The position numbers were made by a program, and so were the translations under genes. A DNA stretch of 64,000 bases from Psammoneis japonica (lineage: Eukaryota): NCBI GenBank assembly GCA_008632985.1, contig QPGO01000086.1, positions 124,001-188,000 on the forward strand. The letters are read 5' to 3'. The notes beneath the pieces are model-generated. The model was given only the letters and a program-made list of their open reading frames with translations. It ran no database searches and had not been told where the DNA came from. This document shows positions 1 to 64,000 of this stretch, piece by piece. Every line of letters starts with the position of its first letter. Position 1 is the stretch's first letter.

Positions 1-299
1 TATTCTTCTCGTTTCGTGTCGTTGTCCTCTTGCGCCATGATGCAACCAACAAGAATTCCTGCGATACGGTGGTAATAATTCGGAATCTGCCCCTCTTGTT
101 CTCGCTTCAAGGCGTTTACCATGACTTCAAAAAAACCAGCATCAAGTAGATATTGGGGAACTATTCTGTCGCCGTCAAACAACGCTTTGCGAATATCTTC
201 CACGGCTGCACGCGACTTTTTCGGAGCAGTGGGGTTTCGAATCTCTTCGAGCTGTGCAAGGAGATGCTGCTCTGACGAGGAAGACGTCGTTTTCGTCAT
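1..299 (-). CDS. 5' part of a tandem paralogue of the 775-1518 gene (runs off the window)
   Basis: 1-~310 is near-identical to 1220-~1530; ATG at 299 on the minus strand. Confidence 0.8.
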   Translation of the reverse strand, partial: MTKTTSSSSEQHLLAQLEEIRNPTAPKKSRAAVEDIRKALFDGDRIVPQYLLDAGFFEVMVNALKREQEGQIPNYYHRIAGILVGCIMAQEDNDTKREE

Positions 300-774
300 G
301 GTGATTAGCTCTCAGAATCAATCGAGTTTCTGCAGAAATTTTGTGAGGAGTGAGGAGGTTATCGCGAGTTGGCGGGAGTTCTCTAAAGCGAATTCTTTTG
401 CGCGGCGCGGGCGCGCGCGATCCACGTCGTCTCGTGACTCCTCCTCAAGACGCATTTCCACTCTAGAGTAGAGAGTAGAGTAGGGCTAGCTACTAGAGTG
501 CATTCACGAATATATTCTTGAGATGAAGGATATGGTGTGCAATTGACTTTTAGCGTTACGACGGTAACTTGTGGGCAACCACTAAACATGTCATTTGCCA
601 ACAATGATGAACACGAAGGGCTTACTAGGTTCCAAGTTGAAAGGTCGTTGAACGCGAAACATTACTAGGGCCTAGGCCTCAAACGACATTCGTGAAATTG
701 TTAAATAAGAAGAGCCTGTTCTTGTTAACTGCATAAATCTACATTCCGAAATCATTCGCGCTCTTGCACAGTAT

Positions 775-1518
775 TCAAGCAGCCCGACTGCAATCCGCAT
801 CCGCACAATGATGGTATTCGGAATGTTCAATCATTTCTTTTGCTGTTTCCTCTCCAACCAAACACGTCAGCAAGGCTCGACCACGCCTCTGCACATCTTC
901 CTCATGCGGAAATTTTGTAATTCCATGCCAAACGTGTTGTATAGCTTGTTGGTGTAGTTCTTGCGTTAGAGAATTCCCACCGAGCGAATTTCCCATGAAA
1001 TCGACACACATGCAATAGATCTCCTCATCGCCGCTGTGGTTGCCCATTATGAATAGAATTCCCTGGAAAATTTGCATAAAGACGTCTCGGCCTTTTTGGC
1101 AGTGGACCAAGGAAAAGAAGAGTCCAATTACCGATTTCATCATGGATGCGTCGTCTTCAAACCGATGCATGAGAAACAAGGTGCTTTCGAGACCACCTTT
1201 GTCAAGCACTTTGTTCGCGTATTCTTCTCGTTTCGTGTCGTTGTCCTCTTGCGCCATGATGCAACCAACAAGAATTCCTGCGATACGGTGGTAATAATTC
1301 GGAATCTGCCCCTCTTGTTCTCGCTTCAAGGCGTTTACCATGACTTCAAAAAAACCAGCATCAAGTAGATATTTGGGAACATCTCCGTCGCTGCCAAGCC
1401 ACGCTTTGCGAATATCTTCCGCGGCCGCACGTGACTTTTCTGGAGCAGTGGGGTTTCGAATCTCTTCGAGCTGTGCAAGTAGATGCTGCTCTGACGAGGA
1501 AGACGTCGTTTCCGTCAT
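775..1518 (-). CDS. Hypothetical helical protein, possibly armadillo-like (247 aa)
   Basis: Intact ORF; ARM-like segments LLDAGFFEVMVNAL and VLDKGGLESTLFLM; duplicated upstream. Confidence 0.7.
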   Translation of the reverse strand: MTETTSSSSEQHLLAQLEEIRNPTAPEKSRAAAEDIRKAWLGSDGDVPKYLLDAGFFEVMVNALKREQEGQIPNYYHRIAGILVGCIMAQEDNDTKREEYANKVLDKGGLESTLFLMHRFEDDASMMKSVIGLFFSLVHCQKGRDVFMQIFQGILFIMGNHSGDEEIYCMCVDFMGNSLGGNSLTQELHQQAIQHVWHGITKFPHEEDVQRRGRALLTCLVGEETAKEMIEHSEYHHCADADCSRAA

Positions 1519-1766
1519 GGTGATTAGCTCAGAAACGAATTCAGTTGCGCGCAGAAATTTTGTGAGGATTTCGCGGGTTGGCGGGAGCTCTATGCGCGAT
1601 CTTTCGCGCGATCCACCTCTCGTGACTCAAGTCGGATTTCACGCTGAGTTCATTCACGAACGCTTGCTCATTTATCTGGCAAAGGCGTCCGCAGTCCGCA
1701 GCGTTGCTTTCAACTTTCATAGAGCCTCAACGCTGATTTTTTTTGGGCGACCATAGTTACTGAAGC

Positions 1767-6004
<4,238 letters not shown>

Positions 6005-6402
6005 GTAGCGGGCAGGAATCATCGTTGTTTAGAATAAACTACAAGTAGTAACCTAGCTACTAGCTTCCGTCTCTGGAAATTGCTCTATCGAAAAGAAAAT
6101 ACTGTAATAAAAAATGTGAAATCAGAATAATTCAAAAATCGTTTTCAATGTAAACGCCTCCGGGTCTTTTTTGGTCGCTGTAGAATGATACTGCCATTTA
6201 ACGTAAGCATTTGTAGTACCATTTCTACGTAGCGCGCGCCCGATTGGCAGCTGAGTAGAAATTCAGTATGTACGCACATACGTGTTTTCCAGTACATGTC
6301 TACAACGCGAACTCAGCACGTTGTGCGACACACACAAAAAAGATCCACCGCGTGGGCGTCAACATTGTCGTTGCGCGCATCGTATTGAATCACCGCCGCT
6401 GA

Positions 6403-8237
<1,835 letters not shown>

Positions 8238-8775
8238 GCGCCGTCGGGCAGCCGCATGGGGTATTTTTAGTTGTGACATTGTAGGACACCTCGGCGCGTT
8301 TCCACCACCTTTTTGTGTGGTTATGAACGCTCTAGCTCGAGGCGTAAAAGAAATTGAGATTTATTTTTTAATCTCACACTGAAGCATATTTACTGTGTAT
8401 GTAGTTGTGGCACTGTAGTATCGGTTGTGAGTGACAGTGCCTTTCCCATTTTTGTCGCAAATTACCAGATGCGAGGATAATCCGAAATCTCGACTTGGTT
8501 CCTCGTGTGGGCTGGTTCCAAGCTTCAACCTCAGCGAACCCATGCTTATGTACTTGTACCTTCCTCTTGAGCTAAACGTTCAAGACACGAGTACGAGCAA
8601 GCTGCAACAGAAAACAGCAATACTTTACGTTTGCTTTCGCCAAGGACGCAGCAATCGCACAGCTACAGTGAAAGCATGTGAATTAAGCCGTTAACCTTTT
8701 CACTACATGTTACAACAGTATCTTGTACACGAATTTCTCTATAGACCTTGTTCTCCATACTGTATGCCCATTATA

Positions 8776-9505
8776 TTACTGGGCAACAGCAGCTGGAGCT
8801 GCCGGTTGCTGTGCCTGTTCAAGCGCCCTGATTCGCTGTTCGAGTTCGAGATTCTTCTTTTCTGCCTGTTCTAACTCTGCCTTGGAACTCTGGATTTCAC
8901 TTTCCTGACGGTAATCCCGGATCTGGTCACCAGCACTATTCATGGCTCCCAAACCGTAACCGAGGCCTGTATTGTTTGAGGAGCAGCAATGTCGGCATTC
9001 ACAATAATTTGAGTACAATCGAAAAAGCTACAAAAGATGAAAATATCATTTCACCATGCTTACCGAATCCACCCATGGGATTGTAACCATAACCATATCC
9101 CATTCCAAACGGCGAAATGACGGGAGGCGCAATCATGGGACGAACAATAGTGGTGCGGCTGTAGGAACGAGACGTGGCAGGTGCACCACGAGCAGGAGCC
9201 GACATGCGAGGTGCGGCACGACCGCCCATGCGTCCACCCGAACGAGCCGCAACAACTTGAGTGCTGCCAAAGTCTGGATTGCTGCTACTAGGCATTGCCA
9301 TGGCAGGATCCGCAGTCATGAGATTCGCCAACAAAAGTCCGGCAGCCACAGCACCAGCCATGCCCTTGCCGTTGTTGTTGTTTGCCATGTTGAGCTCGGT
9401 CGAGACAGCTCGGTGAGCAGGAGAGTTGATGGGAGCAAACGCCGAAACGCCCGGCATTGCCAAGGCCAGTACGGCAAGCGAGAGAGTAACCTTACGGAAC
9501 ACCAT
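8776..9505 (-). CDS. Plastid-targeted small protein (exons 9505-9064, 8966-8776) with a DUF1517-like RSGGRMGG motif and a coiled-coil tail
   Basis: Signal peptide ending VSA-FAP (diatom ASAFAP motif), second hydrophobic segment ending PAMA; in-frame GT-AG intron. Confidence 0.75.
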
Positions 9506-10013
9506 GGTTACTTGTGTCTATTTGTTGCACTTTGCAATGATACAGCCAACAGACTCAGAAATAGCAGATAGTCGCAGAAATGCAACGTGACGCGCTCGTG
9601 ACACCATTGGGCAAGTCGACTGAGTCAGCACCTTTGAAGCTCCGCAACTGTTCATTCGTTTCGCGCGACCTTTCCGCAAGACTCAAATTCTAGAGTGCCA
9701 GTCACCCGTCATTCGCAGCAACGGAAATGAGCGAACCCTGTTGCATTTCTTAACGATGACTAAAAAAATATTTCAGTCTTGCCTTTGCTGCCTTTTGCTT
9801 GGTTTCAGCAACGTGCCCAAATGGTGCAGAGCAAGATGCGCAGCAAACCCAGAGGATGGCTTTGTCCAGTGCTCTTTTGCCACAAGTGCAATGGCCGTGT
9901 GCAACACACAGCTACTAATGAGAGTCAATGTATCACGGCGACGTGTTACAGCCTTTAAATGTCACAAAGGGCGTGACAAAAACAACCTTTTGTCTGCATG
10001 CACACTGCATTAT

Positions 10014-10081
10014 GAATTCATAGCGGAGTGGTACATCGTAACCACCAGGCAGGAGGCCAGGGGTTCGAAACCCGAGTGGGA
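10014..10081 (+). other. tRNA-like or SINE-head sequence with Pol III A and B boxes
   Basis: TAGCGGAGTGG at 10021 and GGTTCGAAACC at 10062; stems pair poorly, so not a functional tRNA. Confidence 0.4.
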
Positions 10082-11949
10082 GTTGTCTGCAGCAACGTTG
10101 ATCACTGTCGAACGCGTAAAACTCTGTGCAGTTCTGTATGTTCCTTCGTACGTACCCACACTGTTCCGCCAAAACCGTGCAGTGTCAGTGCACGTTANAT
10201 TTAACAGGTTGTGAGATGCATCTCCCCCAAGCGTGTGCATGCTCAACTTGTTGAACAGACAAGTCAATGTTGCCAAAAGGAAATCTTCTGAGGTTCCTTG
10301 TGCTGCTCCTCATTCCACTTGTTCTGGTGTGGTTTGTCTGGAGGAAGCTCTCAAGAAACTCCAATCTTGTGATGTGACAGGTGCCTGCTGATCCACAACA
10401 CAATTTGTGTGAACCAGATGAGTCACTCGAAAGAGTGAGACAAAAGAAGGTTGGTGAGATCAGTGACAAGTGCCCGCTCATTTCCAAAATGTCGCCCAAC
10501 TGACCACACGTCAGAGGTCAGAGGATCCAAAGCATTTTCTCTTTGACAGATCTGCTTCTGGGTCTCTCACATTTTAAACTCATTCCAGATGATCCAGCAA
10601 ATGTTCTGCCTTCATGTGGTCCATGTTTGTCAGAGTCATTGTGGCCTTGTGGCTCGTCAGTCTGCTTGGGACTCTTGGCATCACTGCCACTCACTTCTGG
10701 GCTCTCAATGTCCTGTGACTTGCAAACACATGGACACGCGCACTTGCCACCATTGCTGCAATCAATCAAATCATCGAGTGCACATGCAGCTCACAAACAC
10801 TCATCACAAAGTGCTCCACATGGGTGTGATGACGTTGCTCTTTTTTTGTTGTCATTTTCCAACATCCAAGCCGGTCCATGCCCCAGCTGTTGACTGTCTC
10901 TGGAGTCCGATCCAGAGGCGACACATCAGCACAGTGCCGCTTCTCAAGAATGAGTGGTCATTGGGTCTCATGGCAGAAAAGTGCTGCTGCCAAGTTCCTG
11001 GCCTCACAAACAACTCCTTTGACATCCACCACAAGCCCAAATTGCTCTCGTTTGTTCTCAGAATCAACACCCTGGAGTTTCATGAGGGGTCCACAGACCC
11101 CACTCTCACTCTCATGCCAAAGGCAGGAAAACTGACATTCAACTTGTGATGCAACATGTTTGTGCCACACTTGTCAAAGCACAGACAGTCTTTTCCTCTT
11201 GCTCTGGCCCACCACTTGGGTGCCAAATGCTGCTTGTTGATTGGAGATCAACCCTTTGTGCAAGTGTGCTTGTTCTGTCTCTGAAATCAGCTCCCAGGAC
11301 CTGCCAAATGCCGTGGTCTTTTGTGCAGCAGTGACATGTTCCACTGCCAGAGATGCAATCTCTTTGTTGCCCATGATGGAGAACACTGGTGTGGCAGCTT
11401 TGGGATGTTCAAGCACTTCCCAACTTGTGCTCATTTCTGTCAGGGTCTCTGACAGCTTCTTCATTTTGTGGCACCTCTGCAGCCACAGGGCTCTCCACTG
11501 ACCTTGTCCTCCCATTCCCCACATTGGGAACACTGGCACAGATCCTTGACCTTTGTTCTCTCATGTGAGCTCTTGACTTCACATGTGTCAGTGGCCATTG
11601 CAATGAATTTAAAGGCTGGGGTGGAATGTCATCCCCTCCTCACACACTGCTCTCCCACAATCCTGAGCCCTTGCATGTGCTCCTTGTTGTGCTGTGCAAA
11701 TCTCGCATGCTCTTGCAGCTTTGCAAGGTTGTGGAACCTGCCTCAATGGTCCCACAGCTGCCAGTGGGTGTGGACATCATTGCTGCTTTGCAGCTCAAAT
11801 TTGCAGCTGTCAATCACCTTGCATGGTTGCTCTGACATCACAGTTGTCAGTTGTCTCCACCATCAATTGACTGCAGCCAGAGATTGTGGTTGTTGTTGAG
11901 CTGTTCAGTTTGGTGTGTCAGGGATTTTTCTCCCACGTGCATCAGAAAT

Positions 11950-13700
11950 TCTCATCTGACATCACAAAGAACAGGTCTCATGCCTGTTGTGCCTGAAGTG
12001 AACAGCCTGTGATGGCCTGTTTTAACTTCCAAAACTTCTTGCCTTGTGATGGCTTGGTCATGGTCTCCAAGCATGTTGTCAGCAGAACAATGCCATGCTT
12101 GTGAGTTGCCCTTCTTGGTCTGATCGGCAACAAAGAAATGGCAAATGTTGAGTGCTTGTGACCAGCACTTGCTGGCCCTCTTGCAACCACCAGTCTCCAG
12201 TGGGATGGTGCTCTTGTTGTCCTGGCGCTGGATGTTCTTGTTGATTGGGGGTGCCCTTGGTGTTCCATGAACAGCTTGGTCCACAGTGTCACAGCAGTCA
12301 TGGCATTGTCAACTCCAACAAGCTCAGCTTCTGTGATGCTTTGGGTGCTGAGCTGCTGGCGGTGCTTTGAGATGGCCTGCACTGCTTCTCACCCATTGTC
12401 ATGACTCCTCTGGTGTGGCTCTTGAAATTGGGATGCACTGCAAATGATGCATTCCACATGCTGCCACTGCCTTGACAACTCAGAGGTCTTTTGTGCTCAA
12501 CTCATGGACTTGTCTTCATTTCTCATCTGGCTTGCGCACTTGAGACAATGGACTGGCTTCTCCCAATCCTTGTTGGCGGGAGCTCTCACTCATGTGCACA
12601 ACACAGTGATGGTGGGATGCACATCTGCTTGCCCTCTCTTGGACAGGAACAGCCCGTTGGCCACTCACATGTGGAAGGTCTGACAAGCCTTCACCTCTGA
12701 CAATGTTTTCCCACCAGCAGTGTCAAATGTCTTCTCTCTGGCTGGTGTCATGGCAGTGTCCATGCTCTTTGTCTTTTCCGGAAATTGATCAATCACCCTG
12801 CAAACATGGTCAACCACATTGACTCTCACTTTGTCCTTCTGTCTGAAGTCTGGGGTCATGCCAAGACAGTCATGTCTCTTCCCTCACGCAGAGATGACTT
12901 GCCACCATGGCTGTGCCACACATCTCTTGTTCAGCCAGCTCAGAAACTTGTTGTTTGCTTTTGGGTTCTTGTGGCTTGACAGCAAGTTGTGCACATGAGA
13001 TCTGACAGTGTTGCTGTTTGACCACACAATTGGCAATGCATGGATTGCATGGGGGGTTGAACTTAAAAACCACATCTTCTCCAAGTCTTTGTAGAGTTTG
13101 TTTTGTGCCACAACACAGCCATGACAAGCACACCACAGATGGCTCTGATGACTTGGATGCAATGCACTCTTTTCCATTTCTCTCTGAGACCACACAAGGC
13201 TTGCACAGGTTGGGCACTCATGCAATTTTCATCATGATCCAGTCTTTGTCTTCTCCAGACCCCAGCATCACAGTCTGTGCAAATGTGCTTGCAGATTGTC
13301 AGCACTCATTTTGTTGCATCCTTTGTGGGTGTTGACAATCATCATCATCAATGTCCCTTCCAGGGATGCAGCAGGGCAGGCCAACTCATCTTTTCCAGCC
13401 ACGGTCAGGCCAGTTTGCCATTTTGGTGGGCCATTCACCCTTTTGTGTGACTGTCTTGTTTCTTGGCAAGGAACATCAAGGCTGCCATGGCCTTGGTCCT
13501 TTCAGTCAAGGTGACATCCTTGGCTGATGCTGGCGCTGAGCATGCTCAGTTGCGCGATTGTTCAATCTCTTCTCTGAGGCATCATGCGCCTTCTGGCCAA
13601 TCACTTTGAGGCCTTCATGGAGCAAATGTTGCTGGGCAAAACACATGTGCCCTCTCCACTCCAGAGCAGTCAGTTGTCAATCTCACACATGAAGAACAAA
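11950..13700 (-). mobile_element. Degraded Ty1/Copia (CoDi-like) RT-RNase H remnant; limits approximate
   Basis: STQSITEAELVGVDN..LWTKLFMEHQG, QDNKSTIPLE, HCSADNMLGD, FNPPCNPCIAN resemble Copia RNase H and RT motifs. Confidence 0.8.
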
Positions 13701-15123
13701 AGTGCCATTGCTCTCCCTGCTTCAGACCCACACTTGATGTTGTCCTTCAGATTGGGGCTCACATGGTCGCTGCACTCATGCTTGCATCACTTTTTCACCA
13801 CTTTGCTGGCTTCTGCCACTCCTCCTGCAAATCAAACTTTCTTCTCCATGTGTTTGTGCGACTTCATGTCAAAGGATGCACTGCTTCTTGGGGTTCTGCC
13901 AGGTGCGTGGCTCTTGCTTCTTCCTCCAATCATTGCACTTCCCATCTCTGTTGTGCTCCACAGAAATGGATCACCATCACACTGTTGGAGGAGAGTTTCC
14001 AGGCCTGTTTTTGCCATGGAAATCACAAGAGAGTGTCAGTGTGGACCCAGAGAAAAATTTGAAAGGCTGTTGTGAAGGATGCAAAGTGGGAGGACACATG
14101 CTGTCCTGTTTGACAAGCGGTTGACTCTGCTTTTGTTTAATTTTCATGTGATGCCTCGGAGGAAAGTGGATCTTGATGAGCCCTGCAAAACACCACAACC
14201 AATCTCTGGCAGCTCCTTTTGTCCCAAGAAGCCAAGCACCACTGCCATCAATGATTGGATGTCCAAGGATGCAGAGCTGCCACAGAGGTGGATGAGAGCA
14301 CAGAGAGGATGGACCTGATGAAACGAGTGTGTGGCCAGTGCACATTGCATCCAGCAAACAAGGAGATTGTGGTTGGTGATGACAACACTGGGGGAGCTTT
14401 TTGTGACAACAAGCCGCACCCTCCAAACTTGGTTGCAATGCATGCCAGTGTCCAGACAGGGCTTGGTGTCCTGCAAACAGGGAACAATTTTGGGGACAAC
14501 ATCAATCTTTTGAATTGGCGGGCGGCAATTGCAATGGCTTGATGACAGCTGGCAAGAGTTCAGTGGAGGTTGTTGATGAGACCACCCTGCTTGTGCCAAA
14601 AAGACTTGGTTCTGCTCTGAACTCTGAACTGAGTGGAGAAGACATTGTGTCATTTGAGCAAGCTGCAGCAGATGCACTCAACAAGGGAGTGTGTGATGCG
14701 CGAGCAGGTTTGGGTTGGTGCCACCATGCGTGCATCATGTGGATGACAACATGTGTGCAGACATGTCAGACACCACCCAAATTTGTGGCTGCACTTGCTG
14801 TTTTTCACCAGGGTGAAGCACGGTGAAATTCAGGAAAAATCATGCAAAACATGAGCCATTTGGCCAAATTTGGAGCTAAAAAAGCAGCAACCGGGGCCAC
14901 CCTGGACTTTCCCGCCAAAACCACAAGCAGTGGTGTGTGTCAGAGCACATTGACTCAACAATGGCAAACAACACCAATCATTCTGATTAGTTTTGCTTTT
15001 GTTTGAGAGTGATCTCATCTGCACTGGCACTCATTTCGGTGGTGCCAGCAGGACGTTGCTGGATGTTGGTGGGCATTGCTGCATTCTGGCTGGCAACAAA
15101 ATGCATGAGCGAAGAGTGTTTTT

Positions 15124-16356
15124 GTGTGTGACGGCAGGCTCATCAGGCAACCCAAGAAGCAGGATGAGTTGTTGCTGGCCACCCAGAAGCATCCCAACAA
15201 TGAGATTGTGTTTTGTCCATGGGGCTCAAAAGGAAGTGAGAAAAGCAGTCTTGACGTGCTCCAGCTCCAGGTGGGACCTCACACTGCTGAGCTGTGTGAC
15301 ATCAACAGTTTTTTGGATCATGCTGCATGTCACACATGCAGAAAGGTGCGTGACTTTTGTGAAAATGTGTGTCATTTTGCGGCACACGTGTTGGGCAATC
15401 CGTCCAACAACTTTTGACATTTTTTGTCACAGCACAATTCTACAATGTCTTAAGAATTGCATGGGGCAGGTGCATTTGCAAAAATGTCAAGTGGCAAGAG
15501 GCGCAATTGTGCCACAAACTTGGCCATTTGTTTGATGTTGAAGACAAACACATCCATCAATTAAATTCTTGCACTGCGGAGCTCACACGCAGAACTCTGT
15601 GGGCCCAATGTCATGTGGAGTCCCACCTGGGACTGGAGCCCGTCTCTTGTGCGACATGCCTCAATGGGTTGACCAGGTGCAATCGAAACTAAAATGTCAA
15701 AAAAGTCTGCCAACGATGCTTCAGCGGAGCTTGTGGAGGAAGATGTGTTTGCAGCATGTTGGGTTCAACCCATTGTGGTCATTTCCCTGGAGCCAAGATG
15801 CAATGGCAAGGTTTTGGATGCTGTTCTCACGATGTGTAAAATCCTGTCCTGCAAAAGCAGCTGGAAGATGTGCAGATTTTTGGCAAATCTGTCATGTTTG
15901 AGAGTGGCAATTGACTTGTCAATTCACGTGCTCGACCTCCGATGTGTTGGGGTCCACAGCAGCAATTTCTCCAACAAAGAGGCCCTGGATTACATGACTG
16001 AGTGGGTGCATTCTTTTTCCAACAAAAGGCACAGAAACCAAACAGCACGGCATGTTGTTGAGGTTTTTGATGGACATGTGCTGACACTTCAAAGGGCATG
16101 CATGCTTCTTTGGGAAGGAAAGCCTGGTGATGAGCAGGATCTCAATGCTCGAATGAAAAAAGCAAATGAACTGGAAATGGAGAAAGCTGCCAATGGTTGG
16201 ATGTTGGGTTCACTTGGCCCTTCCTGTGACACAGCAGCGGTTGAAGAGCTTGTTGCTGTGTTGTTGAAGGGACCTCAGAATGTTGAAGTGCCGCTGTCCC
16301 CAAGATGCGTGGGCTCTTCAACACTGGTGCAGGATGCCATCCTCTTGTTGCGCTGA
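15124..16356 (+). pseudogene. Degraded P-loop ATPase-like gene interrupted by a MITE
   Basis: Walker-A-like GSKGSEKSSL immediately before the MITE; the same frame resumes at 15649 and, after one TGA, joins the 15694-16356 ORF. Confidence 0.45.
15253..15644. mobile_element. MITE family A, heavily mutated copy
   Basis: TIRs GACGTGCTCCAG..AGGTGGGAC / GTCCCACCT..CTGGAGCCCGTC; TSD TCTT (15249-52, 15645-48); aligns with 55278-55667. Confidence 0.9.
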
Positions 16357-17469
16357 TCCATTTGAAACCAAAGTGTCCTTGAGGGGGAAAGCAATTGCAA
16401 CTGCACTTTCTAAGAAATCACACATGCTGGCTGGCAATGCCAGATTTAAGACCAGAAAATTGAGTGTCGCCCAACACGGGCATGGGCCCCTCTCTTGGCA
16501 AACAACAATTCATTGTTTCAAATTCTGCACTCATGCTCAAAGCCCCAGCAGCCAGGGTGTGTGCACTGCTGGAAGAAGATGGCCGGTCAATTTGCCAATC
16601 CCCAGTGCTTCAGGCGGGGCACATGCTGGGTGCTGCTGATGAGCTTTGCTCATGGTCTCATCCTGAAAGAGATGGGCCACAACACCACTGCTGCAGAGCA
16701 GTCGTCAGGAGAGCGGGAAGCTGTGCCCCCTCCCGTGCTTTTGCCATTGTGTTCTCCCTCTGTGCACATCTTGCTGCTGCCAAATCAGATCTCACACAGG
16801 CAGCAAAAACCAAATTCTTTCACAAAATCTGTGTTTGGTCAGTTTCTGCTTTGTGATTTTCAGCATGAGAAGGGAGAAGGAGGCTGCTGGGCACACTGTG
16901 GAGTTGAGACATGCTGCGCTTTGATGCATGATTTCCAACCTCCAGCAGCCCCAAACCATGACCTGACCACCACAACTTGCTGTTGCACACATGCTGCATG
17001 TGCAGCACTGTTAAAAATGAGAGTGAAATGACCAAAAGTTTGCAACAACAGCAGTGGCAAATCAACAACAGCCCACCAACAATGTCAGTCAATGGGCACA
17101 GTGACTTTTGAGAAACAAATTGATGCAGGCCCCAAAAAAGGAAGAGCTGAGTGACTCTGATCACTTCACTAAAAATCTGCACACATTTGAAACACAATGT
17201 TCACTGTGAATTGCTCTGCAGGTTCTTGACCCCACTTGTCAACAATGATCAAAATCAAAAACACAAGAGGGACAAAATGTTTGCCCATCACAGCAAAACA
17301 TGCTTCACCACAGCTTGCAAAAACACCTGCAATTGAGCATCAAGCTGAGACAATTTGGAAGCTGGTTTGCACACAAAAAATGGGAACCCCCCCCCCTCGC
17401 CACTTGATTTTGGGTGAGACTGTGCACAAAACTCCAAGAACGAATGACTCTTTGGGCTGTCACCCCACT

Positions 17470-18400
17470 GCTGCACACTTTGTCATTGACAGCTGTTGTG
17501 AGACACTCACAGCAACTTTGCAATTGACACCTTCTCTCATTTTTTTGTCTGTGTGTCATGTCATGGGCCAGCTTCTCCACTCCTCTGCTCTCACCACCCC
17601 CTGCACCAAGATCCTTGTGAAATGAGCAGTTCTCATTTGAATTTGCCACCCCATTTGATGGCAGCTCTGTTTGTGACCAGCAGCTCCATCATTGGGGTCA
17701 ATTTGGCAGCACTCTAAGAAGAAAGCCGCTTGCTTGCTTGCCAGAAATGGAGAAACACACCACCTCAGAAACAGAAAAATGCCATGGCTCAGGGGCTCAG
17801 AATCCTGGCTTTGCTGGCTCTGAGCATCACTGTGAAGAGAAAGAGTTTGTCAAGTCACCCATGATTCCTGATTTTCGCTGACATGCCAAAGCTGTGATGT
17901 GCTCATGAGTTCAAGGTGATGAAGGAGGCTGAATTGTGTGCAATTGTTGCTCCTCATGTGTGTTGTGCTCCTGAAGCTTCATCTAAAAAAGAAAACATTG
18001 TTCAGGAAAGGGCACCACAGAATGTTCTGGGAGGTGCAGTTGTGAAAGCTCTCCTCAGACCCAATGTGCTTTTTGGATGTTTTTGTCTGCACGGCACAGA
18101 GAGCGAGAGGTGTTTGACCCATGCTGTTTGAAGACTTGCAATGCCAGATGCTAGCATGGCATTGGTTGGTGGCACATTTTGAGCTGCAGGTCAGAGAGCA
18201 ATGGCACCAGCCACAGCAACAATTTGGAGAAAGAAATCAAGGTGTGCAGCCCTGCTTCCTTCAGCCAACGGGCACGCGATTGTGAGTCAGAAGCTGTGGG
18301 TGGCTGTGGCTCCCTGGCTGCTGTGCGCAGATCGCAAACCAGCTGCTGAAGATGTGATGGTTTTTGTTTGGATGGGTGTTGACTTCACTTGATTTGGTGC
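17470..18400 (+). pseudogene. Degraded duplicate of the proline dehydrogenase upstream region and 5' CDS
   Basis: Shares blocks with ~25145-25900, e.g. TTGACACCTTCTC, CAGAAATGGAGAAACAC, AGTTTGTCAAGTCACCCAT, AAGCTCTCCTCAGA, TTGAAGACTTGC. Confidence 0.85.
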
Positions 18401-18813
18401 CAGGTTGTGGTGACTTGTGACTCTGTCAATTTTCTCCAACACGTGTGACTGAAATCCAGCTTCGAACACCTGCCATGTGGGTGTGTGAGCAAACAGAAGG
18501 ACGCACGGTGTGTCACATTGTCGCGCGCGCGCTGCTTTGTGCCTTTTTGTTCCAGAGCAACACTGCAGCGACAACCATTGGAGGAAAACCTTTGTGTCAA
18601 ACAAAGGAAGTAAATGAGAATAGATGAGCAGACAAGAGAGCTTGTGGAAGAGATTGGAAGCGTTGATCTCTTAGGAGTAGAAGTGAACGTCGAGTGGAGC
18701 CTCGAAACATTCTCAATTATTTATTTCCCCGCTGATACAACAGCATTGTAGGAGTGCTGTGCGATCAACGGCAACAGCATCTCGTTTATTCTTTTCTTTT
18801 GACTACTATCGCC

Positions 18814-19902
18814 ATGTCGCCAAAGATTAAAATAACAGTGGAGGGCGTTGGTGGTGTGAAACTGAGTAACGATGACGAGTTCGATAAGTGGCTCAACAAG
18901 AAAAATGTCGAGTGCTTGCGCGACAGCGAACGGGATGAAGTTGTAGGCTTCGCATCGCTTGAGAATGGTGGCAAGTACACAGTAGGTGCACCTAAGACAG
19001 AGTCTGATTTGAACAGAATGTCTGTTGAGCGATTAGAGAAGATTGCTGCCTTTGCAGAATCTGAGATGGAGGATAGAACCAAAAACAAGAGCATGTCGGA
19101 GGCCTCTGCAGACTGGGCGGACTCAATTCTTGCTGCTTATGGTGTCAAGCATGTCAGGAAGAAAGAGGTAGTTGATGCCATCGGCTCTTTTAAAGATCCT
19201 CCGCCATACGAATGGAACAAGGGCGAACATGGAGGCACCCCGGGGGCTCTTGAGTGGCTGAAAGACAACTTGTTGGGATCGAGTACCGGTAGTCCTTACG
19301 ATTTGAAGGTTGTTACTGGTGCCAAACTTCCAAAGGTGAAAGGAAATCGCAAAAGTGCCACGGGAAAGACTGATATTCTAATAGGAAAATCAAAAGACAT
19401 CAACAAAGGTTCGACTTTTGACTTCGCCATGGGAGTTATTGAACTCAAGACAAACAAGTGCCCCTTGAAAGTTTGGCAAAATCTGCTGGAGCTGTTGTCC
19501 TTATCTACGGCAAGCGCCTTCAAGAGAGCCGTTGTCCTCCTTGCGACCGACTGTAATGCAAAGTGGGAACTTTTCTATTTTTCATATGCCCACACAATAA
19601 CATCGAAAGTCTACGACCATGGCAGCAAGGCCTGGGATGACTTCTTGCAACTGCTCAATTCTGCGAGTGATTGCGATTACGTCGACAGAAATAGTTTGCG
19701 GTTTTCATCATTGCCGCAAGTGGGTGAGCAAAGTTTGGAAGGATTTGATATGTCAGACAGGGACAAGAAGAAAGCAAAAGCTGAAGAAGATGAAGCCATG
19801 TTGGAACACTTTGCCGACAGAATGTCTGATATCTATGGCGAACGTCCAGTTGTTCCTTGGTGGGCACGTGCGAATGCCAGGATCCCTGATTACTATGTTT
19901 AG
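18814..19902 (+). CDS. Crinkler-like protein with a putative PD-(D/E)xK (REase-fold) domain
   Basis: Intact intronless ORF from ATG 18814; GKTDILI..GVIELKT..QNLLEL..VVLLATD..W pattern. Confidence 0.6.
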   Translation: MSPKIKITVEGVGGVKLSNDDEFDKWLNKKNVECLRDSERDEVVGFASLENGGKYTVGAPKTESDLNRMSVERLEKIAAFAESEMEDRTKNKSMSEASADWADSILAAYGVKHVRKKEVVDAIGSFKDPPPYEWNKGEHGGTPGALEWLKDNLLGSSTGSPYDLKVVTGAKLPKVKGNRKSATGKTDILIGKSKDINKGSTFDFAMGVIELKTNKCPLKVWQNLLELLSLSTASAFKRAVVLLATDCNAKWELFYFSYAHTITSKVYDHGSKAWDDFLQLLNSASDCDYVDRNSLRFSSLPQVGEQSLEGFDMSDRDKKKAKAEEDEAMLEHFADRMSDIYGERPVVPWWARANARIPDYYV

Positions 19903-20730
19903 ATATTGTTTGTTGGAATAATGAATCAAGCAAGTCAAAATGAGCACTTGTATGCAACTCAGGGTGCATGCGCCTTGGATGTTGTGGCTCACGACAGCTA
20001 CAGGCAAGACCAAGGCTGAGCATATGTTCGTGTGCTCCATGCCGTGTTATCACCGGAACGTTTCCTTTGGTACGTTAGTGGTGAATGTCGCCGAATAATG
20101 GGAAGGCGCTCGGGGCTCGCTGATTGGTTGTGGAAGTCATTGAAGAGTGAAAACACAAACATTCATATATTTGCTCTTCTCCTTACTGGATATCAAGTTT
20201 AGTTATTCAATACTACCCCGAAGGACAAAGGGGAATTCTTGAAGGCTGTTTACAATTTTGCAGAAATTCTATTCGAGAAAGGACAGACCAGTAACCTTCC
20301 AATTGACCAAGTTGAATGGTAATGCCACGACTCCAAATACTCTACCGAAACAAGCTGATCACAAAGTCATAAGTTTCGTGAACCCATCGTTTGCAGACGT
20401 CGCTTTGAGAGAAAACCTGGCTGTTGCTGTCGTGCCGGATGATCCAAACTGCATGAGCATCAAATTCTAGTCGAAAGAGTCAACGTCAGGTAGACCGTCA
20501 AAGAAACTCAGACCCCGGAAATCTTTGTCCCGTGCTTCCGTGTAAATGTTGTTGCCACCAAATCGGATGTTACGTCAGCGACAACACATCCTTTTGTTAC
20601 ATCTGTGTTTGACGAGTTTCAGCGCTACTCTGTAGCTACTTAGGGTCCTATTTTGGAAAGGCTGTTTCCATTCCCGGTGTGGAATCGATCGACGCGGCTC
20701 CCCGGAATCATGTTGTACGTACCGTGTAGT

Positions 20731-20848
20731 CTCTATTAGCTCTAGCTCTCTACTACTAGAGTAGAGAGTAGCTACTAAGCTAGAGCTACTCTAGCTACTA
20801 CTAGAGCTAGCTAGTGGCTACTCTTAGAGTAGAGAGAGAGTAGAGAGT
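20731..20848. repeat. Low-complexity TAG/CTA/AGAG tract
   Basis: ...ctctagctctctactactagagtagagagtagctactaagctagagc...; similar tracts at 461-499 and 22855-22891. Confidence 0.85.
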
Positions 20849-20890
20849 CGTTGTTTCCGCCACCCACAACCCAAAACCGCGACCTAACCA

Positions 20891-22700
20891 TCCATGTGGA
20901 AGATGCACAAAAACAAGAGTACAAATTGAAGAAAAATGAAGAGTTGGAAGGCTCTCAAGTCCAACCTGGCATGTGGTGCAGTTTGAGAAAAAGAAGCAGA
21001 GCAACATTGACAAAATTGTGCTGATGCCCTCATCCTGTGGAGTGACAAATTTTGGTGGGTGTGGGGTCTCTCTTTCTTGCATCTGCTGTGGACTGACTGC
21101 AAAGACGCCAAGTGTCAAGCCTCTGAGAAAATGGAGAAATGCCACATTGTGCAGCTCTTGCAGCGAGTTTTCACAGATGATTTTTTGGCACATTTTTGGC
21201 ATGAAACAGGCAAAATGCTGGAACACATCTCCTCTCAGGACACTGCAGGGGAATCAGAGGAGCAACCCTCTTCACAATGGCAGCAGGCATTTCAATTTTA
21301 GAGGCACAACCAATTTTGTTGCTTTTGTTGCAGAAAATGTTTTCTCTGCATGCACTCGCAAGAGCAACGCACCATGCATTGTGTGCCAAATCGGGAGATG
21401 GGTGCTGAGCAGTTTTGTGCAAAATTGCTGTTGTTCTTCACAATTGCAAGAGCTTTTTCTGAGTGGCTTCCTGTTTTCCACATTCTCATTGACTCAAGAA
21501 GGTTCATCATCAGAGAGGGCAACCATGGCAAGGCTTGAGAAGTGCACCCATGTGCCTCTTGATTTATTCCCAGCTTGCTTGGTTGAAACAAGCATCTGGG
21601 CAGGCTGCAAACAAAACTTCCTTGGACAGATCATCTTGAAAGTCCACATGCTCCCATCTGGTGTGTTCTTTTTTTTCCTCTTGAGAGGTTGCGCATGGAC
21701 AACTGTGGTGCAGGTTGGAGGTGACTGTGCCAGAGATTTTGAGTGTGTTCCCTCCAGCACCTTCTTAAAAATGCAGTCATTGACAGCACTCTGACAATGG
21801 TTGGTGGCAACAGGCTCGGGAGCATGAGCTGCATTGCCCCCAGGGACACATTGCTTTCCTTCATCCCAGCATCACCTGGCCCAGATGAAATCACGCACTT
21901 CTTGTTGACTTTCTCTTGACATCAACTCCAGCCACCCTTGAGAATTGTTCAAAAGTGTGACAGAATCTCACCCCACATGCTGGATCATCCTCAAATCAAT
22001 GGTTTTTCCTCTGCTGAGCTCAGCAAAGCAATTTTTAACCACGCTGATGCCGTTGTTCAAAGTCTTTGTGAACAAACAGTGGATGCCCTTGGATTGGTGG
22101 CAATCATTGCAAGAAATCATCTTTGAGGATGATTGAGATCACTCCATGCTTTGATGTGTGGTTGTCTCTGGTGGATCTTTCAATTTTTCACTGAGCAGCA
22201 GCTGCAGCACGCATGTCTCGATGTGCAAGAAAACACACCTCGTCGACAACGAGCAGACAAGACATCACCCACTCTTTGCATTTTGCATCTGGTGCAACAC
22301 TCTTCTTAAAAGCACATGCACTGCCATGAGTCATTTCACTGTTGACTGCAATGGCTGCTGACCCTGCAACAGCAGCGATGACCACAGCGTGCTTCTTCAA
22401 AAGGCACACCACCAAGCTCCTTGTGCAGAGCTTCTTTGCACAAGCAATGGCGCCATCAATGACAGTGCTCTTGCCAGACCCTCCAGCAGCACAAGTGAGA
22501 AAACAAAGAGTGGCTGGCCTCCACTCTTGGCCCCACTGATTCTTTCCAAATCTCTCTTCACACCACCCATTTTTCTCCTTTTTTCCCTTCAAAGATTGAC
22601 AAACGCACGACAGTGTTCCCATCATGGAAGCATCCATTAATTTGTCGTTGCTCAGTGTTTGTAAAGACAACAAGACACATCCATCCAGCAAAGCTTTCAA
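20891..22700 (-). mobile_element. Hypermutated PIF1-helicase (Helitron-like) remnant
   Basis: FLTCAAGGSGKST (Walker A), AVAGSAAIAV, LLVVDEVCF (Walker B), DFLQ*LPPI near 22100 (GDFxQLPP motif); TpA/CpG depleted. Confidence 0.7.
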
Positions 22701-23384
22701 TTGCTATGAAACAGGATTTGTTGTTGAGAGAGGGTCAATTCGCCCCTTCATCAAAACCCGATTTATTGTCACGATAGTGTTTTGAACTCAGCAGCATGAC
22801 CCACTCGACTCAAATTTTTTGGTACAGCATTTTTTAGCTCCTGCGGCCCCTGCTCTCTAGCTAGCTCTCTAGAGTAGCTAGAGAGTAGTAGACTTCGGCC
22901 CCCCCGCTAGAGACAGAAATACACAAGATACGAGCATTGCTGGTCTCCGACTCTTTAAACCAATGTCTTGTGAGAATGTAAAATAGGCATGTGTTGTTGA
23001 AAGTGCGAAGGACGAATTTTCGTGATTGATCTAACTAACGCGACCCTCAAGTTGGGCCCTCTACTCTCTAGAGAGAGTAGTGTAATGTGTGTTCCTTGTT
23101 GAAAACGGGGTTTTGTGATTTACACGTCAAATCACGGGTTGGGCAGTAAAGCTGATGGTACTACGCGGCTATGCTAATGGTCCTTTGTCGAGCACACGCA
23201 TAAAGAACAGAGGTTTTTTAGTTTATTATTCAGTGCGGAGCAAATTTAAGGGTCCGGCCATGTACGTGTTTCCCTCATCATGCGAATAGACTAAGGCATT
23301 GACTGTTATGTTTGCAGTTTTTTCCCTCTCGTGCTGGACCTTAATTGAACTTCAGTGCTTCAGAGTGCCTTTTCATGTGGTTCC

Positions 23385-24908
23385 TCAGAGAGCGTTGATG
23401 GAGCCAATCAAATGTTCAGTTGCCTCAATAATATCATTGGCCTCTTCCAGTGGGATACAAGCGGGGTGCTTTGGGCAAGTCTTTGCGTTGACCTTGTTGA
23501 TAAAGGCTCCGAGTTTTTCCACAGCGACATTGAACTTGCCATGAACAATGAATGACACGACCTTCTCTAGCTTGCGAATGAGATTTGTTTGCAGACTTTC
23601 TTCGAAGCTGGTGAGATTGTCAATCTCGTAGATAAGCTCGTCGATGGTATTGTCAATGACTTTAACGGCACAAGCAGAATCAAAGGATTGTCCTGCATTG
23701 GTGTCGTATTCAATGCATCCAACACAACCAATACAACCACCATTTCGTAGATCACAAGCAACACAATCAGAGACGAATTTGGCCCCACTACAGCTTTCAT
23801 AGCCTGTGGCAGACGACAAGCACAATGTGGGATAATGCCGCTGACATGTACTTTCACAAAGCCATCACAATAGAGAAAACCGAAATAACCTTACCAGAGC
23901 AATCGACATACGTTGCAACAAAGGTTTCTGTAACCCCCCAGCAGCTTTCAAAGCCTGAGAAAAGAGGAATGCGGGGAAAAACCACCATGTGAGATAGCTC
24001 CGCAAAAAATATGACTGGTATTTGCGTAAGCACCAACAACGAGCAAGAACAATAACAAACGCACCAGAGCAGTAGACAGTCTTTGCATCAACGTTGGCTG
24101 GATTGCAACTTAGTTCTCCTGCAAACAGATGTTCATTTCGTTGCAGCCGCAATGTGAGGCAATACGGTGAAGAATACATCTTTCATCAACAACGAGCAAA
24201 AGCAAAAGAACTTTCTTCGTACCATGACAATCTATAGTCGTTGCAGCAATGTGTTGGACAAAAGCGCATCCTTCTGGACCTGAAAACAGATTATTGCGTA
24301 AACGAGTAGCAGCCGTAATATAATGTGAGAGAATGCCGCACATCTAATATTCGTCATTCAGCAAACCCCAGCAATAAACAAAAGTAATCTTACCAGAGCA
24401 ATCGACATGCGTTGCGTCAATGTCGGCTTCAAAGCAGCTGTAAAGGCCTTTTAAATGAGCATTTCATGGCAATCACAATATCAGAACACATTGCTATGAC
24501 GAAAACTACAGCAATGGGTTAAATCAAAGTCTTACCAGTGCAATGAACTATCGTTGCAGCAATGTTGGCATTTCTGCAGCTCTCGTCATCTGAGAATGGA
24601 GATCCATTGTCAATTGCAAGGCAAAACGAAGACATCATGTGAGGGGATGCAGTAGATCTGAAGATCATGTTAGAAACAACAACGCAAAAGGATCTCACGG
24701 GAGCAGGTAACGTCATCGCAACCACCATTATTGTGTCCCCGCAACACATCTGATGTTCGTAACATATGGCGTCTACGCCGTCGGTAACACCAATTCCCTC
24801 ATATTCATCATGACACGGACCATCAGTAATGGTACACTGGGCGTCTCCCGGTGTCGGCACCAGGCCGACAACAAGGGCGAGACAGCGGACTGCCAAGGAA
24901 ACCTTCAT
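23385..24908 (-). CDS. Secreted multi-exon Cys-repeat protein with a C-terminal FIMAH-like helical domain
   Basis: Signal peptide MKVSLAVRCLALVVGLVP; five short exons each ending xxCxG|GT; C-terminus KL..A..KLGAFINKVNA..I..A..II. Confidence 0.65.
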
Positions 24909-25253
24909 TGTTCTTTGTCAAGTGTCGCTTTTTGTTGTTCTTTGTCGCTTTTTGCAACTCTCGTTATCACGATTACGAAATCTGAATTATGAGAAGCCGA
25001 CGAGTGTCGAGTGTCAACGAAGATAGGAAGCGCATCGCATCAGTGAGCAGAATAAATACTGGACTATGTATCCGCCACCCACAACCCAAAACCGCGACCT
25101 AACCACGACTACTGTCGCTCGCGCAACGAGCAAAATGCAACACGTCGTCGTTGACAGGTGGTGACACACGACTTCACACTTGACACCTTCTCGTTGTTTC
25201 TTGTCTATCAGTAACACAACTTCGATAGTCCTCTCCAATCACTGTACTCCAAG

Positions 25254-27115
25254 ATGTTGGTGAGACGAGTTGCTCAATCAAATTTGCGACCCCTTTTGGT
25301 GGCAGCGCAGTTTACTGCCAGCGGTTCTGGGATCAATTCGGCATGCCAAGGGCAGCCTTCTCAGAAATGGAGAAACACGTCTCAGAAATGGAAAAGCACT
25401 GCGGCTCCGGGGATTCAGAATCCCGCCTTTACAGATTCCAGATATCAACGTGAAGAGAAAAAGTTTGTCAAGTCACCCATTCCTGATTTCACTGACGCCA
25501 GAGTTGCTCATGAATCCAAGACGACGACGGAACTTATTCGTGCAATTGTCGTCCTCCGCCTCTGTCGCATTAAAGCCTTGTCTGAAGAAGGCGAAGTCAT
25601 TTTGGGAAAAGCACGGAGCATTCTGGGGGATACAATCACGGAAGCTCTCCTCAGAGCAACGTTCTTTGGGCATTTTTGTGGAGGCGAACAGAAGAAGGTT
25701 TTCGACCCGTGATTGAAGACTTGCGACGTCACGGCATTGGTGGTATTTTGGATTATGCGGCAGAGAGCGATGATACCAGTCATAGTGATAATGTGGAGAA
25801 AAAATTGAGGTAGACAGCCCCACTTCCTTTAATCAACCCGCACGGGTATACGATTACGAGTCGGAAGCGGTATGCGATTCTCATGTACGCGTGTTTGAGT
25901 CTTGTATCAAGGCTGTGCAGAATGTTACACCCGAAGGCTTTGCTGCACTCAAGGTATCAGCTCTTGGTAATCCGCTCTTGCTAGAACGAATGTCAACGGC
26001 CATTACTGAATCGAAAGAACTGTTCGCAAAGTTTGATACCAACAAAAACTCTGTCTTGACGAGGGAAGAATTCGAAGAAGGATATAGGTATGTTTGTTGT
26101 GATCTCTTGAAAAATACGTGTGGCTTGAATGATGATACAGAATATATCATTACCTACCCATGCCCATCATTTTCTTCCATAATCTTGTAGGCTCTTTTTC
26201 AAGGACGGCGACGAAAAGATCCCAGGTTTGATAGAAAGGCTCGACCCTGATCACACCGGCAAAGTGGATTACATTGCTTGGTCCAAGTTGTTAACACCCA
26301 AGGATCTTCCAGAGCTTACCGTCAGTTGCCGAGAGACGGGTCCACTCGCTTTGGCGACGCCGTCGGACGAGGAATTGGAGTTGATGGAGGCCATGCACGC
26401 CCGTGCCCATTCCTTGGCCAAGCTGGCGTTTGATTGTAAAACGAGGCTCTTGATTGACGCCGAACACGTTCGTTATCAACCAGCTATAGACAATTTAGCC
26501 TTGGAGCTTCAGCGTGAGTACAATGACACCACCAAGACAGACGTTCCCATTATTTTCAACACGTACCAATGCTATCTCAAGGACGTGGCGGATCGATTAA
26601 AGATTGATGTGGAGCAATCAGAACGGAATGGATATCACTTTGCTGCCAAACTAGTTCGTGGAGCTTACCACGAGAGGGAAAATGCTCTCGCAAAGAAACG
26701 TGGAGTTCCGTCACCCATTCATGGTTCGATCGAGGACACGCACAAGTCTTATAACGACATGGTTGAGTTCTTGTTGAAGCACTCGACTGAAACCGACCAG
26801 AGGGTGGAGATTATGTGTGCGACGCACAACCAGGAGAGTATCGAAAAGGCCATTGATGTTATGAATAATCTTGGAATTGACCGATCCGCTCCTACGATGC
26901 ATTTTGCGCAATTGTATGGCATGGCGGATCATTTGTCGTACAATCTCGGAAAGAACGACCTGAGGGTGTACAAGTATGTTCCTTATGGCAAGGTTTTCGA
27001 AGTGATGCCATATCTCGTGAGGAGAGCTCAAGAGAATAGCTCATTGATGGGAAATGCAGCCATGGAACTGTCTTTATTGAGCGATGAATTGAAAAGGAGA
27101 ATCAAACCGTTCTGA
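25254..27115 (+). CDS. PRODH: Mitochondrial proline dehydrogenase with EF-hand; intron 26088-26190; two apparent 1-nt deletions (~25688, ~25800)
   Basis: FFGHFCGGE, GGILDYAAE, AALKVSALG, LLIDAE, FNTYQCYL, AKLVRGAY, ATHNQES, FAQLYGM, YKYVPYG, YLVRRAQEN. Confidence 0.92.
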
Positions 27116-28716
27116 GAATTCCCTTTTTTTTTTTTGCTAGAGAGGAAAAGTCGCTTACGACATCCAAATTTGGATTTTGATAATGTACGCACACAATCGC
27201 AAGTGCGGTTCTCACCATTTTAGAGATGCGCTGCTCTCGAAGCATCTTGTACAGATAAACTATTAGAGAACGCTATAGAAGCATTTTCAATATTGCGGCT
27301 TCTGCTTTAGTCTCCGTTTCCAATGCCTTCCATCATGGACGAAGAGCCCGCCGAAATTTATCGGCAATCTCAAGTGAGCGACTACGCCATATGTCTTCTA
27401 AACTTGTACTGAATTAGAATGTGGGGACAGTGTTACTTATTTTTCCATTTCTAGAGCTCTAGAGTATAGAAATAAAGTTGACACCTCGATGCCGGTACAA
27501 ATTAACAACGGCCTACCATCGGCATTTGCTCTGAGCCAGGACAGTTTCTCAACAAAAACCACTATTCTGTTGAAGGAGCTCAGAGGTGTCTTCTCTTTTT
27601 TTGTGTTGGTGCAGCTGGGTTGGAAAGGATGGGCTGGCACTATGCTCTTGCATAAAGTCAGGTTCTGAAGAGAAAGCGCCGTCGGCCCACAGAGTCTCTG
27701 ACGAATGACTCGTTTGTTGATTCTAGCCTTAGTAGTCTCTAAGTAGTGCAGTAGCTGGAAGTGCAACCCAAATAACCTGGACGGTGGACGGATAGAGCTA
27801 CGCTCTCGAAACAACAAAAGAGGGAGCAGGAAAAAGTGATCTCAGTTTCATACATACCGTTAGTCATTCACGTGTCCGTTGGGTTCAGTCTTCTTTTTCA
27901 ATACAACAAAATGATTTTCATTAGGATCTAATAATAAAATAATAAATAACGCTAGCTAATTTTGTATAAAAGATCTTCATGACGTAGGTTCAACGCATCA
28001 CACCAAAATTTTCAACAGACGCACTCTGGATGCACATGCGGCACAACGGAAGAGAAGAGGCCGCAACGTGCAATTGCAATCGTCGTTGAGCTGCCAACGT
28101 CGAGGCGGCGCAGGCGTATCGATTCAACAAGAGAGAGCCGTTGAACGGGTGTTGGAGGGAGTGTTTGAGTAAGCAAAAGCCGCTTTTTCTCGCATTTCAG
28201 TACGTTTCAGTGTGTTTGGAATGACACGTCGCCTGCTTAGAAAGCTCAGTGTCGAGGTGGCTGTAATTTTGCCGAAACAGTGTGTTGTGCTTTTTGTGCC
28301 GGAGTGATGATGCGTTGCATCAAGATTCCTTTCTGTAGCCGTTTTTCGTATATTTTGTCGTAGCTGGAAGGAATCACGTGGTCGCGCGCAGGTTGGGTCG
28401 AATAAGCGATCACAATTTGGTGAACTATTGCGCAATTTGCGTTGGAACAAAAAGTTAAAAGCGATCTATGCTCATGACGGCTGTATCACTTGAACGCCGC
28501 CTATTGGACGTTTTGAATGATCTGAAGGTGTGATGAGTGACGAAGCATTTTGGTGCTTGCGCAATGTGTTTCCGATCTCTGTGACGTGTTCTCGTATGTT
28601 GAGTTTTGTAAACCGAATGTTTTCAGTATGTTTTGCTCACACACTCCCTTTTCGACTCTCTTTGATTAGTCTGGATCGCCTGGCTACGAGACGCCGGTGG
28701 CAGAGTAGGCCCCATC

Positions 28717-29850
28717 ATGTCACAACCCGAGAGCAGCAACGCTCCAGGCTCAAACTCAACGATGCAAGAATCGGGGTCGCCGCATCGTGGCGAAGTAGGT
28801 CGGGAAGGACAGCCACCAATGGGCTTCCCGCCACAGGGACCATACGGAGGGCAAGGAAACTATCCTGCTCCTTATGCTCCTCAGGGGCCCTATGGAGGTC
28901 CATACGGGCCACCTCCTGGTAATGGATATGCTCCTCCGTCTCAGCAGCCTTTTGGCTACCCCCCTGGTATGCATTCTCCCTATGGCTACGGTGGATACGG
29001 TGGTCCACCACCCAGCTATGGCTATGGAGGAGGAGGTGGTGGATTCCCTACTCAGCAGGCGCAAGGTCCAGGAGGCAAGCCACAGAAGGATGACGCTAAG
29101 CCCGGGAAGAAGGGCAGTCCATCTCGGTCCAAGAGCGAGAGTCCGGTTAGAGGAGGAGGAAGGATGCGTGAGGGGGGTGTCATTGTACCGGCTCCTCCGC
29201 AGCCTCCAGTTGTAAACACCAAGCTTGCAGAAGACCTAGAGCATGCAAGATTGAGAGCTTCGAGTTCGGCTGATTCCGGAGTAACTGAGGTAGACCCAAT
29301 GCGAACGGCCTTTCACTTTTTTGTCAAGGACGTTCGGCAAAAGTACGAGGAACAAGCTGAAGAAGAAGTTCGAAATTCCACAGAGAACTATGACAAGTTT
29401 TTATTGTTTTCCAACCTGAATGGCCGTCTCATGAAGGCGTGGGAAGATGCCCCTCAAGAAGAACGAGATAGCTACATGGTCAAGGAGGAAGAGGACCGAC
29501 GACGATTCATGAGCGATGACGAAATTGCGAGTCGGCATTGTGCGACTCTCACGGCTCGAGCCAAGAGTCCTAGAGCCAGTGAAAAGAAGGAGCGTGAACT
29601 GCGTTATCCAAAGCCACAGAGCTTGCCGCTTCAAGAACCATTGAAGAAAGACGAGGACACAGCGCAAGAGGAGCCGGCTGCTGCTGCTCCGAACGAAGAA
29701 ACGAAAAAGCGTTCGTCACCGACAGGTGAATCCAACAGCGAGGATGGGCATCCCGATGAATCGCCTCCGAAAAAGAGCAAAGCATCCGATGATACAGACG
29801 AGGGAAAGAAGAAGGACGATGAGGAGCAAGAAGAAAGCCAGTCAACATGA
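28717..29850 (+). CDS. HMG-box-like protein with a P/G/Y-rich N-terminus
   Basis: PMRTAFHFFVKD...MKAWEDAPQEERDSY resembles an HMG box; 377-aa intact ORF. Confidence 0.7.
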   Translation: MSQPESSNAPGSNSTMQESGSPHRGEVGREGQPPMGFPPQGPYGGQGNYPAPYAPQGPYGGPYGPPPGNGYAPPSQQPFGYPPGMHSPYGYGGYGGPPPSYGYGGGGGGFPTQQAQGPGGKPQKDDAKPGKKGSPSRSKSESPVRGGGRMREGGVIVPAPPQPPVVNTKLAEDLEHARLRASSSADSGVTEVDPMRTAFHFFVKDVRQKYEEQAEEEVRNSTENYDKFLLFSNLNGRLMKAWEDAPQEERDSYMVKEEEDRRRFMSDDEIASRHCATLTARAKSPRASEKKERELRYPKPQSLPLQEPLKKDEDTAQEEPAAAAPNEETKKRSSPTGESNSEDGHPDESPPKKSKASDDTDEGKKKDDEEQEESQST

Positions 29851-30204
29851 GATTGGGCGGGGAAAAAGTGGCGGTGCCGGGCGTTAATTCGGAATAGACT
29901 CGCCATAAAGTAGTACAAGCATAGAGTAGCCGATTGCGGGCTTTGTACTTTAGTGATATAATTGGATGCAAATCAAGCAAGCAAAAATTTTCCCGAACAT
30001 ATCAGCAGAGCACAAAACCTAAGCTGCATAAGCAACGTGGGGCAATTGCAATCGGCATTTGGCATTTTCTATTTTCTATCCACACGATATACGTATATTG
30101 AACGACAATGGTGAGTCACCGCCGCCACGCTCAATTAGTGACAGCAACGACAGGCGTTTGAAGAGGATGCAGTATGCTCATAGACTGATCGCTTTTCGGG
30201 GTAC

Positions 30205-31308
30205 TTGTGTTCACCATATCGGTTTGCACGACCCAGACGATGCATCTCTACTTATTCTTATGCTTCAGCACGGATCGATGCCGTGTCGGAATGGACACGT
30301 GAATACTTGAAGAAGAAGGCTTTGTCCAACGTAGTAACACGTCGTTCGACAATATTCGAAAGGATCATTAACTTTACGCCATCTAGTATCAGACTGTGGC
30401 AGGAATGTTTGCGGTATCACGACATTAATGAGGCCATGAAGAATCCTCGTAGTGTCTGGAGTTCCAGAACCAAACCACCGAGAAGACAATTGGAACAACA
30501 GCGTTTGCTGAGATATGATTTGCGTGGTGTTGCACCTACTGTTTTGGCTACCACATTGCCTTTTATTGGTTACTTTCCTCTCTTCTTGCGGTTGTCTTTC
30601 CTCAGCAACTGCTTTCTCGTCAGTTTTGGAATCCTTACGAGCGAGAATTGTATGCCTGTCGGGAATACCTACAGCGACGAGAGCATTATCAGAGGCTTGC
30701 GAATTACTTTTGGGCTCACCTTCATGTTCGAAACGTCACTCCAACGTAGCATCTTGCCCATGTTACAAACTGAAGGCATGGAGGATGCAGCGGGGCCCAT
30801 CTTTTCAAACATGGATTACCTTTATGAGGTGTTCTTTGACACGTCTTCGAAGCAGTCGTTTGCTCTAGACCTCCATGAGCTACCGAGGGAGCACCTTATT
30901 GCAATGTCACTGTGCATGTGTAGAAATCAGTCCCTCCCGTATCCGTGGAATTGGGTCTTGACGAATGTAGAACCAACCTTTGTGCTTCGTCAATACCTTT
31001 CTCGATTGGCGAAGGATATTTGCGCGGATGACGACGCCTTGTTGGAAGAAGAGCAGTGGGTACAAGTGCATGTCGCTGACAAAAGAAGAAGTGATCAATG
31101 CTTGCCTGTTACGTGGATTGCCTGTCACAATATCGTCGAAGAAATGAGAACATGCCTTACCAACTACCTCACAATGATCCAAAGCATCAAGTCGAAGCTG
31201 CCTCTGAATCACCTCGAAAACGCTCCATCAGGGCTGCAGATGCTCGTGTTGCATCTATCTGTGCTTCGATATCACCTCAAACATAGCAACAAACCAATCA
31301 AGCACTAG
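30205..31308 (+). CDS. LETM1-like domain protein with apparent frameshifts; start uncertain
   Basis: RRQLEQQRLLRYDLRGVAPTVL..LPFIGY and ICADDDALL; MSLTKEEVINACLLRG lies in another frame near 31070. Confidence 0.55.
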   Translation: MCSPYRFARPRRCISTYSYASARIDAVSEWTREYLKKKALSNVVTRRSTIFERIINFTPSSIRLWQECLRYHDINEAMKNPRSVWSSRTKPPRRQLEQQRLLRYDLRGVAPTVLATTLPFIGYFPLFLRLSFLSNCFLVSFGILTSENCMPVGNTYSDESIIRGLRITFGLTFMFETSLQRSILPMLQTEGMEDAAGPIFSNMDYLYEVFFDTSSKQSFALDLHELPREHLIAMSLCMCRNQSLPYPWNWVLTNVEPTFVLRQYLSRLAKDICADDDALLEEEQWVQVHVADKRRSDQCLPVTWIACHNIVEEMRTCLTNYLTMIQSIKSKLPLNHLENAPSGLQMLVLHLSVLRYHLKHSNKPIKH

Positions 31309-31370
31309 AGAGAAGAATAGACAATTCACATGTCTACTGAAATGAATTGAAACTAAACAATGTTATACCT

Positions 31371-33936
31371 CTAAGCTTTCGGTTTTATGACCGTGGCAAG
31401 AATACCGTGATCGCTGGGGAACTGAAGGGTCGGGAAGGCCATGTCTTCAATGTACTTCTTGTTTCCCGTATTGTCCTTCCAAGTCTGTACAACCTTGAAA
31501 TCACCTTTGTTGAAGAGAATAAAGTCCTTGGGGTTGACATCTCCCTTTTCGCGCTTCTCGGTACTCTTGCAAGCCTTATTGAGCTGCGGCTGAAGATAAG
31601 TACGAGCATTGTAGGTGGTGTAATTACTTGGTTGCGGAACGTCTCCCCAGCACGACGTCAATCCGTTCTTGACGTATGATTTGCCAAAGTCCAAGACATC
31701 CTGTTGCTTCTTGGGCGTGGCGTTTTCATACGTGTTGGCATCCAATCCAAAGATCAAACGATGATCGTGGAGTTTGTTCTTGCCATTCTTCATGGCTGCC
31801 ACAACCGCATCGACAACGGGTTTGGTAGCGAGTCCATTGGTATCGCCGTGGAACGACGCCACAACGAGGGGAAGGCCATCAACGCTCTTGGTAGTAATGG
31901 CGAGAATGTCGCCATTGGCCACGGGCACGCCGCCGTCCTTGGGAAAGGCTGCCGTCACCTTGGAGGTGATCTCTTCAATCTTGCCCTCGGGGAAGGTATT
32001 TTTGTTGAGACACACAACCGAGTTTTGATCACGAGTCGAATCCAATTCCTTTGGAGCTTCAATGTGGAACTTCTTTCCCAACTGGCTAGACCGAGCCTGA
32101 TCAATAAAGGCAGAGGATACTTCCTGAAGGGTAATGATATCGCTGTCCATGTACACATTGTTCAAAATATCCATGGTATGTGGGACCTTTTGCTTGTTCA
32201 ATTCGTTCACCATGCGCCTCTTGAGCTTTTGCCACACTTCCGGTTCGGAGACCGTGTTCATCATGTGAACAAGGATTGCGTCAAAAATAGCACCGCACAT
32301 GGTCTGAAGAGGCAACGAGTCCTTTTCTTCCTGCTCGGTGATTTCAGGATACTTGAGCTTCTTGATGGGCTGCAGCATTTCATAAGGCTTTAGTTTCTCG
32401 ACACCCTCCTTGGTTTTGATTTTGAGCGGCTTCTCAAACATAAAGTTCTCCCAAGCATCCCACCACTTGGCCATGGTTCCCAAGTCTCCGTCGTACATGT
32501 TAATGACGGTCGGGCGACAAACGGGCTCACCCTGGTCCTCAACGTTGATGGTATTGGTTATTCTGTCAGGCATGGAAGCGAGACGCTTGCTACCCAATTG
32601 CGGATCCTGGAATGTGGTGAAGATAGATGATTACAGAGTGAGAACGTGCCTCTCTTTCAACTGATGAGACCTTCATCTAAATCTGTTCTTACCTTCATGA
32701 ACTGGGAAATAATCTTGCGGTTCCTAAAATCATCCTGCCAGTAACTCTTCATGGACTTCCATCCAACACCAGTCAACTTGCTATCGAGCTTGTTGAACAT
32801 TTCGTCTGTAAAAACCTCGTGCACAGGTTTGTCCTTGCCACCGGGATTCTCCAAGAACTTTTCGATATTGACCATCAGCTCTTCATACTTTGGGTTGTCG
32901 CCAATCGTGATCCAGTATTCAAAGGGATTGTTGTTGATCGCAGCCACGTTCCAAGTAGCAATCGAGAGCTTACGCCCGGACGCTCTCATTTGAGCGAGAG
33001 CCATGTCTGCGGCTCCTCCTCCCAAGAAACTTCCGGCACCGCCTGTAATTCGACCAACGAGAAAAAAAGAGAGAGAAAACGTAGGAATGAGCTATATGAT
33101 TCATCCAGAAGTAGCGCAAGAGCTGTTACAAAACACACCCGATCTATACAAAAAGGCGGTGTAGAGTGTGGTAGCAACTAGAAACGTAATGATTCGTTTT
33201 CGATACAGAAAACACGCCGTACAAACGGTTCCTGCACTACCACCTCCACCGCTAAAGGGACCACGACGATACGCAACAAAGTCTCGACGACCGTAGGCCA
33301 TGAGTTACACACAAGACCGACAGCAACAAAAACGTTGCGCCGCAAAAAATTATGGAGAAGAGAGTTGGAAAAAACGACGGTCTGTGCGGTGCCACGCAAA
33401 AGATTTTGGGGCGTAGAAATCTACGCGGATTGTGTACCGGTCATCGAATGACCGCGATTGGGAGAAAGAAAAGCGAACCAGAAAAATGACATGGCCATGG
33501 CGTAAAACGCCTACGATAAGTCGAGCAAAATAAATTTTCCTCGCTTCATGCTTGTAGATGTTGATCAAGAAGAGTATGCGAGTAGCTTGGAGAAAAGAAT
33601 GGGCGAACTATGGATCGATAACGGAGAAAAATACCTTTTCTGAACACACATCAATTCATCCAGATCGATTTCATCTCGTCAGGCATGAAAGAAACCAAGA
33701 AATAGCTTTCTCTCTCATACGATCATCCGATAAGCTATATAAGCTTTCAATTAGTTTTTTCCAAACTTACCCTTAACGACGACAGCGGCGACAATCATAA
33801 GTCCAACAACACTCGCAATGATTACGTTGCGACGGAAGTTGTAGCTCCGAGGACACCCCTTTTTACGTTTGGTGGTGGGATCGTGCCCATGTTCCTCATC
33901 GTGAGGCACCGAAGTGTAATCGGCTTCGGTCATCAT
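31371..33936 (-). CDS. Membrane-anchored endonuclease/exonuclease/phosphatase-family protein (exons ~33936-33770, ~33042-32693, ~32607-31371)
   Basis: IATWNVAAIN, IITLQEV, FGLDANT, FPSDHGIL; the N-terminal TM exon splices in phase. Confidence 0.75.
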
Positions 33937-34670
33937 TTTTCGTTGTGGTGTCGGCGAATGTCGCTGTCTCATGCGATGCAAAACGAGACTTGCCAACAAT
34001 CGCTGCTTTTCAGTGGCGTTGCGGGACAGCGGCGAAGTGACCCGAGTCGCGTTTTGTCAAAGACTTTTGGCTGGTATGTTTCATGTAGAATCCTACGGCA
34101 ACACATGAATGACGATATGTTGCGCCATTAGTCGGAGGGATCATTACAGATTTCAAATTGCTAGAGGAAGCCTCTACTCTGCTCTTCTACGGTACTACTA
34201 GATAGGTTGCCACTCCTATCCAGTTGGCTACTCGTATTCGTATGAACTGCTCACTGTATCCACAGCTGTGGAGTTTTGCGTGGTCCCTGTCTCTGCTACG
34301 AGTATGCAAGACAGGTTGCCAGAATTCACAAGGCCTGCTTTTAAAGCTGCCGGCAGCCCACATGTTATAGACGACGTTTCTGTGACGAAAGTGCAGTTCC
34401 ATCATGGCATGTAGGCAAAGCAGACGAACTCTGTTGAACCCCATTGGCGCGGCAAAGCCAAAAGTCACGACCATCCATACTGTACCGGTAGCGAGATAGT
34501 GACAATACCGCAAAATACCATACGGCAAGTGGAGAAGAATACAGTACGACATTTTCATGTCGGTATTGAGACGGTTCTACGGTATTGGGGGTATCTAATA
34601 TACATTATGCGTACAACATGCTTTCACAGCACGACAGTCCATTGAGCGAGAGAGCGAATGCAAAAGTAGT

Positions 34671-37505
34671 CTACAGCAGTGCTCTCTCGTGGATCTTGGT
34701 GCTTTTCTTTCCACTCTTTCCGCTCGTTTTCTTCCCCGTTTTACTCGATTTTGATCCCTTTTTACCACCCTTGCCTCCTCTGACTTTGATATCAAGGACC
34801 CCGTCATATAACGATGCATCAGTAAAGAAATCAGTCTGGTTGCCTACTTCATTGACGTCATAAACGGGTGTCAACAGCACTTTCCCCCGAGCACCTCTGT
34901 AGTCGTTGGTACCAGCGGTGATGTCCAAGTAGTTTTTCATTCCGTCAACAACGTTTCCACCCGCAGTCACCGTGTTACCAAACAAGTCAGAGTATGTAAA
35001 GATGCATGAGCCAACGCCCGGTTTCTTGACGCTAGCAACCCGGCGTCTTACACAAGACCCGGCGACATCGCCAATTTGTACGTCTTCCTCAGCATGAGCA
35101 ATGAGAGCGTTCCATAAAAAGACGACACCGGGTTGATCGACTCCACTATCAGTTGCAAAACGGGAGACTTCGGATAAAGGCGGCTGTCGGAATTGTGTAC
35201 GTGGTTCCCAACGCTGCGGCACAGGTAGCGGCGCCACGGTAGGTGTTGCAGAAAACTTGGAGACTGGGTGGGTGCTGGCGTCCCAGGCGTAGGGCCACTC
35301 GGTGGCGAGGATGACGGAGCCGATGTGGCTCTTACTATGCATTGTTCGGCAGTTTGATTGAGCGAGTCACTGAATACTTTGAAGAGGACCGGGGGGATTT
35401 GAGGAACGCCAAGGAAATAGAAATCTCCATTGGGACCAAAGTCACCGCACCCATCTTGCTTTCTCAAAAATGCTTCATTAGCACTTTCCATGTCGAATTC
35501 CCAGTCGTTCGTTCCGTCGAAAAGCCAATCTTTCAAGTTCAGGTCATTATCTAAGAAGAGGGTGCGGTTTGCTGGGGTTTTCATGGAGCTTATTCGAATA
35601 AATGCATCATTTCCTTCACACGAGCATTCATTGGCTTGGAATGTAACACTTGGCAGCTCAACCAGTCCAAACGTTTCCTTGAAGAACTGTTCATCAAAGC
35701 CTTGTCCAAGTGCTTTGCCGGAACCACCAAGGGTCAATATTAGGTCAGACTTGAACTCCGTCAAACTCACAGGAAATCGCGAGAGAAGAAACGGGTTGGT
35801 AAGGGCCAATTCAGTTTCCAAGGTGACGTCTGCCTTTGCATTAACTGCCGCTTCGAGCAAGTTTACAATATTGACATCAACAGTAAACTCAAGAAAAGCA
35901 TTACCATCGAACGAAAGAGAGCCTTCGGGCAGAATCGGGTCAATCATTGGGTTCGGTGTGTTCAGCTGCTTGATTGGAGAAAATCCCGAATCTCGGTCAT
36001 ACGTCACGCCTCCCCTCGCAATCCCTTCACAGTGATGTTGACCCCCACTTTAAATGATCCTGTTATCTCATATGCAGTACCGGCGGTTAGCGTCGGCGTG
36101 ATTACAATAGGAATTCCAATCACCGGAATGCCGAAGGCAAACGCTCTACTAGCCACGGGACCTTCGTAGTTTGCCAGAGACTGCTGTTTGTAGCGTTTGT
36201 AGAAATAGTGTTGTTGCCCGTAGTAGTCGTATTTCCCTGCGTGCTGTTCGTAGTGTTGGTAGAGAAGGTGCTGTTGCCTGAAATAGACAGTTCAGTTTCA
36301 AACAAAAGGGAGAGGGCAAAATCGTAATTGAGCGTTGCTTCGACGCTTGCTTGCACCAAATTTAGCACACTTCGAACTGTAATGGAAGCTTTGACGGTAA
36401 GAGGAACCTTTGCTTTGGCATCGATAGTCAGTAAATCATTGAAGACAGAGAAAGACTCATTGAAATCTACGAGGGGAAGACTTCCGAGGCATTCAAGTCT
36501 GGCGGGTTTTCCAAAAAAAATTCCAACCGGGTTTCTTGAACTGCAGGAAAAATCTTTCTGCGCTCCGTTCTTGTAAACAGTCTCTTCATCAGGTACTCGA
36601 TCAGTATTGTAAACACCATCGAATTCCAGGTTCTTGTAAACGTCTGACAGATTAGCGTTGGAAACGGTCAGTTTAACGCGTGTGGCTTCGAACTGAATTA
36701 TTCCAATAATTTTGACCAAAAAGCTTTTGCCAGACGTAGTGATGCCAGACACGAAGTTGCCTGGCATCATTTGCTTTGAAACTGCGGTATCAATCCTTCC
36801 TTGGTAAGTCAATTGTGACTTGATTTCATCAAGCTCAACAAGGTCTAGAGAGAAAACGGAAGAAAAAGTGTCGACGAGAACAGCGCCATCGTAAAGTTCG
36901 GGATTTACACTTGACACCTTCACTTCGGCGGTGTCTCCAACAGAAGGGGAGTAGTCCTGGATATTCGGAGTTACGAGAAAGGTGTGGACGACTCCTTTCT
37001 CGAGTCCTTCGAGGGTGTATTTGTTATCCCTTGTGTTGTGGTACATGAGTGAAGAGTTGGCTTCGTCTTGAAATTCATTAATCAAATCGGCCATATCAAC
37101 GTCCCCCTGAGTGGCTACGCCGTTGAGAGTTGGAAAGTCGTAGTATCCAACAGCGCAAAAAACGTCGTAGGAAAGGTCTTTGTCTGCGGCGACGTCGCCA
37201 TTGTCTCTAAAGGCCGGAAACCATTCAAGATCCACGGTCCCAGCAAGAATTGATGTTGCAGCCGATATGCCTCGGAAGTTGAGGTTGGAGCCTCGTACTC
37301 GTAAGTTTCGTTCCAGCTGATTTTGATTCTGGGAATCATCTTCTCTGGTAGGTGCCCTGAGGTTCGAAGATATGCCCGAAAACGATGTGCTTGGGGCCTT
37401 GGCTGGCGTTGAATCGCTTCTTTCGGCCCTCCCGATGGCGTCAGACAATGTGCACAAGCTGAGCACGAAGCATAATAAAAGGGTGCGATTAGTGACGATC
37501 TGCAT
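34671..37505 (-). CDS. Large secreted protein with an FN3-like N-terminal region and a dirigent/allene-oxide-cyclase-like C-terminal barrel; split by two apparent 1-nt deletions (~36157, ~35253)
   Basis: Signal peptide, RNL motif, VDLEWFPA..LSYDVF..LEGLEKG, P/S/T linker, GSCVR..ITAGTNDYRGARG; three ORFs join if one base is added in each of two homopolymers. Confidence 0.6.
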
Positions 37506-37988
37506 CGATGATACCGTATATGATATATGAACGTCTAGTTGGTTTCCTCGTTGCTCTTTGCTCTGGCTTTGCAAGTAACGGTAGGATTAGACTAGACTAC
37601 TTCTGTACCGTCTACTGGGAGCTCTTTTTGCTTTTTGTGAGGAGTGCTGTCGCTCTTTGTGAGGGGCACTAATTCAAATTGTCGAAAAACATTCAACTAT
37701 ATCCGTATACATATTTGTCTATAATGTTTGAAAATGTCAGTATCTGAATTACTCCTGATGCAATTCCAACGGTTGTGGAAAGGGTCGTGTAAGCTATTAA
37801 TTGAGATGAGTTATTATCATCTTCGTTTACATATTTATTTCAAACTTTATACTCTATTCTGATTTTTGAAATTTTCTCTCAAAATACCATAGTCGAAAGT
37901 GCACCAAAATAGTATCAAGTACCTTTATATTCCTGAGAATATAATATATTGATGAGACGAGCTCGATTCGTCCGCCTCGCCTCTGGGA

Positions 37989-38304
37989 CACTCTCCATCG
38001 TGAGTCTATGCGTCGACCGTTGTCGTGTGCGCGCACACCCGAAGTCTCCTCATAGACTCTCGCGGAAGTAAGACGGACGATGTACCAGGGTCGTATGTAG
38101 GCGATTTGTTACCGTGCCCTCCTGGTATGTTTCGTGTAGAATTCTCCGTAGAAAAGTTTTTTGCGTATGTAGAAACATACGGGGATTCCGGAGGCATCGT
38201 AACAAACCGTCCGTCTGACTTCCGCGAGAGTCTATGAGGAGACCTTCGTGTGCGTGCGAGCGCGCGCGAAGAACGGTCGACGCATAGACTCACGATGGAG
38301 AGTG
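37989..38304. mobile_element. Mutator-like MITE (family B), 316 bp
   Basis: 33-bp perfect TIR CACTCTCCATCGTGAGTCTATGCGTCGACCGTT extending imperfectly to ~110 bp; 9-bp TSD CCTCTGGGA (37980-88, 38305-13). Confidence 0.92.
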
Positions 38305-39439
38305 CCTCTGGGATGGAGTGAGCGATCAAACCATGGTGCGGTGGTCGTTAGGCTACCGCCAGCCCTCAAAAATGATTTCATTCACTCGCTACTGCACGGA
38401 AAAGTCTGACATCGACTCCTCACTTGTTGGATAAGCACCTTGCTCTTCGCGTTTACAATGCCGATGCACGGTACCCTGGTACTGTACCTCTCATGGAATC
38501 TGCAGCTGCAGCTCGGATATGTGTTTTGTCGACAATATTTTTCTTCATTGAGCTTCACCCTTCAACCTTTCGCATCATGAAAAAGTACCGACCGTGATAC
38601 TTGAGACATATAGATGTGTGGGGCGACGAGCCAACACTCAACACAGCCCCGATTGCCGATGACAAGCAAGAGGCATTGTGGCACTGATGGAACTACCCGT
38701 ATTTGATCATATTACAGGTGCCAAAGATGGCTGTGGCAGTGAATAGGAAGCAACTAAACTTCTCACACCCCACAAATTTCTGACGTCCTCTAAAAAGCAT
38801 CTAGACATACAAAGAAATTCTCGGGCCTCGGTGTCATGAGCTTCTTCGAGGTGCACCAACAGCATCTCTCATGTTCAATCCCAGCTGAGACTGCGTGCCT
38901 CAAGCTCACGGCGGAGATCTGGAACGCACAGTTCCTTATGTCCACCATGGCTTTTTACACCCGTCGGTATTGAGGCGGAAGTATGACCGCCTATCTGCTT
39001 CCCGGAAAATACTACGGTTGGAGCGAGCTCGACACCGCACTTGCTTGGAGGTGCGACGTTTCTCGCGTATCTCTTGCGTTGCCTTTGAAAGTCAACGCAT
39101 GGCGCGAAGACTGCCTCGCACGAGGGTCGCTACTGGCCATGCTCTCTTGTTGCTTTATATTCAAAAAGGCTTTTGACTTCTTCCCTCGGCGGGCGAGCGA
39201 CTATTGTTGGTTCTTATGAAAGTTTAAAAGCGACAAATTTGGGGACGATCCGCACATAGTATTTAACGTAATGCATGAGCAGCGCTGCGAGGAGTAGGCC
39301 TGCCTGCGGCTGATACGTCGTTCCTGTCGTAGCCACAAACCATTCACCCTTGTCATTTCATCTGTTGTCGTACAGTACTTTCGTTTCATGCGAGGATCAG
39401 GTAGATCCAACCACTCTACGTACCAGACGTTCCGTAGTT

Positions 39440-39748
39440 ATCCACAATCTTGCGACTAGTCAAGACTGTCCGATCTCGTGCTTCTTCTTTCCTTACAAAC
39501 ATAGCTGCACAGCTCGGGGTTTTGGCAGAGAACGTAAAATACCTTGCTTGGGGAAAAGTATCGACGGGAAGGGTCAAGAAAGTGTAGTTCGTAATCCACA
39601 ATCTTGCGACTAGTCAAGACTGTCCGAACTCGTGCTTCTTCTTTCCTTACAAACATAGCTGCACAGCTCGGGGTTTTGGCAGAGAACGTAAAATACCTTG
39701 CTTGGGGCAAAGTATCGACGGGAAGGATCAAGAAAGTGTAGCTCATAA
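39440..39748. repeat. 154-bp tandem duplication of the 3' end of the LRR gene
   Basis: 39440-39593 is near-identical to 39594-39748. Confidence 0.92.
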
Positions 39749-40551
39749 TGAGTGCGACCGACTTTTTCCAACATGTACGCCCAAAGGCCAGGATGCGCAT
39801 GTTTTTCTTTTAGCAGTCTTCGACCATTTCGATTCAATTCGAGATAAAAGTGGCAGAGCAATGGAAGATTCATAGTTGACTCCAAGTATTGAAGAGTCAT
39901 GTTGTCCTGCAGATACTCAATCATAGCTTTGCAATTTTTTCTGCGTATGTTTTCAGATCGAATGGTGAGTCTCTCGAGAGATTTGTTTTGAAGGAGAGCT
40001 GCTGCAATTGCGTCTGATCCTTTACAGGACAATCTTTCTCCACTATACAACAATTCTTTCAGCGTCTGGTTAGATTCCAATAGTCTGCCGCAGGCAGTTG
40101 CACCCCCATCACCCACGCCATTTCCCGTAAGCGCGAATTCTCTTACGGATCGATTGTTCTGAAGCGCGTGTACCAACAATTCTGCTTGCGAGTCACTTAT
40201 TTCACGACAAAGAAAGTACACAGATTTCAATGTTTGAGTTCTGGATAGCAACTCGCTCCATGCTGCAACAGCTTCCTCCTTCATAGGATTCAACGACACC
40301 ATTTTGAGCTGCTCCACAAATGTATTTTGCAGCAGTGCACTGACAAAAGCAAAAGATCCATTGGTTCCAATGTCGCAATAGAGATTCAGTGTCACGACGG
40401 TCGTGTTGTTTGCAAGCACAGCTGCAATCGCTACGGCATCAGCATCTCCAAGCGGCTCCTCGAGGCACAAAAAGAGGTGAGTCAACTCGGGATCGTTTCT
40501 CTTCAGCCGCTTGCAAATATCCTGAATTTTGGGGAATTCCATGATGCTCAT
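39610..40551 (-). CDS. RNI-like leucine-rich repeat protein
   Basis: LKRNDPELTHL, repeated LxxNxT/SL units, C-terminal FYLELNRNGRRLL..LW..L..VFYVL. Confidence 0.85.
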   Translation of the reverse strand: MSIMEFPKIQDICKRLKRNDPELTHLFLCLEEPLGDADAVAIAAVLANNTTVVTLNLYCDIGTNGSFAFVSALLQNTFVEQLKMVSLNPMKEEAVAAWSELLSRTQTLKSVYFLCREISDSQAELLVHALQNNRSVREFALTGNGVGDGGATACGRLLESNQTLKELLYSGERLSCKGSDAIAAALLQNKSLERLTIRSENIRRKNCKAMIEYLQDNMTLQYLESTMNLPLLCHFYLELNRNGRRLLKEKHAHPGLWAYMLEKVGRTHYELHFLDPSRRYFAPSKVFYVLCQNPELCSYVCKERRSTSSDSLD

Positions 40552-41168
40552 AATCAGCAACCAGTAGCAGTAAGTTGTTGGCGAATGGAATACTCGGAGA
40601 ACTATCTTAGCAGTTGGCTGGCCTGGCCTTCCCTCTTCTGCTTTGTCGTTTCAGTTTCAACTTTGATAGGCTTACTGTGTGCGAGACCCGAGAAGTCAAG
40701 CAACAGACTGCCGAATGGAGCAACGATACAAAGCAACGGCACGAGCGACACAATAATCATATAGACAACTCGCTCAACCCCTCGGTATCATCTATCATCA
40801 TGGTCTATCATCAACACGCCACACGCCCTGGATGATGACAGACTGTGTTAAAACGCGGGACGACGGCTGGTACTTCAAAACTGACACTCTACGTTGGAAT
40901 GAAACATACAATGTCTTATACGCGTATTCAAGATTTCCCACGACTCACAGTAATGAACATAACCAGAGTCTAATGTAGAATAATCAAGATGGAAATTTCA
41001 TAATGTAAATGATATATTTATTTGAAGCCATATAATGTTGATGAAAAACTCACACGACCCACCACAGCTCAAGCAACCACGATCTCATTTTTCTCTTACC
41101 GGTATTTCTTATTTCTCCCGTGGTTTTCTCACTTCAGTACATACTTTCACACTCCCGCTCCCCAGGCC

Positions 41169-42191
41169 ATGAAGACCAGCACCACTCCCAACCTTCTTCG
41201 TTTGCTCTTTCTGTCCTTGACAGCTTCCCGAGTCTTGGGTGAACTTTGCGATGGTGCTGTTGAAGCCGTGAAGGAAATTGTTGATGCAGCCGAGGATGAT
41301 ATCAAAAGTGGAATCGCCGCTAGCGATTGCCCCGAAGCCGGAGGTTTCACCAACTTTAAATCCTTTGCATATTCCTCTACACCCGTTTCTTTGGATGGTG
41401 TTCTTAATAATCTCGCACCCGGACAAGCGCTTCCTATTCCCATGGATATTCCCATCCTTCCAGAGGAGGGCTTTGGTGCATGCATCGTCTACCATTCTTA
41501 CACGATGGACGACGACGCTGGTAACACAAATGAAGGAATTGCCGCCTACGTGTATGTGGATCTTGCCTTATTACTGCCCGTGCGCTTGCCGTTCCAAAAG
41601 TTCACTGCTATGAGGGTTGGAACAATCGATGATAGCTGCGACGAGGTCATCAAGTGCCTTGTAAAACGCGGCGGTGGGCCCTTTGGTAGACACCTCCGTA
41701 AGAAATCGTCTGACCGTGACCTTCTCCTTGATGATTTGTCCGCCGCGAGAAAGCTTCTCCCTTCTGATTTGTCCTCCATGAGAAAACTTCTCCCTTCTGA
41801 TCTGTCTTCCATGAGGAAACTTGCGGGTACAACTGTCTTGGATATGATTTCCAACCTTCCCGGTTTTGATGGGCTCTCACAGGATGCTCAGTTTGCAATT
41901 CTCATTATTGGCCTTTTTGCAGACTTTGTCGCGATGGATCTTATTCCAGCTGAAGAGGGAGGAGGTGTTGTCATTTATAGCTTTATGCTTGACGGTCTCT
42001 CTGGTATGGCTGAATCTATTGTTGGTAGGGAGGTACCCTTTGACTTCAATCCCAATATCCCAGATGGTGAGGAGTTTGTTACTCGTTTCATGATTGGCAA
42101 CAATGGAAACCCTATCCAGAAACTCGTCATCAGTGACACAGAGACCCCTGGCACATGCTACGTCAATCGCAGGCTGCTTGCACTCCCATAG
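41169..42191 (+). CDS. Secreted protein with clustered RXL motifs and an 11-aa tandem repeat
   Basis: Signal peptide after ATG 41169; RHL, RDL, (RKLLPSDLSSM)x2, RKL and terminal RRL. Confidence 0.75.
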   Translation: MKTSTTPNLLRLLFLSLTASRVLGELCDGAVEAVKEIVDAAEDDIKSGIAASDCPEAGGFTNFKSFAYSSTPVSLDGVLNNLAPGQALPIPMDIPILPEEGFGACIVYHSYTMDDDAGNTNEGIAAYVYVDLALLLPVRLPFQKFTAMRVGTIDDSCDEVIKCLVKRGGGPFGRHLRKKSSDRDLLLDDLSAARKLLPSDLSSMRKLLPSDLSSMRKLAGTTVLDMISNLPGFDGLSQDAQFAILIIGLFADFVAMDLIPAEEGGGVVIYSFMLDGLSGMAESIVGREVPFDFNPNIPDGEEFVTRFMIGNNGNPIQKLVISDTETPGTCYVNRRLLALP

Positions 42192-42625
42192 GCAGCTTCA
42201 GCTGACTACTTGGGATCTATGATTGTCACTTCACTTGCGACTGGGTTCGTGCTACATAATCGGTGTGTAAGAAGTTGTCTATTTGTAATGCCTCTCTCTT
42301 AAGTAGTACACGTCATGTGGTAGACTGCAGTTTTATCTCTAGTTAGCAAATTCACGTAGCAGCAGGATTTGTTATCTTGTCATTCGTTCTGCTGTTCTAG
42401 ATAGGCCTAGATTGGGGAAGACCAGCAAGCAGCCGAGCTGGATTATAGACCTAGCCTACGCATGCGGAATGCTGGCACTGATCGGATATGCGGCATGCAC
42501 ATCGTTTTTTGGGATGGGAAGATCGCGACAACCAGTTCAAAATACTAGTCGTCTCACAACCTTGCGTGCGACGCGCGCATTTATGATAGGCCGGTAGACA
42601 GTCTCATTGCTGCATTGGCGAAAAT

Positions 42626-45600
42626 TCAATTCAATTCAATCCTAACAATTACCCGACCCTCGTCAGAGCCGGTGCCTATACTAAGCTTTAGTCACGCCTG
42701 AGAGTCCTTTCAATCCACAACCATGGATAGGTTCAGAGCGTCATATAATCTTTTTTCCGATACCAAATAAACACACAATACCGCGCTTGATAGTTGTGGG
42801 GCGGTTTTGACACCGTACAACTGATTCACTCAGGTTCATGCCTGTAACAAGTAGAATCAATCGGTGTCGAGTTCATCGTACGCAGCTATTTTTGCCACCC
42901 TTACTGCGTAGAGCCATTGTCGCTTGTAGTCAATGTCCTCTGATTGTACAGATTCCATTGACTGTAAAAACCAGCGGGCGAGATGATTGGGAGTGACGAT
43001 AGTCTGGGAGTGTCGGTGATACCAATGAAACTCCGCTTCGACTTGATCATCAAGAATTTCGTTTTCTGCTATGAGAGTTTCGGAGACATTTGATTCTGCA
43101 GCACGCATGCGATGTCGCCACATGTCCCATGCGACATTCCAGAATTGTCTTATCAGGCCACTAACCCATCGTAAACCTGTGTTTCGACGGTCTAAAAAGT
43201 TGTAGTAATCCTGTTGAACAGCTGCCCAGTTTGACGAAATGAAGCCCCTTATCATTGCATCGTCCCCGAGAGCGTCCTGCGCAGAAAAGGCTAGATCGAC
43301 AACTGGGTTGTCAAATTCCAATCGAGAAGAATCGTCGTCGTACCAGAGGTGTAGTTTTCCCATGATCCCTCGTCGTAAATCTGGTTGAGTGTGCTGAGTG
43401 CGTAGCCACTTCTCTAACTCCACGATTTTCTTATCCCACAGCACTCTGGCTGATCGGTGACGACATCTGACAACATGATTTGCACTCAGTTCTGGTTCCC
43501 CGCATCTGGGGCATGCAGCGCTGTGGAGAATGCGCCATCGTTCTAAGTTCCTGCCGATCGGAACAAAGCCAGAGGACCACTTTGGTTGCCAAAGTCTGCG
43601 GAAGATTGGGACTCTCTTCATTGCCTTGCCCAACGATTCCCAGTCGATGTCGGCGTGTGCTGGTGTAGATTCCAGCTTCTTCTCCCAGTGGTGTGTCGCT
43701 GCTGGACCGTGGACATGATCGAGCATGGCGTCTTTGTCCCAGGACGTAAGTGTTTTGCCACCCATCTGAATTGTCCAGACAGTCTGCTCCTTCAGCTCGA
43801 AGTGTCGTGTCGTCGGACGAGAATTGAGAGTTTCCCAGCATGCCTTCGCGAGCAAATCCATTTCCACATTGAGCTGTTCCATGTGGGTGAGTTCATGCAA
43901 GGGCAGATCTTTATCTCCACGTGCCTTGACTTTCTCCGGAGCAAAGACTGTGGATGACGCTGCCATCATTCAATGCATCGGTTGAATCAGATCACAGTTC
44001 GTTTGCCGAGGATCATCACAGTCATTGTAAAAGCACGTTCGAAGCACCAGGAGACAATCGCACCCAATTGTTGTCTTGCCATGTCGGATGTGGCACTTGA
44101 CCTCAAGATGAGTGGCGCAGCGTACAATTCCGCACAGTCCTCCCAGTTCTCCGCGACAAGCCGTCATGTCCTCTGCATGACCTGGTGTTTGATTGACCCC
44201 TCTGTGTTGATTGGGGTGACCTGCCTCTGGAAGTAGGATCACAGCCGCAGCAGCAAGTGCGTCTTTAAAGGATCCGTCGGTGACAGCGATCGCGGTTCCG
44301 TCTCGAATTCCTGCCAACAAGGGACCAATGGGTGGTTCAATGTTGTGAGGAACACAAGACCATTCAAAGAATTCCACTTCAGCCGTGGCGACAATCAGCT
44401 TTGTCGTTCCGGTTGGCGTGACACACGAGCCTTTGACAATCACTCTTGTGGGTGAGCTGCCGTCCGGCAAGGAAGACACTTGTCCTGCAAGCTGACAGAA
44501 TTTTCTTCGCCGCTGTCTCCGTTGTGGAGAGACAGAGTAGAGCCTCACACGGTCATCCTGTTCCAATGGAAACAGACGATCGGTGGCTTCGCAATGTCGC
44601 CACGGTGTGAGGTGGCTGTGGGGAAACCATTCTCCCAGGTGTCTGCGCAGGCGAGATCCATCATTTCGGCCTGCCGCAAGGAAGCACATTGTCATTGCCT
44701 CTTCCCACAACTCCCAGCTTCTCTTTGAGGGACATCCTGCTCTTGGCCAAACACATGGAGACTGGCATTGTTCTTGGCCGTGAAGGCATTGCGGCAGCAC
44801 CCGAACCCCGTCTCCTGAGACAAGGTCCAACAGGGCAATGGCTTGTAGCCACATTCGGCAAACATTCAATCGGCGAAGGTGAGCTCCTCTGCAGCCATTC
44901 TCTACAAAGGATTGCATTAAAAAGGAGTCCTGTTCTCATTGAGGGAGAAGACCTGTGGCTGGTGACGTTGGTCGAATGGAATGGGAGTCGCAAAATTCCC
45001 ACAGTGACGCAAGCCAAGACGGTGTCGCGAGAACACTCAGCTGCTTGCAACTGAGATGAAAAATCTGTCCTGGATGTCCAAGTTCCAGCATCACATTTTC
45101 CCACACTGTTTCTAGTTCCTTTCCTGTCATGGAGGGCGAGTCACTCTCCTGCAGACAGACTTCCAGTTTCAAGAGTCCTTGGACTGCACACAGTTCCGGG
45201 ATGCCAACTCCGTTGCACTTTGTCGGTGCAAACAGAATTTTCCGGGGAAAGGACCGAGGGCACCCAATCGCTGGGAGTGCTGCTTGCAACAATGGTTTCT
45301 CAATCATCTCGCAATCTTTCTTGGTTGTGGATGCAGCAGCCAACGGATGTTCCAGCGATTTCACGATTCCCCCGGTTAGCAAGATCCATGCTTCTGTCCT
45401 GTTGAGATGCCCGCAACGAATTTGGTCTGCCCACTTTAGAGTTTTTGCCCGAAAAGCCGCCACCTGTCCTTCCGTGTTGCCATCCATTGCCACCCATGCG
45501 CCCAGTGTTTCTTCTGACTCCCACGGTTCAAGACGTCGGACAGTCTGCCGGACGCCTTTGTGATCTCGAACAGTGATTTCTGCAGGAGCATCCTCCATTG

Positions 45601-48600
45601 TCTGATGTTGCCACCGTTCATTTTCCCATTTGAAGCTTGCTAGAGACCAGTGGCTTTTAAGAGGAACAAGAGCGCTGCCCGTTGCACGTGTGCCGCCTTC
45701 CCAGCAGTCAGCCACACTCTGCATGCCCGTGGACACCTCTTGGCATGTGGCATCAAAATCTGGCGAGTGGCAAGGCAGGTCCGTGTCGTCCACAAAGGTG
45801 CAGCATGCACAATGCACGGCGTTCTTTGAGATTGGGCTGCGTGCTCGAATTCCAAAGCCTTCTTCGCGAAGCATGTTGATTGCGGGAACACTTGCTGCCA
45901 ACCAAATTCCTGGTGCTGCTCCATGCCCCTGAAAAATGCCTTGGAATGGAACTTCTAACGCTGCACAAGGAGTTTCGGAGTCCCCGTGCGCCGTGCGAAC
46001 ACAGTGCTGGATTTGACTTGGCGTTGCTGTCATCATGAATGCTTCGTCCTCTCCAGTGCGATGGACAGTCGCATCAAATCGTGATCGAGAATCCCTTGTT
46101 CCACCACTTGATTGTGCTTTTTGACGATTTTCGGGTCGTCAAGTTTGCCTGCAAGCCGATCCAGTTTCAGCTCAGCTGGTGGTGGGGGAGAGCACCCAAG
46201 TGCACTTTGTTTGCATGCATCAATCCAAATGATCCTGTGATCCGACGAATGGTCAAATTCCCCGAAACCAGACACACCTGCCTTTTCCATCTCGAGAGTG
46301 GGAGAGACAAAAATTGCATCAATCGGGATCTCGGATTGGTTCTTGTCACATGTGGCGACTGGTGACAGTCTTGGGTGGGCTTCTTGGAATGCATCGACAA
46401 GATTTGACGAGCGAGCCCATGTCTGCATCGATGCGTTTCGGACGTTTTTGTTAAAATCCCCTCCCAGAACAATGAGATCTCCCTCCTCCTGCCAGTTTCG
46501 GATCTCTTCCGACAGATCTTCCAACAGTGCTTGGCGGGGGCATCGTAAATCCTTCTTCGTTAGAAGGTGCGTCTGATGCTGTGAATAAACACGGCCGGGA
46601 TTCCCTTGCCTGTCCGTGACTGGGCGACAAGCTGTTGTCATCCTTGTGTGAATTCCGCCTTTCCCTCGGAGCCTTGTCCATGTCCAACGTCCAAGTCCGC
46701 TCTTGTCTTCTCCTTGTGAGATCAGATGATGACGTAATTCCGCCGGAAGAATCTGTCCTGCGCCTTCAAACATGCGTTTCCCTTGTGTTGAATGGCGCGT
46801 GTTGACCGCCACTGAAGAATGTCCCCTGCGAAGTGAAAGCCACCAGCTGCGCCACTGGCAATGCTTGGGCATGCGTTTGAGATTAAGATTCATTTCGATG
46901 AGTCCCATTGCATCGACGTTGTTATCTTGAATCCATTTCTCAATGTCATGATGCTTGTTGTCTTTGCTTGGGTGAGCTGGGAGTCCGCTGATGTTGTGGA
47001 ACGCAAAGCAGTGTGTTCGTTTTTGCTTCACTGCAATGGAGTCTCCCCAGCACTCATCACTCTGTCGACTGTCACTTTCCAAATTTACATCCTCATTTGG
47101 CGGTCGTTGACGGTTCCGCCGAGGATGGTTTGAACTAAGTGTGTCCTCCGGTGCTCTCGGCCTGAGCACCGGTTTGGTTCGTATCCTGCGAACTTTCGTT
47201 CGCTGAATCGGCCGGAACCACAATGCCGACGGCACGGAGCAGTTCCTTCAACTCAAAGAGCTCTTGCTGAGTCTGGGCCAGCTTTTCTTTTGTGGAGGTG
47301 GCAGTGACCATAGAAGCAGCATCTGCCACTTCTTTGGAGGGGTCGCAGATGCGCTCTCTCGTCAGATTGATTCCTGATTTGAAGCGAACCGATTTCCCGT
47401 CCTTCGATTGCCCAGCGGTAGATTTCTCTTCTGATGTTCCATCGTTGGATTCGTCTACACTGTTGGCTTTGGTGTGCTGAGTGTCGTCGTCTTTGTTGCG
47501 CATGCACCCTGCCGAAGAAATGTCTTCAGCGGTTTCAAGGCGTTCAGCAGCCTTTTCAAGGGGCGCGCTCTTTTTCGGAGATGGTTTGCTTTGAGAACTC
47601 TGACGTTTGGAAGCATTGTTTGTCGAGATGTTCGTTTTCCAGTCCTCTTCCAGCCCCCATGGATCATCTTGGATGATCTTCGAGATTGTTGCACTTTCAG
47701 AGGACGTGGTCTTGCCTGTCTCGGCGTCATAGACCGTGGTGCGACAGGCGGCAACACCTGATGATTTGAACCACATGGCAGCTTCTTGACCGAAGATGTG
47801 CAAGGTCTCCGGGATGACTCTGTTCAACTCTGCCATCACTTCAGCAAAGTTTTTCTTTGGGAACGTAACCACGTGATCTGATGGACGGTTCCACTTAGTG
47901 TCGACATGGTGGATGAGGGGAGTGAACTTTTTCTTTTCTGCCGTTGGATCCTGAACGCGTTTGCGCATTAAAAAGTGACGCAGGGACCATTTTTTCCCAT
48001 TCTCGTCGATGATGAGTTCATCGAGGTCTTTGAAGAAGCCAAAATCGACTTGGCCGAGTGCTTGCTCCGTGAAGCAGTGTTGGCGTTGAGCGAGCTCTGA
48101 GATGTTCTTCCTCACATCGTCTGGTGCGCACTGCATCATGGTTGACGTGTGGCATGGAACGAATTGCATGGTGAGTCCGAGACACCTTTTCTTTGCGCCT
48201 GCTCGCCAGAGCCTTTCTGCTGCTGTCCTTGCTTCATGAGCGGAGTGTTCCTCTACATCGATGTGTGGCACCTGAGGATTTTTCTTCGGGTCTGATGGGT
48301 CGCATTTCGGGCACTTGCCGTCTGGTCCTGCAATGGAGCGCCATTGGATTCCTAATTTTTCGGGATGATCTTCAAAACCCAATCTTGCACAAATCGCGTC
48401 GTGCAGCGTGTTCTCGGACATTGTTTTGGAGCTGCCATGTGACCATCCAATGCATTCAACTCGGCATGATTGGCATGGAATGGGGTTCCGTGCGACACTG
48501 AAGCTGCCATTTTCGACATCTTCAAACACACCTTGCAGAGCTTTGCCAAACTCTGGGAGTGGTGCATCGGCATCTCCTGCTGCTAGGAACCGAATCTTGC

Positions 48601-49813
48601 AGCAAGTCGTGTGTTCATCGTTGACTCTTGGATTGAAGCAATCGGTTCCAAGCATGACGCTGAACTTCATCCTTTCTTTCGCAGAGCCTTCTGGAAGGTC
48701 GTCTGCCGTTTTCCATTCACCGCATTCATCACTTGGTTCTTCATCCCAGGTCCCGATGCACACGTTTTTGCCTGATGCCTCTTGAGTGATCTCGAGAGCC
48801 TGTCCCAAAATTTGCTGAGCCTGTTGAAAGGGTTTTTTGGCAGGTTGAAGAGTTGGCCACGCGTTGCATCTGATTTCGTTCCAGATCGGGTCCACTTCTT
48901 CAGTTTCCACGAAGTGTTCGTCGTCCAATTCCTCATCGGATTCTTCCATTTCGACTTCACAATCTTCATCGTCTTCGTCTTCGTTTTCTTTCTTTTTGTT
49001 CGTAGAGTCGTGCTTGTCGTCGTCGGATGAGCATTTTTCTGGAGGGGTTTCTTCCTCTTCGTCTTCTTTTCCTTCTTCTTCATCATCATCATTGCCATCA
49101 TTGTTGTCCTCTTCCTCTGTCGTTGGTGGATCCGCAACTGGGAAATCTGCGTCGGAGTCTTGATCATTTGGATCGGCGTCAAAAGAGGAATCCGCGTGAT
49201 TCTTGCCAACGAGATTTTCCATGTCATCTTGTTCTTCATCATGGGATGTGTTGTGCGTTTCCATTGATTCAGACAAGACTGTCTGAGAGACTTCTGGGTC
49301 AGCCAGTTCGGGGTCGTTGTAATCCTCCAACGGAGCGCAGGTGTTCTTTGTTGATGGGGTTTGTAGATCGGCAGAAACCACATGGTCTTTGTCGGTGACA
49401 GACAATGAGGGAGGGCCTTGTTTTGGATTGTCTTCATGCTGTTGATCTTTGGATCTGCTGCGTGTATGACGGGCTAGAGGTGAACATTGGTAAGGAGTTA
49501 CCGAGCCGGGAGCGATCTTGGCGGTGGTTGCTGTTGTCCATTCACCATCGTTGGGGGAGGTTTCCTTGGTGCGTGAGTTTTGCGTAGAATTTGTACGAGG
49601 CGTTGCCTTCGGATCGGTCGTTTTGCTGTTTGTTTTGTTTGAGTCAGAGGAAGTAGTTTCTGGTGGTTTTGCTTTGCCATTAACTCCTTTACCCTTTTTC
49701 TTATGAGCACCTTTGCGGGGAGAAGTGTTTTGTTTTTCCGCAGAGGTGAAGCGTTTACGACTTGGCATGGTGCGAATTTTTTAGCTTGTTGGTTTGTAAG
49801 TACGTGCGAGTTA
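42626..49813 (-). mobile_element. Non-LTR retrotransposon 1 (APE-RT-RNase H, Ambal-like), inactive: ORF1 49768-47135, ORF2 pieces 47235-42857
   Basis: 18-bp TSD TGCTGCATTGGCGAAAAT (42608-25, 49814-31); (ATTGA)3 3' tail; GGDFN and SDHR (APE), FVDDTD (RT), TDGSFKD..RGELGG (RNase H), CPRCG..HVVRC zinc knuckle. Confidence 0.93.
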
Positions 49814-49861
49814 TGCTGCATTGGCGAAAATACAAAATACCCACGCGTTCAATACTTCGTC

Positions 49862-50338
49862 ATGATTGCTTTCTTGTCCAAAGAGACGCTTTTCTGGATC
49901 CCTTACACTGTAGATCTAGTCCTATGCCTGGTTCAGTTTCCAATGTTTGCGCTCAAAGGCGCACAAGGCATGATGGATATTCTCGGTACCGACGGCACTT
50001 CTGCTCCTAAAAAGGACGACGACGACAAAAAGAATGTCGTTACGAAGGCATACGCTCATCTATTTGATTTATTTCTACTATGCTACTCTGGTTACTGTGT
50101 CATGATGTACTATGGTCTTTACTCCATTATTTCCTACCCTGGGGAGCTTACGCCCGTGTTTGGTGCAGTCATGTTTGGTGTGAATCTTGCAAAGTTTGTG
50201 GTGATGTGGCGATGGGAAAAGCGAGACGGTGAAACAAAAGAGTTGAGAAATTCCAAGAAGTTTTCTTTGCTGGTGTTTGACATTCCATTTTATGGCGGAT
50301 ACTCTCTACTGTGCTTCTTGCAGCGGTACGTGAATTAG
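49862..50338 (+). CDS. Small multi-pass membrane protein (158 aa)
   Basis: ATG 49862 just outside the LINE TSD; about four hydrophobic segments; normal Tyr content. Confidence 0.7.
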   Translation: MIAFLSKETLFWIPYTVDLVLCLVQFPMFALKGAQGMMDILGTDGTSAPKKDDDDKKNVVTKAYAHLFDLFLLCYSGYCVMMYYGLYSIISYPGELTPVFGAVMFGVNLAKFVVMWRWEKRDGETKELRNSKKFSLLVFDIPFYGGYSLLCFLQRYVN

Positions 50339-51057
50339 TTGCCAGAAGCGCCTGTGCCCTGTGCATGATCCCTGTACAAGATATGCAGCACTGTTTCGGG
50401 TTGTAGCACAAGCAGAGATGATAATTACCGCGCAAAGTACTGTTTGGATAACGAAACGCACACTTCCTATTGAAATCCAACTCATTCTCGCGGACATCTT
50501 AGTTCTTCTCTCCCCTATCAGAAAGATCGTCCTATACCGCATTTACCACGCGTGGGAGTCTATCCGACATTGCTCGTCAATACCGTCTGTTCTAGTAGCA
50601 ATCTGAATCCTTGGACCTTGATGAAAAACGACCAGAAGGCTTGTCAATCGATTCATGACCGCCGACGATTCGTTTCTTCTAGTCCCACTCCATGCAATGC
50701 TTTTTTTGGCTTTGGTCTTCTCGAAACGCACAAGCGCATTTTAGGTTTCGATAGATCGAATCGTGCATCACGACTCCTTCCATGGCAAATAAGAATATAG
50801 CTTTCGAAGAATCGGTCCAATGCCGCGGCTTAACATATGGCTGTCTCATCGCTCCCCCAACAACGACGCAACCTCTCCTCTAGCACTCAAGGTTGTCAGG
50901 CTTATTGCTGAGCGGCAACTACTAGAGCGCATCAATACTCTATCTCTGAACTCGCTATACTGATGTATTACCTCCAGAAGGCCATTTGCGTGGCGAAAAA
51001 GGGACCAGTCGACTGCAATCTCAACCCATAACAAATATCCACGCTAGAATCGATCAC

Positions 51058-52539
51058 CTACAGTTGAGCTTCAAGAGACTTCAACGCATGTTTGTACCGA
51101 TCATCGTAGGCTTTTCTTTCTTGTTCGTCTTGTATCGGAATGAGTTCGTTGACTAGACTGCTTCCGTCTATTGTCATGATGGAATCTGCGACCTTTTCTT
51201 GAAAGCCAAACATCTTGCCTACCCTGAACATATATTCAAGGATTTTCATCTGAAGTTTCCACGCCCAAGAAGTATTGCAAATTTCACGGCTTGCATCCAT
51301 TAGTTCATTGGCAGTCTTCAATCTCTGTCTCTCGTAGTCTGCAACTACAGACTCCGCATCTTGACCGTGTCGCATCATAGCTTCCGCCAGACAAAGTGCG
51401 TCCACCATGGCCTGGCTACTCCCGAGTCCAGCATACGGTGTAAACGGATGAGCGGCATCTGTTGTGTTTCACGACAAGTACAAGGCAGCGTTAGAATCTT
51501 GGTATTGGCACAAAGAAGGTTCATCGGCGCTGTTGAAACTTACCTCCGACTAGAACGACTTTGCCTTTGTGATAAGTATCCAAAGGTTCACGATCGCAAC
51601 ACATTACAACCTGCATATCCTCTTCCTTTGTACGATCAATCAGGGCTTCGATTGTCGGAATACCATCCTTACACCTGTCTCGAGAAACATCCAGCCAACC
51701 GTCAAAACCGGGTGGTACATTGGGAAGCTTTTGATGGGGTTTGCCATCAAGAATAAAGTTGGCGTACCAAATGGTAGCAGATGGGTTGACGACTGCATAC
51801 TGGACAAAGTCTGCTTCCATTCCCATAATTCCGTAACTCTTTCCAGTCACTCCCGGTGGTTTGGGAAAGTCTTTGGCTTCTTCCGGAGACAGGGGTGGCA
51901 AAACCGCATAACACGCCACGATCCCGTCGCTCCGAAGTCCTTTGCCCTCTCCAAAGGCATGCTTGCGAACTCGGGAATGCACTCCGTCTGCGGCAACCAC
52001 CAAGTCAGCTTGAAGGATCTCTTTTTTACGAGAACCGTCATTACCCCAGGAAGGACCTTCCACCTGGACCGTTCCTTTTTCGTGATTTACTAGTTGAGCG
52101 TTGGTCTCAAAGACGATGCATTCGGGATCCAACTTTTCGACGGTTTCGCAAAGTGACTGGAGTAGCGCCGCTCTATAGTAATGTTGAACATGGGCATTCC
52201 CAGACTTCTAGATTTCCACTCCAAGTCGTTAATCAGAGGGACTTTGTTGTTTGAGCCCATGAATAGGGCGCACTTGTCGTAGGCAACGGCCGAATCAAAG
52301 ATTGGTTGTGCGGCAGCTCCGTTGGCAATTCTCAGCAAGGCTTGAATGCCACTGGAGGCCATGTCGTAGAAGGATTTGGTATCCGCCAACAAAGATTCCC
52401 TCGAACGGCGTTCCAAAACGCGGCACTTGAAACCATTGTCCAACAAATGAGCGGACATGGCTAGACCAGCCGGTCCACCACCAACAATCAGGATAGTGGG
52501 GGATGATTGGCGACGCTGGAGATTGGAAGCAGTGCACAT
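51058..52539 (-). CDS. FAD-dependent monooxygenase; intron 51543-51459; frameshift near 52175
   Basis: ILIVGGGPAGL, DLVVAADGVHSRVR, VVLVG|DAAHPFTPYAGLG. Confidence 0.85.
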
Positions 52540-52920
52540 GGGCTAGAGATTTCTCGAGTTGAAGATATCGTCAAGTTGTGAGACGAAATTTTGAGGTAAG
52601 AGATGTTCCTGGAAAAAGATCAGTGTTCATAGAGTGTTAAGTGTCGTTCCCGACGACCATTCATGAGCAAAGAGCGACAAGCGATGATGATGCGTTTGTT
52701 GGTCCGCGCGGTATCGATCCTATCGTAGTCCTGCTGGCTGCGCCGCTGCGCCGCTGCGCCGCTGTCCTCATCCAGTGCCAGAATCGGGGAGAAGACCCAT
52801 TACCTATTGAACCACGTACGCACGTTGAACGTGCTGTAAGGGTTGGTTGTTGTTTTTCTTCGGTCACCGGCCTGTCTCATTCTTTCAAGATCGACAAAGA
52901 CAAGCCGCTGTCGTTAGTGT

Positions 52921-55900
52921 AAACAAAACAAAACCAAACTTCTATATTTTAAGTGCTGCTACGCTTCCACCCTGCAACTCCGGCAACAAGCTAACCCACA
53001 CTCCCAGCACACAATTGGTGCGGCAGGAGCAAACAGCAATCAGCCGAGATCGGCATCACCCGAGGGTGACGCCGCGCCAAAGCAACTTGCAATGGTTCTG
53101 GTGCCTCGTGCAGCCAATCGTTTGGCTTCCCGCATGCTCGATTTAAAGACTGGTTTGAACATTGCCAGCCAGCTGCGAATCCGATGAGTTGAATGCGTCA
53201 AATGATCTTCCACCGAATCCAACAAGAGCGCCTTGTCTCTCGCAAGGCAATCATCCGTGCGAGAATAAATCGCTTTAACCTCTGCTTCCGCGTCTCTCCT
53301 TTGAGAGGACTTTCTAGTTTCCGAATCGTGTCCGTGCACAGCGTCATTGTGAGCACCCCACAGGTCCCACCACTGCTCCCATGTAAAGTTCCCAATGGTT
53401 GCCGCCCAATCCAAACGTTTCTGTTGGTCCGAAAGGGTCCGACAAATGCCGCTCGACGTAAGACAGGAGGTTTGTGTCACACTCCATTGGACCGAAAAAC
53501 GACCATCAAACAACTGACGCCAACCCATTTCTCCTTGGGAATGGAAAACGGAGATGACGCTGTGATGAAATTGCTCAGAGTAAAGAAGCTCATCTCGAAA
53601 CCATGCTTCAACAGCCGACATGATCAAGTCTCGTAAGGAGGGAGACGTGTGAACATCATTGCACTTCTTGCGCAGGCCTTGTAAAAATTTTCTGCGCCAG
53701 GCCTCATTGTGAGGACAACGGAGAATGTGGTCTCTGTCTTCCATGGGGTCCTGACAGTGTGCACAACAGTCCGGACGTGTCGGATTGCATCTGTGCACGA
53801 TTTTGTCAGTGGGTGGAAGATCTTGAACCAGCTTGACAGCACCAACTTTTCGACGAATGTTCCGTGACATCAGTTTCGCATGAACGTCCCAATCGATCGA
53901 CGCGCAGACTTCGTCGGACCAACCATGTTTCTCTTTCATGCAGTCGACCAGCGCGGGACTCGATGCCTGATGTCGCAGGACCGGCTTGCATTTGGACGAG
54001 ACAGTGGCTCCTTGGAGGATCAGATTTGCTCGACAGTGAGGCATGCGGGGGGCTTCAAGAGCATCGCCAGAAAATTGGCCTTGGAATTGTCCTGCTGGTC
54101 TGTCAGCCCGCGTGTTCAACTTCGCCGCCAAGGATGAAGACTCCACAGGAAGAGTGTCATCTTGGTGACCTTTCACCCAATGAATCTCTACGACAGGACA
54201 CTGCAGTTCATCAGTGCTGACCTCGGACACTTGTCGTAGGGAGTGAAAAATTTCATTGACAATGTCCCAGTCTGGTGAGAGGGTGTCAGCAATGTGATGC
54301 CGCCATTGAAAGTCATCGGCTCCTTGAGCATCATCTGCTTCGGGAGGAGAAGGAATCACCTGGAAATTCGAGATGTTGCGAATGAGTGAAGAATTGTCGC
54401 AATGCAAGTCAGCGCCTCTTAAAGATGAAGAACAACATTCTGTCAATCGGGCCAGGAAACGGAGAAAGGACAGCATGCCGCATGCTTCAGCTCGGCAAGA
54501 AGATGGGCAAAAACCAAAAACCGGACCTGCACAATCCACAAGAGGTGTCCCATCGATTGTGATCGTCCAACCAAAGGCACCTCAAAATTGAAGGACCGAG
54601 CCGTCGCCACCCGCTGACGCTTGGTGGGTCGCAAAGATGTCGGCGATTTCAAATGTTGACCGGTGCAGGGACGATTCCCAACAAGATAGAGACCGCAGCA
54701 TAGAGAGAAAATCGTTGGGGACGGGAGGCAAAGTTGGCAAGAAGACTGGAGTGCCAGAAGACCGAATTCGCCAATGACCATTTCTGGTGGCATCCACAAG
54801 CACCGGGGATGCCGCAGGGGAAAGATCTGGGACAGTTTCCAAGGCCGCAATCGAGTCAGCATGACCGTGTTTCACCGGAAACATTTGAAATCCAGCATCC
54901 GAATGGATGCACAAGTGATCTTCGGAGGGTTCGTGGCATGCCACGTGTGACATTCGCATTTCCGTAGCCGGCATGAGCCATTGACCTGGGGGATCTCGGA
55001 GATCAAAAGAACCGTCCTTGCAAAATGAGGAACAAGCTCTTCGCCACTGTTTCCAAGCTCGAGCAGACGGGCGTTGTTGTTCAACGGGGTTCAGAGTGCT
55101 GCGGCTGCTGAAAAGGGACGATCGGCCGTCGACTTTAAAGGAGTCAAGCGAGAGGCCATCTGGAAGGGTGGTGTCCGACAGTGTCAGTGCGTTAAGACAC
55201 AACCGACAGCAGTTGACCCACCTGATCTCCCGATCACTGAAGGCGCCCGATTCAAGTGCGACGTCCACAACACATTGGACGCGTTCCAGGTCTAGGTGGG
55301 ACCTCGCACTACTGAACTGTGACATCGACAGTTTTTTGAGTCTCGTCGTATGTCGCGCACGTAGATTTCTACGTGATTTTTTCGACATTTTGTGTCATTT
55401 TACGGCACACTTGTTGAGCGATCCGTCCAACAACTTTTGACATTTTTTGTTACAGCGCGATTCTACAATGTCTTAAGAATCGCATGGGGCAGGCGAAGTT
55501 GCAAAAACGTCGAGTGGTAAGAGGCATAATTGCACCACAAACTTGGCCGTTTATTTGATGTTGAAGACAAACATGTCCATTGATGAAATTCTCGCACTGC
55601 GGAGCTCGCACGTAGAATTCTACGGGCCCAATGTCACACGGAGTCCCACCTGGGGCTGGAACGCGTCATTGGTCGTCATCTCGCTGTAGCGGGAGGACGC
55701 CAGGCTCGTCACAGTCAATGGAAGCATCAATCCTTGCCAAGAAAGATCGGAGAGACACAAACCAGCGTGATTCTGAATGAGGCAACTTGGCATGAACGTC
55801 TTTTAGAAAACCAACTCCCGCTCCGATCTGCAGCTGAATCCATGACACTGCAATGCAAGACAGAGCTTGAGGTTGTCCTGTCCCGTGCCAGTGACGAAGA

Positions 55901-58900
55901 AACTGCAGAACTTGAGCAACTCCTTGTTCGACGTCTAAGGACCTGAAACCGCCACCTCCCAGGGAATGTGGTCCAAACAGAACATCTCGTTTCGAATTTC
56001 GATTGCACCCGCATTTGGCAAAAATCGCACGCGTGGCCTTTCTTTGTACCTCCAACAACTCTTTCTCCTTGAAATGGGCATTTGGGAGAACGCAGGTGGT
56101 CGAGGACAGGCAGCAGGCAAAATGATGGGTCCAAGCCTCGTGTCTGTCAAGGGGGCAAGAACGAAGAAACAAGGCAACACCATCGCTCTTCTGTTTGAGG
56201 GCCGTGTGTTGAGTCTTTTGCGCACCTGCGGGAGCTTTGTGATGACCAAGTGTCTTGTGAGCAGAATGAGCAGATGGTTGTTTGCTAGACCGTGTCGCAG
56301 TTCGGTCAGCAGAAGAGATTTCAATGTCGATCTCCTCATTGTGTGGTCGCAGGTGTGGTTCCCCGTCATCTGTGAACATCCACTCGATTGCATGGAAGGA
56401 GCACTTGGGCAGTTCTAACTCGTGTCCAGCTGCATTCAAAAGGTCACACCACAGCTGATTATCCTCCTGCATCTTTAGAGCCAATTCCAGAATGCAAGGT
56501 TGAGGAGACGCACAAAAGGCGTTCACCTGTTTGGGTGCATCATCCACGCATCCACGATTGAACATCTGCAGAGAAAGAGAGCGGTCAGGGGTCTCGAAAC
56601 AGGCACCGTGTGCACGTTGATCGAAAATCTGAAACAAACTGTCACAGATTTGGTTCCAGTAGAACGGGGAGTTTCCACTGCCCTGTCCAGCACTGTAAAT
56701 CAGAAAGTCATCGGAATGGGAAAAAGAACCTTGAGACAGGCCGAGCACCGCACGCAACCAGCATCGAGCCTCGTGAAGAGTCGAGTTGGCAACCTGGGTA
56801 ACTTCTTTGGGCATTCCGTTGCTGCGGCTTTCAATTGCCACCAAAGCAGGGACATTTCTGTCGCAGCACGAAGTGCAATCGTCATCACTGTGAATGGCAG
56901 ACTTGCGTGCAGCTCTGCTGATCTCCAGCATGAGTTCTTCAAGGCACACGGGAGTGTTGGCATTTAAGAAAGCGCGAGCACCGTAGATCCCAGAATTGTG
57001 TGGTCGACGTTGCTCCATGTTTTGAGCTGGAGCACGCCACTTGATGCTCGAGATTAATTGAAAGTCGGCTTCGCATGTGTGGATGACTCGAAGACGATGA
57101 ATCTTGTTGTTGCCCAGCTCTTTGAAAATCATGACATTTACGACATCTTGCCAACGGTGAAACGAATGCCCCCAGCGGAGAGCGCAATTTAGCAAATTCA
57201 ACCTGATTTGAATGAGGGTGTGTTGAACTTCATCGAGGGCCTCACGATCAACAGCAGGATTGCCTTCTGAATCCGCAGCCTCAGAAAATCGATGAGGAGC
57301 ATGCATTGCCTTCCAATGACCGAGATGGAGTCCAGAACATGTGGACGTAGCGGCAGTTTCTGTCCAACGTTTTATTTTCCCTTCAAGGTCTGAGGCAGAA
57401 AGGAGGTTTGGCACTGACGCTGGTGACCGTTGTCGCAAGTGTTTGATGAAAAGAGCTGTTGCTTCATTCAAAGCAGACGTGTCACACTCGCCGTTGAGAA
57501 TGAGATCCGCCATGATCGTGTCACCTTCACAACCGAGGTCCACCGACAGTGGAGGGACTGTTGGGGGTGTGCCGTGTGCTTGACCAAAGTGTTTCTGATT
57601 CCGTTGACGGAGAGCAGTTGCTGCGTCTTCCGGAGCATCGACAGTGACCCAGTCTTGACATTCTTTCAGAGGAATGGAGGGATTGCGAGGAACTTGTACA
57701 CTCTGCACACCAGTGTCCTTCTGGGTGCGACAAGAATCTATCTTCTCAAACAATTTCTTCATTTCTTCTGCCTTGCGGATGTCACGCAACACAGTGGCCT
57801 GCTTGCGGGAAGCCTTGGTGTTTTCTAAATCGAGTGCTGCTGTCTTTTCTGACATCTCCCATTCACGGTGGACCACGCTGTCGGCAGCCAAGCGCTTGCA
57901 GTCTTCCTGAGCAGCACGTAACTCTTGTTGACACTCTTGCAAAGTCTCCGGAATGGAAAAGGATCCACTGAGTTTATCCCGAATCGACCGAATCTGTGAG
58001 ATGTGGTCTAATTTTGTCCGCATCATTGATGCGAGGCGTGAAAAGATGTGCACCCTACATCTCAAATCTGCCAGTTCTACCGACCAGTCTGGTTCGCGGT
58101 GAGAGCGGCATTTCTTGGCGGCAGCGAGGGAGAGCTGGGTAAGATCACGGTCTGGGCGTTCTGCCAACGCATGATTTGGAGTTTCGAGGTCAATTGACTG
58201 ACGCGACCTCTCCAATGCTGAGTGGCTCTGAATCATGGGGCCGATGGCTTGAAGACAAGTGGTGGTCTGAGGTTTGGATGTTGCCTGAAGATCCCGGAAA
58301 GATGCCTCAGGTAGATCGACGGTGGGATTGCCAAAAAGGGCCACCGTGTCAAAATCCACAAAGCAAGCACGATGATCAGACACAACTCTACAGCCAAAAG
58401 CTTCGCATCCGCCGAACCGTGCCGCAGCGAGAGCACCAGGTGAGGCGAGTGCGCAGTCGAGGCGCTTGGAACCCCTTGTGTGTGCAGTGAAGTCGTTGTC
58501 GCCCACAATGTCAAACAGAACGTCGGATGAATCAAAACGTTGTGCAACAGCAGCCAAAGAGTCTGTGTCGAAGTTGAAATCAGTGTTAAAATCGCCAAAG
58601 ATGATCACCTCCCTGTGCGGTTCTGCCACAAAGTCCTGCAAAACACGGGATGAGTTGGCACAAAAGGCTTTCCTGGGGTCAAGGATCTGACGGCCTTGTT
58701 GTCGGAGAAGAGACATTTGCTGAGCATGAGCTGTTGTTTTCCCCGGGTGTTGTTGGTTTTTAGCGCAAACTCGACAGCAAGAGACAAACATCACTTGGCG
58801 TCCGTTCCTGCCGTCGAAAACTTGAATAGACCACCGACCAAGTGGGTCTGATTCTTGAGTCCGAAAACGTGCTGATGTCGAATTGCAAGACAACAAAGCC

Positions 58901-61352
58901 GTGCCACCTGGTTTGCATTGAGCAGTGAAGGTGGCAGAGCTGGTCGAGAAAGTGGATCGCCCATGGTGCAGAGATTTGGAGACAGCAGAATGGCAAACAG
59001 AGAGAATGTCAAATTGGATGGTGTCCAGACACACTTCAGAGATGCCAATGACGTCGGCTTGGATTTCCGAAGCAATTTGACAGCACTCATTTACATCCCC
59101 GCCGCGCTTGTCGAACTTGCAACCATTGGTGTTAAAGGCGCACAGACGTGTGTGATGTGGAAGCTTGGGTCGAAGTGCATCGCCCACAGGTTCATTGGTC
59201 TTGAGGCGAGAAAAATCGATCCGGCGATCAGCAGGAGGATGACAGCTGCGTCCGTCGAGAATTTGCTGCCATGCGAGAGAGGGATCATCAGTCGAAATCG
59301 CACCACTCATGGTTGGGCCATGCTCCTCCGAAGAGAAGACTGAGGCTTAGAGCACTGCATTAACTTGAGGTTCGGTTGAAAGGAGAAAGGCCGACATCTG
59401 GAGGTCCGACGAAAAATGGAAGTTAAAGTGAGAGGTGAGTGGAGCCGAGCAACAATGTCGGGAGGATGCCCAATTTCTTGAGGGGGTGGAGGCGGCGAGA
59501 TCCAACCCCTGCCTGAAAATCCGATTCCCTGTCTTTGTTGTCCCCAGGGCGCTCGGGAGTTTCCATGTGGTTGGGGCGTTTTCTGGCGGAGCTCTGAGAC
59601 GGTTGACTTGCTTGAAGGAGTTTAACTGTTTGGTTCATTTGGTCCTGCATGGCGGCCAGTTGCTGGGAGCATTGTGACTGAAGTGCGGCCATGTCTTGAG
59701 TGTGTTGTTTGTTGAACGTGTTGTTCAAAGCTTCCACATCCTTGGAATGCTGTTGGCGGAGTTCGGCCAGGGCCTGATCGTTCTCATGTTGCATCTGGGA
59801 CAACGTCTGTTGCACTTCCGCCATCTGAGCTGAAGCAAGAGAGGAGCTCGACGTAGATTGAGCAGCTTGAGCATAAGACAATTGGGGAGACGGCATGCCA
59901 GGGCATCCAGCACAACCAAGTTTCGACGGAGATTGGGAGGAAAGGGGGGTGAAGATCTGAGGTGGAACCGCAGAACCTCGCGCAGGACCTCGACCGGGGA
60001 ATCCTCGTCCTGCATGTCCGCAACCAGGATGAGATTGCGATGGAGGGTGATGATGCGCACTGGGAGCATGAGTGTCTGTCAAAGGAGAAACGTCCGAAAA
60101 GGTCAGGGATTCGAGACTGCGAATGCTCGCAGAGACGATGGATTTGCTGGTCTCCGACGGTTCGTCAAAAACGCCTGAGACTTGAGGATGATCTGGGAAG
60201 GGAGGAGTCGGGTGAGATTCTTCCGGCAGATCTGGAATGAGATTCATAACACACGTGGAAATTGCGGCACGTGCTGTCTTGAAATCCACTCGATTGACAA
60301 GAACATTGTACCTCCCGTCGGCGGAGTTAGAGGCGCAAATGTCCTGCACGCCTTTCAAGGCCCTGACATTTTGTTCGAAGTAGAACATCACATCTGGGGA
60401 AGCACACAAGAGCGGGACGATGTATGTGTTTTCATTGCGGCGGGCTTGAGTTTTGACAGCGTTGTAGAAGGCCAAGGGAGAGAGGCAACGGGTCTTGGCC
60501 ATCACGATGTGGGTCGGGAGTTTGTCAGATGCGTGCAACAAGACTCTCCCGGCAGTGCGACACTCATCATTTTGAACCTCAATGGCAAAAGTCGTTGTGC
60601 GAATGGGAGTGGCGAGTTTGTCATTATCGGCTCGGATTGACGCAGGTGCCAGACGAAACTTTGGCATCTTGGTCTTGAATTCACCCAAATCTCCAAGAAA
60701 CTTTTTGGTGGCGTCGTCGACTGGAGCATGTTTCGCAGCGGTGGCAATGCAACAGGCCGGTGTCGCCGCACCAATCACTGATTCATTCCAGGCGTGTCGT
60801 TTCATGCCCATGTTGTTCAGATCCAAAATGCTTTGAACATGAGGATGAGAGCGAATTTCGCGAAGCGGTGACTTTGTAAGAATGCGATGACATGAGCGAT
60901 GGGCAACCGGGCGTTTTTCACCACTGCGAGCAGTGGAGATGACGAAGTGACGTTCGTGCTGAAGGGAGGAAATCCAATCAGCCACATTGATTTGCGTGAT
61001 TCGGTTGTTGTGGTTATCAAGGATTTGCACGTCTTTATGACACGTGAAAAGAATCTGCTGTAAGACTTGCAAATGGGCGGTGACAAGAGTCATCGGCTTG
61101 CATGTCGCTGCAGGGCCACGAATTTCGAAGCGAAGAGCAATCTCTTCGAACTGACGCTCTTTCGGTTTAGAAGACGACTCAAGAGAAGTCTGATCGACGG
61201 TAATGTCATCTGCCATGTTGGCGTTGTGGATGGGAGGAGGGGCATGGCTGCCGTCAATGACGGAAGGAGACGCCATGGTGATCGGCTGTTCTACGGGGAG
61301 CCTGGTGCTGAAAACACGCAGGTACATTCAATGCCAGCAATCGCAGAATTAT
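52921..61352 (-). mobile_element. Non-LTR retrotransposon 2 (APE-RT-RNase H, Ambal-like): ORF1 61327-59423, ORF2 59310-53040 interrupted by a MITE
   Basis: TSD GCTGTCGTTAG (52907-17, 61353-63); (GTTTT)n 3' tail; FGDFN, SDHR, GQGSGNSP, GCVDD, DGSV, WVKGHQD, CAHC..HILRC. Confidence 0.92.
55278..55667. mobile_element. MITE family A, lightly mutated copy nested in LINE 2 ORF2
   Basis: ~25-bp TIR GACGCGTTCCAG....AGGTGGGAC; TSD ATTG; excision restores the frame QRDDDQ-CVVDVAL. Confidence 0.92.
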
Positions 61353-61449
61353 GCTGTCGTTAGCGCAGTTTAATCGCCATAAGACCGCGACGCAGGACAC
61401 CTCCGCCGTCTTTGTTCTATCGCAGAAAGAATTCGACACGGCACGTGGC

Positions 61450-64000
61450 ATGAATGACCAACCACCAAACGCCGTGAATCCTGGCAATGGGCATCCGCCC
61501 GGGCAGCCACCGCAACCACCGCCGGGTGCACCGCCACCGCCGGTGCACCCCGTGCCACAAGCGGGGCAACCAGCCCAGCCACCACCGGGTGCACCCACTG
61601 ACCAAGCACCGCAAGGAGGGCCGGGCGTGCAGCCACAAGCAGCTGCCCAACCGGCGCCGCCAGCCGGCGCAGCCCAGGTTCCCCAACAAGGGAACCCCAG
61701 GACCCACCAAGATTTTTTCGCGATGAATGCCAAGGACCCCCACCAAGGGGTCCACACGGAGCCCATGATTGACTTTGCTGCCCGTGCACAGGGGGCCTCC
61801 CATTGCAACCCACAAGCCCCAGCACAGAGGGTGTCAGCGGCATCCGAGCACAACGTGCCGATGGCGTTGGCGCACCTCTGCCGCGCGCAGGGCGCACCAG
61901 ATGAAGGGTCGATTCAGGTGCACCACCGCGTTTCAACCCACCCGACTGCCGTTGTCGGGCCTGCACAGCCGTGGGACGGAAATGCCTGTGCCCTAGCCGG
62001 GGACCTGGTTGCAAACCAGTTCACAGCAGTCCCGTGTCCACCAGAGGAGATGGGCCTCGCCGCCGCTGGCACATTTGTCCTGGACGACACGGGGATGGCT
62101 GCGGAGATCACGGCGCACCCTGAAGGGTTGGTGGGCCCCGCGGACCCGAGTGCAGCAAACACGGCAGAAGTGCGTGCGCGATTCACGATGCACGTTCCGT
62201 TCGCCTGCATGAACATGCTTCTCCCAGGGGGTCTGTCCCCGAAGCAAGCTTTCACACGAATTCTTGGAGCGGCTGCGGCCAGGAACGAGGTCGACGCAAC
62301 ACGTCCTTTGTTGGACCATCTCAAGGTCGCGTGCACCGCCACGGCGGGGGACCCCCACGCATCGGCCGTTGCACGAGAGTGGCCAACCATGCCCCAGCCC
62401 CCGAACGCGGCGCTCATGCGGCACTTCGACCAGAAGGTCAATTTCGACCTGCCGGGGCGTGACAAGCTTGTGCTTCCGCCCCATCACATCGCACCAGTGG
62501 TGAGGGCAATCGATGGACTCACGACCGAGCAGTGTCAGACGCACATTGACGCGCAGGCACGCCAGCGAGCCGCCGAGCAAGGAAAGACGCCGGCACAAGC
62601 GTTCGGCGATCCAGGCATGTACAAACTTGTGAGACTTTGCCAAGTGTACACCGAAGATCAGCTGCCACCCATGTGGCCACGCCTCGCGCGGGCTTCCAAG
62701 GCGGGACGCATCACTGAGGTCCAGAACGCAGTTGATGAGACGCGCCGCGCCTTGGGAGCACGTTTCCGCATCCCGGTCACTGTGAGTTTGGCATCAAAAT
62801 TGATGAGCCTCAACTTTGCTGGAGACAACAGAGATGACCCTGCCCAAGGAGTCAACCCGCACCAATTTGGTCTCACGACCCCAGAGCAAGCGCAGCAAAT
62901 CACTCACCGTGCTGCCATGTGCCGCCAGATCCACGGAGGTGACAGTCGGCCCAGTCTCACCGATGCGATGGTGCTGGAAACGCCTGACGACGCACGCGTG
63001 ACCACCACCATCGAATTGCTCCAACATTGTTTGGAGAGCACACGTGTCGTGCTCGCAACACTGCTGGGCACGGGACACCCTGTGGTCCAGTGCTTCACGG
63101 ATTCCCGGCAGGACCTGGACATGTGCGCCGAGGACCTGGCTGTGGAGTGCTCCCGGAATCCAACACCAGCAGCAGACATCCAGCGTCATGTGCAGGTGGA
63201 GCTCATGTCTTGGTTTTGGCTGCAGGAGACAGCCTGCAACACCGCGGTCCCATTCCATGTGCACCGAGTGGTGGGCGATGCTTCAAAGGGAAACGATTTG
63301 TGGCGTCACATGCTGCCCCCTACAATTGCATTGGTTTCCGGGAGCGTGCCCGCCCCAACTGCTACGACTCCCTCGTTGGCCCAGCCCGTGGGTGGTGCCG
63401 TGCAAAATCCACGCCCAGGCGTGCCGGGCGACAACACGCCAGTGCGCAACCCCCAATGCGACGAATGCTTCAATGCCGTCCGCGATCATCCCAACATTGG
63501 GTCACGGGAGGTAAAGTGGTGTTGCACTCAGAATGGGGTCGCACTGCCAGTCGACGCGCAAGGAAACCCACGGTGCCTCCCGCACCACTTGAAAGGGCAG
63601 CACAACTCAAACTGCGGGTGTGCAGCGGACCATCACAACAACCATGCGGAGAGCGACCAGGCAAACCTCCTCACGTGGGCAATGGAGCATTGGAAGACCG
63701 AGTGGGTCTTCGGCAACGGCCCGAGCTTGGGGACTCTGGGCCGAGAGCCTTTTCAGCTGCCACCGGCATCGTTGGCAGTGCTGCCACCCCCGCAGGCGGA
63801 GAGATCCACAGACAGCAATGGCCGCAGCACCTCACGTGCGCAGGCTGTTGCAGACGCTGTACAGACTGACAAACTGGGCAAGCGAACACTGCGTGACACA
63901 CAATTGCTGCGTCTTAGAGGACCAAGTCACTTGTTGCGTCGCCGCAGCGGCAGAGGGGACTGGGGACCGTTGCACCGCACACGCAAGCACCCAGCCCACA
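61450..64000 (+). mobile_element. Probable gag-like ORF and start of pol of a tyrosine-recombinase (DIRS/Ngaro-like) retroelement; open to the window end
   Basis: Read by hand: 850 codons with no stop, absent from the ORF track. P/Q-rich N-terminus, C/H cluster RCLPHHLKGQHNSNCGCAADH near 63570-63633, TpA depleted. Family assignment is from recalled similarity only. Confidence 0.5.

Follow-up and report, generated by a model that had tools for sequence, protein, structure and literature searches.

Four blocks of the window, the whole 64-kb stretch of diatom-like nuclear DNA that was analysed, have lost most of their TpA dinucleotides, and the cause of this loss is mutation and not native composition. 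The explanation that we favour, with a probability of about 0.8, is a hypermutation that acts at the DNA level and only on elements, converting TpA to TpG or CpA on both strands of mobile elements and of the DNA that they carry. The changes had a clear direction, were restricted to TpA, affected both strands and stopped at sharp limits. Their targets were a DNA transposon, a fragment of a host gene and retroelement-like open reading frames (ORFs). An initial annotation, made from the window alone, had proposed a two-strand A:T>G:C mutational process limited to inserted elements and distinct from both RIP and 5mC decay. This part of its reading was supported, and none of the conditions that it had named for its own refutation held. 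The process may serve as a defence.

Composition and content of the TpA-poor blocks

Dinucleotide counts delimited four TpA-depleted blocks in the 64-kb window:

D1: 10203-18610, no strand assigned, 21 TpA in 8408 bp, TpA O/E 0.038
D2: 20921-22637, no strand assigned, 5 TpA in 1717 bp, TpA O/E 0.041
D3: 43433-49464, (-) strand, 41 TpA in 6032 bp, TpA O/E 0.12
D4: 52993-64000, 99 TpA in 11008 bp, TpA O/E 0.17

The rest of the window (36830 bp) held 1593 TpA, at an O/E of 0.62 against 0.04-0.17 in the blocks. The near-absence of TpA described in the initial annotation was thus confirmed, and the limits that it had drawn were correct to about 150 bp. Counted in 1-kb windows, host DNA never fell below 25 TpA (n=144) and the blocks never exceeded 19 (n=95), so that the two sets did not overlap. 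The block borders were sharp, to about 100 bp. Depletion was equal across the three codon phases and the non-coding parts, and TG and CA were enriched to the same degree on the sense strand of the element.

CpG was depleted in D1 (O/E 0.20) and D2 (0.21), the two oldest blocks, where about 80% of it was also gone, whereas D3 (0.81) and D4 (0.87) had lost 80-90% of their TpA and retained their CpG. The loss of TpA and the decay of CpG are therefore separable. The O/E of TG and CA ranged from 1.69 to 1.83 in D1 and D2 (1.83 in D1) and from 1.30 to 1.47 in D3 and D4. Relative to host density, the loss of TA+CG and the gain of TG+CA came to -705/+712 in D1, -144/+124 in D2, -229/+164 in D3 and -280/+296 in D4. 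The G+C content of the blocks was equal to that of the host (0.47) or above it, with 0.52 in D3 and 0.54 in D4.

Tyrosine made up 1.8-4.5% of host ORFs (n=10) and 0-0.9% of ORFs in the blocks (n=12); an ORF straddling the D3 border had 1.9%. The scarcity of Tyr in long ORFs, which had also been pointed out from the sequence, was found again. A stop-to-stop ORF of 1226 aa (given earlier as 1214 aa) contained three Tyr residues, and the 400-aa ORF 44936-46138 in D3 had none.

The following elements were recognised in D2, D3 and D4:

22191-22700, (-) strand: ORF with the helicase-like remnant of D2 (AAA_19 match, 1.8e-05), at the right edge of D2
43433-49464, (-) strand: D3 element, endonuclease-bearing and retroelement-like, with Exo_endo_phos and Exo_endo_phos_2 in ORF 46033-47247
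52993-61290, (-) strand: D4a element, distantly related to the D3 element and of the same kind, with Exo_endo_phos in ORF 55666-59346
61292-61418: small TA-bearing patch separating D4a from D4b
61421-64000, (+) strand: D4b, TpA-depleted, a G+C-rich ORF family lacking Pfam domains, continuing beyond the window

D1 is composite and old, made of degraded mobile DNA in which both TpA and CpG have been nearly erased. In a Pfam scan of the 77 stop-to-stop ORFs of D1 and D2, none of the 65 ORFs of D1 had a match at E<=0.01, and D2 had only one sub-threshold match besides the helicase-like remnant. TA-rich low-complexity DNA flanked D2 on both sides. A contig assembled from an accurate-read DNA run, possibly from the same sample as the window assembly (X1; k-mer depth about 55, contigs up to 315 kb), linked position 20774 to 22875 with 20 other letters between them, omitting D2. 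Both sides of this link were TA-rich low-complexity repeats, and the depth did not fit a heterozygous empty site.

The Exo_endo_phos matches of the D3 and D4a elements had E-values of 2.1e-08 and 3.6e-10. The D3 ORF 44936-46138 aligned with the C-terminal part of the D4 ORF (23% identity, E 1e-08), and ORFs of the D4a element family were about 1900-2000 aa long. Neither the ORFs of the window nor two intact relatives, P0241 and P0244, had a Pfam RVT_1 match, and a PDB profile search for elements of the D3/D4a type returned endonucleases and no reverse transcriptase. A feature-based Atlas search led to clusters with RVT_1 in 27-52% of their members, which we treat as a lead only. The D3 and D4a elements are retroelement-like and are candidates for LINE-like (non-LTR) elements. 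The earlier claim of four unrelated TE classes could be kept in part. Two distantly related endonuclease-bearing families, a MITE and a host-gene fragment (see below), the helicase-like fragment and the Pfam-less ORF family were recovered, and most of D1 held no recognisable domain.

Comparison with relatives and with unmutated copies

A library search with the D4a ORF gave 5954 relatives at E<=0.001, with up to 44% identity for the best match. None of 150 family proteins had less than 1% Tyr (median 3.3%), and all 80 related metagenome loci had a TpA O/E of 0.39-0.85, although these loci were retrieved with a single peptide pattern requiring Tyr/Phe, which is biased against mutated relatives. 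These relatives are thus not poor in TpA or Tyr. Against 31 relatives, the eight columns with Tyr in at least 70% of them read five Cys and three His in the D4a ORF. The 19 columns with Tyr in at least 50% read 11 Cys, 3 His, 2 Phe and one each of Trp, Tyr and Asp. Columns of other residues were largely retained (Phe 81%, Trp 100%, Gly 85%). The replacement of Tyr by Cys or His, which had been suggested from a few example peptides, was therefore borne out, and those peptides do lie where the family consensus is Tyr. Similarly, the D4b ORF 61312-63999 had 0.2% Tyr against 1.2-2.4% in its four relatives, and the 14 columns with Tyr in at least two of its three closest relatives included five His, five Cys and no Tyr. 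When metagenome contigs were first scanned for sequences close to the D4 ORF, the 53 matches to the pattern included no relative. A second scan, with alignment, detected only distant relatives (29-44% identity) and no near-identical unmutated copy.

Two pairs of copies within the window allowed the changes to be polarised:

17606-18297, (+) strand: mutated copy of the 5′ part of a host proline-dehydrogenase gene, inside D1, 70% identical to 25249-25871
25249-25871, (+) strand: unmutated parent, exon 1 region of the proline-dehydrogenase gene, with ordinary TpA
15253-15644, (+) strand: mutated MITE copy, 390 bp, with TIRs and target duplication TCTT, inside D1
55278-55667, (+) strand: second copy of this MITE, unmutated, with ATTG as its target duplication and lying within the mutated D4a element

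The parent gene carries Pfam Pro_dh in ORF 26183-27115, and spliced contigs of a further run (X2) span 25187-27290. All 16 host TpA that could be aligned were altered in the fragment inside D1, eight to TG, seven to CA and one to CG. At CpG, 26 of the 34 parental sites had become TG or CA and two were retained. The claim that copies of host genes are affected therefore stands for this one fragment.

The second pair is a MITE, as seen from its TIRs, its target-site duplications and its many copies. The inverted arms of copy 55278-55667 were 25 nt long and 88% complementary, 4-bp duplications were present at both copies, and the summed contig depth was about 26000 in the bin holding the MITE core, against about 55 for single-copy DNA. 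The two copies were 82% identical. The mutated copy had three TpA and nine CpG, and the unmutated copy 14 and 29. Twelve of these 14 TpA were altered in the D1 copy (5 A>G, 7 T>C), and transitions were found at 21 of the 29 CpG. In both pairs the substitutions were concentrated at TA, as the initial annotation would predict. Mutated copies also differed from their parents by indels and transversions. TpA density was 36 per kb in the unmutated MITE and 8 per kb in the 2-kb stretches flanking it, and the presence of this copy inside the mutated D4a element suggests that the action was episodic.

The bases flanking TpA influenced its fate. With ancestral TpA contexts approximated from relatives and host DNA, the contexts of the residual TpA departed from the baselines of both family and host (chi-square 83.6, 9 df, p 3e-14). 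ATAT and ATAC were removed and TTAA was spared. ATAT was found in 0 of 119, and TTAA was enriched 3.3-fold among residual TpA; in D1 and D2 it made up 12 of the 26 residual TpA, against 3.1% in the host. The base before a Tyr codon gave no clear prediction of Cys or His (A-preceded: four Cys, one His). The preference for certain bases next to TpA offers a yardstick for candidate enzymes.

Proposed mechanism and alternative explanations

In the mechanism that we propose, an enzyme would modify one base of the T:A pair in foreign DNA that has been marked and probably silenced. The leading candidate would be an adenine deaminase of the TadA/ADAT2 kind, whose product, inosine, would be copied as G. 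Since TpA is its own reverse complement, deamination of A and modification of T would leave the same sequence. The enzyme may act in bursts, as a young MITE lies untouched inside a mutated element. In D1 and D2, ordinary CpG decay, presumably through deamination of 5mC, would have been added on top.

By the genetic code, such changes would turn Tyr codons into Cys or His codons and would alter those codons for Leu, Ile and Val that end in TA. TAA and TAG stops, TATA boxes, AATAAA and similar TA-containing signals would be lost. No in-frame stop could be created, so dead elements would retain long ORFs. For annotation, long ORFs in such elements should not be taken as a sign of activity, and detection of TEs and viruses through protein profiles will fail in such regions.

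We tentatively extend this reading, at somewhat less than even odds, to a dedicated and episodically activated editor of double-stranded DNA in diatoms, and possibly in SAR lineages more widely. It would recognise newly integrated mobile or viral DNA and convert TpA to TpG or CpA to saturation, preferring a 5′ A or a 3′ T flank. Such a system would be a RIP-like defence of opposite polarity, killing promoters, poly(A) signals and Tyr codons and leaving frames open. It would also be a natural A:T-to-G:C base editor, either an adenine deaminase or a thymine modifier, and a natural enzyme with this activity on double-stranded DNA would be of interest for base editing. Diatoms dominate ecologically, and genetic work is feasible in some of them.

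The alternative that survives best, though unlikely, places the same DNA-level process on the other base. At TpA in silenced DNA, a TET/JBP-type hydroxylase would produce 5-hydroxymethyluracil (5hmU) or one of its derivatives, which would mispair with G or be repaired to C. As TpA is palindromic, T>C before A would equal A>G after T, and in the DNA of dinoflagellates 5hmU occurs preferentially at TpA. However, 5hmU is only weakly mutagenic. Deamination of A in DNA, moreover, has a precedent in an ADAT2, according to the available part of that report (PMC10354150).

A process at the DNA level is also to be preferred over ADAR- or ADAT-like A-to-I hyperediting of RNA, in which transcripts of the elements would be edited before they are reverse-transcribed, so that copies would arrive already mutated. 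We regard such RNA editing as very improbable. D3 and D4 are retroelement-like and the depletion ends at element borders, as RNA editing would predict, and ADAR is known to prefer an A that follows a U (10.64898/2026.01.13.699255, available part). However, edits of sense RNA would give TA>TG only, and here CA was enriched as much as TG and Tyr>His occurred beside Tyr>Cys. ADAR-type editing fixed by retrotransposition also fails to account for a MITE copy of the cut-and-paste type and a host-gene fragment that were mutated in place. TA was spared when A came next and favoured as a target when T came next, unlike the 3′-neighbour preference of ADAR, and to our knowledge ADARs are confined to animals.

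A base-calling or assembly artefact, in which modified bases of silenced DNA (5mC at CpG and another mark at TpA) were miscalled as TG or CA in a long-read assembly, is marginally less probable still. It would explain why both CpG and TpA appear as TG or CA in D1 and D2, and 16 of the 27 in-domain differences listed between the window and X1 lay at CpG, TpG or CpA sites; no record gives the library type of X1. However, the depth of X1 and its 315-kb contigs are not expected of noisy reads, and its contigs over D1 and D2 repeated the TA-free sequence, each piece of 1.2-2.9 kb differing by 3-8 letters. TpA was restored at none of the 27 listed in-domain differences. Among the 40 of 81 differences listed in all, the TpA events were two in-domain losses and two in the flanks, too few to demonstrate that the process is still at work. 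An artefact is also difficult to reconcile with a 390-bp MITE of normal TpA and CpG within D4, or with the indels and transversions that separate copies from their parents. Run X2 did not cover most of D1 and D2, which is no evidence of their silence.

Native composition or selection, through a TA-poor source lineage or through selection against TA (for example, avoidance of TA- or TTAA-targeting transposases or nucleases), is hardly credible, for although the blocks coincide with foreign elements and selection is known to drive dinucleotide avoidance in viruses, the Tyr and TpA of the relatives are normal, conserved Tyr were replaced at the cost of function, the host-gene copy lacks all 16 parental TpA, TTAA survives best instead of being avoided, and codon phases and non-coding parts are depleted alike.

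Comparison with known systems

Element-restricted hypermutation at TpA resembles RIP of Neurospora and other fungi, as both are dinucleotide-specific, two-strand transition hypermutations with sharp limits that ruin mobile DNA. The polarity is opposite. RIP turns CpA into TpA, lowers G+C and creates stops, whereas in the window TpA is destroyed, G+C is equal or raised, stops are removed and ORFs stay open. Fungal RIP is ruled out as the cause since TpA was destroyed rather than made. CpG decay by deamination of 5mC resembles the CpG>TpG/CpA changes in D1 and D2 (26 of 34 sites in the gene fragment, 21 of 29 in the MITE), but as a cause of TpA loss it is ruled out by D3 and D4, which are TpA-poor and retain CpG. 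ADAR and APOBEC of animals likewise hypermutate selfish nucleic acids, by means of deaminases. However, their substrates are RNA or single-stranded cDNA and their signature is confined to one strand, whereas the window shows changes on both strands and in targets that include a DNA transposon and a fragment of a host gene; APOBEC, in addition, changes C>T and not A>G.

The initial annotation had known of no description of such a process. This no longer holds, since the available part of a preprint by Mettrop et al. (bioRxiv 2026, 10.64898/2026.01.13.699255) reports the same signature with measured de novo rates in the chlorarachniophyte Bigelowiella natans. Our literature searches for a description in diatoms or elsewhere detected this preprint only, and none for diatoms. 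The SPLASH paper was considered as a prior description and rejected, as its “hypermutation” concerns antibodies only. In B. natans, hypermutation of A:T>G:C at TpA only was found in integrated viruses, together with TpA-depleted TE genes, and was proposed to be a defence against invading DNA. The de novo rate in mutation-accumulation lines was about 1000-fold that of the rest of the genome.

As far as the available text of the preprint goes, B. natans and the window share changes that are almost only A:T>G:C at TpA, giving TpG or CpA by strand. Both show discrete regions of foreign origin in an otherwise normal genome, a coupling of TpA depletion with CpA+TpG gain in clusters of 1-kb windows, and an activity that is seemingly not constitutive; endonuclease and reverse-transcriptase genes are among the depleted ones in B. 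natans. By the cut-offs of the preprint for TpA and for CpA+TpG (1.52), D1 and D2 pass both, and D3 and D4 pass that for TpA only, with TG and CA at 1.30-1.47. The two cases differ in host, the window being diatom-like (stramenopile), and in degree, as depletion is near saturation in the window and reaches an O/E of 0.45 in the NCLDV region of B. natans. The targets differ too. In the window they comprise transposons and a fragment of a host gene, and no virus was recognised, whereas the available account of B. natans describes integrated viral DNA beside TpA-depleted TE genes. The window extends the picture from B. natans by a flanking-base preference, the co-decay of CpG in old blocks, the time-stamp provided by the MITE and the consequence that no new stops arise. 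It represents a second, distant lineage with the process just described, which is thus old or recurrent across distant algal lineages. The same signature in such distant lineages makes it possible to look, by comparison, for one or more genes shared by all lineages that carry it.

TpA-depleted blocks and their surroundings

Four blocks depleted in TpA (D1 to D4) were delimited by a 1-kb scan followed by finer dinucleotide counts. D4 comprises two divergently oriented parts, the element D4a and the ORF D4b. Near-absence of TpA from four stretches had been reported in the initial annotation, and the observed/expected ratios (O/E) bear it out. Dinucleotide gains and losses per block were measured against the densities of host DNA, i.e. 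the remaining DNA of normal composition.

TpA content of the blocks and of the rest of the window, with dinucleotides lost and gained
D1, 10203-18610, 8408 bp: 21 TpA, O/E 0.038; TA+CG lost 705, TG+CA gained 712
D2, 20921-22637, 1717 bp: 5 TpA, O/E 0.041; TA+CG lost 144, TG+CA gained 124
D3, 43433-49464, 6032 bp: 41 TpA, O/E 0.12; TA+CG lost 229, TG+CA gained 164
D4, 52993-64000, 11008 bp: 99 TpA, O/E 0.17; TA+CG lost 280, TG+CA gained 296
Rest of the window, 36830 bp: 1593 TpA, O/E 0.62

TpA counts in 1-kb windows did not overlap (host minimum 25, n=144; block maximum 19, n=95). The blocks had sharp borders; at the left one of D1, a TpA at 10202 was followed by none until 10575. Across the blocks, losses of TA and CG were balanced by gains of TG and CA. 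CpG, whose loss the initial annotation had not mentioned, was depleted in D1 and D2 (O/E 0.20 and 0.21) but not in D3 and D4 (0.81 and 0.87). The O/E of TG and CA was 1.7-1.8 in D1 and D2, and 1.3-1.5 in D3 and D4. Tyrosine made up 1.8-4.5% of 10 host ORFs but only 0-0.9% of 12 block ORFs. The scarcity of Tyr previously noted in element ORFs thus holds, with three Tyr in an ORF of 1226 aa and none in the 400-aa ORF at 44936-46138.

A lone N was found at 10198, four bases to the left of D1, and the assembly may be uncertain right at this junction of host DNA and mutated block. A 130-bp patch with 7 TpA (61292-61418) separates D4a from D4b, and may be original host DNA or an escaped promoter region. 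D2 is flanked on both sides by TA-rich, low-complexity (TAGAG-like) DNA (20716-20841 and 22823-22990). One contig (depth 57) from X1, the first of two sequencing runs compared with the window, omits D2 and links 20774 to 22875 through an insert of 20 other letters. It could stem from an allele with an empty site or from a look-alike locus; a simple heterozygote does not match the depths.

The genes in the window encode tubulin-chaperone D (TBCD), beta-tubulin and proline dehydrogenase. Beta-tubulin was 87-92% identical to diatom and marine sequences. The best TBCD matches were about 50% identical, and all organism-named matches examined down to about 38% identity were diatoms (Seminavis, Cylindrotheca, Thalassiosira, Mayamaea, Cyclotella, Skeletonema, Nitzschia, Epithemia and others). 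Neither protein had an identical match or one from Bigelowiella. The host is accordingly described as diatom-like, and the protein collection has no close sequenced relative of it.

An ORF of 388 aa with normal TpA and Tyr content lies between D1 and D2 (18736-19902), 126 bp past the right border of D1. It is covered by contigs of the second run, X2, and had no Pfam family above threshold. Apparently a working gene persists here between two hypermutated blocks. X2 is labelled 'DNA?' and is RNA-like. Its contigs skip 23803-24698 and a 103-bp stretch within the proline dehydrogenase gene (26085-26187), and one stops at 29931 and continues as a run of A; these features give intron and poly(A) positions of the neighbouring genes. 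Two positions in an expressed proline dehydrogenase exon, 25812 and 25887, are the A of a TpA in the window but G in both X1 and X2, and at 25812 the mutated copy in D1 likewise has TG. Ordinary polymorphism could account for this, as could leakage or conversion between the paralogues. Upstream of the same gene, 39 bp (25067-25105) recur with 97% identity just left of D2 (20852-20890). This repeat and the D1 gene fragment together suggest an old local duplication, later split by insertions. DNA of normal composition also contained a direct repeat (1-404 and 1220-1610; 89%, 1.2 kb apart), a tandem duplication of 159 bp (39437-39595 and 39591-39749; 96%) and a self-complementary stretch of 316 bp (37989-38304).

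Direction of the change

Three independent polarised comparisons, of a gene fragment, a MITE pair and protein families, agree in pointing to mutation from TA to TG or CA. They support the reading of the initial annotation, A:T>G:C mutation at TpA.

Sequence pairs compared
17606-18297 (D1): copy of the 5′ part of proline dehydrogenase, 70% identical to its parent
25249-25871: parent of this copy, normal composition
15253-15644 (D1): MITE copy with 3 TpA and 9 CpG
55278-55667 (inside D4a): MITE copy with 14 TpA and 29 CpG

In the gene fragment, all 16 aligned parent TpA were altered (8 to TG, 7 to CA, 1 to CG), 26 of the 34 parent CpG had become TG or CA and 2 were unchanged. Other dinucleotides were mostly unchanged. 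Double changes were found from parent TG to CA (6) and from parent CA to TG (9), as expected if TG or CA occasionally mutated to TA or CG and then quickly returned to TG or CA.

The MITE, a 390-bp element with 25-nt inverted ends and 4-bp target duplications, has two copies in the window and hundreds in all. Summed contig depth was about 26000 over its core, where single-copy DNA has about 55. The copies differed at 12 TpA of the D4 copy (5 A>G, 7 T>C), by 21 transitions at its CpG and at 30 other places. This represents a loss of 86% of TpA and 72% of CpG, with about 10% of other sites differing. At CG positions, the inverted ends were concordant in the D4 copy and discordant in the D1 copy, which supports a polarity from D4-like to D1-like.

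The D4 ORF (55666-59346) had 5954 relatives at E<=0.001 in a representative library. The initial annotation had allowed that the family itself might be poor in TpA and Tyr. Its relatives were normal: among the best 150 of the 5954, median Tyr content was 3.3% and none fell below 1%. All 80 related metagenome-contig loci had a TpA O/E of at least 0.39 (0.39-0.85), although one of the two retrieval patterns needed Tyr/Phe and was thus biased against mutated copies. Among 31 full-length relatives, Tyr reaches a frequency of 70% or more at eight columns, and there the D4 ORF reads Cys five times and His three times. A cut-off of 50% gives 19 columns, occupied in the D4 ORF by 11 Cys, 3 His, 2 Phe and one each of Trp, Tyr and Asp. 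Control columns were conserved (Phe 13/16, Trp 9/9, Gly 40/47, Asp 20/26). An unrelated ORF (61312-63999) had 5 His, 5 Cys and no Tyr at 14 Tyr columns. Where the initial annotation had quoted peptides with Cys or His in place of Tyr, the family consensus indeed has Tyr. Selection on codons or amino acids is an unsuitable explanation, since TpA in the D4 ORF was depleted in all three codon phases (observed/expected 3/74, 19/60 and 12/79), which argues for mutation.

The D4 element family is large; its ORFs of about 1900-2000 aa share conserved motifs and have an Exo_endo_phos endonuclease at the N-terminus. Searches for Pfam RVT_1 and RNase H gave no match even in intact members, and current profiles give poor coverage of this retroelement-like family. 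The Atlas suggests that it is commonest in diatoms.

A base-calling artefact was also considered. One study was found to contain this stretch. Contigs of its run X1 reach 315 kb at a k-mer depth of about 55, which suggests accurate reads. They cover D1 and D2 in pieces 1.2-2.9 kb long, each differing from the window by 3-8 letters. Among the 40 listed of 81 differences between the window and X1, 27 were within D1 or D2. Sixteen of those 27 were CpG/TpG/CpA alternations, in both directions; two lose a residual TpA and none regains one. At host TpA density, D1 would need about 340 more TpA. X1 is possibly the source sample of the assembly, and so the comparison tests base calls rather than an independent isolate. 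The D4 copy of the MITE has 36 TpA per kb, against 8 per kb in the 2 kb on each side, and its normal composition within D4 argues against a regional artefact of calling or repair.

Flanking bases, strands and timing

Flanking-base preference was assessed from 119 surviving TpA in D3 and D4, leaving out the MITE and the 61.3-kb patch. Their contexts differed from those of family loci and host DNA (chi-square 83.6, 9 df, p 3e-14). After strand symmetrisation, TTAA (3.3-fold), CTAA (2.2) and GTAA (1.6) were over-represented, and ATAG (0.43), ATAC (0.11) and ATAT (0/119) under-represented. TTAA also made up 12 of the 26 survivors in D1 and D2; the host figure is 3.1% (p 2e-11). By the 3′ neighbour of the adenine, the order was T >> C ~ G > A. 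Because of this order, Cys is commoner than His at Tyr codons (TAT/TAC), with 14 Cys and 4 His over the columns in which Tyr reaches 30% or more. In the gene fragment, 6 of 7 TTA sites had become TG; six ATA sites gave 4 CA, 1 TG and 1 CG.

Such changes would convert Tyr to Cys or His, and codons for Leu, Ile and Val that end in TA to Ser/Pro, Met/Thr, Ala or synonymous codons. TAA and TAG stops would be lost, as would TATA-type promoter elements and AATAAA signals. The only route to an in-frame TGA by this process would be a TAA stop already present, and no sense codon would turn into a stop; the many long ORFs at 43-64 kb are therefore no sign of active elements.

Editing of the sense transcript or of first-strand cDNA changes one strand only. 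It is disfavoured, since the D4 ORF shows equal enrichment of TG and CA on its sense strand (305 vs 230 and 334 vs 237 expected) and both Tyr>Cys and Tyr>His are present. The MITE, with its terminal inverted repeats and target duplications, and the gene fragment need no RNA intermediate and were mutated in place, and mutation halts before the neighbouring gene. These patterns indicate a process acting on both strands at the DNA level, limited to elements and probably episodic. The unmutated MITE implies that it either ended in D4 before the insertion or acts discontinuously within a marked region. Judging from the divergence of the MITE pair, D1 and D2 are the older blocks, where long-term 5mC decay would give the CpG loss. 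In D3 and D4, 80-90% of TpA is lost with CpG intact; the TpA process is thus much faster than, and separable from, CpG loss.

Relation to a known process

The initial annotation had proposed a categorically new, undescribed system. This claim is superseded by a preprint on Bigelowiella natans (Mettrop et al., bioRxiv 10.64898/2026.01.13.699255, dated 14 Apr 2026), the one description of TpA hypermutation in the literature covered; none was found for diatoms, though most subscription journals lay outside that coverage and absence is unproven. According to the abstract, Results and Discussion of the preprint, two integrated viral regions received 231 of the 302 nuclear single-nucleotide mutations of mutation-accumulation lines. 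A>G and T>C changes made up nearly all of these 231, and every such change was on TpA; the rate was about 6e-7 per site per generation, in some lines only. As the enzyme, the preprint puts forward an ADAT2-like DNA adenine deaminase, citing the deamination of A in DNA by ADAT2 of amphioxus (PMC10354150).

The window fits best as a further case of this type of process, in a distant lineage, and a role in defence is plausible. That only some B. natans lines mutate fits the discontinuous action suggested by the MITE in D4. Unlike in B. natans, where viral regions are targeted, the targets here are transposons, and depletion is stronger and saturating. The window also adds mechanistic detail, including the flanking-base preference, for which no analysis was found in those three sections of the preprint.

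Follow-up and report, generated by a model that had tools for sequence, protein, structure and literature searches.

The window, a 64,000-nucleotide stretch of the Psammoneis japonica genome whose proteins find their nearest named relatives in the diatom Fistulifera and the bolidophyte Triparma (40–41% identity), contains four blocks of dead mobile DNA in which nearly every TA step has turned into TG or CA. Block limits were defined from the gaps between TAs, and 36,883 nt of the window lying beyond the TA-poor blocks served as background. Block A (10203–18610, no strand assigned), with a single N at its left edge (10198), is gene-free and degenerate, and has been stripped of both TA and CG: the observed-to-expected ratio (o/e) per kb is 0.02–0.17 for TA, 0.07–0.45 for CG and 1.6–2.2 for TG and CA, and 21 TAs are observed against about 362 expected. 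None of the block A ORFs compared with Pfam (31 of the 39 scanned across A and B) passed the cut-off set for any family, the best E-value being 0.013. Block B (20921–22638, no strand assigned) is likewise depleted in TA (5 observed, 74 expected) and in CG; at its right edge, ORF 22188–22703 on the minus strand matches the helicase-type family AAA_19 (E = 2e-5, from the same Pfam scan). Scans of the whole window for tRNAs and against Rfam gave no matches.

The other two blocks lie on the minus strand, consist of dead LINE-like sequence and are poor in TA with normal CG. Block C (43545–49320; one or more elements) retains 38 TAs of an expected 249, and its ORF 46033–47235(-) matches Exo_endo_phos (E = 4e-10); tyrosine makes up only 0–0.6% of the residues in ORFs within this block. 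Block D (52993–64000), which reaches the end of the window, retains 99 of 474, and has a K-mer depth in run X1 of 150–450 versus 36–50 in its flanks. Its ORF 55666–59310(-) also matches Exo_endo_phos and is 37–39% identical to reverse-transcriptase/endonuclease proteins of normal tyrosine content. Block edges are abrupt. The spacing between TAs leaps there from tens to hundreds of bases, and the edges adjoin ORFs with normal TA and tyrosine (2.1–4.7% in host ORFs versus 0–0.9% in block ORFs), while the mutated blocks contain endonuclease ORFs of LINEs, a MITE and what is left of a helicase. Targeting of dead mobile DNA within sharp limits is seen here.

Between blocks and background, TA, CG and TG/CA alone deviate, all other dinucleotides staying within about 0.15 o/e. 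TA o/e ranges over the blocks from 0.04 to 0.15 (0.04 in A+B), with CA/TG raised, and of the NA steps TA alone is lost; AA, GA and CA are not depleted. CG behaves differently in the two block pairs, with 122 observed against 558 expected in A+B and 1017 against 924 in C+D. Since C and D are depleted in TA with CG intact, TA erasure does not need CpG decay. These CG data bear only indirectly on the recruitment to silenced chromatin that was originally suggested. The pattern of methylated-CpG decay (CG to TG/CA in repeats, with little dependence on flanks) is present in A+B only, where CG survival by 5′ base is 0.16 for T, 0.19 for A, 0.21 for C and 0.35 for G, and the CG loss there would represent a separate process, the usual mutational decay of methylated CpG. 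That the TA-erasing enzyme might cause this loss by deaminating cytosine specifically at TCG was considered and dropped, as the loss has only weak context.

The few TAs that survive are not a random sample. Between 10200 and 18620, 18 of the 23 TAs left have the form YTAR (TTAA 10, CTAA 6, TTAG 1, CTAG 1), compared with 242 of 1589 (15%) in the background (binomial p = 3e-11); the remaining five are GTAG at 13092, CTAC at 15441, GTAA at 15837, TTAC at 15991 and GTAA at 18611. These four YTAR forms are the ones the original prediction had assigned to most survivors, and all 13 sites it listed are indeed YTAR (13/13), although its list omitted ten further TAs, of which five are YTAR. The bias recurs in every block: with limits set by TA gaps, YTAR accounts for 17/21 survivors in A (Fisher p = 7e-11), 4/5 in B (p = 0.002), 16/38 in C (p = 8e-5) and 31/99 in D (p = 1e-4). 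Conversely, RTAY survivors number 0, 0, 2 and 9 in blocks A to D, against 462 in the background. Some surviving TAs may be new, having arisen from CA or TG.

A tally of all 16 NTAN tetramers in depleted versus background DNA revealed unequal loss, with uniform loss rejected at p ~1e-16 for each block pair. The proposal of a TAY target with Y-TA-R survival stands as a bias, but its plain pyrimidine/purine split is outperformed by a graded rule of four levels (likelihood-ratio p = 1e-4 in A+B and 2e-6 in C+D). On each strand, loss follows the order T-A-T > T-A-C >= T-A-G >> T-A-A, and T at the 5′ position is obligatory. Expected counts rest on two imperfect proxies for the ancestral sequence, the window background and unmutated LINE relatives (26 of 30, L022, L024, L029 and L030 having been dropped as weak or short). 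With the window background as proxy, per-strand survival of TAA/TAC/TAG/TAT is 0.94/0.05/0.27/0.015 in A+B and 0.85/0.36/0.53/0.15 in C+D; with the LINE relatives, the C+D values become 0.81/0.40/0.56/0.14, and the two proxies agree. A misfit of the window-background version in C+D (deviance p = 0.001; TTAC 5 versus GTAA 19) disappears with the LINE proxy. The rank order is thus the same at very different dose. TTAA is almost untouched because the loss is graded and T-A-A is by far the least hit, its density staying close to background (9 observed versus 8.7 fitted in A, 14 versus 11.4 in D). Survivors are also enriched in A at +2 (0.58 in A+B and 0.45 in C+D versus 0.26 in the background) and, in A+B, at +3 (0.52). 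This neighbour rule would be a fingerprint of the nearest-neighbour preference of the TA-erasing mutator.

Pairs of copies within the window give the direction of change. A MITE, an inverted-repeat element that we take to move as DNA, is present at 15253–15644(+) inside block A, with inverted ends of about 25 bases and TCTT flanking both sides, and at 55278–55667(+) inside block D, with ATTG on both sides. The block A copy is hypermutated (TA o/e 0.11, CG 0.40) like its flanks (0.03–0.08), and we read a MITE copy as taking on the state of the block that holds it. The block D copy is not hypermutated (TA o/e 0.53, CG 1.31) and sits in flanks with a TA o/e of 0.11–0.15; run X1 contigs that link 55272–55274 to 55667–55669 represent empty MITE sites in other copies, and the depth over this MITE in run X1 is 35,763–106,521. 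The two copies are 82% identical, rising to 96% when recoded to purine/pyrimidine. From the less to the more mutated copy, YTAY became TG at five sites and CA at one (gttac/gtcac), with one kept, and RTAR became CA at four and TG at none, as had been described earlier down to the gttac/gtcac exception; the CGs of the less mutated copy became TG (12) or CA (10), remained CG (7) or changed otherwise (1). In the second pair, 17492–18342(+) in block A (TA o/e 0.06) is a hypermutated copy of the unmutated 25147–25910(+) (TA o/e 0.44), which lies directly upstream of EF-hand and proline dehydrogenase ORFs; identity is 65%, or 81% by purine/pyrimidine class. Over both pairs, YTAY went to TG 10 times and to CA once, and RTAR to CA seven times and to TG once (Fisher p = 0.0012). 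The less mutated copies hold 36 TA sites, of which 28 turned into TG/CA, two are still TA and six fall in the pair that aligns poorly. A purine/pyrimidine-recoded self-comparison of the window yielded no further copy pairs above its reversed-sequence control, and no further MITE copies turned up in metagenome contigs scanned for exact 25-base matches.

The same direction is read from the proteins. At 30 conserved-tyrosine columns of the dead LINE, the window has cysteine at 14 and histidine at three (binomial p = 0.013); the split by preceding base, 9:1 after Y and 5:2 after R, is not significant (Fisher p = 0.54; p = 1.0 in a cruder version). Differences between LINE copies are transitions at about 11:1 (508 versus 47 transversions). 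Among the 40 of 565 such differences listed, five are TG/CA double changes, at ATAA, TTAC, GTAG, GTAC and ATAA-type sites, and at four of the five the rule would be violated in one LINE copy, barring an ancestral CG. The double-stranded outcome is the same for A>G on one strand and T>C on the other.

Both strands were hit. The 16 tetramers are well described by a four-parameter model that treats the strands alike (deviance p = 0.91 in A), and in the LINE blocks this symmetric model is preferred (AIC -363) over sense-only (-333) and antisense-only (-309) models, with no gain from a free model (log-likelihood 186.8 versus 185.7). The original reading of TAY>TGY as a single event seen on opposite strands is upheld by this fit. 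A sense-strand bias suggested by mass balance against the LINE relatives, in which all TA loss goes to sense-strand TG (+28.5 per kb; CA -2.8), was dropped: base composition differs strongly between the window LINE and these relatives (A 0.232 versus 0.307), which confounds the balance, and the model fitted to the survivors favours action on both strands. Split by flank class and set against the window background, the balance was noisy. All 30 LINE relatives from metagenomes are ordinary in TA (o/e 0.47–0.85), with no TA-poor locus among them. The process works at the DNA level, hits both strands, and operates in place and regionally.

Taken together, we consider the best explanation as a whole, with a little more confidence than doubt, to be a TpA transition process with a graded neighbour rule and deaminase chemistry. 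Such a TpA-specific process would have hit both DNA strands, in place and block-wise, in the four blocks of dead mobile DNA, turning TA into TG, or into CA via the other strand. The mutator would need T 5′ of the changed A, with the 3′ base setting the rate (T > C >= G >> A) and A at +2 protecting. A TA then survives only where it is a poor target on both strands, which leaves TTAA and, after it, CTAA/TTAG. The most economical chemistry may be that adenine in 5′-T-A-B-3′ DNA is hydrolytically deaminated to hypoxanthine by a putative nucleic-acid deaminase, which would be recruited to the blocks.

The footprint is unlike that of any enzyme compared. The natural substrate of TadA is a U-A-C-G loop, with U/T 5′ of the edited A. 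With TadA/ADAT enzymes the window shares A>G change, as expected from adenine deamination, and a 5′ T, and its good 3′ C would agree with that loop. A TadA-like 'YAC' preference, reported for the A48E variant of TadA-8e (PMC13109818), fits partly; whereas TAC is strongly lost, TAT is lost more (survival 0.05 versus 0.015 in A+B and 0.36–0.40 versus 0.14–0.15 in C+D), so T rather than C is the best 3′ base, and A is hardly accepted there. The ADAT2 of amphioxus is reported to deaminate DNA with a preference for 5′-GAA-3′ at A and TCG at C (PMC10354150). The GAA preference is the opposite of the rule seen here: GA is not depleted and TAA is protected. As to TCG, a 5′ T makes little difference to CG loss.

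Every count fits a thymine target equally well, since TA is self-complementary. A TET/JBP-type dioxygenase or other thymine modifier would then act at 5′-V-T-A-3′ of silenced mobile DNA, with the rule reading A-T-A > G-T-A >= C-T-A >> T-T-A and 5hmU being oxidised on to 5-formyl-U, which pairs with G and would so produce T>C. This reading, to which we assign a low probability, gains from reports that, in dinoflagellates, 5hmU produced by a TET/JBP homologue silences transposable elements and that, in old data from Crypthecodinium cohnii, 5hmU occurs mainly in TA and TC (PMC11572971, PMC11071213). However, the base-resolution map of Breviolum minutum is described as showing 5hmU without sequence preference (PMC11071213), TC/GA is not depleted in the blocks (o/e 1.00–1.19 versus 1.11 in the background), and the 5-formyl-U step is not obviously a source of near-pure transitions at near-saturation. 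Quite unlikely, in our estimate, is a mutator that hits all TpA alike, with the flank rule coming from repair, for example from better removal of hypoxanthine:T in T-A-A or A-tracts. The A-enriched protection that extends to +2 and +3 in A+B resembles DNA shape more than a small active-site pocket and would suit such a mechanism; the window data do not separate damage from repair, the constant rank order fitting both.

RNA A-to-I editing at UA by an ADAR- or ADAT-like enzyme, followed by reverse transcription of the edited element transcripts into DNA, might be suggested by the LINE-like nature of blocks C and D, the excess of tyrosine-to-cysteine (14) over histidine (3) and the rise of sense-strand TG alone against the LINE relatives. 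Base composition confounds the last of these, the two-strand model beats the sense-only one by 30 AIC units, the block A MITE is mutated with TG and CA outcomes both on one strand, and an unmutated MITE lies within mutated LINE DNA. ADARs share with the window A-to-I chemistry, as far as deamination applies here, a preferred 5′ U and action on repeat-derived RNA. They are RNA enzymes, however, with a reported 3′ order of G > C~A > U or G > C > U~A and a 5′ order of U > A > C > G, with A second best (PMC11276115), whereas here T is best at 3′, AA is untouched and both DNA strands are affected, the MITE included; the blocks lack the footprint of 3′ G, tolerated 5′ A and sense RNA. We regard this route as very improbable. 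The other enzyme class originally put forward, error-prone repair by a Y-family polymerase recruited to silent chromatin, is hardly credible: polymerase eta mutates A:T pairs at WA, a motif that includes AA, and makes many transversions, but AA/TT is not depleted (o/e 1.19–1.21 versus 1.14 in the background), and the roughly 11:1 transitions between LINE copies, the gain in MITE-pair identity on purine/pyrimidine recoding and the 28 of 36 pair sites gone from TA to TG/CA all speak against it.

Among known ways of inactivating mobile DNA, fungal RIP, known from Neurospora and other ascomycetes, is likewise transition-only, in place, block-wise and guided by a dinucleotide. RIP converts CpA to TpA, and so makes TA, and is triggered by duplication; here, TA is destroyed (o/e 0.04–0.15, with CA/TG raised), and the block D MITE, whose depth in run X1 far exceeds that of any other stretch, has stayed unmutated. 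A closer precedent comes from Bigelowiella natans, a chlorarachniophyte and thus a rhizarian. TpA hypermutation has been described there in integrated giant-virus and virophage DNA (Mettrop et al., 2026 preprint, bioRxiv 10.64898/2026.01.13.699255), and the process in the window is of the same kind. In mutation-accumulation lines, 230 of 231 mutations in two viral regions were A>G or T>C, all at TpA; the viral region has a TpA Rho of 0.45, TpA-poor coding sequences are enriched in reverse transcriptase and DDE domains, and ADAT2 was proposed as a candidate, while the main text of the preprint gives no flank rule and leaves CpG unmentioned (bioRxiv 10.64898/2026.01.13.699255). Both cases show almost purely A>G/T>C change at TpA, to TpG/CpA, in foreign or selfish DNA only and counter to an AT-ward bias. 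In the window, A:T>G:C transitions at TpA appear as 28 of 36 TAs turned to TG/CA and as 14 cysteines and three histidines at 30 tyrosine columns, and selfish DNA is hit with neighbouring genes spared; the depletion differs in being near-saturated (TA o/e 0.04 in A+B versus the Rho of 0.45). Our literature search found no report of TpA loss in diatoms, and TpA hypermutation has been reported once so far, in this unrelated alga.

The quantitative neighbour rule makes the search for the enzyme testable: whichever deaminase, dioxygenase or repair factor is put forward has to show T-A-T > T-A-C >= T-A-G >> T-A-A when assayed on oligonucleotides. Tabulating the 231 published Bigelowiella viral-region mutations in this way would address whether one enzyme is shared. 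A natural A:T to G:C editor of DNA in a T-A context would be of interest for base editing and, for annotation, the rule accounts for long false ORFs without tyrosine in diatom repeats. More tentatively, we envision that the mutator may be a DNA-acting enzyme new to science, whether a deaminase of adenine in double-stranded DNA or a thymine modifier specific for TpA. It would be directed to mobile DNA by means other than copy number or CpG methylation and, if common to diatoms and chlorarachniophytes, could represent an old arm of eukaryotic genome defence.

Block limits were drawn from per-kilobase dinucleotide ratios and from the gaps between TAs. In blocks A (10203–18610) and B (20921–22638), hardly any TA or CG remains and TG/CA is almost doubled, with strand-symmetrised observed/expected ratios (o/e) of 0.04, 0.20 and 1.81, respectively, whereas the remainder of the window has 0.62, 0.98 and 1.15; blocks C (43545–49320) and D (52993–64000) are TA-poor (o/e of TA 0.15, of CG 0.85) and have ORFs for LINE-type endonucleases in minus orientation. 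The other dinucleotides shift by at most about 0.15 o/e. Block edges are sharp, the spacing of TAs passing from tens to hundreds of bases within a few dozen bases; the left edge of A, however, coincides exactly with a single N (position 10198) and may reflect a join in the assembly, so that little can be read from how sharp it is. The adjoining 1.2 kb on the left are mildly shifted (TA o/e 0.53, TG 1.46, CA 1.40).

The window is eukaryotic, with ORF matches to tubulin, tubulin cofactor D and proline dehydrogenase; among named proteins, the cofactor D ORF is closest (40–41% identity) to those of the diatom Fistulifera solaris and of Triparma, and its top match overall is unnamed (54% identity). 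On this basis the source is described as no more than diatom-like. None of the 31 ORFs scanned in block A (39 were scanned in all) has a Pfam match. A helicase-like ORF at 22188–22703 on the minus strand (AAA_19, E 2e-5; also AAA_30) spans the right edge of block B, possibly as what is left of a Helitron or PIF1-type element; its right part, in ordinary DNA, has no match. About 75 bases to the left of block B, a low-complexity stretch rich in CTAG, CTAC and GTAG (20715–20850) is untouched, with 26 TAs in 221 bases (o/e 1.67). The right end of block D (61001–64000) has a GC content of 0.60–0.62, against 0.50–0.53 elsewhere in D, and a TA o/e of 0.06–0.33, and is probably a different element. 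TA is not depleted in two duplications within ordinary DNA, 1–412 with 1220–1632 (89% identity) and 39437–39595 with 39591–39749 (96% identity).

The survival of a TA depends on its neighbours. The original prediction held that TAY is preferentially converted to TGY and that YTAR tends to survive (Y = C or T, R = A or G), and all 13 of the survivors it named in block A are YTAR as described. Between 10200 and 18620, YTAR makes up 18 of the 23 remaining TAs, versus 242 of 1589 in 36,883 nt of ordinary DNA from the same window (p = 3e-11); the corresponding fractions are 4/5 in B, 16/38 in C and 31/99 in D. Conversely, RTAY survivors number 0, 0, 2 and 9 in blocks A to D, against 462 in the background, and equal depletion of all NTAN classes is rejected (likelihood-ratio p about 1e-16). 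Around the survivors, A is enriched at +2, and in A and B also at +3.

We described these counts by a survival model with four parameters for the 16 tetramers: each strand is exposed separately, and the base that follows the A on that strand determines the rate. Taking the window background as the ancestral sequence, per-strand survival is 0.94 for TAA, 0.05 for TAC, 0.27 for TAG and 0.015 for TAT in A and B, and 0.85, 0.36, 0.53 and 0.15, respectively, in C and D. The four-level model beats a two-class Y/R model (p 1e-4 in A and B, 2e-6 in C and D). It fits well in A and in B (deviance p 0.91 and 0.996), whereas C and D show a misfit (p 0.001), mainly from TTAC (5) versus GTAA (19). As a second ancestor proxy we used loci related to the dead LINE of C and D, fetched from metagenome contigs, all 30 of which have ordinary TA content (o/e 0.47–0.85); with the coding sequence of 26 loci in sense orientation (the four omitted were weak or short matches), the estimates for C and D were 0.81, 0.40, 0.56 and 0.14 for TAA, TAC, TAG and TAT, close to the background-based set. 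With this proxy the symmetric two-strand model is best (AIC −363), ahead of sense-only (−333) and antisense-only (−309) versions, and a free seven-parameter model offers no gain (−360). On either strand, then, the order of loss is T-A-T > T-A-C ≥ T-A-G >> T-A-A, with TTAA close to untouched. AA, GA and CA show no depletion, which makes the 5′ T a requirement.

The direction of change follows the same rule. In two copy pairs, each with one partner less mutated than the other, namely a MITE (15253–15644 in A, 55278–55667 in D) and a second pair (17492–18342 and 25147–25910), YTAY became TG in 10 cases and CA in 1, RTAR became CA in 7 and TG in 1 (Fisher p 0.0012), and RTAY split 3:3. The sole YTAY to CA case is the gttac/gtcac exception already recognised; together with the symmetric model, these directions bear out the proposal of one event seen on two strands. 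At 30 alignment columns with Tyr in at least 70% of at least eight LINE relatives, the window's ORFs have Cys 14 times, His 3, Phe 4, Tyr 3, Trp 2 and other residues 4 (Cys versus His, binomial p 0.013). Tyr makes up 0–0.9% of residues in block ORFs versus 2.1–4.7% in host ORFs, and the block ORFs owe their length entirely to the fact that neither TAA nor TAG can arise. In the dead LINE ORFs (53040–59310, minus strand), Phe, a TA-free conservative replacement, occupies 4 of the 30 Tyr columns (7 of 29 in a cruder test), which might reflect either normal divergence or selection that acted on the family when it was still active under TA loss.

The neighbour rule describes a strong but not absolute preference. 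Cys:His ratios by preceding base (9:1 after Y, 5:2 after R) lie in the right direction without significance (p 0.54), and a cruder flank test on three homologues gave p 1.0. YTAR was also lost in the copy pairs, at 3 of 4 sites. Among the 40 listed of the 565 differences between the window and other LINE copies in one sequencing sample (run X1), TG/CA double changes account for five, located at ATAA, TTAC, GTAG, GTAC and ATAA-type sites; if TA was ancestral, four of these sites have a copy that violates the rule, but CG ancestors may equally account for them.

Five results point to in-place, region-wise action on both strands of the DNA. The MITE has terminal inverted repeats of about 25 bases (22/25 positions agree in D) and is flanked by 4-base duplications (TCTT, ATTG), so it is taken to move as DNA; in its A copy, TG and CA outcomes occur together on the same strand. 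Each MITE copy shows the state of the block that hosts it. TA o/e is 0.11 in A (flanks 0.03–0.08); the D copy is unmutated (0.53) amid TA-poor flanks (0.11–0.15). Run X1 contigs join across the D site, so other LINE copies have empty sites. Differences among LINE copies in this run comprise 508 transitions and 47 transversions, and after purine/pyrimidine recoding the MITE pair is 96% identical (82% before) and the second pair 81% (65% before). The k-mer depth of the MITE in run X1, which is not a copy number, is 35,763–106,521 versus 36–50 in single-copy flanks; since a sequence that leads this run in depth by a wide margin is unmutated in D, repetition alone is not the trigger. The right end of A (17492–18342) is a hypermutated copy of 25147–25910, directly upstream of an EF-hand ORF (25792–26190) and a proline dehydrogenase ORF (26183–27115); a duplicated segment from a host gene region was apparently hit together with the rest of the block.

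CG loss is a process separate from TA erasure. In A and B, 122 CGs are left of 558 expected, with weak context dependence (survival 0.16–0.35 by 5′ base), whereas C and D keep theirs (1017 observed, 924 expected), so TA erasure occurs without CpG decay. No TCG-specific deaminase signature was seen in the CG loss of the blocks.

The original prediction named a TadA/ADAT-like deaminase or error-prone repair synthesis (polymerase eta); the first may hold, and the second is not supported. TadA-type enzymes share the 5′ T. A TadA variant is reported to edit 'YAC' (PMC13109818), but the best 3′ base here is T. Amphioxus ADAT2 deaminates DNA with a reported preference for GAA at adenine and TCG at cytosine (PMC10354150), the former being the opposite of the rule found here. 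ADARs, described as preferring a 3′ G and tolerating a 5′ A (PMC11276115), differ from it as well, and act on RNA. Because TA is self-complementary, A>G and T>C are indistinguishable in these data, and a thymine-directed modifier is possible: a dinoflagellate TET/JBP enzyme is reported to place 5hmU on transposable elements, and an old report has dinoflagellate 5hmU preferring TA and TC (PMC11572971, PMC11071213). The flank rule could also reflect repair and not the mutator. Editing of the sense strand was considered from the comparison with LINE relatives, where on that strand TA falls by 33.5 per kb and TG rises by 28.5 per kb with no rise in CA; base composition differs greatly (A content 0.232 in D ORFs, 0.307 in relatives), so the TG/CA balance is confounded, TG and CA are raised alike after normalisation, and with the survival model preferring two strands this reading was set aside. 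Polymerase eta, judged by its general properties, fits poorly, as AA is untouched and transversions are few.

Our full-text literature search found no report of TpA loss in diatoms. The same basic signature is described in Bigelowiella natans in a 2026 preprint (bioRxiv 10.64898/2026.01.13.699255), where 230 of 231 mutations in two integrated viral regions of mutation-accumulation lines were A>G or T>C, all at TpA, reverse transcriptase and DDE domains were enriched in TpA-poor coding sequences, and an ADAT2 homologue was proposed as the enzyme; its main text gives no flank rule and no mention of CpG, though its supplementary tables may contain such a rule. The window thus presents the same kind of system, described once before, here with a quantitative neighbour footprint that makes the search for the enzyme testable.

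Follow-up and report, generated by a model that had tools for sequence, protein, structure and literature searches.

Two copies of one small transposable element in the 64-kb stretch of diatom DNA analysed here (the window) differ from each other in many transitions at TA and CG dinucleotides. This raises the question of which copy has changed, by what kind of process, and whether the element itself or the place where it landed decided the outcome.

Two copies of one MITE and their differences

The sequence-only reading had placed two copies of one MITE at 15253 and 55278. Both coordinates are exact, and TIRs as well as TSDs were found at each copy (Table 1). The TIRs span 31 nt with 84% complementarity in the copy near 15 kb (15k copy) and 25 nt with 88% complementarity in the copy near 55 kb (55k copy), both copies start with GACG, and the 4-bp TSDs differ between them (TCTT/TCTT versus ATTG/ATTG). 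ORF scans over both copies remained without a match, no autonomous partner of the MITE was seen, and no third copy lies within the 64-kb window. In sequencing run X1, 3554 contig pieces aligned to the 55k copy, with a summed word depth, which is not a copy number, of 63,000–715,000 inside the element versus 31–85 in its flanks. The loose ends of these pieces at 55662–55668 are many and varied, with 35–46% agreement, and this disagreement points to diverse flanks of the MITE copies. Terminal repeats, differing TSDs, small size, lack of coding sequence and high copy number at many sites are thus all observed, and both sequences are copies of one very high-copy, non-coding TIR DNA transposon (MITE, ~390 bp) of a diatom nuclear genome.

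Table 1. Positions of the repeat copies, their target site duplications and the depleted blocks in the window.
Feature	Position	Strand	Description
MITE, 15k copy	15253..15644		392 bp; heavily converted: 3 TA and 9 CG remain; 47 TG, 47 CA
Left TSD (TCTT) of 15k copy	15249..15252		right TSD at 15645-15648
MITE, 55k copy	55278..55667		390 bp; lightly converted: 14 TA, 29 CG, 29 TG, 30 CA
Left TSD (ATTG) of 55k copy	55274..55277		right TSD at 55668-55671
Second repeat	17606..18297		in block A; paralogous to 25249-25871; unrelated to the MITE
Unconverted paralogue of second repeat	25249..25871		in normal DNA, just upstream of proline dehydrogenase ORF
Block A	10203..18610		TA and CG both erased: 21 TA (o/e 0.04), 102 CG (o/e 0.20); TG and CA o/e 1.83
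Block B	21000..22500		TA (o/e 0.05) and CG (o/e 0.21) erased
Block C	43400..49500	LINE-like ORFs on minus strand	TA erased (o/e 0.14), CG retained (o/e 0.81)
Block D	53000..64000		TA erased (o/e 0.13-0.16 outside the MITE), CG retained (o/e 0.85-0.89)

Alignment of the two copies over 392 columns yielded 67 substitutions (52 transitions and 15 transversions) and two gap columns. At 33 of the 67 differences, the 55k copy has TA or CG and the 15k copy TG or CA: 12 differences are of the TA type (5 to TG, 7 to CA) and 21 of the CG type (11 to TG, 10 to CA), so that the 15k copy shows TG or CA in place of 12 of the 14 TAs and 21 of the 29 CGs present in the 55k copy. The reverse type (CG in the 15k copy versus CA in the 55k copy) occurs once. 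Among the 18 other transitions, eight make up four TG/CA double sites, and one double change, CA-to-TG at 55637/38, requires two steps. Classed on the 55k copy, transitions affect 12/28 TA positions (43%) and 21/58 CG positions (36%), compared with 9/119 TG/CA positions and 10/185 others (5–8%); against these last two classes pooled, Fisher tests gave p = 5.6e-7 for TA and p = 8.9e-9 for CG. The excess of A:T-to-G:C changes outside TA is not significant (6 versus 1, p = 0.125; 9 versus 10). The differences are enriched at TA and CG, TA is changed to both TG and CA with both strands being hit, as the sequence-only reading had stated, and all ten strings that it quoted are present. Its statement that TA or CG accounts for most differences is borne out by a narrow margin (34/67 by direct count, 42/67 including the double sites).

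Changes of the CG type outnumber those of the TA type, a point on which the sequence-only reading had laid no stress.

Direction of change within the element family

Polarity was taken from contigs of four runs (X1–X4) of one sample aligned to the 55k copy. These data are depth-weighted marginal frequencies and not individual sequences, and the sample may be the source of the window assembly. X1 is a deep run, whereas X2–X4 are tiny runs that assemble the most abundant variant only. The family figures rest on the differences listed; two records hold one unitemised difference each, and one or two counts could shift.

The most abundant variant (X2–X4) carries the letters of the 55k copy at all TA-type sites but one (TA at 11 of 12; TG at 55311) and at all CG-type sites but one (CG at 20 of 21; 55494 mixed). 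The depth-weighted majority of X1 agrees with the letter of the 55k copy at 9 of the 12 TA-type and 20 of the 21 CG-type sites; at 55518 (56%) and 55527 (73%) it has the CA of the 15k copy, contrary to X2–X4. A family consensus of TG or CA at these sites, which would have meant that the 55k copy had gained TA, was thus not found, and the direction originally proposed, from TA and CG to TG and CA, is supported at most sites, with the 15k copy as the derived one. Position 55311 lies within cactactga, one of the quoted examples. This string is present in the 55k copy, but the family has TG and not TA there (89% of X1 depth; 100% in X2 and X4), so either the TA of the 55k copy is derived or most family copies have been converted. 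Three of the four TG-versus-CA double sites (55533/34, 55574/75 and 55581/82) are TA in the abundant variant, which implies at least one TA-erasing step at each of them, whatever the root. TA is thus the hub state at these three sites.

The 55k copy itself may not be pristine: compared with the abundant variant, it has about nine candidate TA losses and lacks one CG. Between 55499 and 55650 the differences of this variant from the 55k copy are fully itemised (8 other letters in each of two records; 8 rows). Among the rows listed, nine further sites have TA in the abundant variant and CA or TG in the 55k copy. At six of these nine, the 15k and 55k copies have an identical CA or TG, which could reflect subfamily ancestry or a gain of TA in the master copy of the variant and not erosion of the 55k copy; the ratio of six same to three different is also compatible with independent hits (p = 0.25).

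Depleted blocks and neighbouring nucleotides

The 15k copy is housed in a sharply delimited block of 8.4 kb (block A). The TA density of normal DNA would predict about 362 TAs for this block, which has 21; its AT dinucleotide is near normal (o/e 0.80–0.93). None of the 33 ORFs of 90 aa or more in this block has a Pfam match. The second repeat of block A, aligned with its paralogue, shows the same conversions as the 15k copy: the 18 aligned TAs of the 25k copy became TG (10), CA (7) or CG (1), and of its 37 CGs, 27 became TG (17) or CA (10) and two were kept. The 55k copy lies in block D, which contains a LINE-like ORF (55666–59346, minus strand) and extends to the end of the window. There the MITE forms an island of TA, with 14 TAs in 390 bp versus 85 in 10,611 bp of flanks (Fisher p = 9.6e-6). 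The 32.8 kb of normal DNA have a TA o/e of 0.63 and ORFs for tubulin cofactor D, beta-tubulin, proline dehydrogenase and an FAD-binding-domain protein. TA erasure is confined to delimited blocks of mobile DNA, and the neighbouring genes are untouched.

Of the TAs in blocks C and D, which together cover about 17 kb, 75–80% are gone. Blocks A and B lost both dinucleotides, blocks C and D TA only, and in none of the four was CG alone lost; on a log scale, the loss of TA exceeds that of CG about 1.6-fold in block A and about 8-fold in block D. By these differences between blocks, the erasure of TA and that of CG are separable processes, and the CG loss of blocks A and B is probably the work of a second process.

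The choice between TG and CA as the product of a TA change is governed by a 5'-TAY rule (RTA on the opposite strand). Among the rows listed, 22 of 26 TA-TG/TA-CA polymorphisms of the family are in the RTA/TAY orientation versus 30 of 68 monomorphic candidate sites (p = 4.3e-4), and the single product predicted by the rule was observed at 9 of 10 sites in the MITE and 6 of 7 in the second repeat (p = 0.002). Two of the 12 TA changes of the MITE pair break the rule. Surviving TAs stand as TTAA in 31/159 cases versus 3.0% of 1414 normal TAs, and as ATAT in 0/159 versus 7.9% of normal TAs.

Processes that could account for the conversions

Taken as a whole, the reading that we consider probable is an in-situ, block-wide conversion of TpA and CpG in the 15k copy by two processes. 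The copy would have been converted in place, together with the surrounding 8.4-kb block, by two dinucleotide-specific transition processes acting on both DNA strands: one would change TpA, through A-to-G on either strand, and the other CpG, each giving TpG or CpA. That the action was on DNA in situ follows from the DNA-transposon architecture of the element and from the conversion of both strands in its non-repeat flanks. The light conversion of the 55k copy would be most readily explained by a later insertion into block D; if its TA losses are real, each copy reflects the pattern of mutation of the block that hosts it. The TA process favours an A followed by a pyrimidine (5'-TAY-3'). We hypothesise that an enzyme deaminates adenine to hypoxanthine, which is read as G, in a process of the kind reported for integrated viral DNA in Bigelowiella natans, and that it may be aimed at silenced, transposon-rich chromatin blocks. 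The CG process may be deamination of methylated CpG in a subset of the blocks.

A single process of dual specificity, such as one deaminase for A and C alike, is unlikely to have converted TpA and CpG together. Blocks A and B lose both with coincident edges, no CG-only block exists, and ADAT2-type enzymes are reported to deaminate A and C (cited in the sections consulted of Mettrop et al., bioRxiv 10.64898/2026.01.13.699255), yet blocks C and D retain CG (o/e 0.81–0.89) after losing most of their TAs, the 55k copy shows at most one or two CG changes versus nine candidate TA changes, the ratio of the log losses shifts from about 1.6 to about 8 between blocks A and D, and there are three C-to-T changes at CpG among the family rows listed. 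The opposite direction, with the 15k copy near ancestral and TA gained by the 55k copy through C-to-T changes at CpA in the manner of RIP, is exceedingly improbable. TG in 89% of the X1 family depth against TA in the 55k copy at 55311, the CA majorities of X1 at 55518 and 55527, and TA in 9–44% of family depth at several CA sites common to both copies would fit it. It is nevertheless largely refuted by the family polarity (TA at 11 of 12 sites in the abundant variant), by the 21 CG-versus-TG/CA differences, which it would leave unexplained, and by the flanks of the 15k copy, whose TA o/e of 0.04 is implausible as an ancestral state. In addition, the three-state sites require TA as hub, and RIP yields an excess of TA and not a depletion.

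Neutral decay combined with decay of methylated CpG, the paucity of TA being compositional or due to GC-biased gene conversion, is very improbable, as the dependence of the changes on context contradicts it. Methylated transposons commonly undergo CpG decay, and TA is scarce even in normal DNA; however, change reaches 43% at TA versus 5% at non-YR positions in the same 390 bp, the absence of a significant A:T-to-G:C excess outside TA speaks against biased gene conversion, and the AT dinucleotide of block A is near normal. Miscalling of TA and CG as TG or CA at modified heterochromatic bases has hardly any probability: the platform of the assembly and of runs X1–X4 is not on record, and the window contains one N, but in the TA-poor DNA flanking the 55k copy the 31-mer contigs of X1 (depth 31–85) match the window and yield no row with another letter, X1 contains 54% of the words sampled from 54900–56100, thousands of family pieces show the same TA/TG/CA variation, and both the sharp block edges and a strand-specific flank rule for the products argue against it. 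Scarcely credible, too, is an ADAR-like A-to-I editing of transposon transcripts fixed by reverse transcription. The 5' U preference of ADAR (sections consulted of Mettrop et al., bioRxiv 10.64898/2026.01.13.699255) and the LINE-like retroelements in blocks C and D would suit such editing, but the MITE contradicts it, since the converted element has the TIRs and TSDs of a DNA transposon, both strands were hit (5 TG, 7 CA), and conversion is uniform over 8.4 kb of flanking DNA and a second, unrelated repeat.

The two-process conversion preferred here shares features with several known systems. RIP, known from Neurospora and other ascomycetes, consists of C-to-T changes at CpA that make TpA and mutates both copies of a duplication. 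It likewise degrades transposon DNA by dense, dinucleotide-specific transitions on both strands within delimited regions, but its direction and chemistry are opposite, since TpA is created by RIP and destroyed here. Instead of an excess of TpA we observed its depletion, with TG and CA at o/e 1.83 in block A, and instead of mutation of both duplicates a little-changed 55k MITE and an unchanged 25k repeat, whose partners in block A are saturated. As one copy of each repeat pair was spared, location, and not repetition as such, seems decisive. Methylation-driven CpG decay resembles the CG changes in that TG and CA arise in near-equal numbers (11:10 in the MITE, 17:10 in the second repeat) and in its confinement to some transposon-rich blocks, but accounts for the CG half alone. 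Hyperediting by ADAR (A-to-I) or APOBEC (C-to-U) acts on RNA or single-stranded cDNA and marks one strand of retro-copies. It is also a transition hypermutation with a nearest-neighbour preference directed against selfish elements, and the 5' U of ADAR resembles the TA motif, whereas here an element of the DNA-transposon type and its non-repeat flanks were marked in situ on both strands.

To our knowledge, no natural enzyme system has been established for a targeted A-to-G change in eukaryotic genomic DNA. The alignments indicate that the MITE pair directly records a rare process of DNA mutation that erases TA. Beyond dinucleotide statistics, it adds polarity from the element's own family and evidence of action on DNA in situ; the process appears to track the host block and not the repeat, and TA and CG erasure separate between blocks. 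We tentatively propose, at somewhat less than even confidence, that diatoms have a DNA adenine mutator, probably a deaminase, which would be targeted to chromatin blocks and act at 5'-TAY-3' on both strands independently of repeat sensing, accompanied by CpG deamination in some domains, and that the MITE family reports the regime and dose of each domain in which a copy lands. If this is true and common to Stramenopiles and Rhizaria, it would represent an ancient, hitherto unrecognised genome defence by A-to-G DNA editing. The very high copy number and TA polymorphism of the family would permit genome-wide measurement of dose, flank specificity and timing, and in a growable, transformable diatom the family could provide a simple means of testing deaminases or chromatin factors proposed as candidates.

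A full-text literature search returned no report of TpA hypermutation in diatoms, and a search for TpA-specific hypermutators only a 2026 preprint on an unrelated alga. The sections of this preprint consulted describe a hypermutation confined to TpA in the integrated NCLDV and virophage DNA of B. natans, where mutation-accumulation lines yielded 231 mutations in hypermutable regions, 230 of them A-to-G or T-to-C changes, and these always at TpA (Mettrop et al., bioRxiv 10.64898/2026.01.13.699255). To the extent that these sections allow comparison, both cases have TpA as the target and TpG and CpA as products on both strands, as well as limitation to regions of foreign or mobile DNA, with TpA depleted and CpA and TpG enriched; in the MITE pair, too, the A:T-to-G:C excess is limited to TpA. 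The evidence differs in kind, being de novo mutations in B. natans and comparative only here. B. natans is a chlorarachniophyte, whereas the present host is a diatom (stramenopile); erasure is near saturation here (o/e 0.04–0.16) compared with a Rho of 0.45 in the NCLDV region given in those sections; a flank rule (TAY hit, YTAR spared) applies here; and CpG, whose loss does not figure in the preprint sections consulted, is also erased in some of our blocks. According to the same sections, reverse-transcriptase and DDE domains are over-represented among the low-TpA coding sequences of B. natans (Mettrop et al., bioRxiv 10.64898/2026.01.13.699255), while the visible targets in the window are the MITE and LINE-like elements. 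In the LINE-like ORFs, Tyr makes up 0.2–0.3% of residues versus 1.7–3.5% in three host gene ORFs.

Direction of change in the MITE pair

We show that a TpA to TpG/CpA process has acted on this diatom DNA: it is regional, affects both strands at the level of DNA and prefers a 3' pyrimidine. It is separable from a CpG to TpG/CpA process, which is present in some of the same blocks only. The sequence-only reading rested on two copies of one MITE, which lie at 15253 (15k copy) and 55278 (55k copy) and carry all ten example strings that it quoted; its observation is confirmed, and its interpretation is supported by the polarity of the MITE family, by the block context and by a second repeat. Both copies have the inverted repeats and target duplications that characterise a miniature inverted-repeat DNA transposon. 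A sensitive self-BLAST of the window found no third copy, and metagenome scans with two 24-base stretches of the element, one central and one proximal to the terminal inverted repeat, gave 0 matches each.

The alignment of the two copies (392 columns, 2 of them gap columns) contains 67 substitutions, comprising 52 transitions and 15 transversions. CG in the 55k copy is replaced in the 15k copy by TG (11) or CA (10) at 21 of the 67, and TA by TG (5) or CA (7) at 12, which bears out the claim that TA goes to both products and that both strands are hit; the reverse type (CG in the 15k copy, CA in the 55k copy) occurs once. The remaining 18 transitions include 8 that form four TG-versus-CA double sites. 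That CG-type changes are more numerous than TA-type changes had not been stressed. The 55k copy contains 14 TA and 29 CG, the 15k copy 3 TA, 9 CG, 47 TG and 47 CA. Per position, transitions affect 12/28 sites at TA and 21/58 at CG, compared with 9/119 at TG/CA and 10/185 elsewhere, so that the suggested concentration at TA or CG withstands a Fisher test against the pooled TG/CA and other positions (p=5.6e-7 for TA, p=8.9e-9 for CG). Two multi-base changes in the 15k copy are unusual: CATA to CGCA (55526-55527 / 15503-15504), an A-to-G change at CAT outside TA, and CACACGG to CATGTGG (55637-55639 / 15614-15616), a CA-to-TG double change that requires two steps.

For polarity, contigs of four public sequencing runs of one sample (X1, deep; X2-X4, tiny) were aligned on 55250-55700 at 80% likeness; the resulting evidence consists of marginal frequencies in that single sample, from which the assembly itself may also derive. 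The family is clearly very abundant: X1 yields 3554 contig pieces on the element region and a summed word depth, which is not a copy number, of 63,000-715,000 in the element versus 31-85 in the flanks. Loose X1 contig ends at 55662-55668 carry diverse sequences, which confirms the right element boundary and many insertion sites. Contigs of X2-X4 cover the element but not its flanks, and these runs appear to assemble only the most abundant variant. Among the rows listed, this variant has the 55k letter at 11/12 TA-type and 20/21 CG-type sites, the exceptions being G at 55311 and a mixed state at 55494 (45-68% T), which upholds the direction from TA/CG to TG/CA in the 15k copy. The depth-weighted X1 majority, again among the rows listed, has the 55k letter at 9/12 TA-type and 20/21 CG-type sites, with the 15k letter reaching shares of 0.89 at 55311, 0.56 at 55518 and 0.73 at 55527. 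A consensus carrying TG/CA, which would mean TA gain in the 55k copy, is thus found at one TA-type site, or at three by the X1 majorities, and the inferred direction stands at the rest. Contig records 9 and 25 each hold one difference that is not itemised. In 55499-55650, every difference between variant and 55k copy is itemised (8 rows, with 8 other letters in each of records 16 and 24), so that 5/5 TA-type and 7/7 CG-type differences there are firmly derived in the 15k copy. At three of the four double sites (55533/34, 55574/75 and 55581/82), the abundant variant has TA; since TG and CA can be linked only via TA or CG, at least one TA-erasing step occurred at each of the three, whatever the root.

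Blocks of erasure and conversion in place

The window DNA is eukaryotic nuclear and most probably that of a diatom. Dinucleotide profiles of the window delimit normal DNA from four TA-depleted blocks, A-D (Table).

Repeats and compositional blocks in the window (o/e, observed over expected)
Feature	Position	Length	TA o/e	CG o/e	Other
15k copy	15253-15644	392 bp			target duplication TCTT; terminal inverted repeat 31 nt, 84%
55k copy	55278-55667	390 bp			target duplication ATTG; terminal inverted repeat 25 nt, 88%
Second repeat pair	17606-18297 (block A) vs 25249-25871 (normal DNA)				about 65% identity; unrelated to MITE
Normal DNA		32.8 kb total	0.63	1.00	host gene ORFs
Block A	10203-18610		0.04 (21 TAs)	0.20	TG, CA o/e 1.83; sharp edges
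Block B	about 21000-22500		0.05	0.21	
Block C	about 43400-49500		0.14	0.81	LINE-like ORFs
Block D	about 53000 to window end		0.13-0.16	0.85-0.89	LINE-like ORFs

At normal-DNA density, about 362 TAs would be expected in block A; the last dense TA before it lies at 10202, and the dense run resumes at 18611. Both TA and CG are erased in blocks A and B and only TA in C and D, while no block shows CG-only loss. Of the 21 TAs in block A, 3 belong to the 15k copy, which lies within it. The ORFs of normal DNA encode tubulin cofactor D, beta-tubulin, proline dehydrogenase and an FAD-binding-domain protein; beta-tubulin is encoded by a single ORF (6960-8237), for which the top full-length matches carrying a name come from Fistulifera, Nitzschia, Odontella and Pseudo-nitzschia (88-90% identity). 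Blocks C and D contain endonuclease/exonuclease/phosphatase domains, and Tyr makes up 0.2-0.3% of residues in their ORFs versus 1.7-3.5% in three host gene ORFs. None of the 33 block A ORFs of at least 90 aa has a Pfam match. The sole match among 37 ORFs submitted to the Pfam search is a weak AAA_19/AAA_30 helicase-type domain (AAA_19, E=1.9e-5) at 22188-22703 on the minus strand, at the edge of block B; this ORF is possibly what is left of a helicase-bearing mobile element. An 896-aa open frame on the plus strand (61312-63999) runs off the window end without a Pfam match, in TA-poor DNA with a GC of 0.56-0.62; long frames overlap in large numbers on both strands there, as a consequence of the lost TAA and TAG stops.

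The second repeat shows the same losses. The 18 aligned TAs of its normal copy have become TG (10), CA (7) or CG (1) in the block A copy, with none kept, and of 37 CGs 35 are lost, 27 of them to TG (17) or CA (10), and 2 kept. The normal copy lies just upstream of the proline dehydrogenase ORF (26183-27115). A single signature with common edges covers the MITE, the second repeat and the anonymous DNA that separates them, which, together with the DNA-transposon structure of one repeat and the hits on both strands, shows that conversion took place on DNA in situ rather than before insertion or through edited RNA. No TA/CG-specific differences were found in three repeats examined besides these: a direct repeat in normal DNA (1-349 vs 1220-1568, 93%), of 349 bp and located upstream of the tubulin cofactor D gene; a 154-bp tandem duplication, also in normal DNA (39437-39744, 97%); and a near-identical 39-bp pair (20852-20890 / 25067-25105, 97%).

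Flank preference, proposed mechanism and known systems

TA is hit preferentially when its A precedes a pyrimidine (5'-TAY-3', or RTA on the other strand). Compared with 1414 normal TAs, the 159 TAs surviving in the blocks are enriched 6.4-fold for TTAA (31/159 vs 3.0%) and 2.8-fold for CTAA/TTAG (30/159 vs 6.7%), while ATAT (0/159 vs 7.9%) and ATAC/GTAT (3/159 vs 14.5%) are depleted. Family polymorphisms of the TA-TG or TA-CA kind have the predicted orientation in 22/26 cases among those listed, versus 30/68 monomorphic candidate sites (p=4.3e-4), and this orientation means that most sites show one product only. Single-product predictions were correct at 9/10 MITE sites and 6/7 second-repeat sites (pooled p=0.002); in the MITE pair, 10/12 TA changes obey the rule and 2/12 violate it. 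Among the X1 transitions listed, 31/33 lie in pyrimidine-purine dinucleotides, versus about 52% expected (p=2e-7).

We propose that, in TA erasure, a polynucleotide deaminase converts adenine to hypoxanthine and is directed to silenced chromatin rich in transposons, and that CG erasure may reflect methylated CpG being deaminated. On a log scale, TA loss exceeds CG loss by a ratio of about 1.6 in block A and about 8 in block D, so that a single clock or enzyme serving both processes is disfavoured. An A:T-to-G:C bias outside TA, as from off-target action or biased gene conversion, was not significant (6 vs 1, p=0.125; 9 vs 10), and the lack of such a general bias speaks against biased gene conversion.

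This type of process has been described only very recently. The present case most closely resembles the TpA hypermutation described for integrated giant-virus and virophage DNA of Bigelowiella natans (Mettrop et al., bioRxiv 10.64898/2026.01.13.699255). There, 230/231 mutations in hypermutable regions are A-to-G or T-to-C, all of them at TpA; reverse-transcriptase and DDE domains are over-represented in TpA-poor coding sequences, and an ADAT2-like deaminase is proposed by the authors. By contrast, the host here is a diatom, erasure is near saturation, the visible targets are a MITE and LINE-like elements, the flank rule is followed and CpG loss is added in some blocks. RIP is a functional analogue, but the direction here is opposite and two defining RIP features are absent; one member of each repeat pair is spared, so that repetition alone is not the trigger. 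Searches of full-text literature found neither a description of TpA erasure in a diatom nor a diatom MITE paper matching this element. The present analysis contributes the polarisation against the MITE family and the evidence that an element underwent its conversion as DNA, at the place where it sits.

State of the 55k copy

The 55k copy is a TA island in block D, with its 14 TAs in 390 bp versus 85 in 10,611 bp of flank (p=9.6e-6). Among the rows listed, nine sites with TA in the abundant variant read CA (55406, 55533, 55568, 55572 and 55595) or TG (55486, 55575, 55582 and 55599) in the 55k copy, and one with CG in the variant reads CA there (55484). About 23 TAs are present in the variant, of which 13 are kept in the 55k copy and 3 in the 15k copy. 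If these candidate losses reflect erosion, TA has been lost from the 55k copy and CG hardly at all, as in the surrounding block D, and the 15k copy has lost both, resembling block A. At the nine variant-TA sites, the two window copies are in the same state at six and in different states at three, which fits independent hits with two possible outcomes (p=0.25); shared subfamily ancestry of the window copies, or a gain of TA in the variant's master copy, fits equally well. Single X1 contigs also skip 77-217 bases inside the element, at joints 55336-55554, 55446-55549, 55448-55641 and 55479-55557, suggesting that internally deleted MITE derivatives exist in the family.
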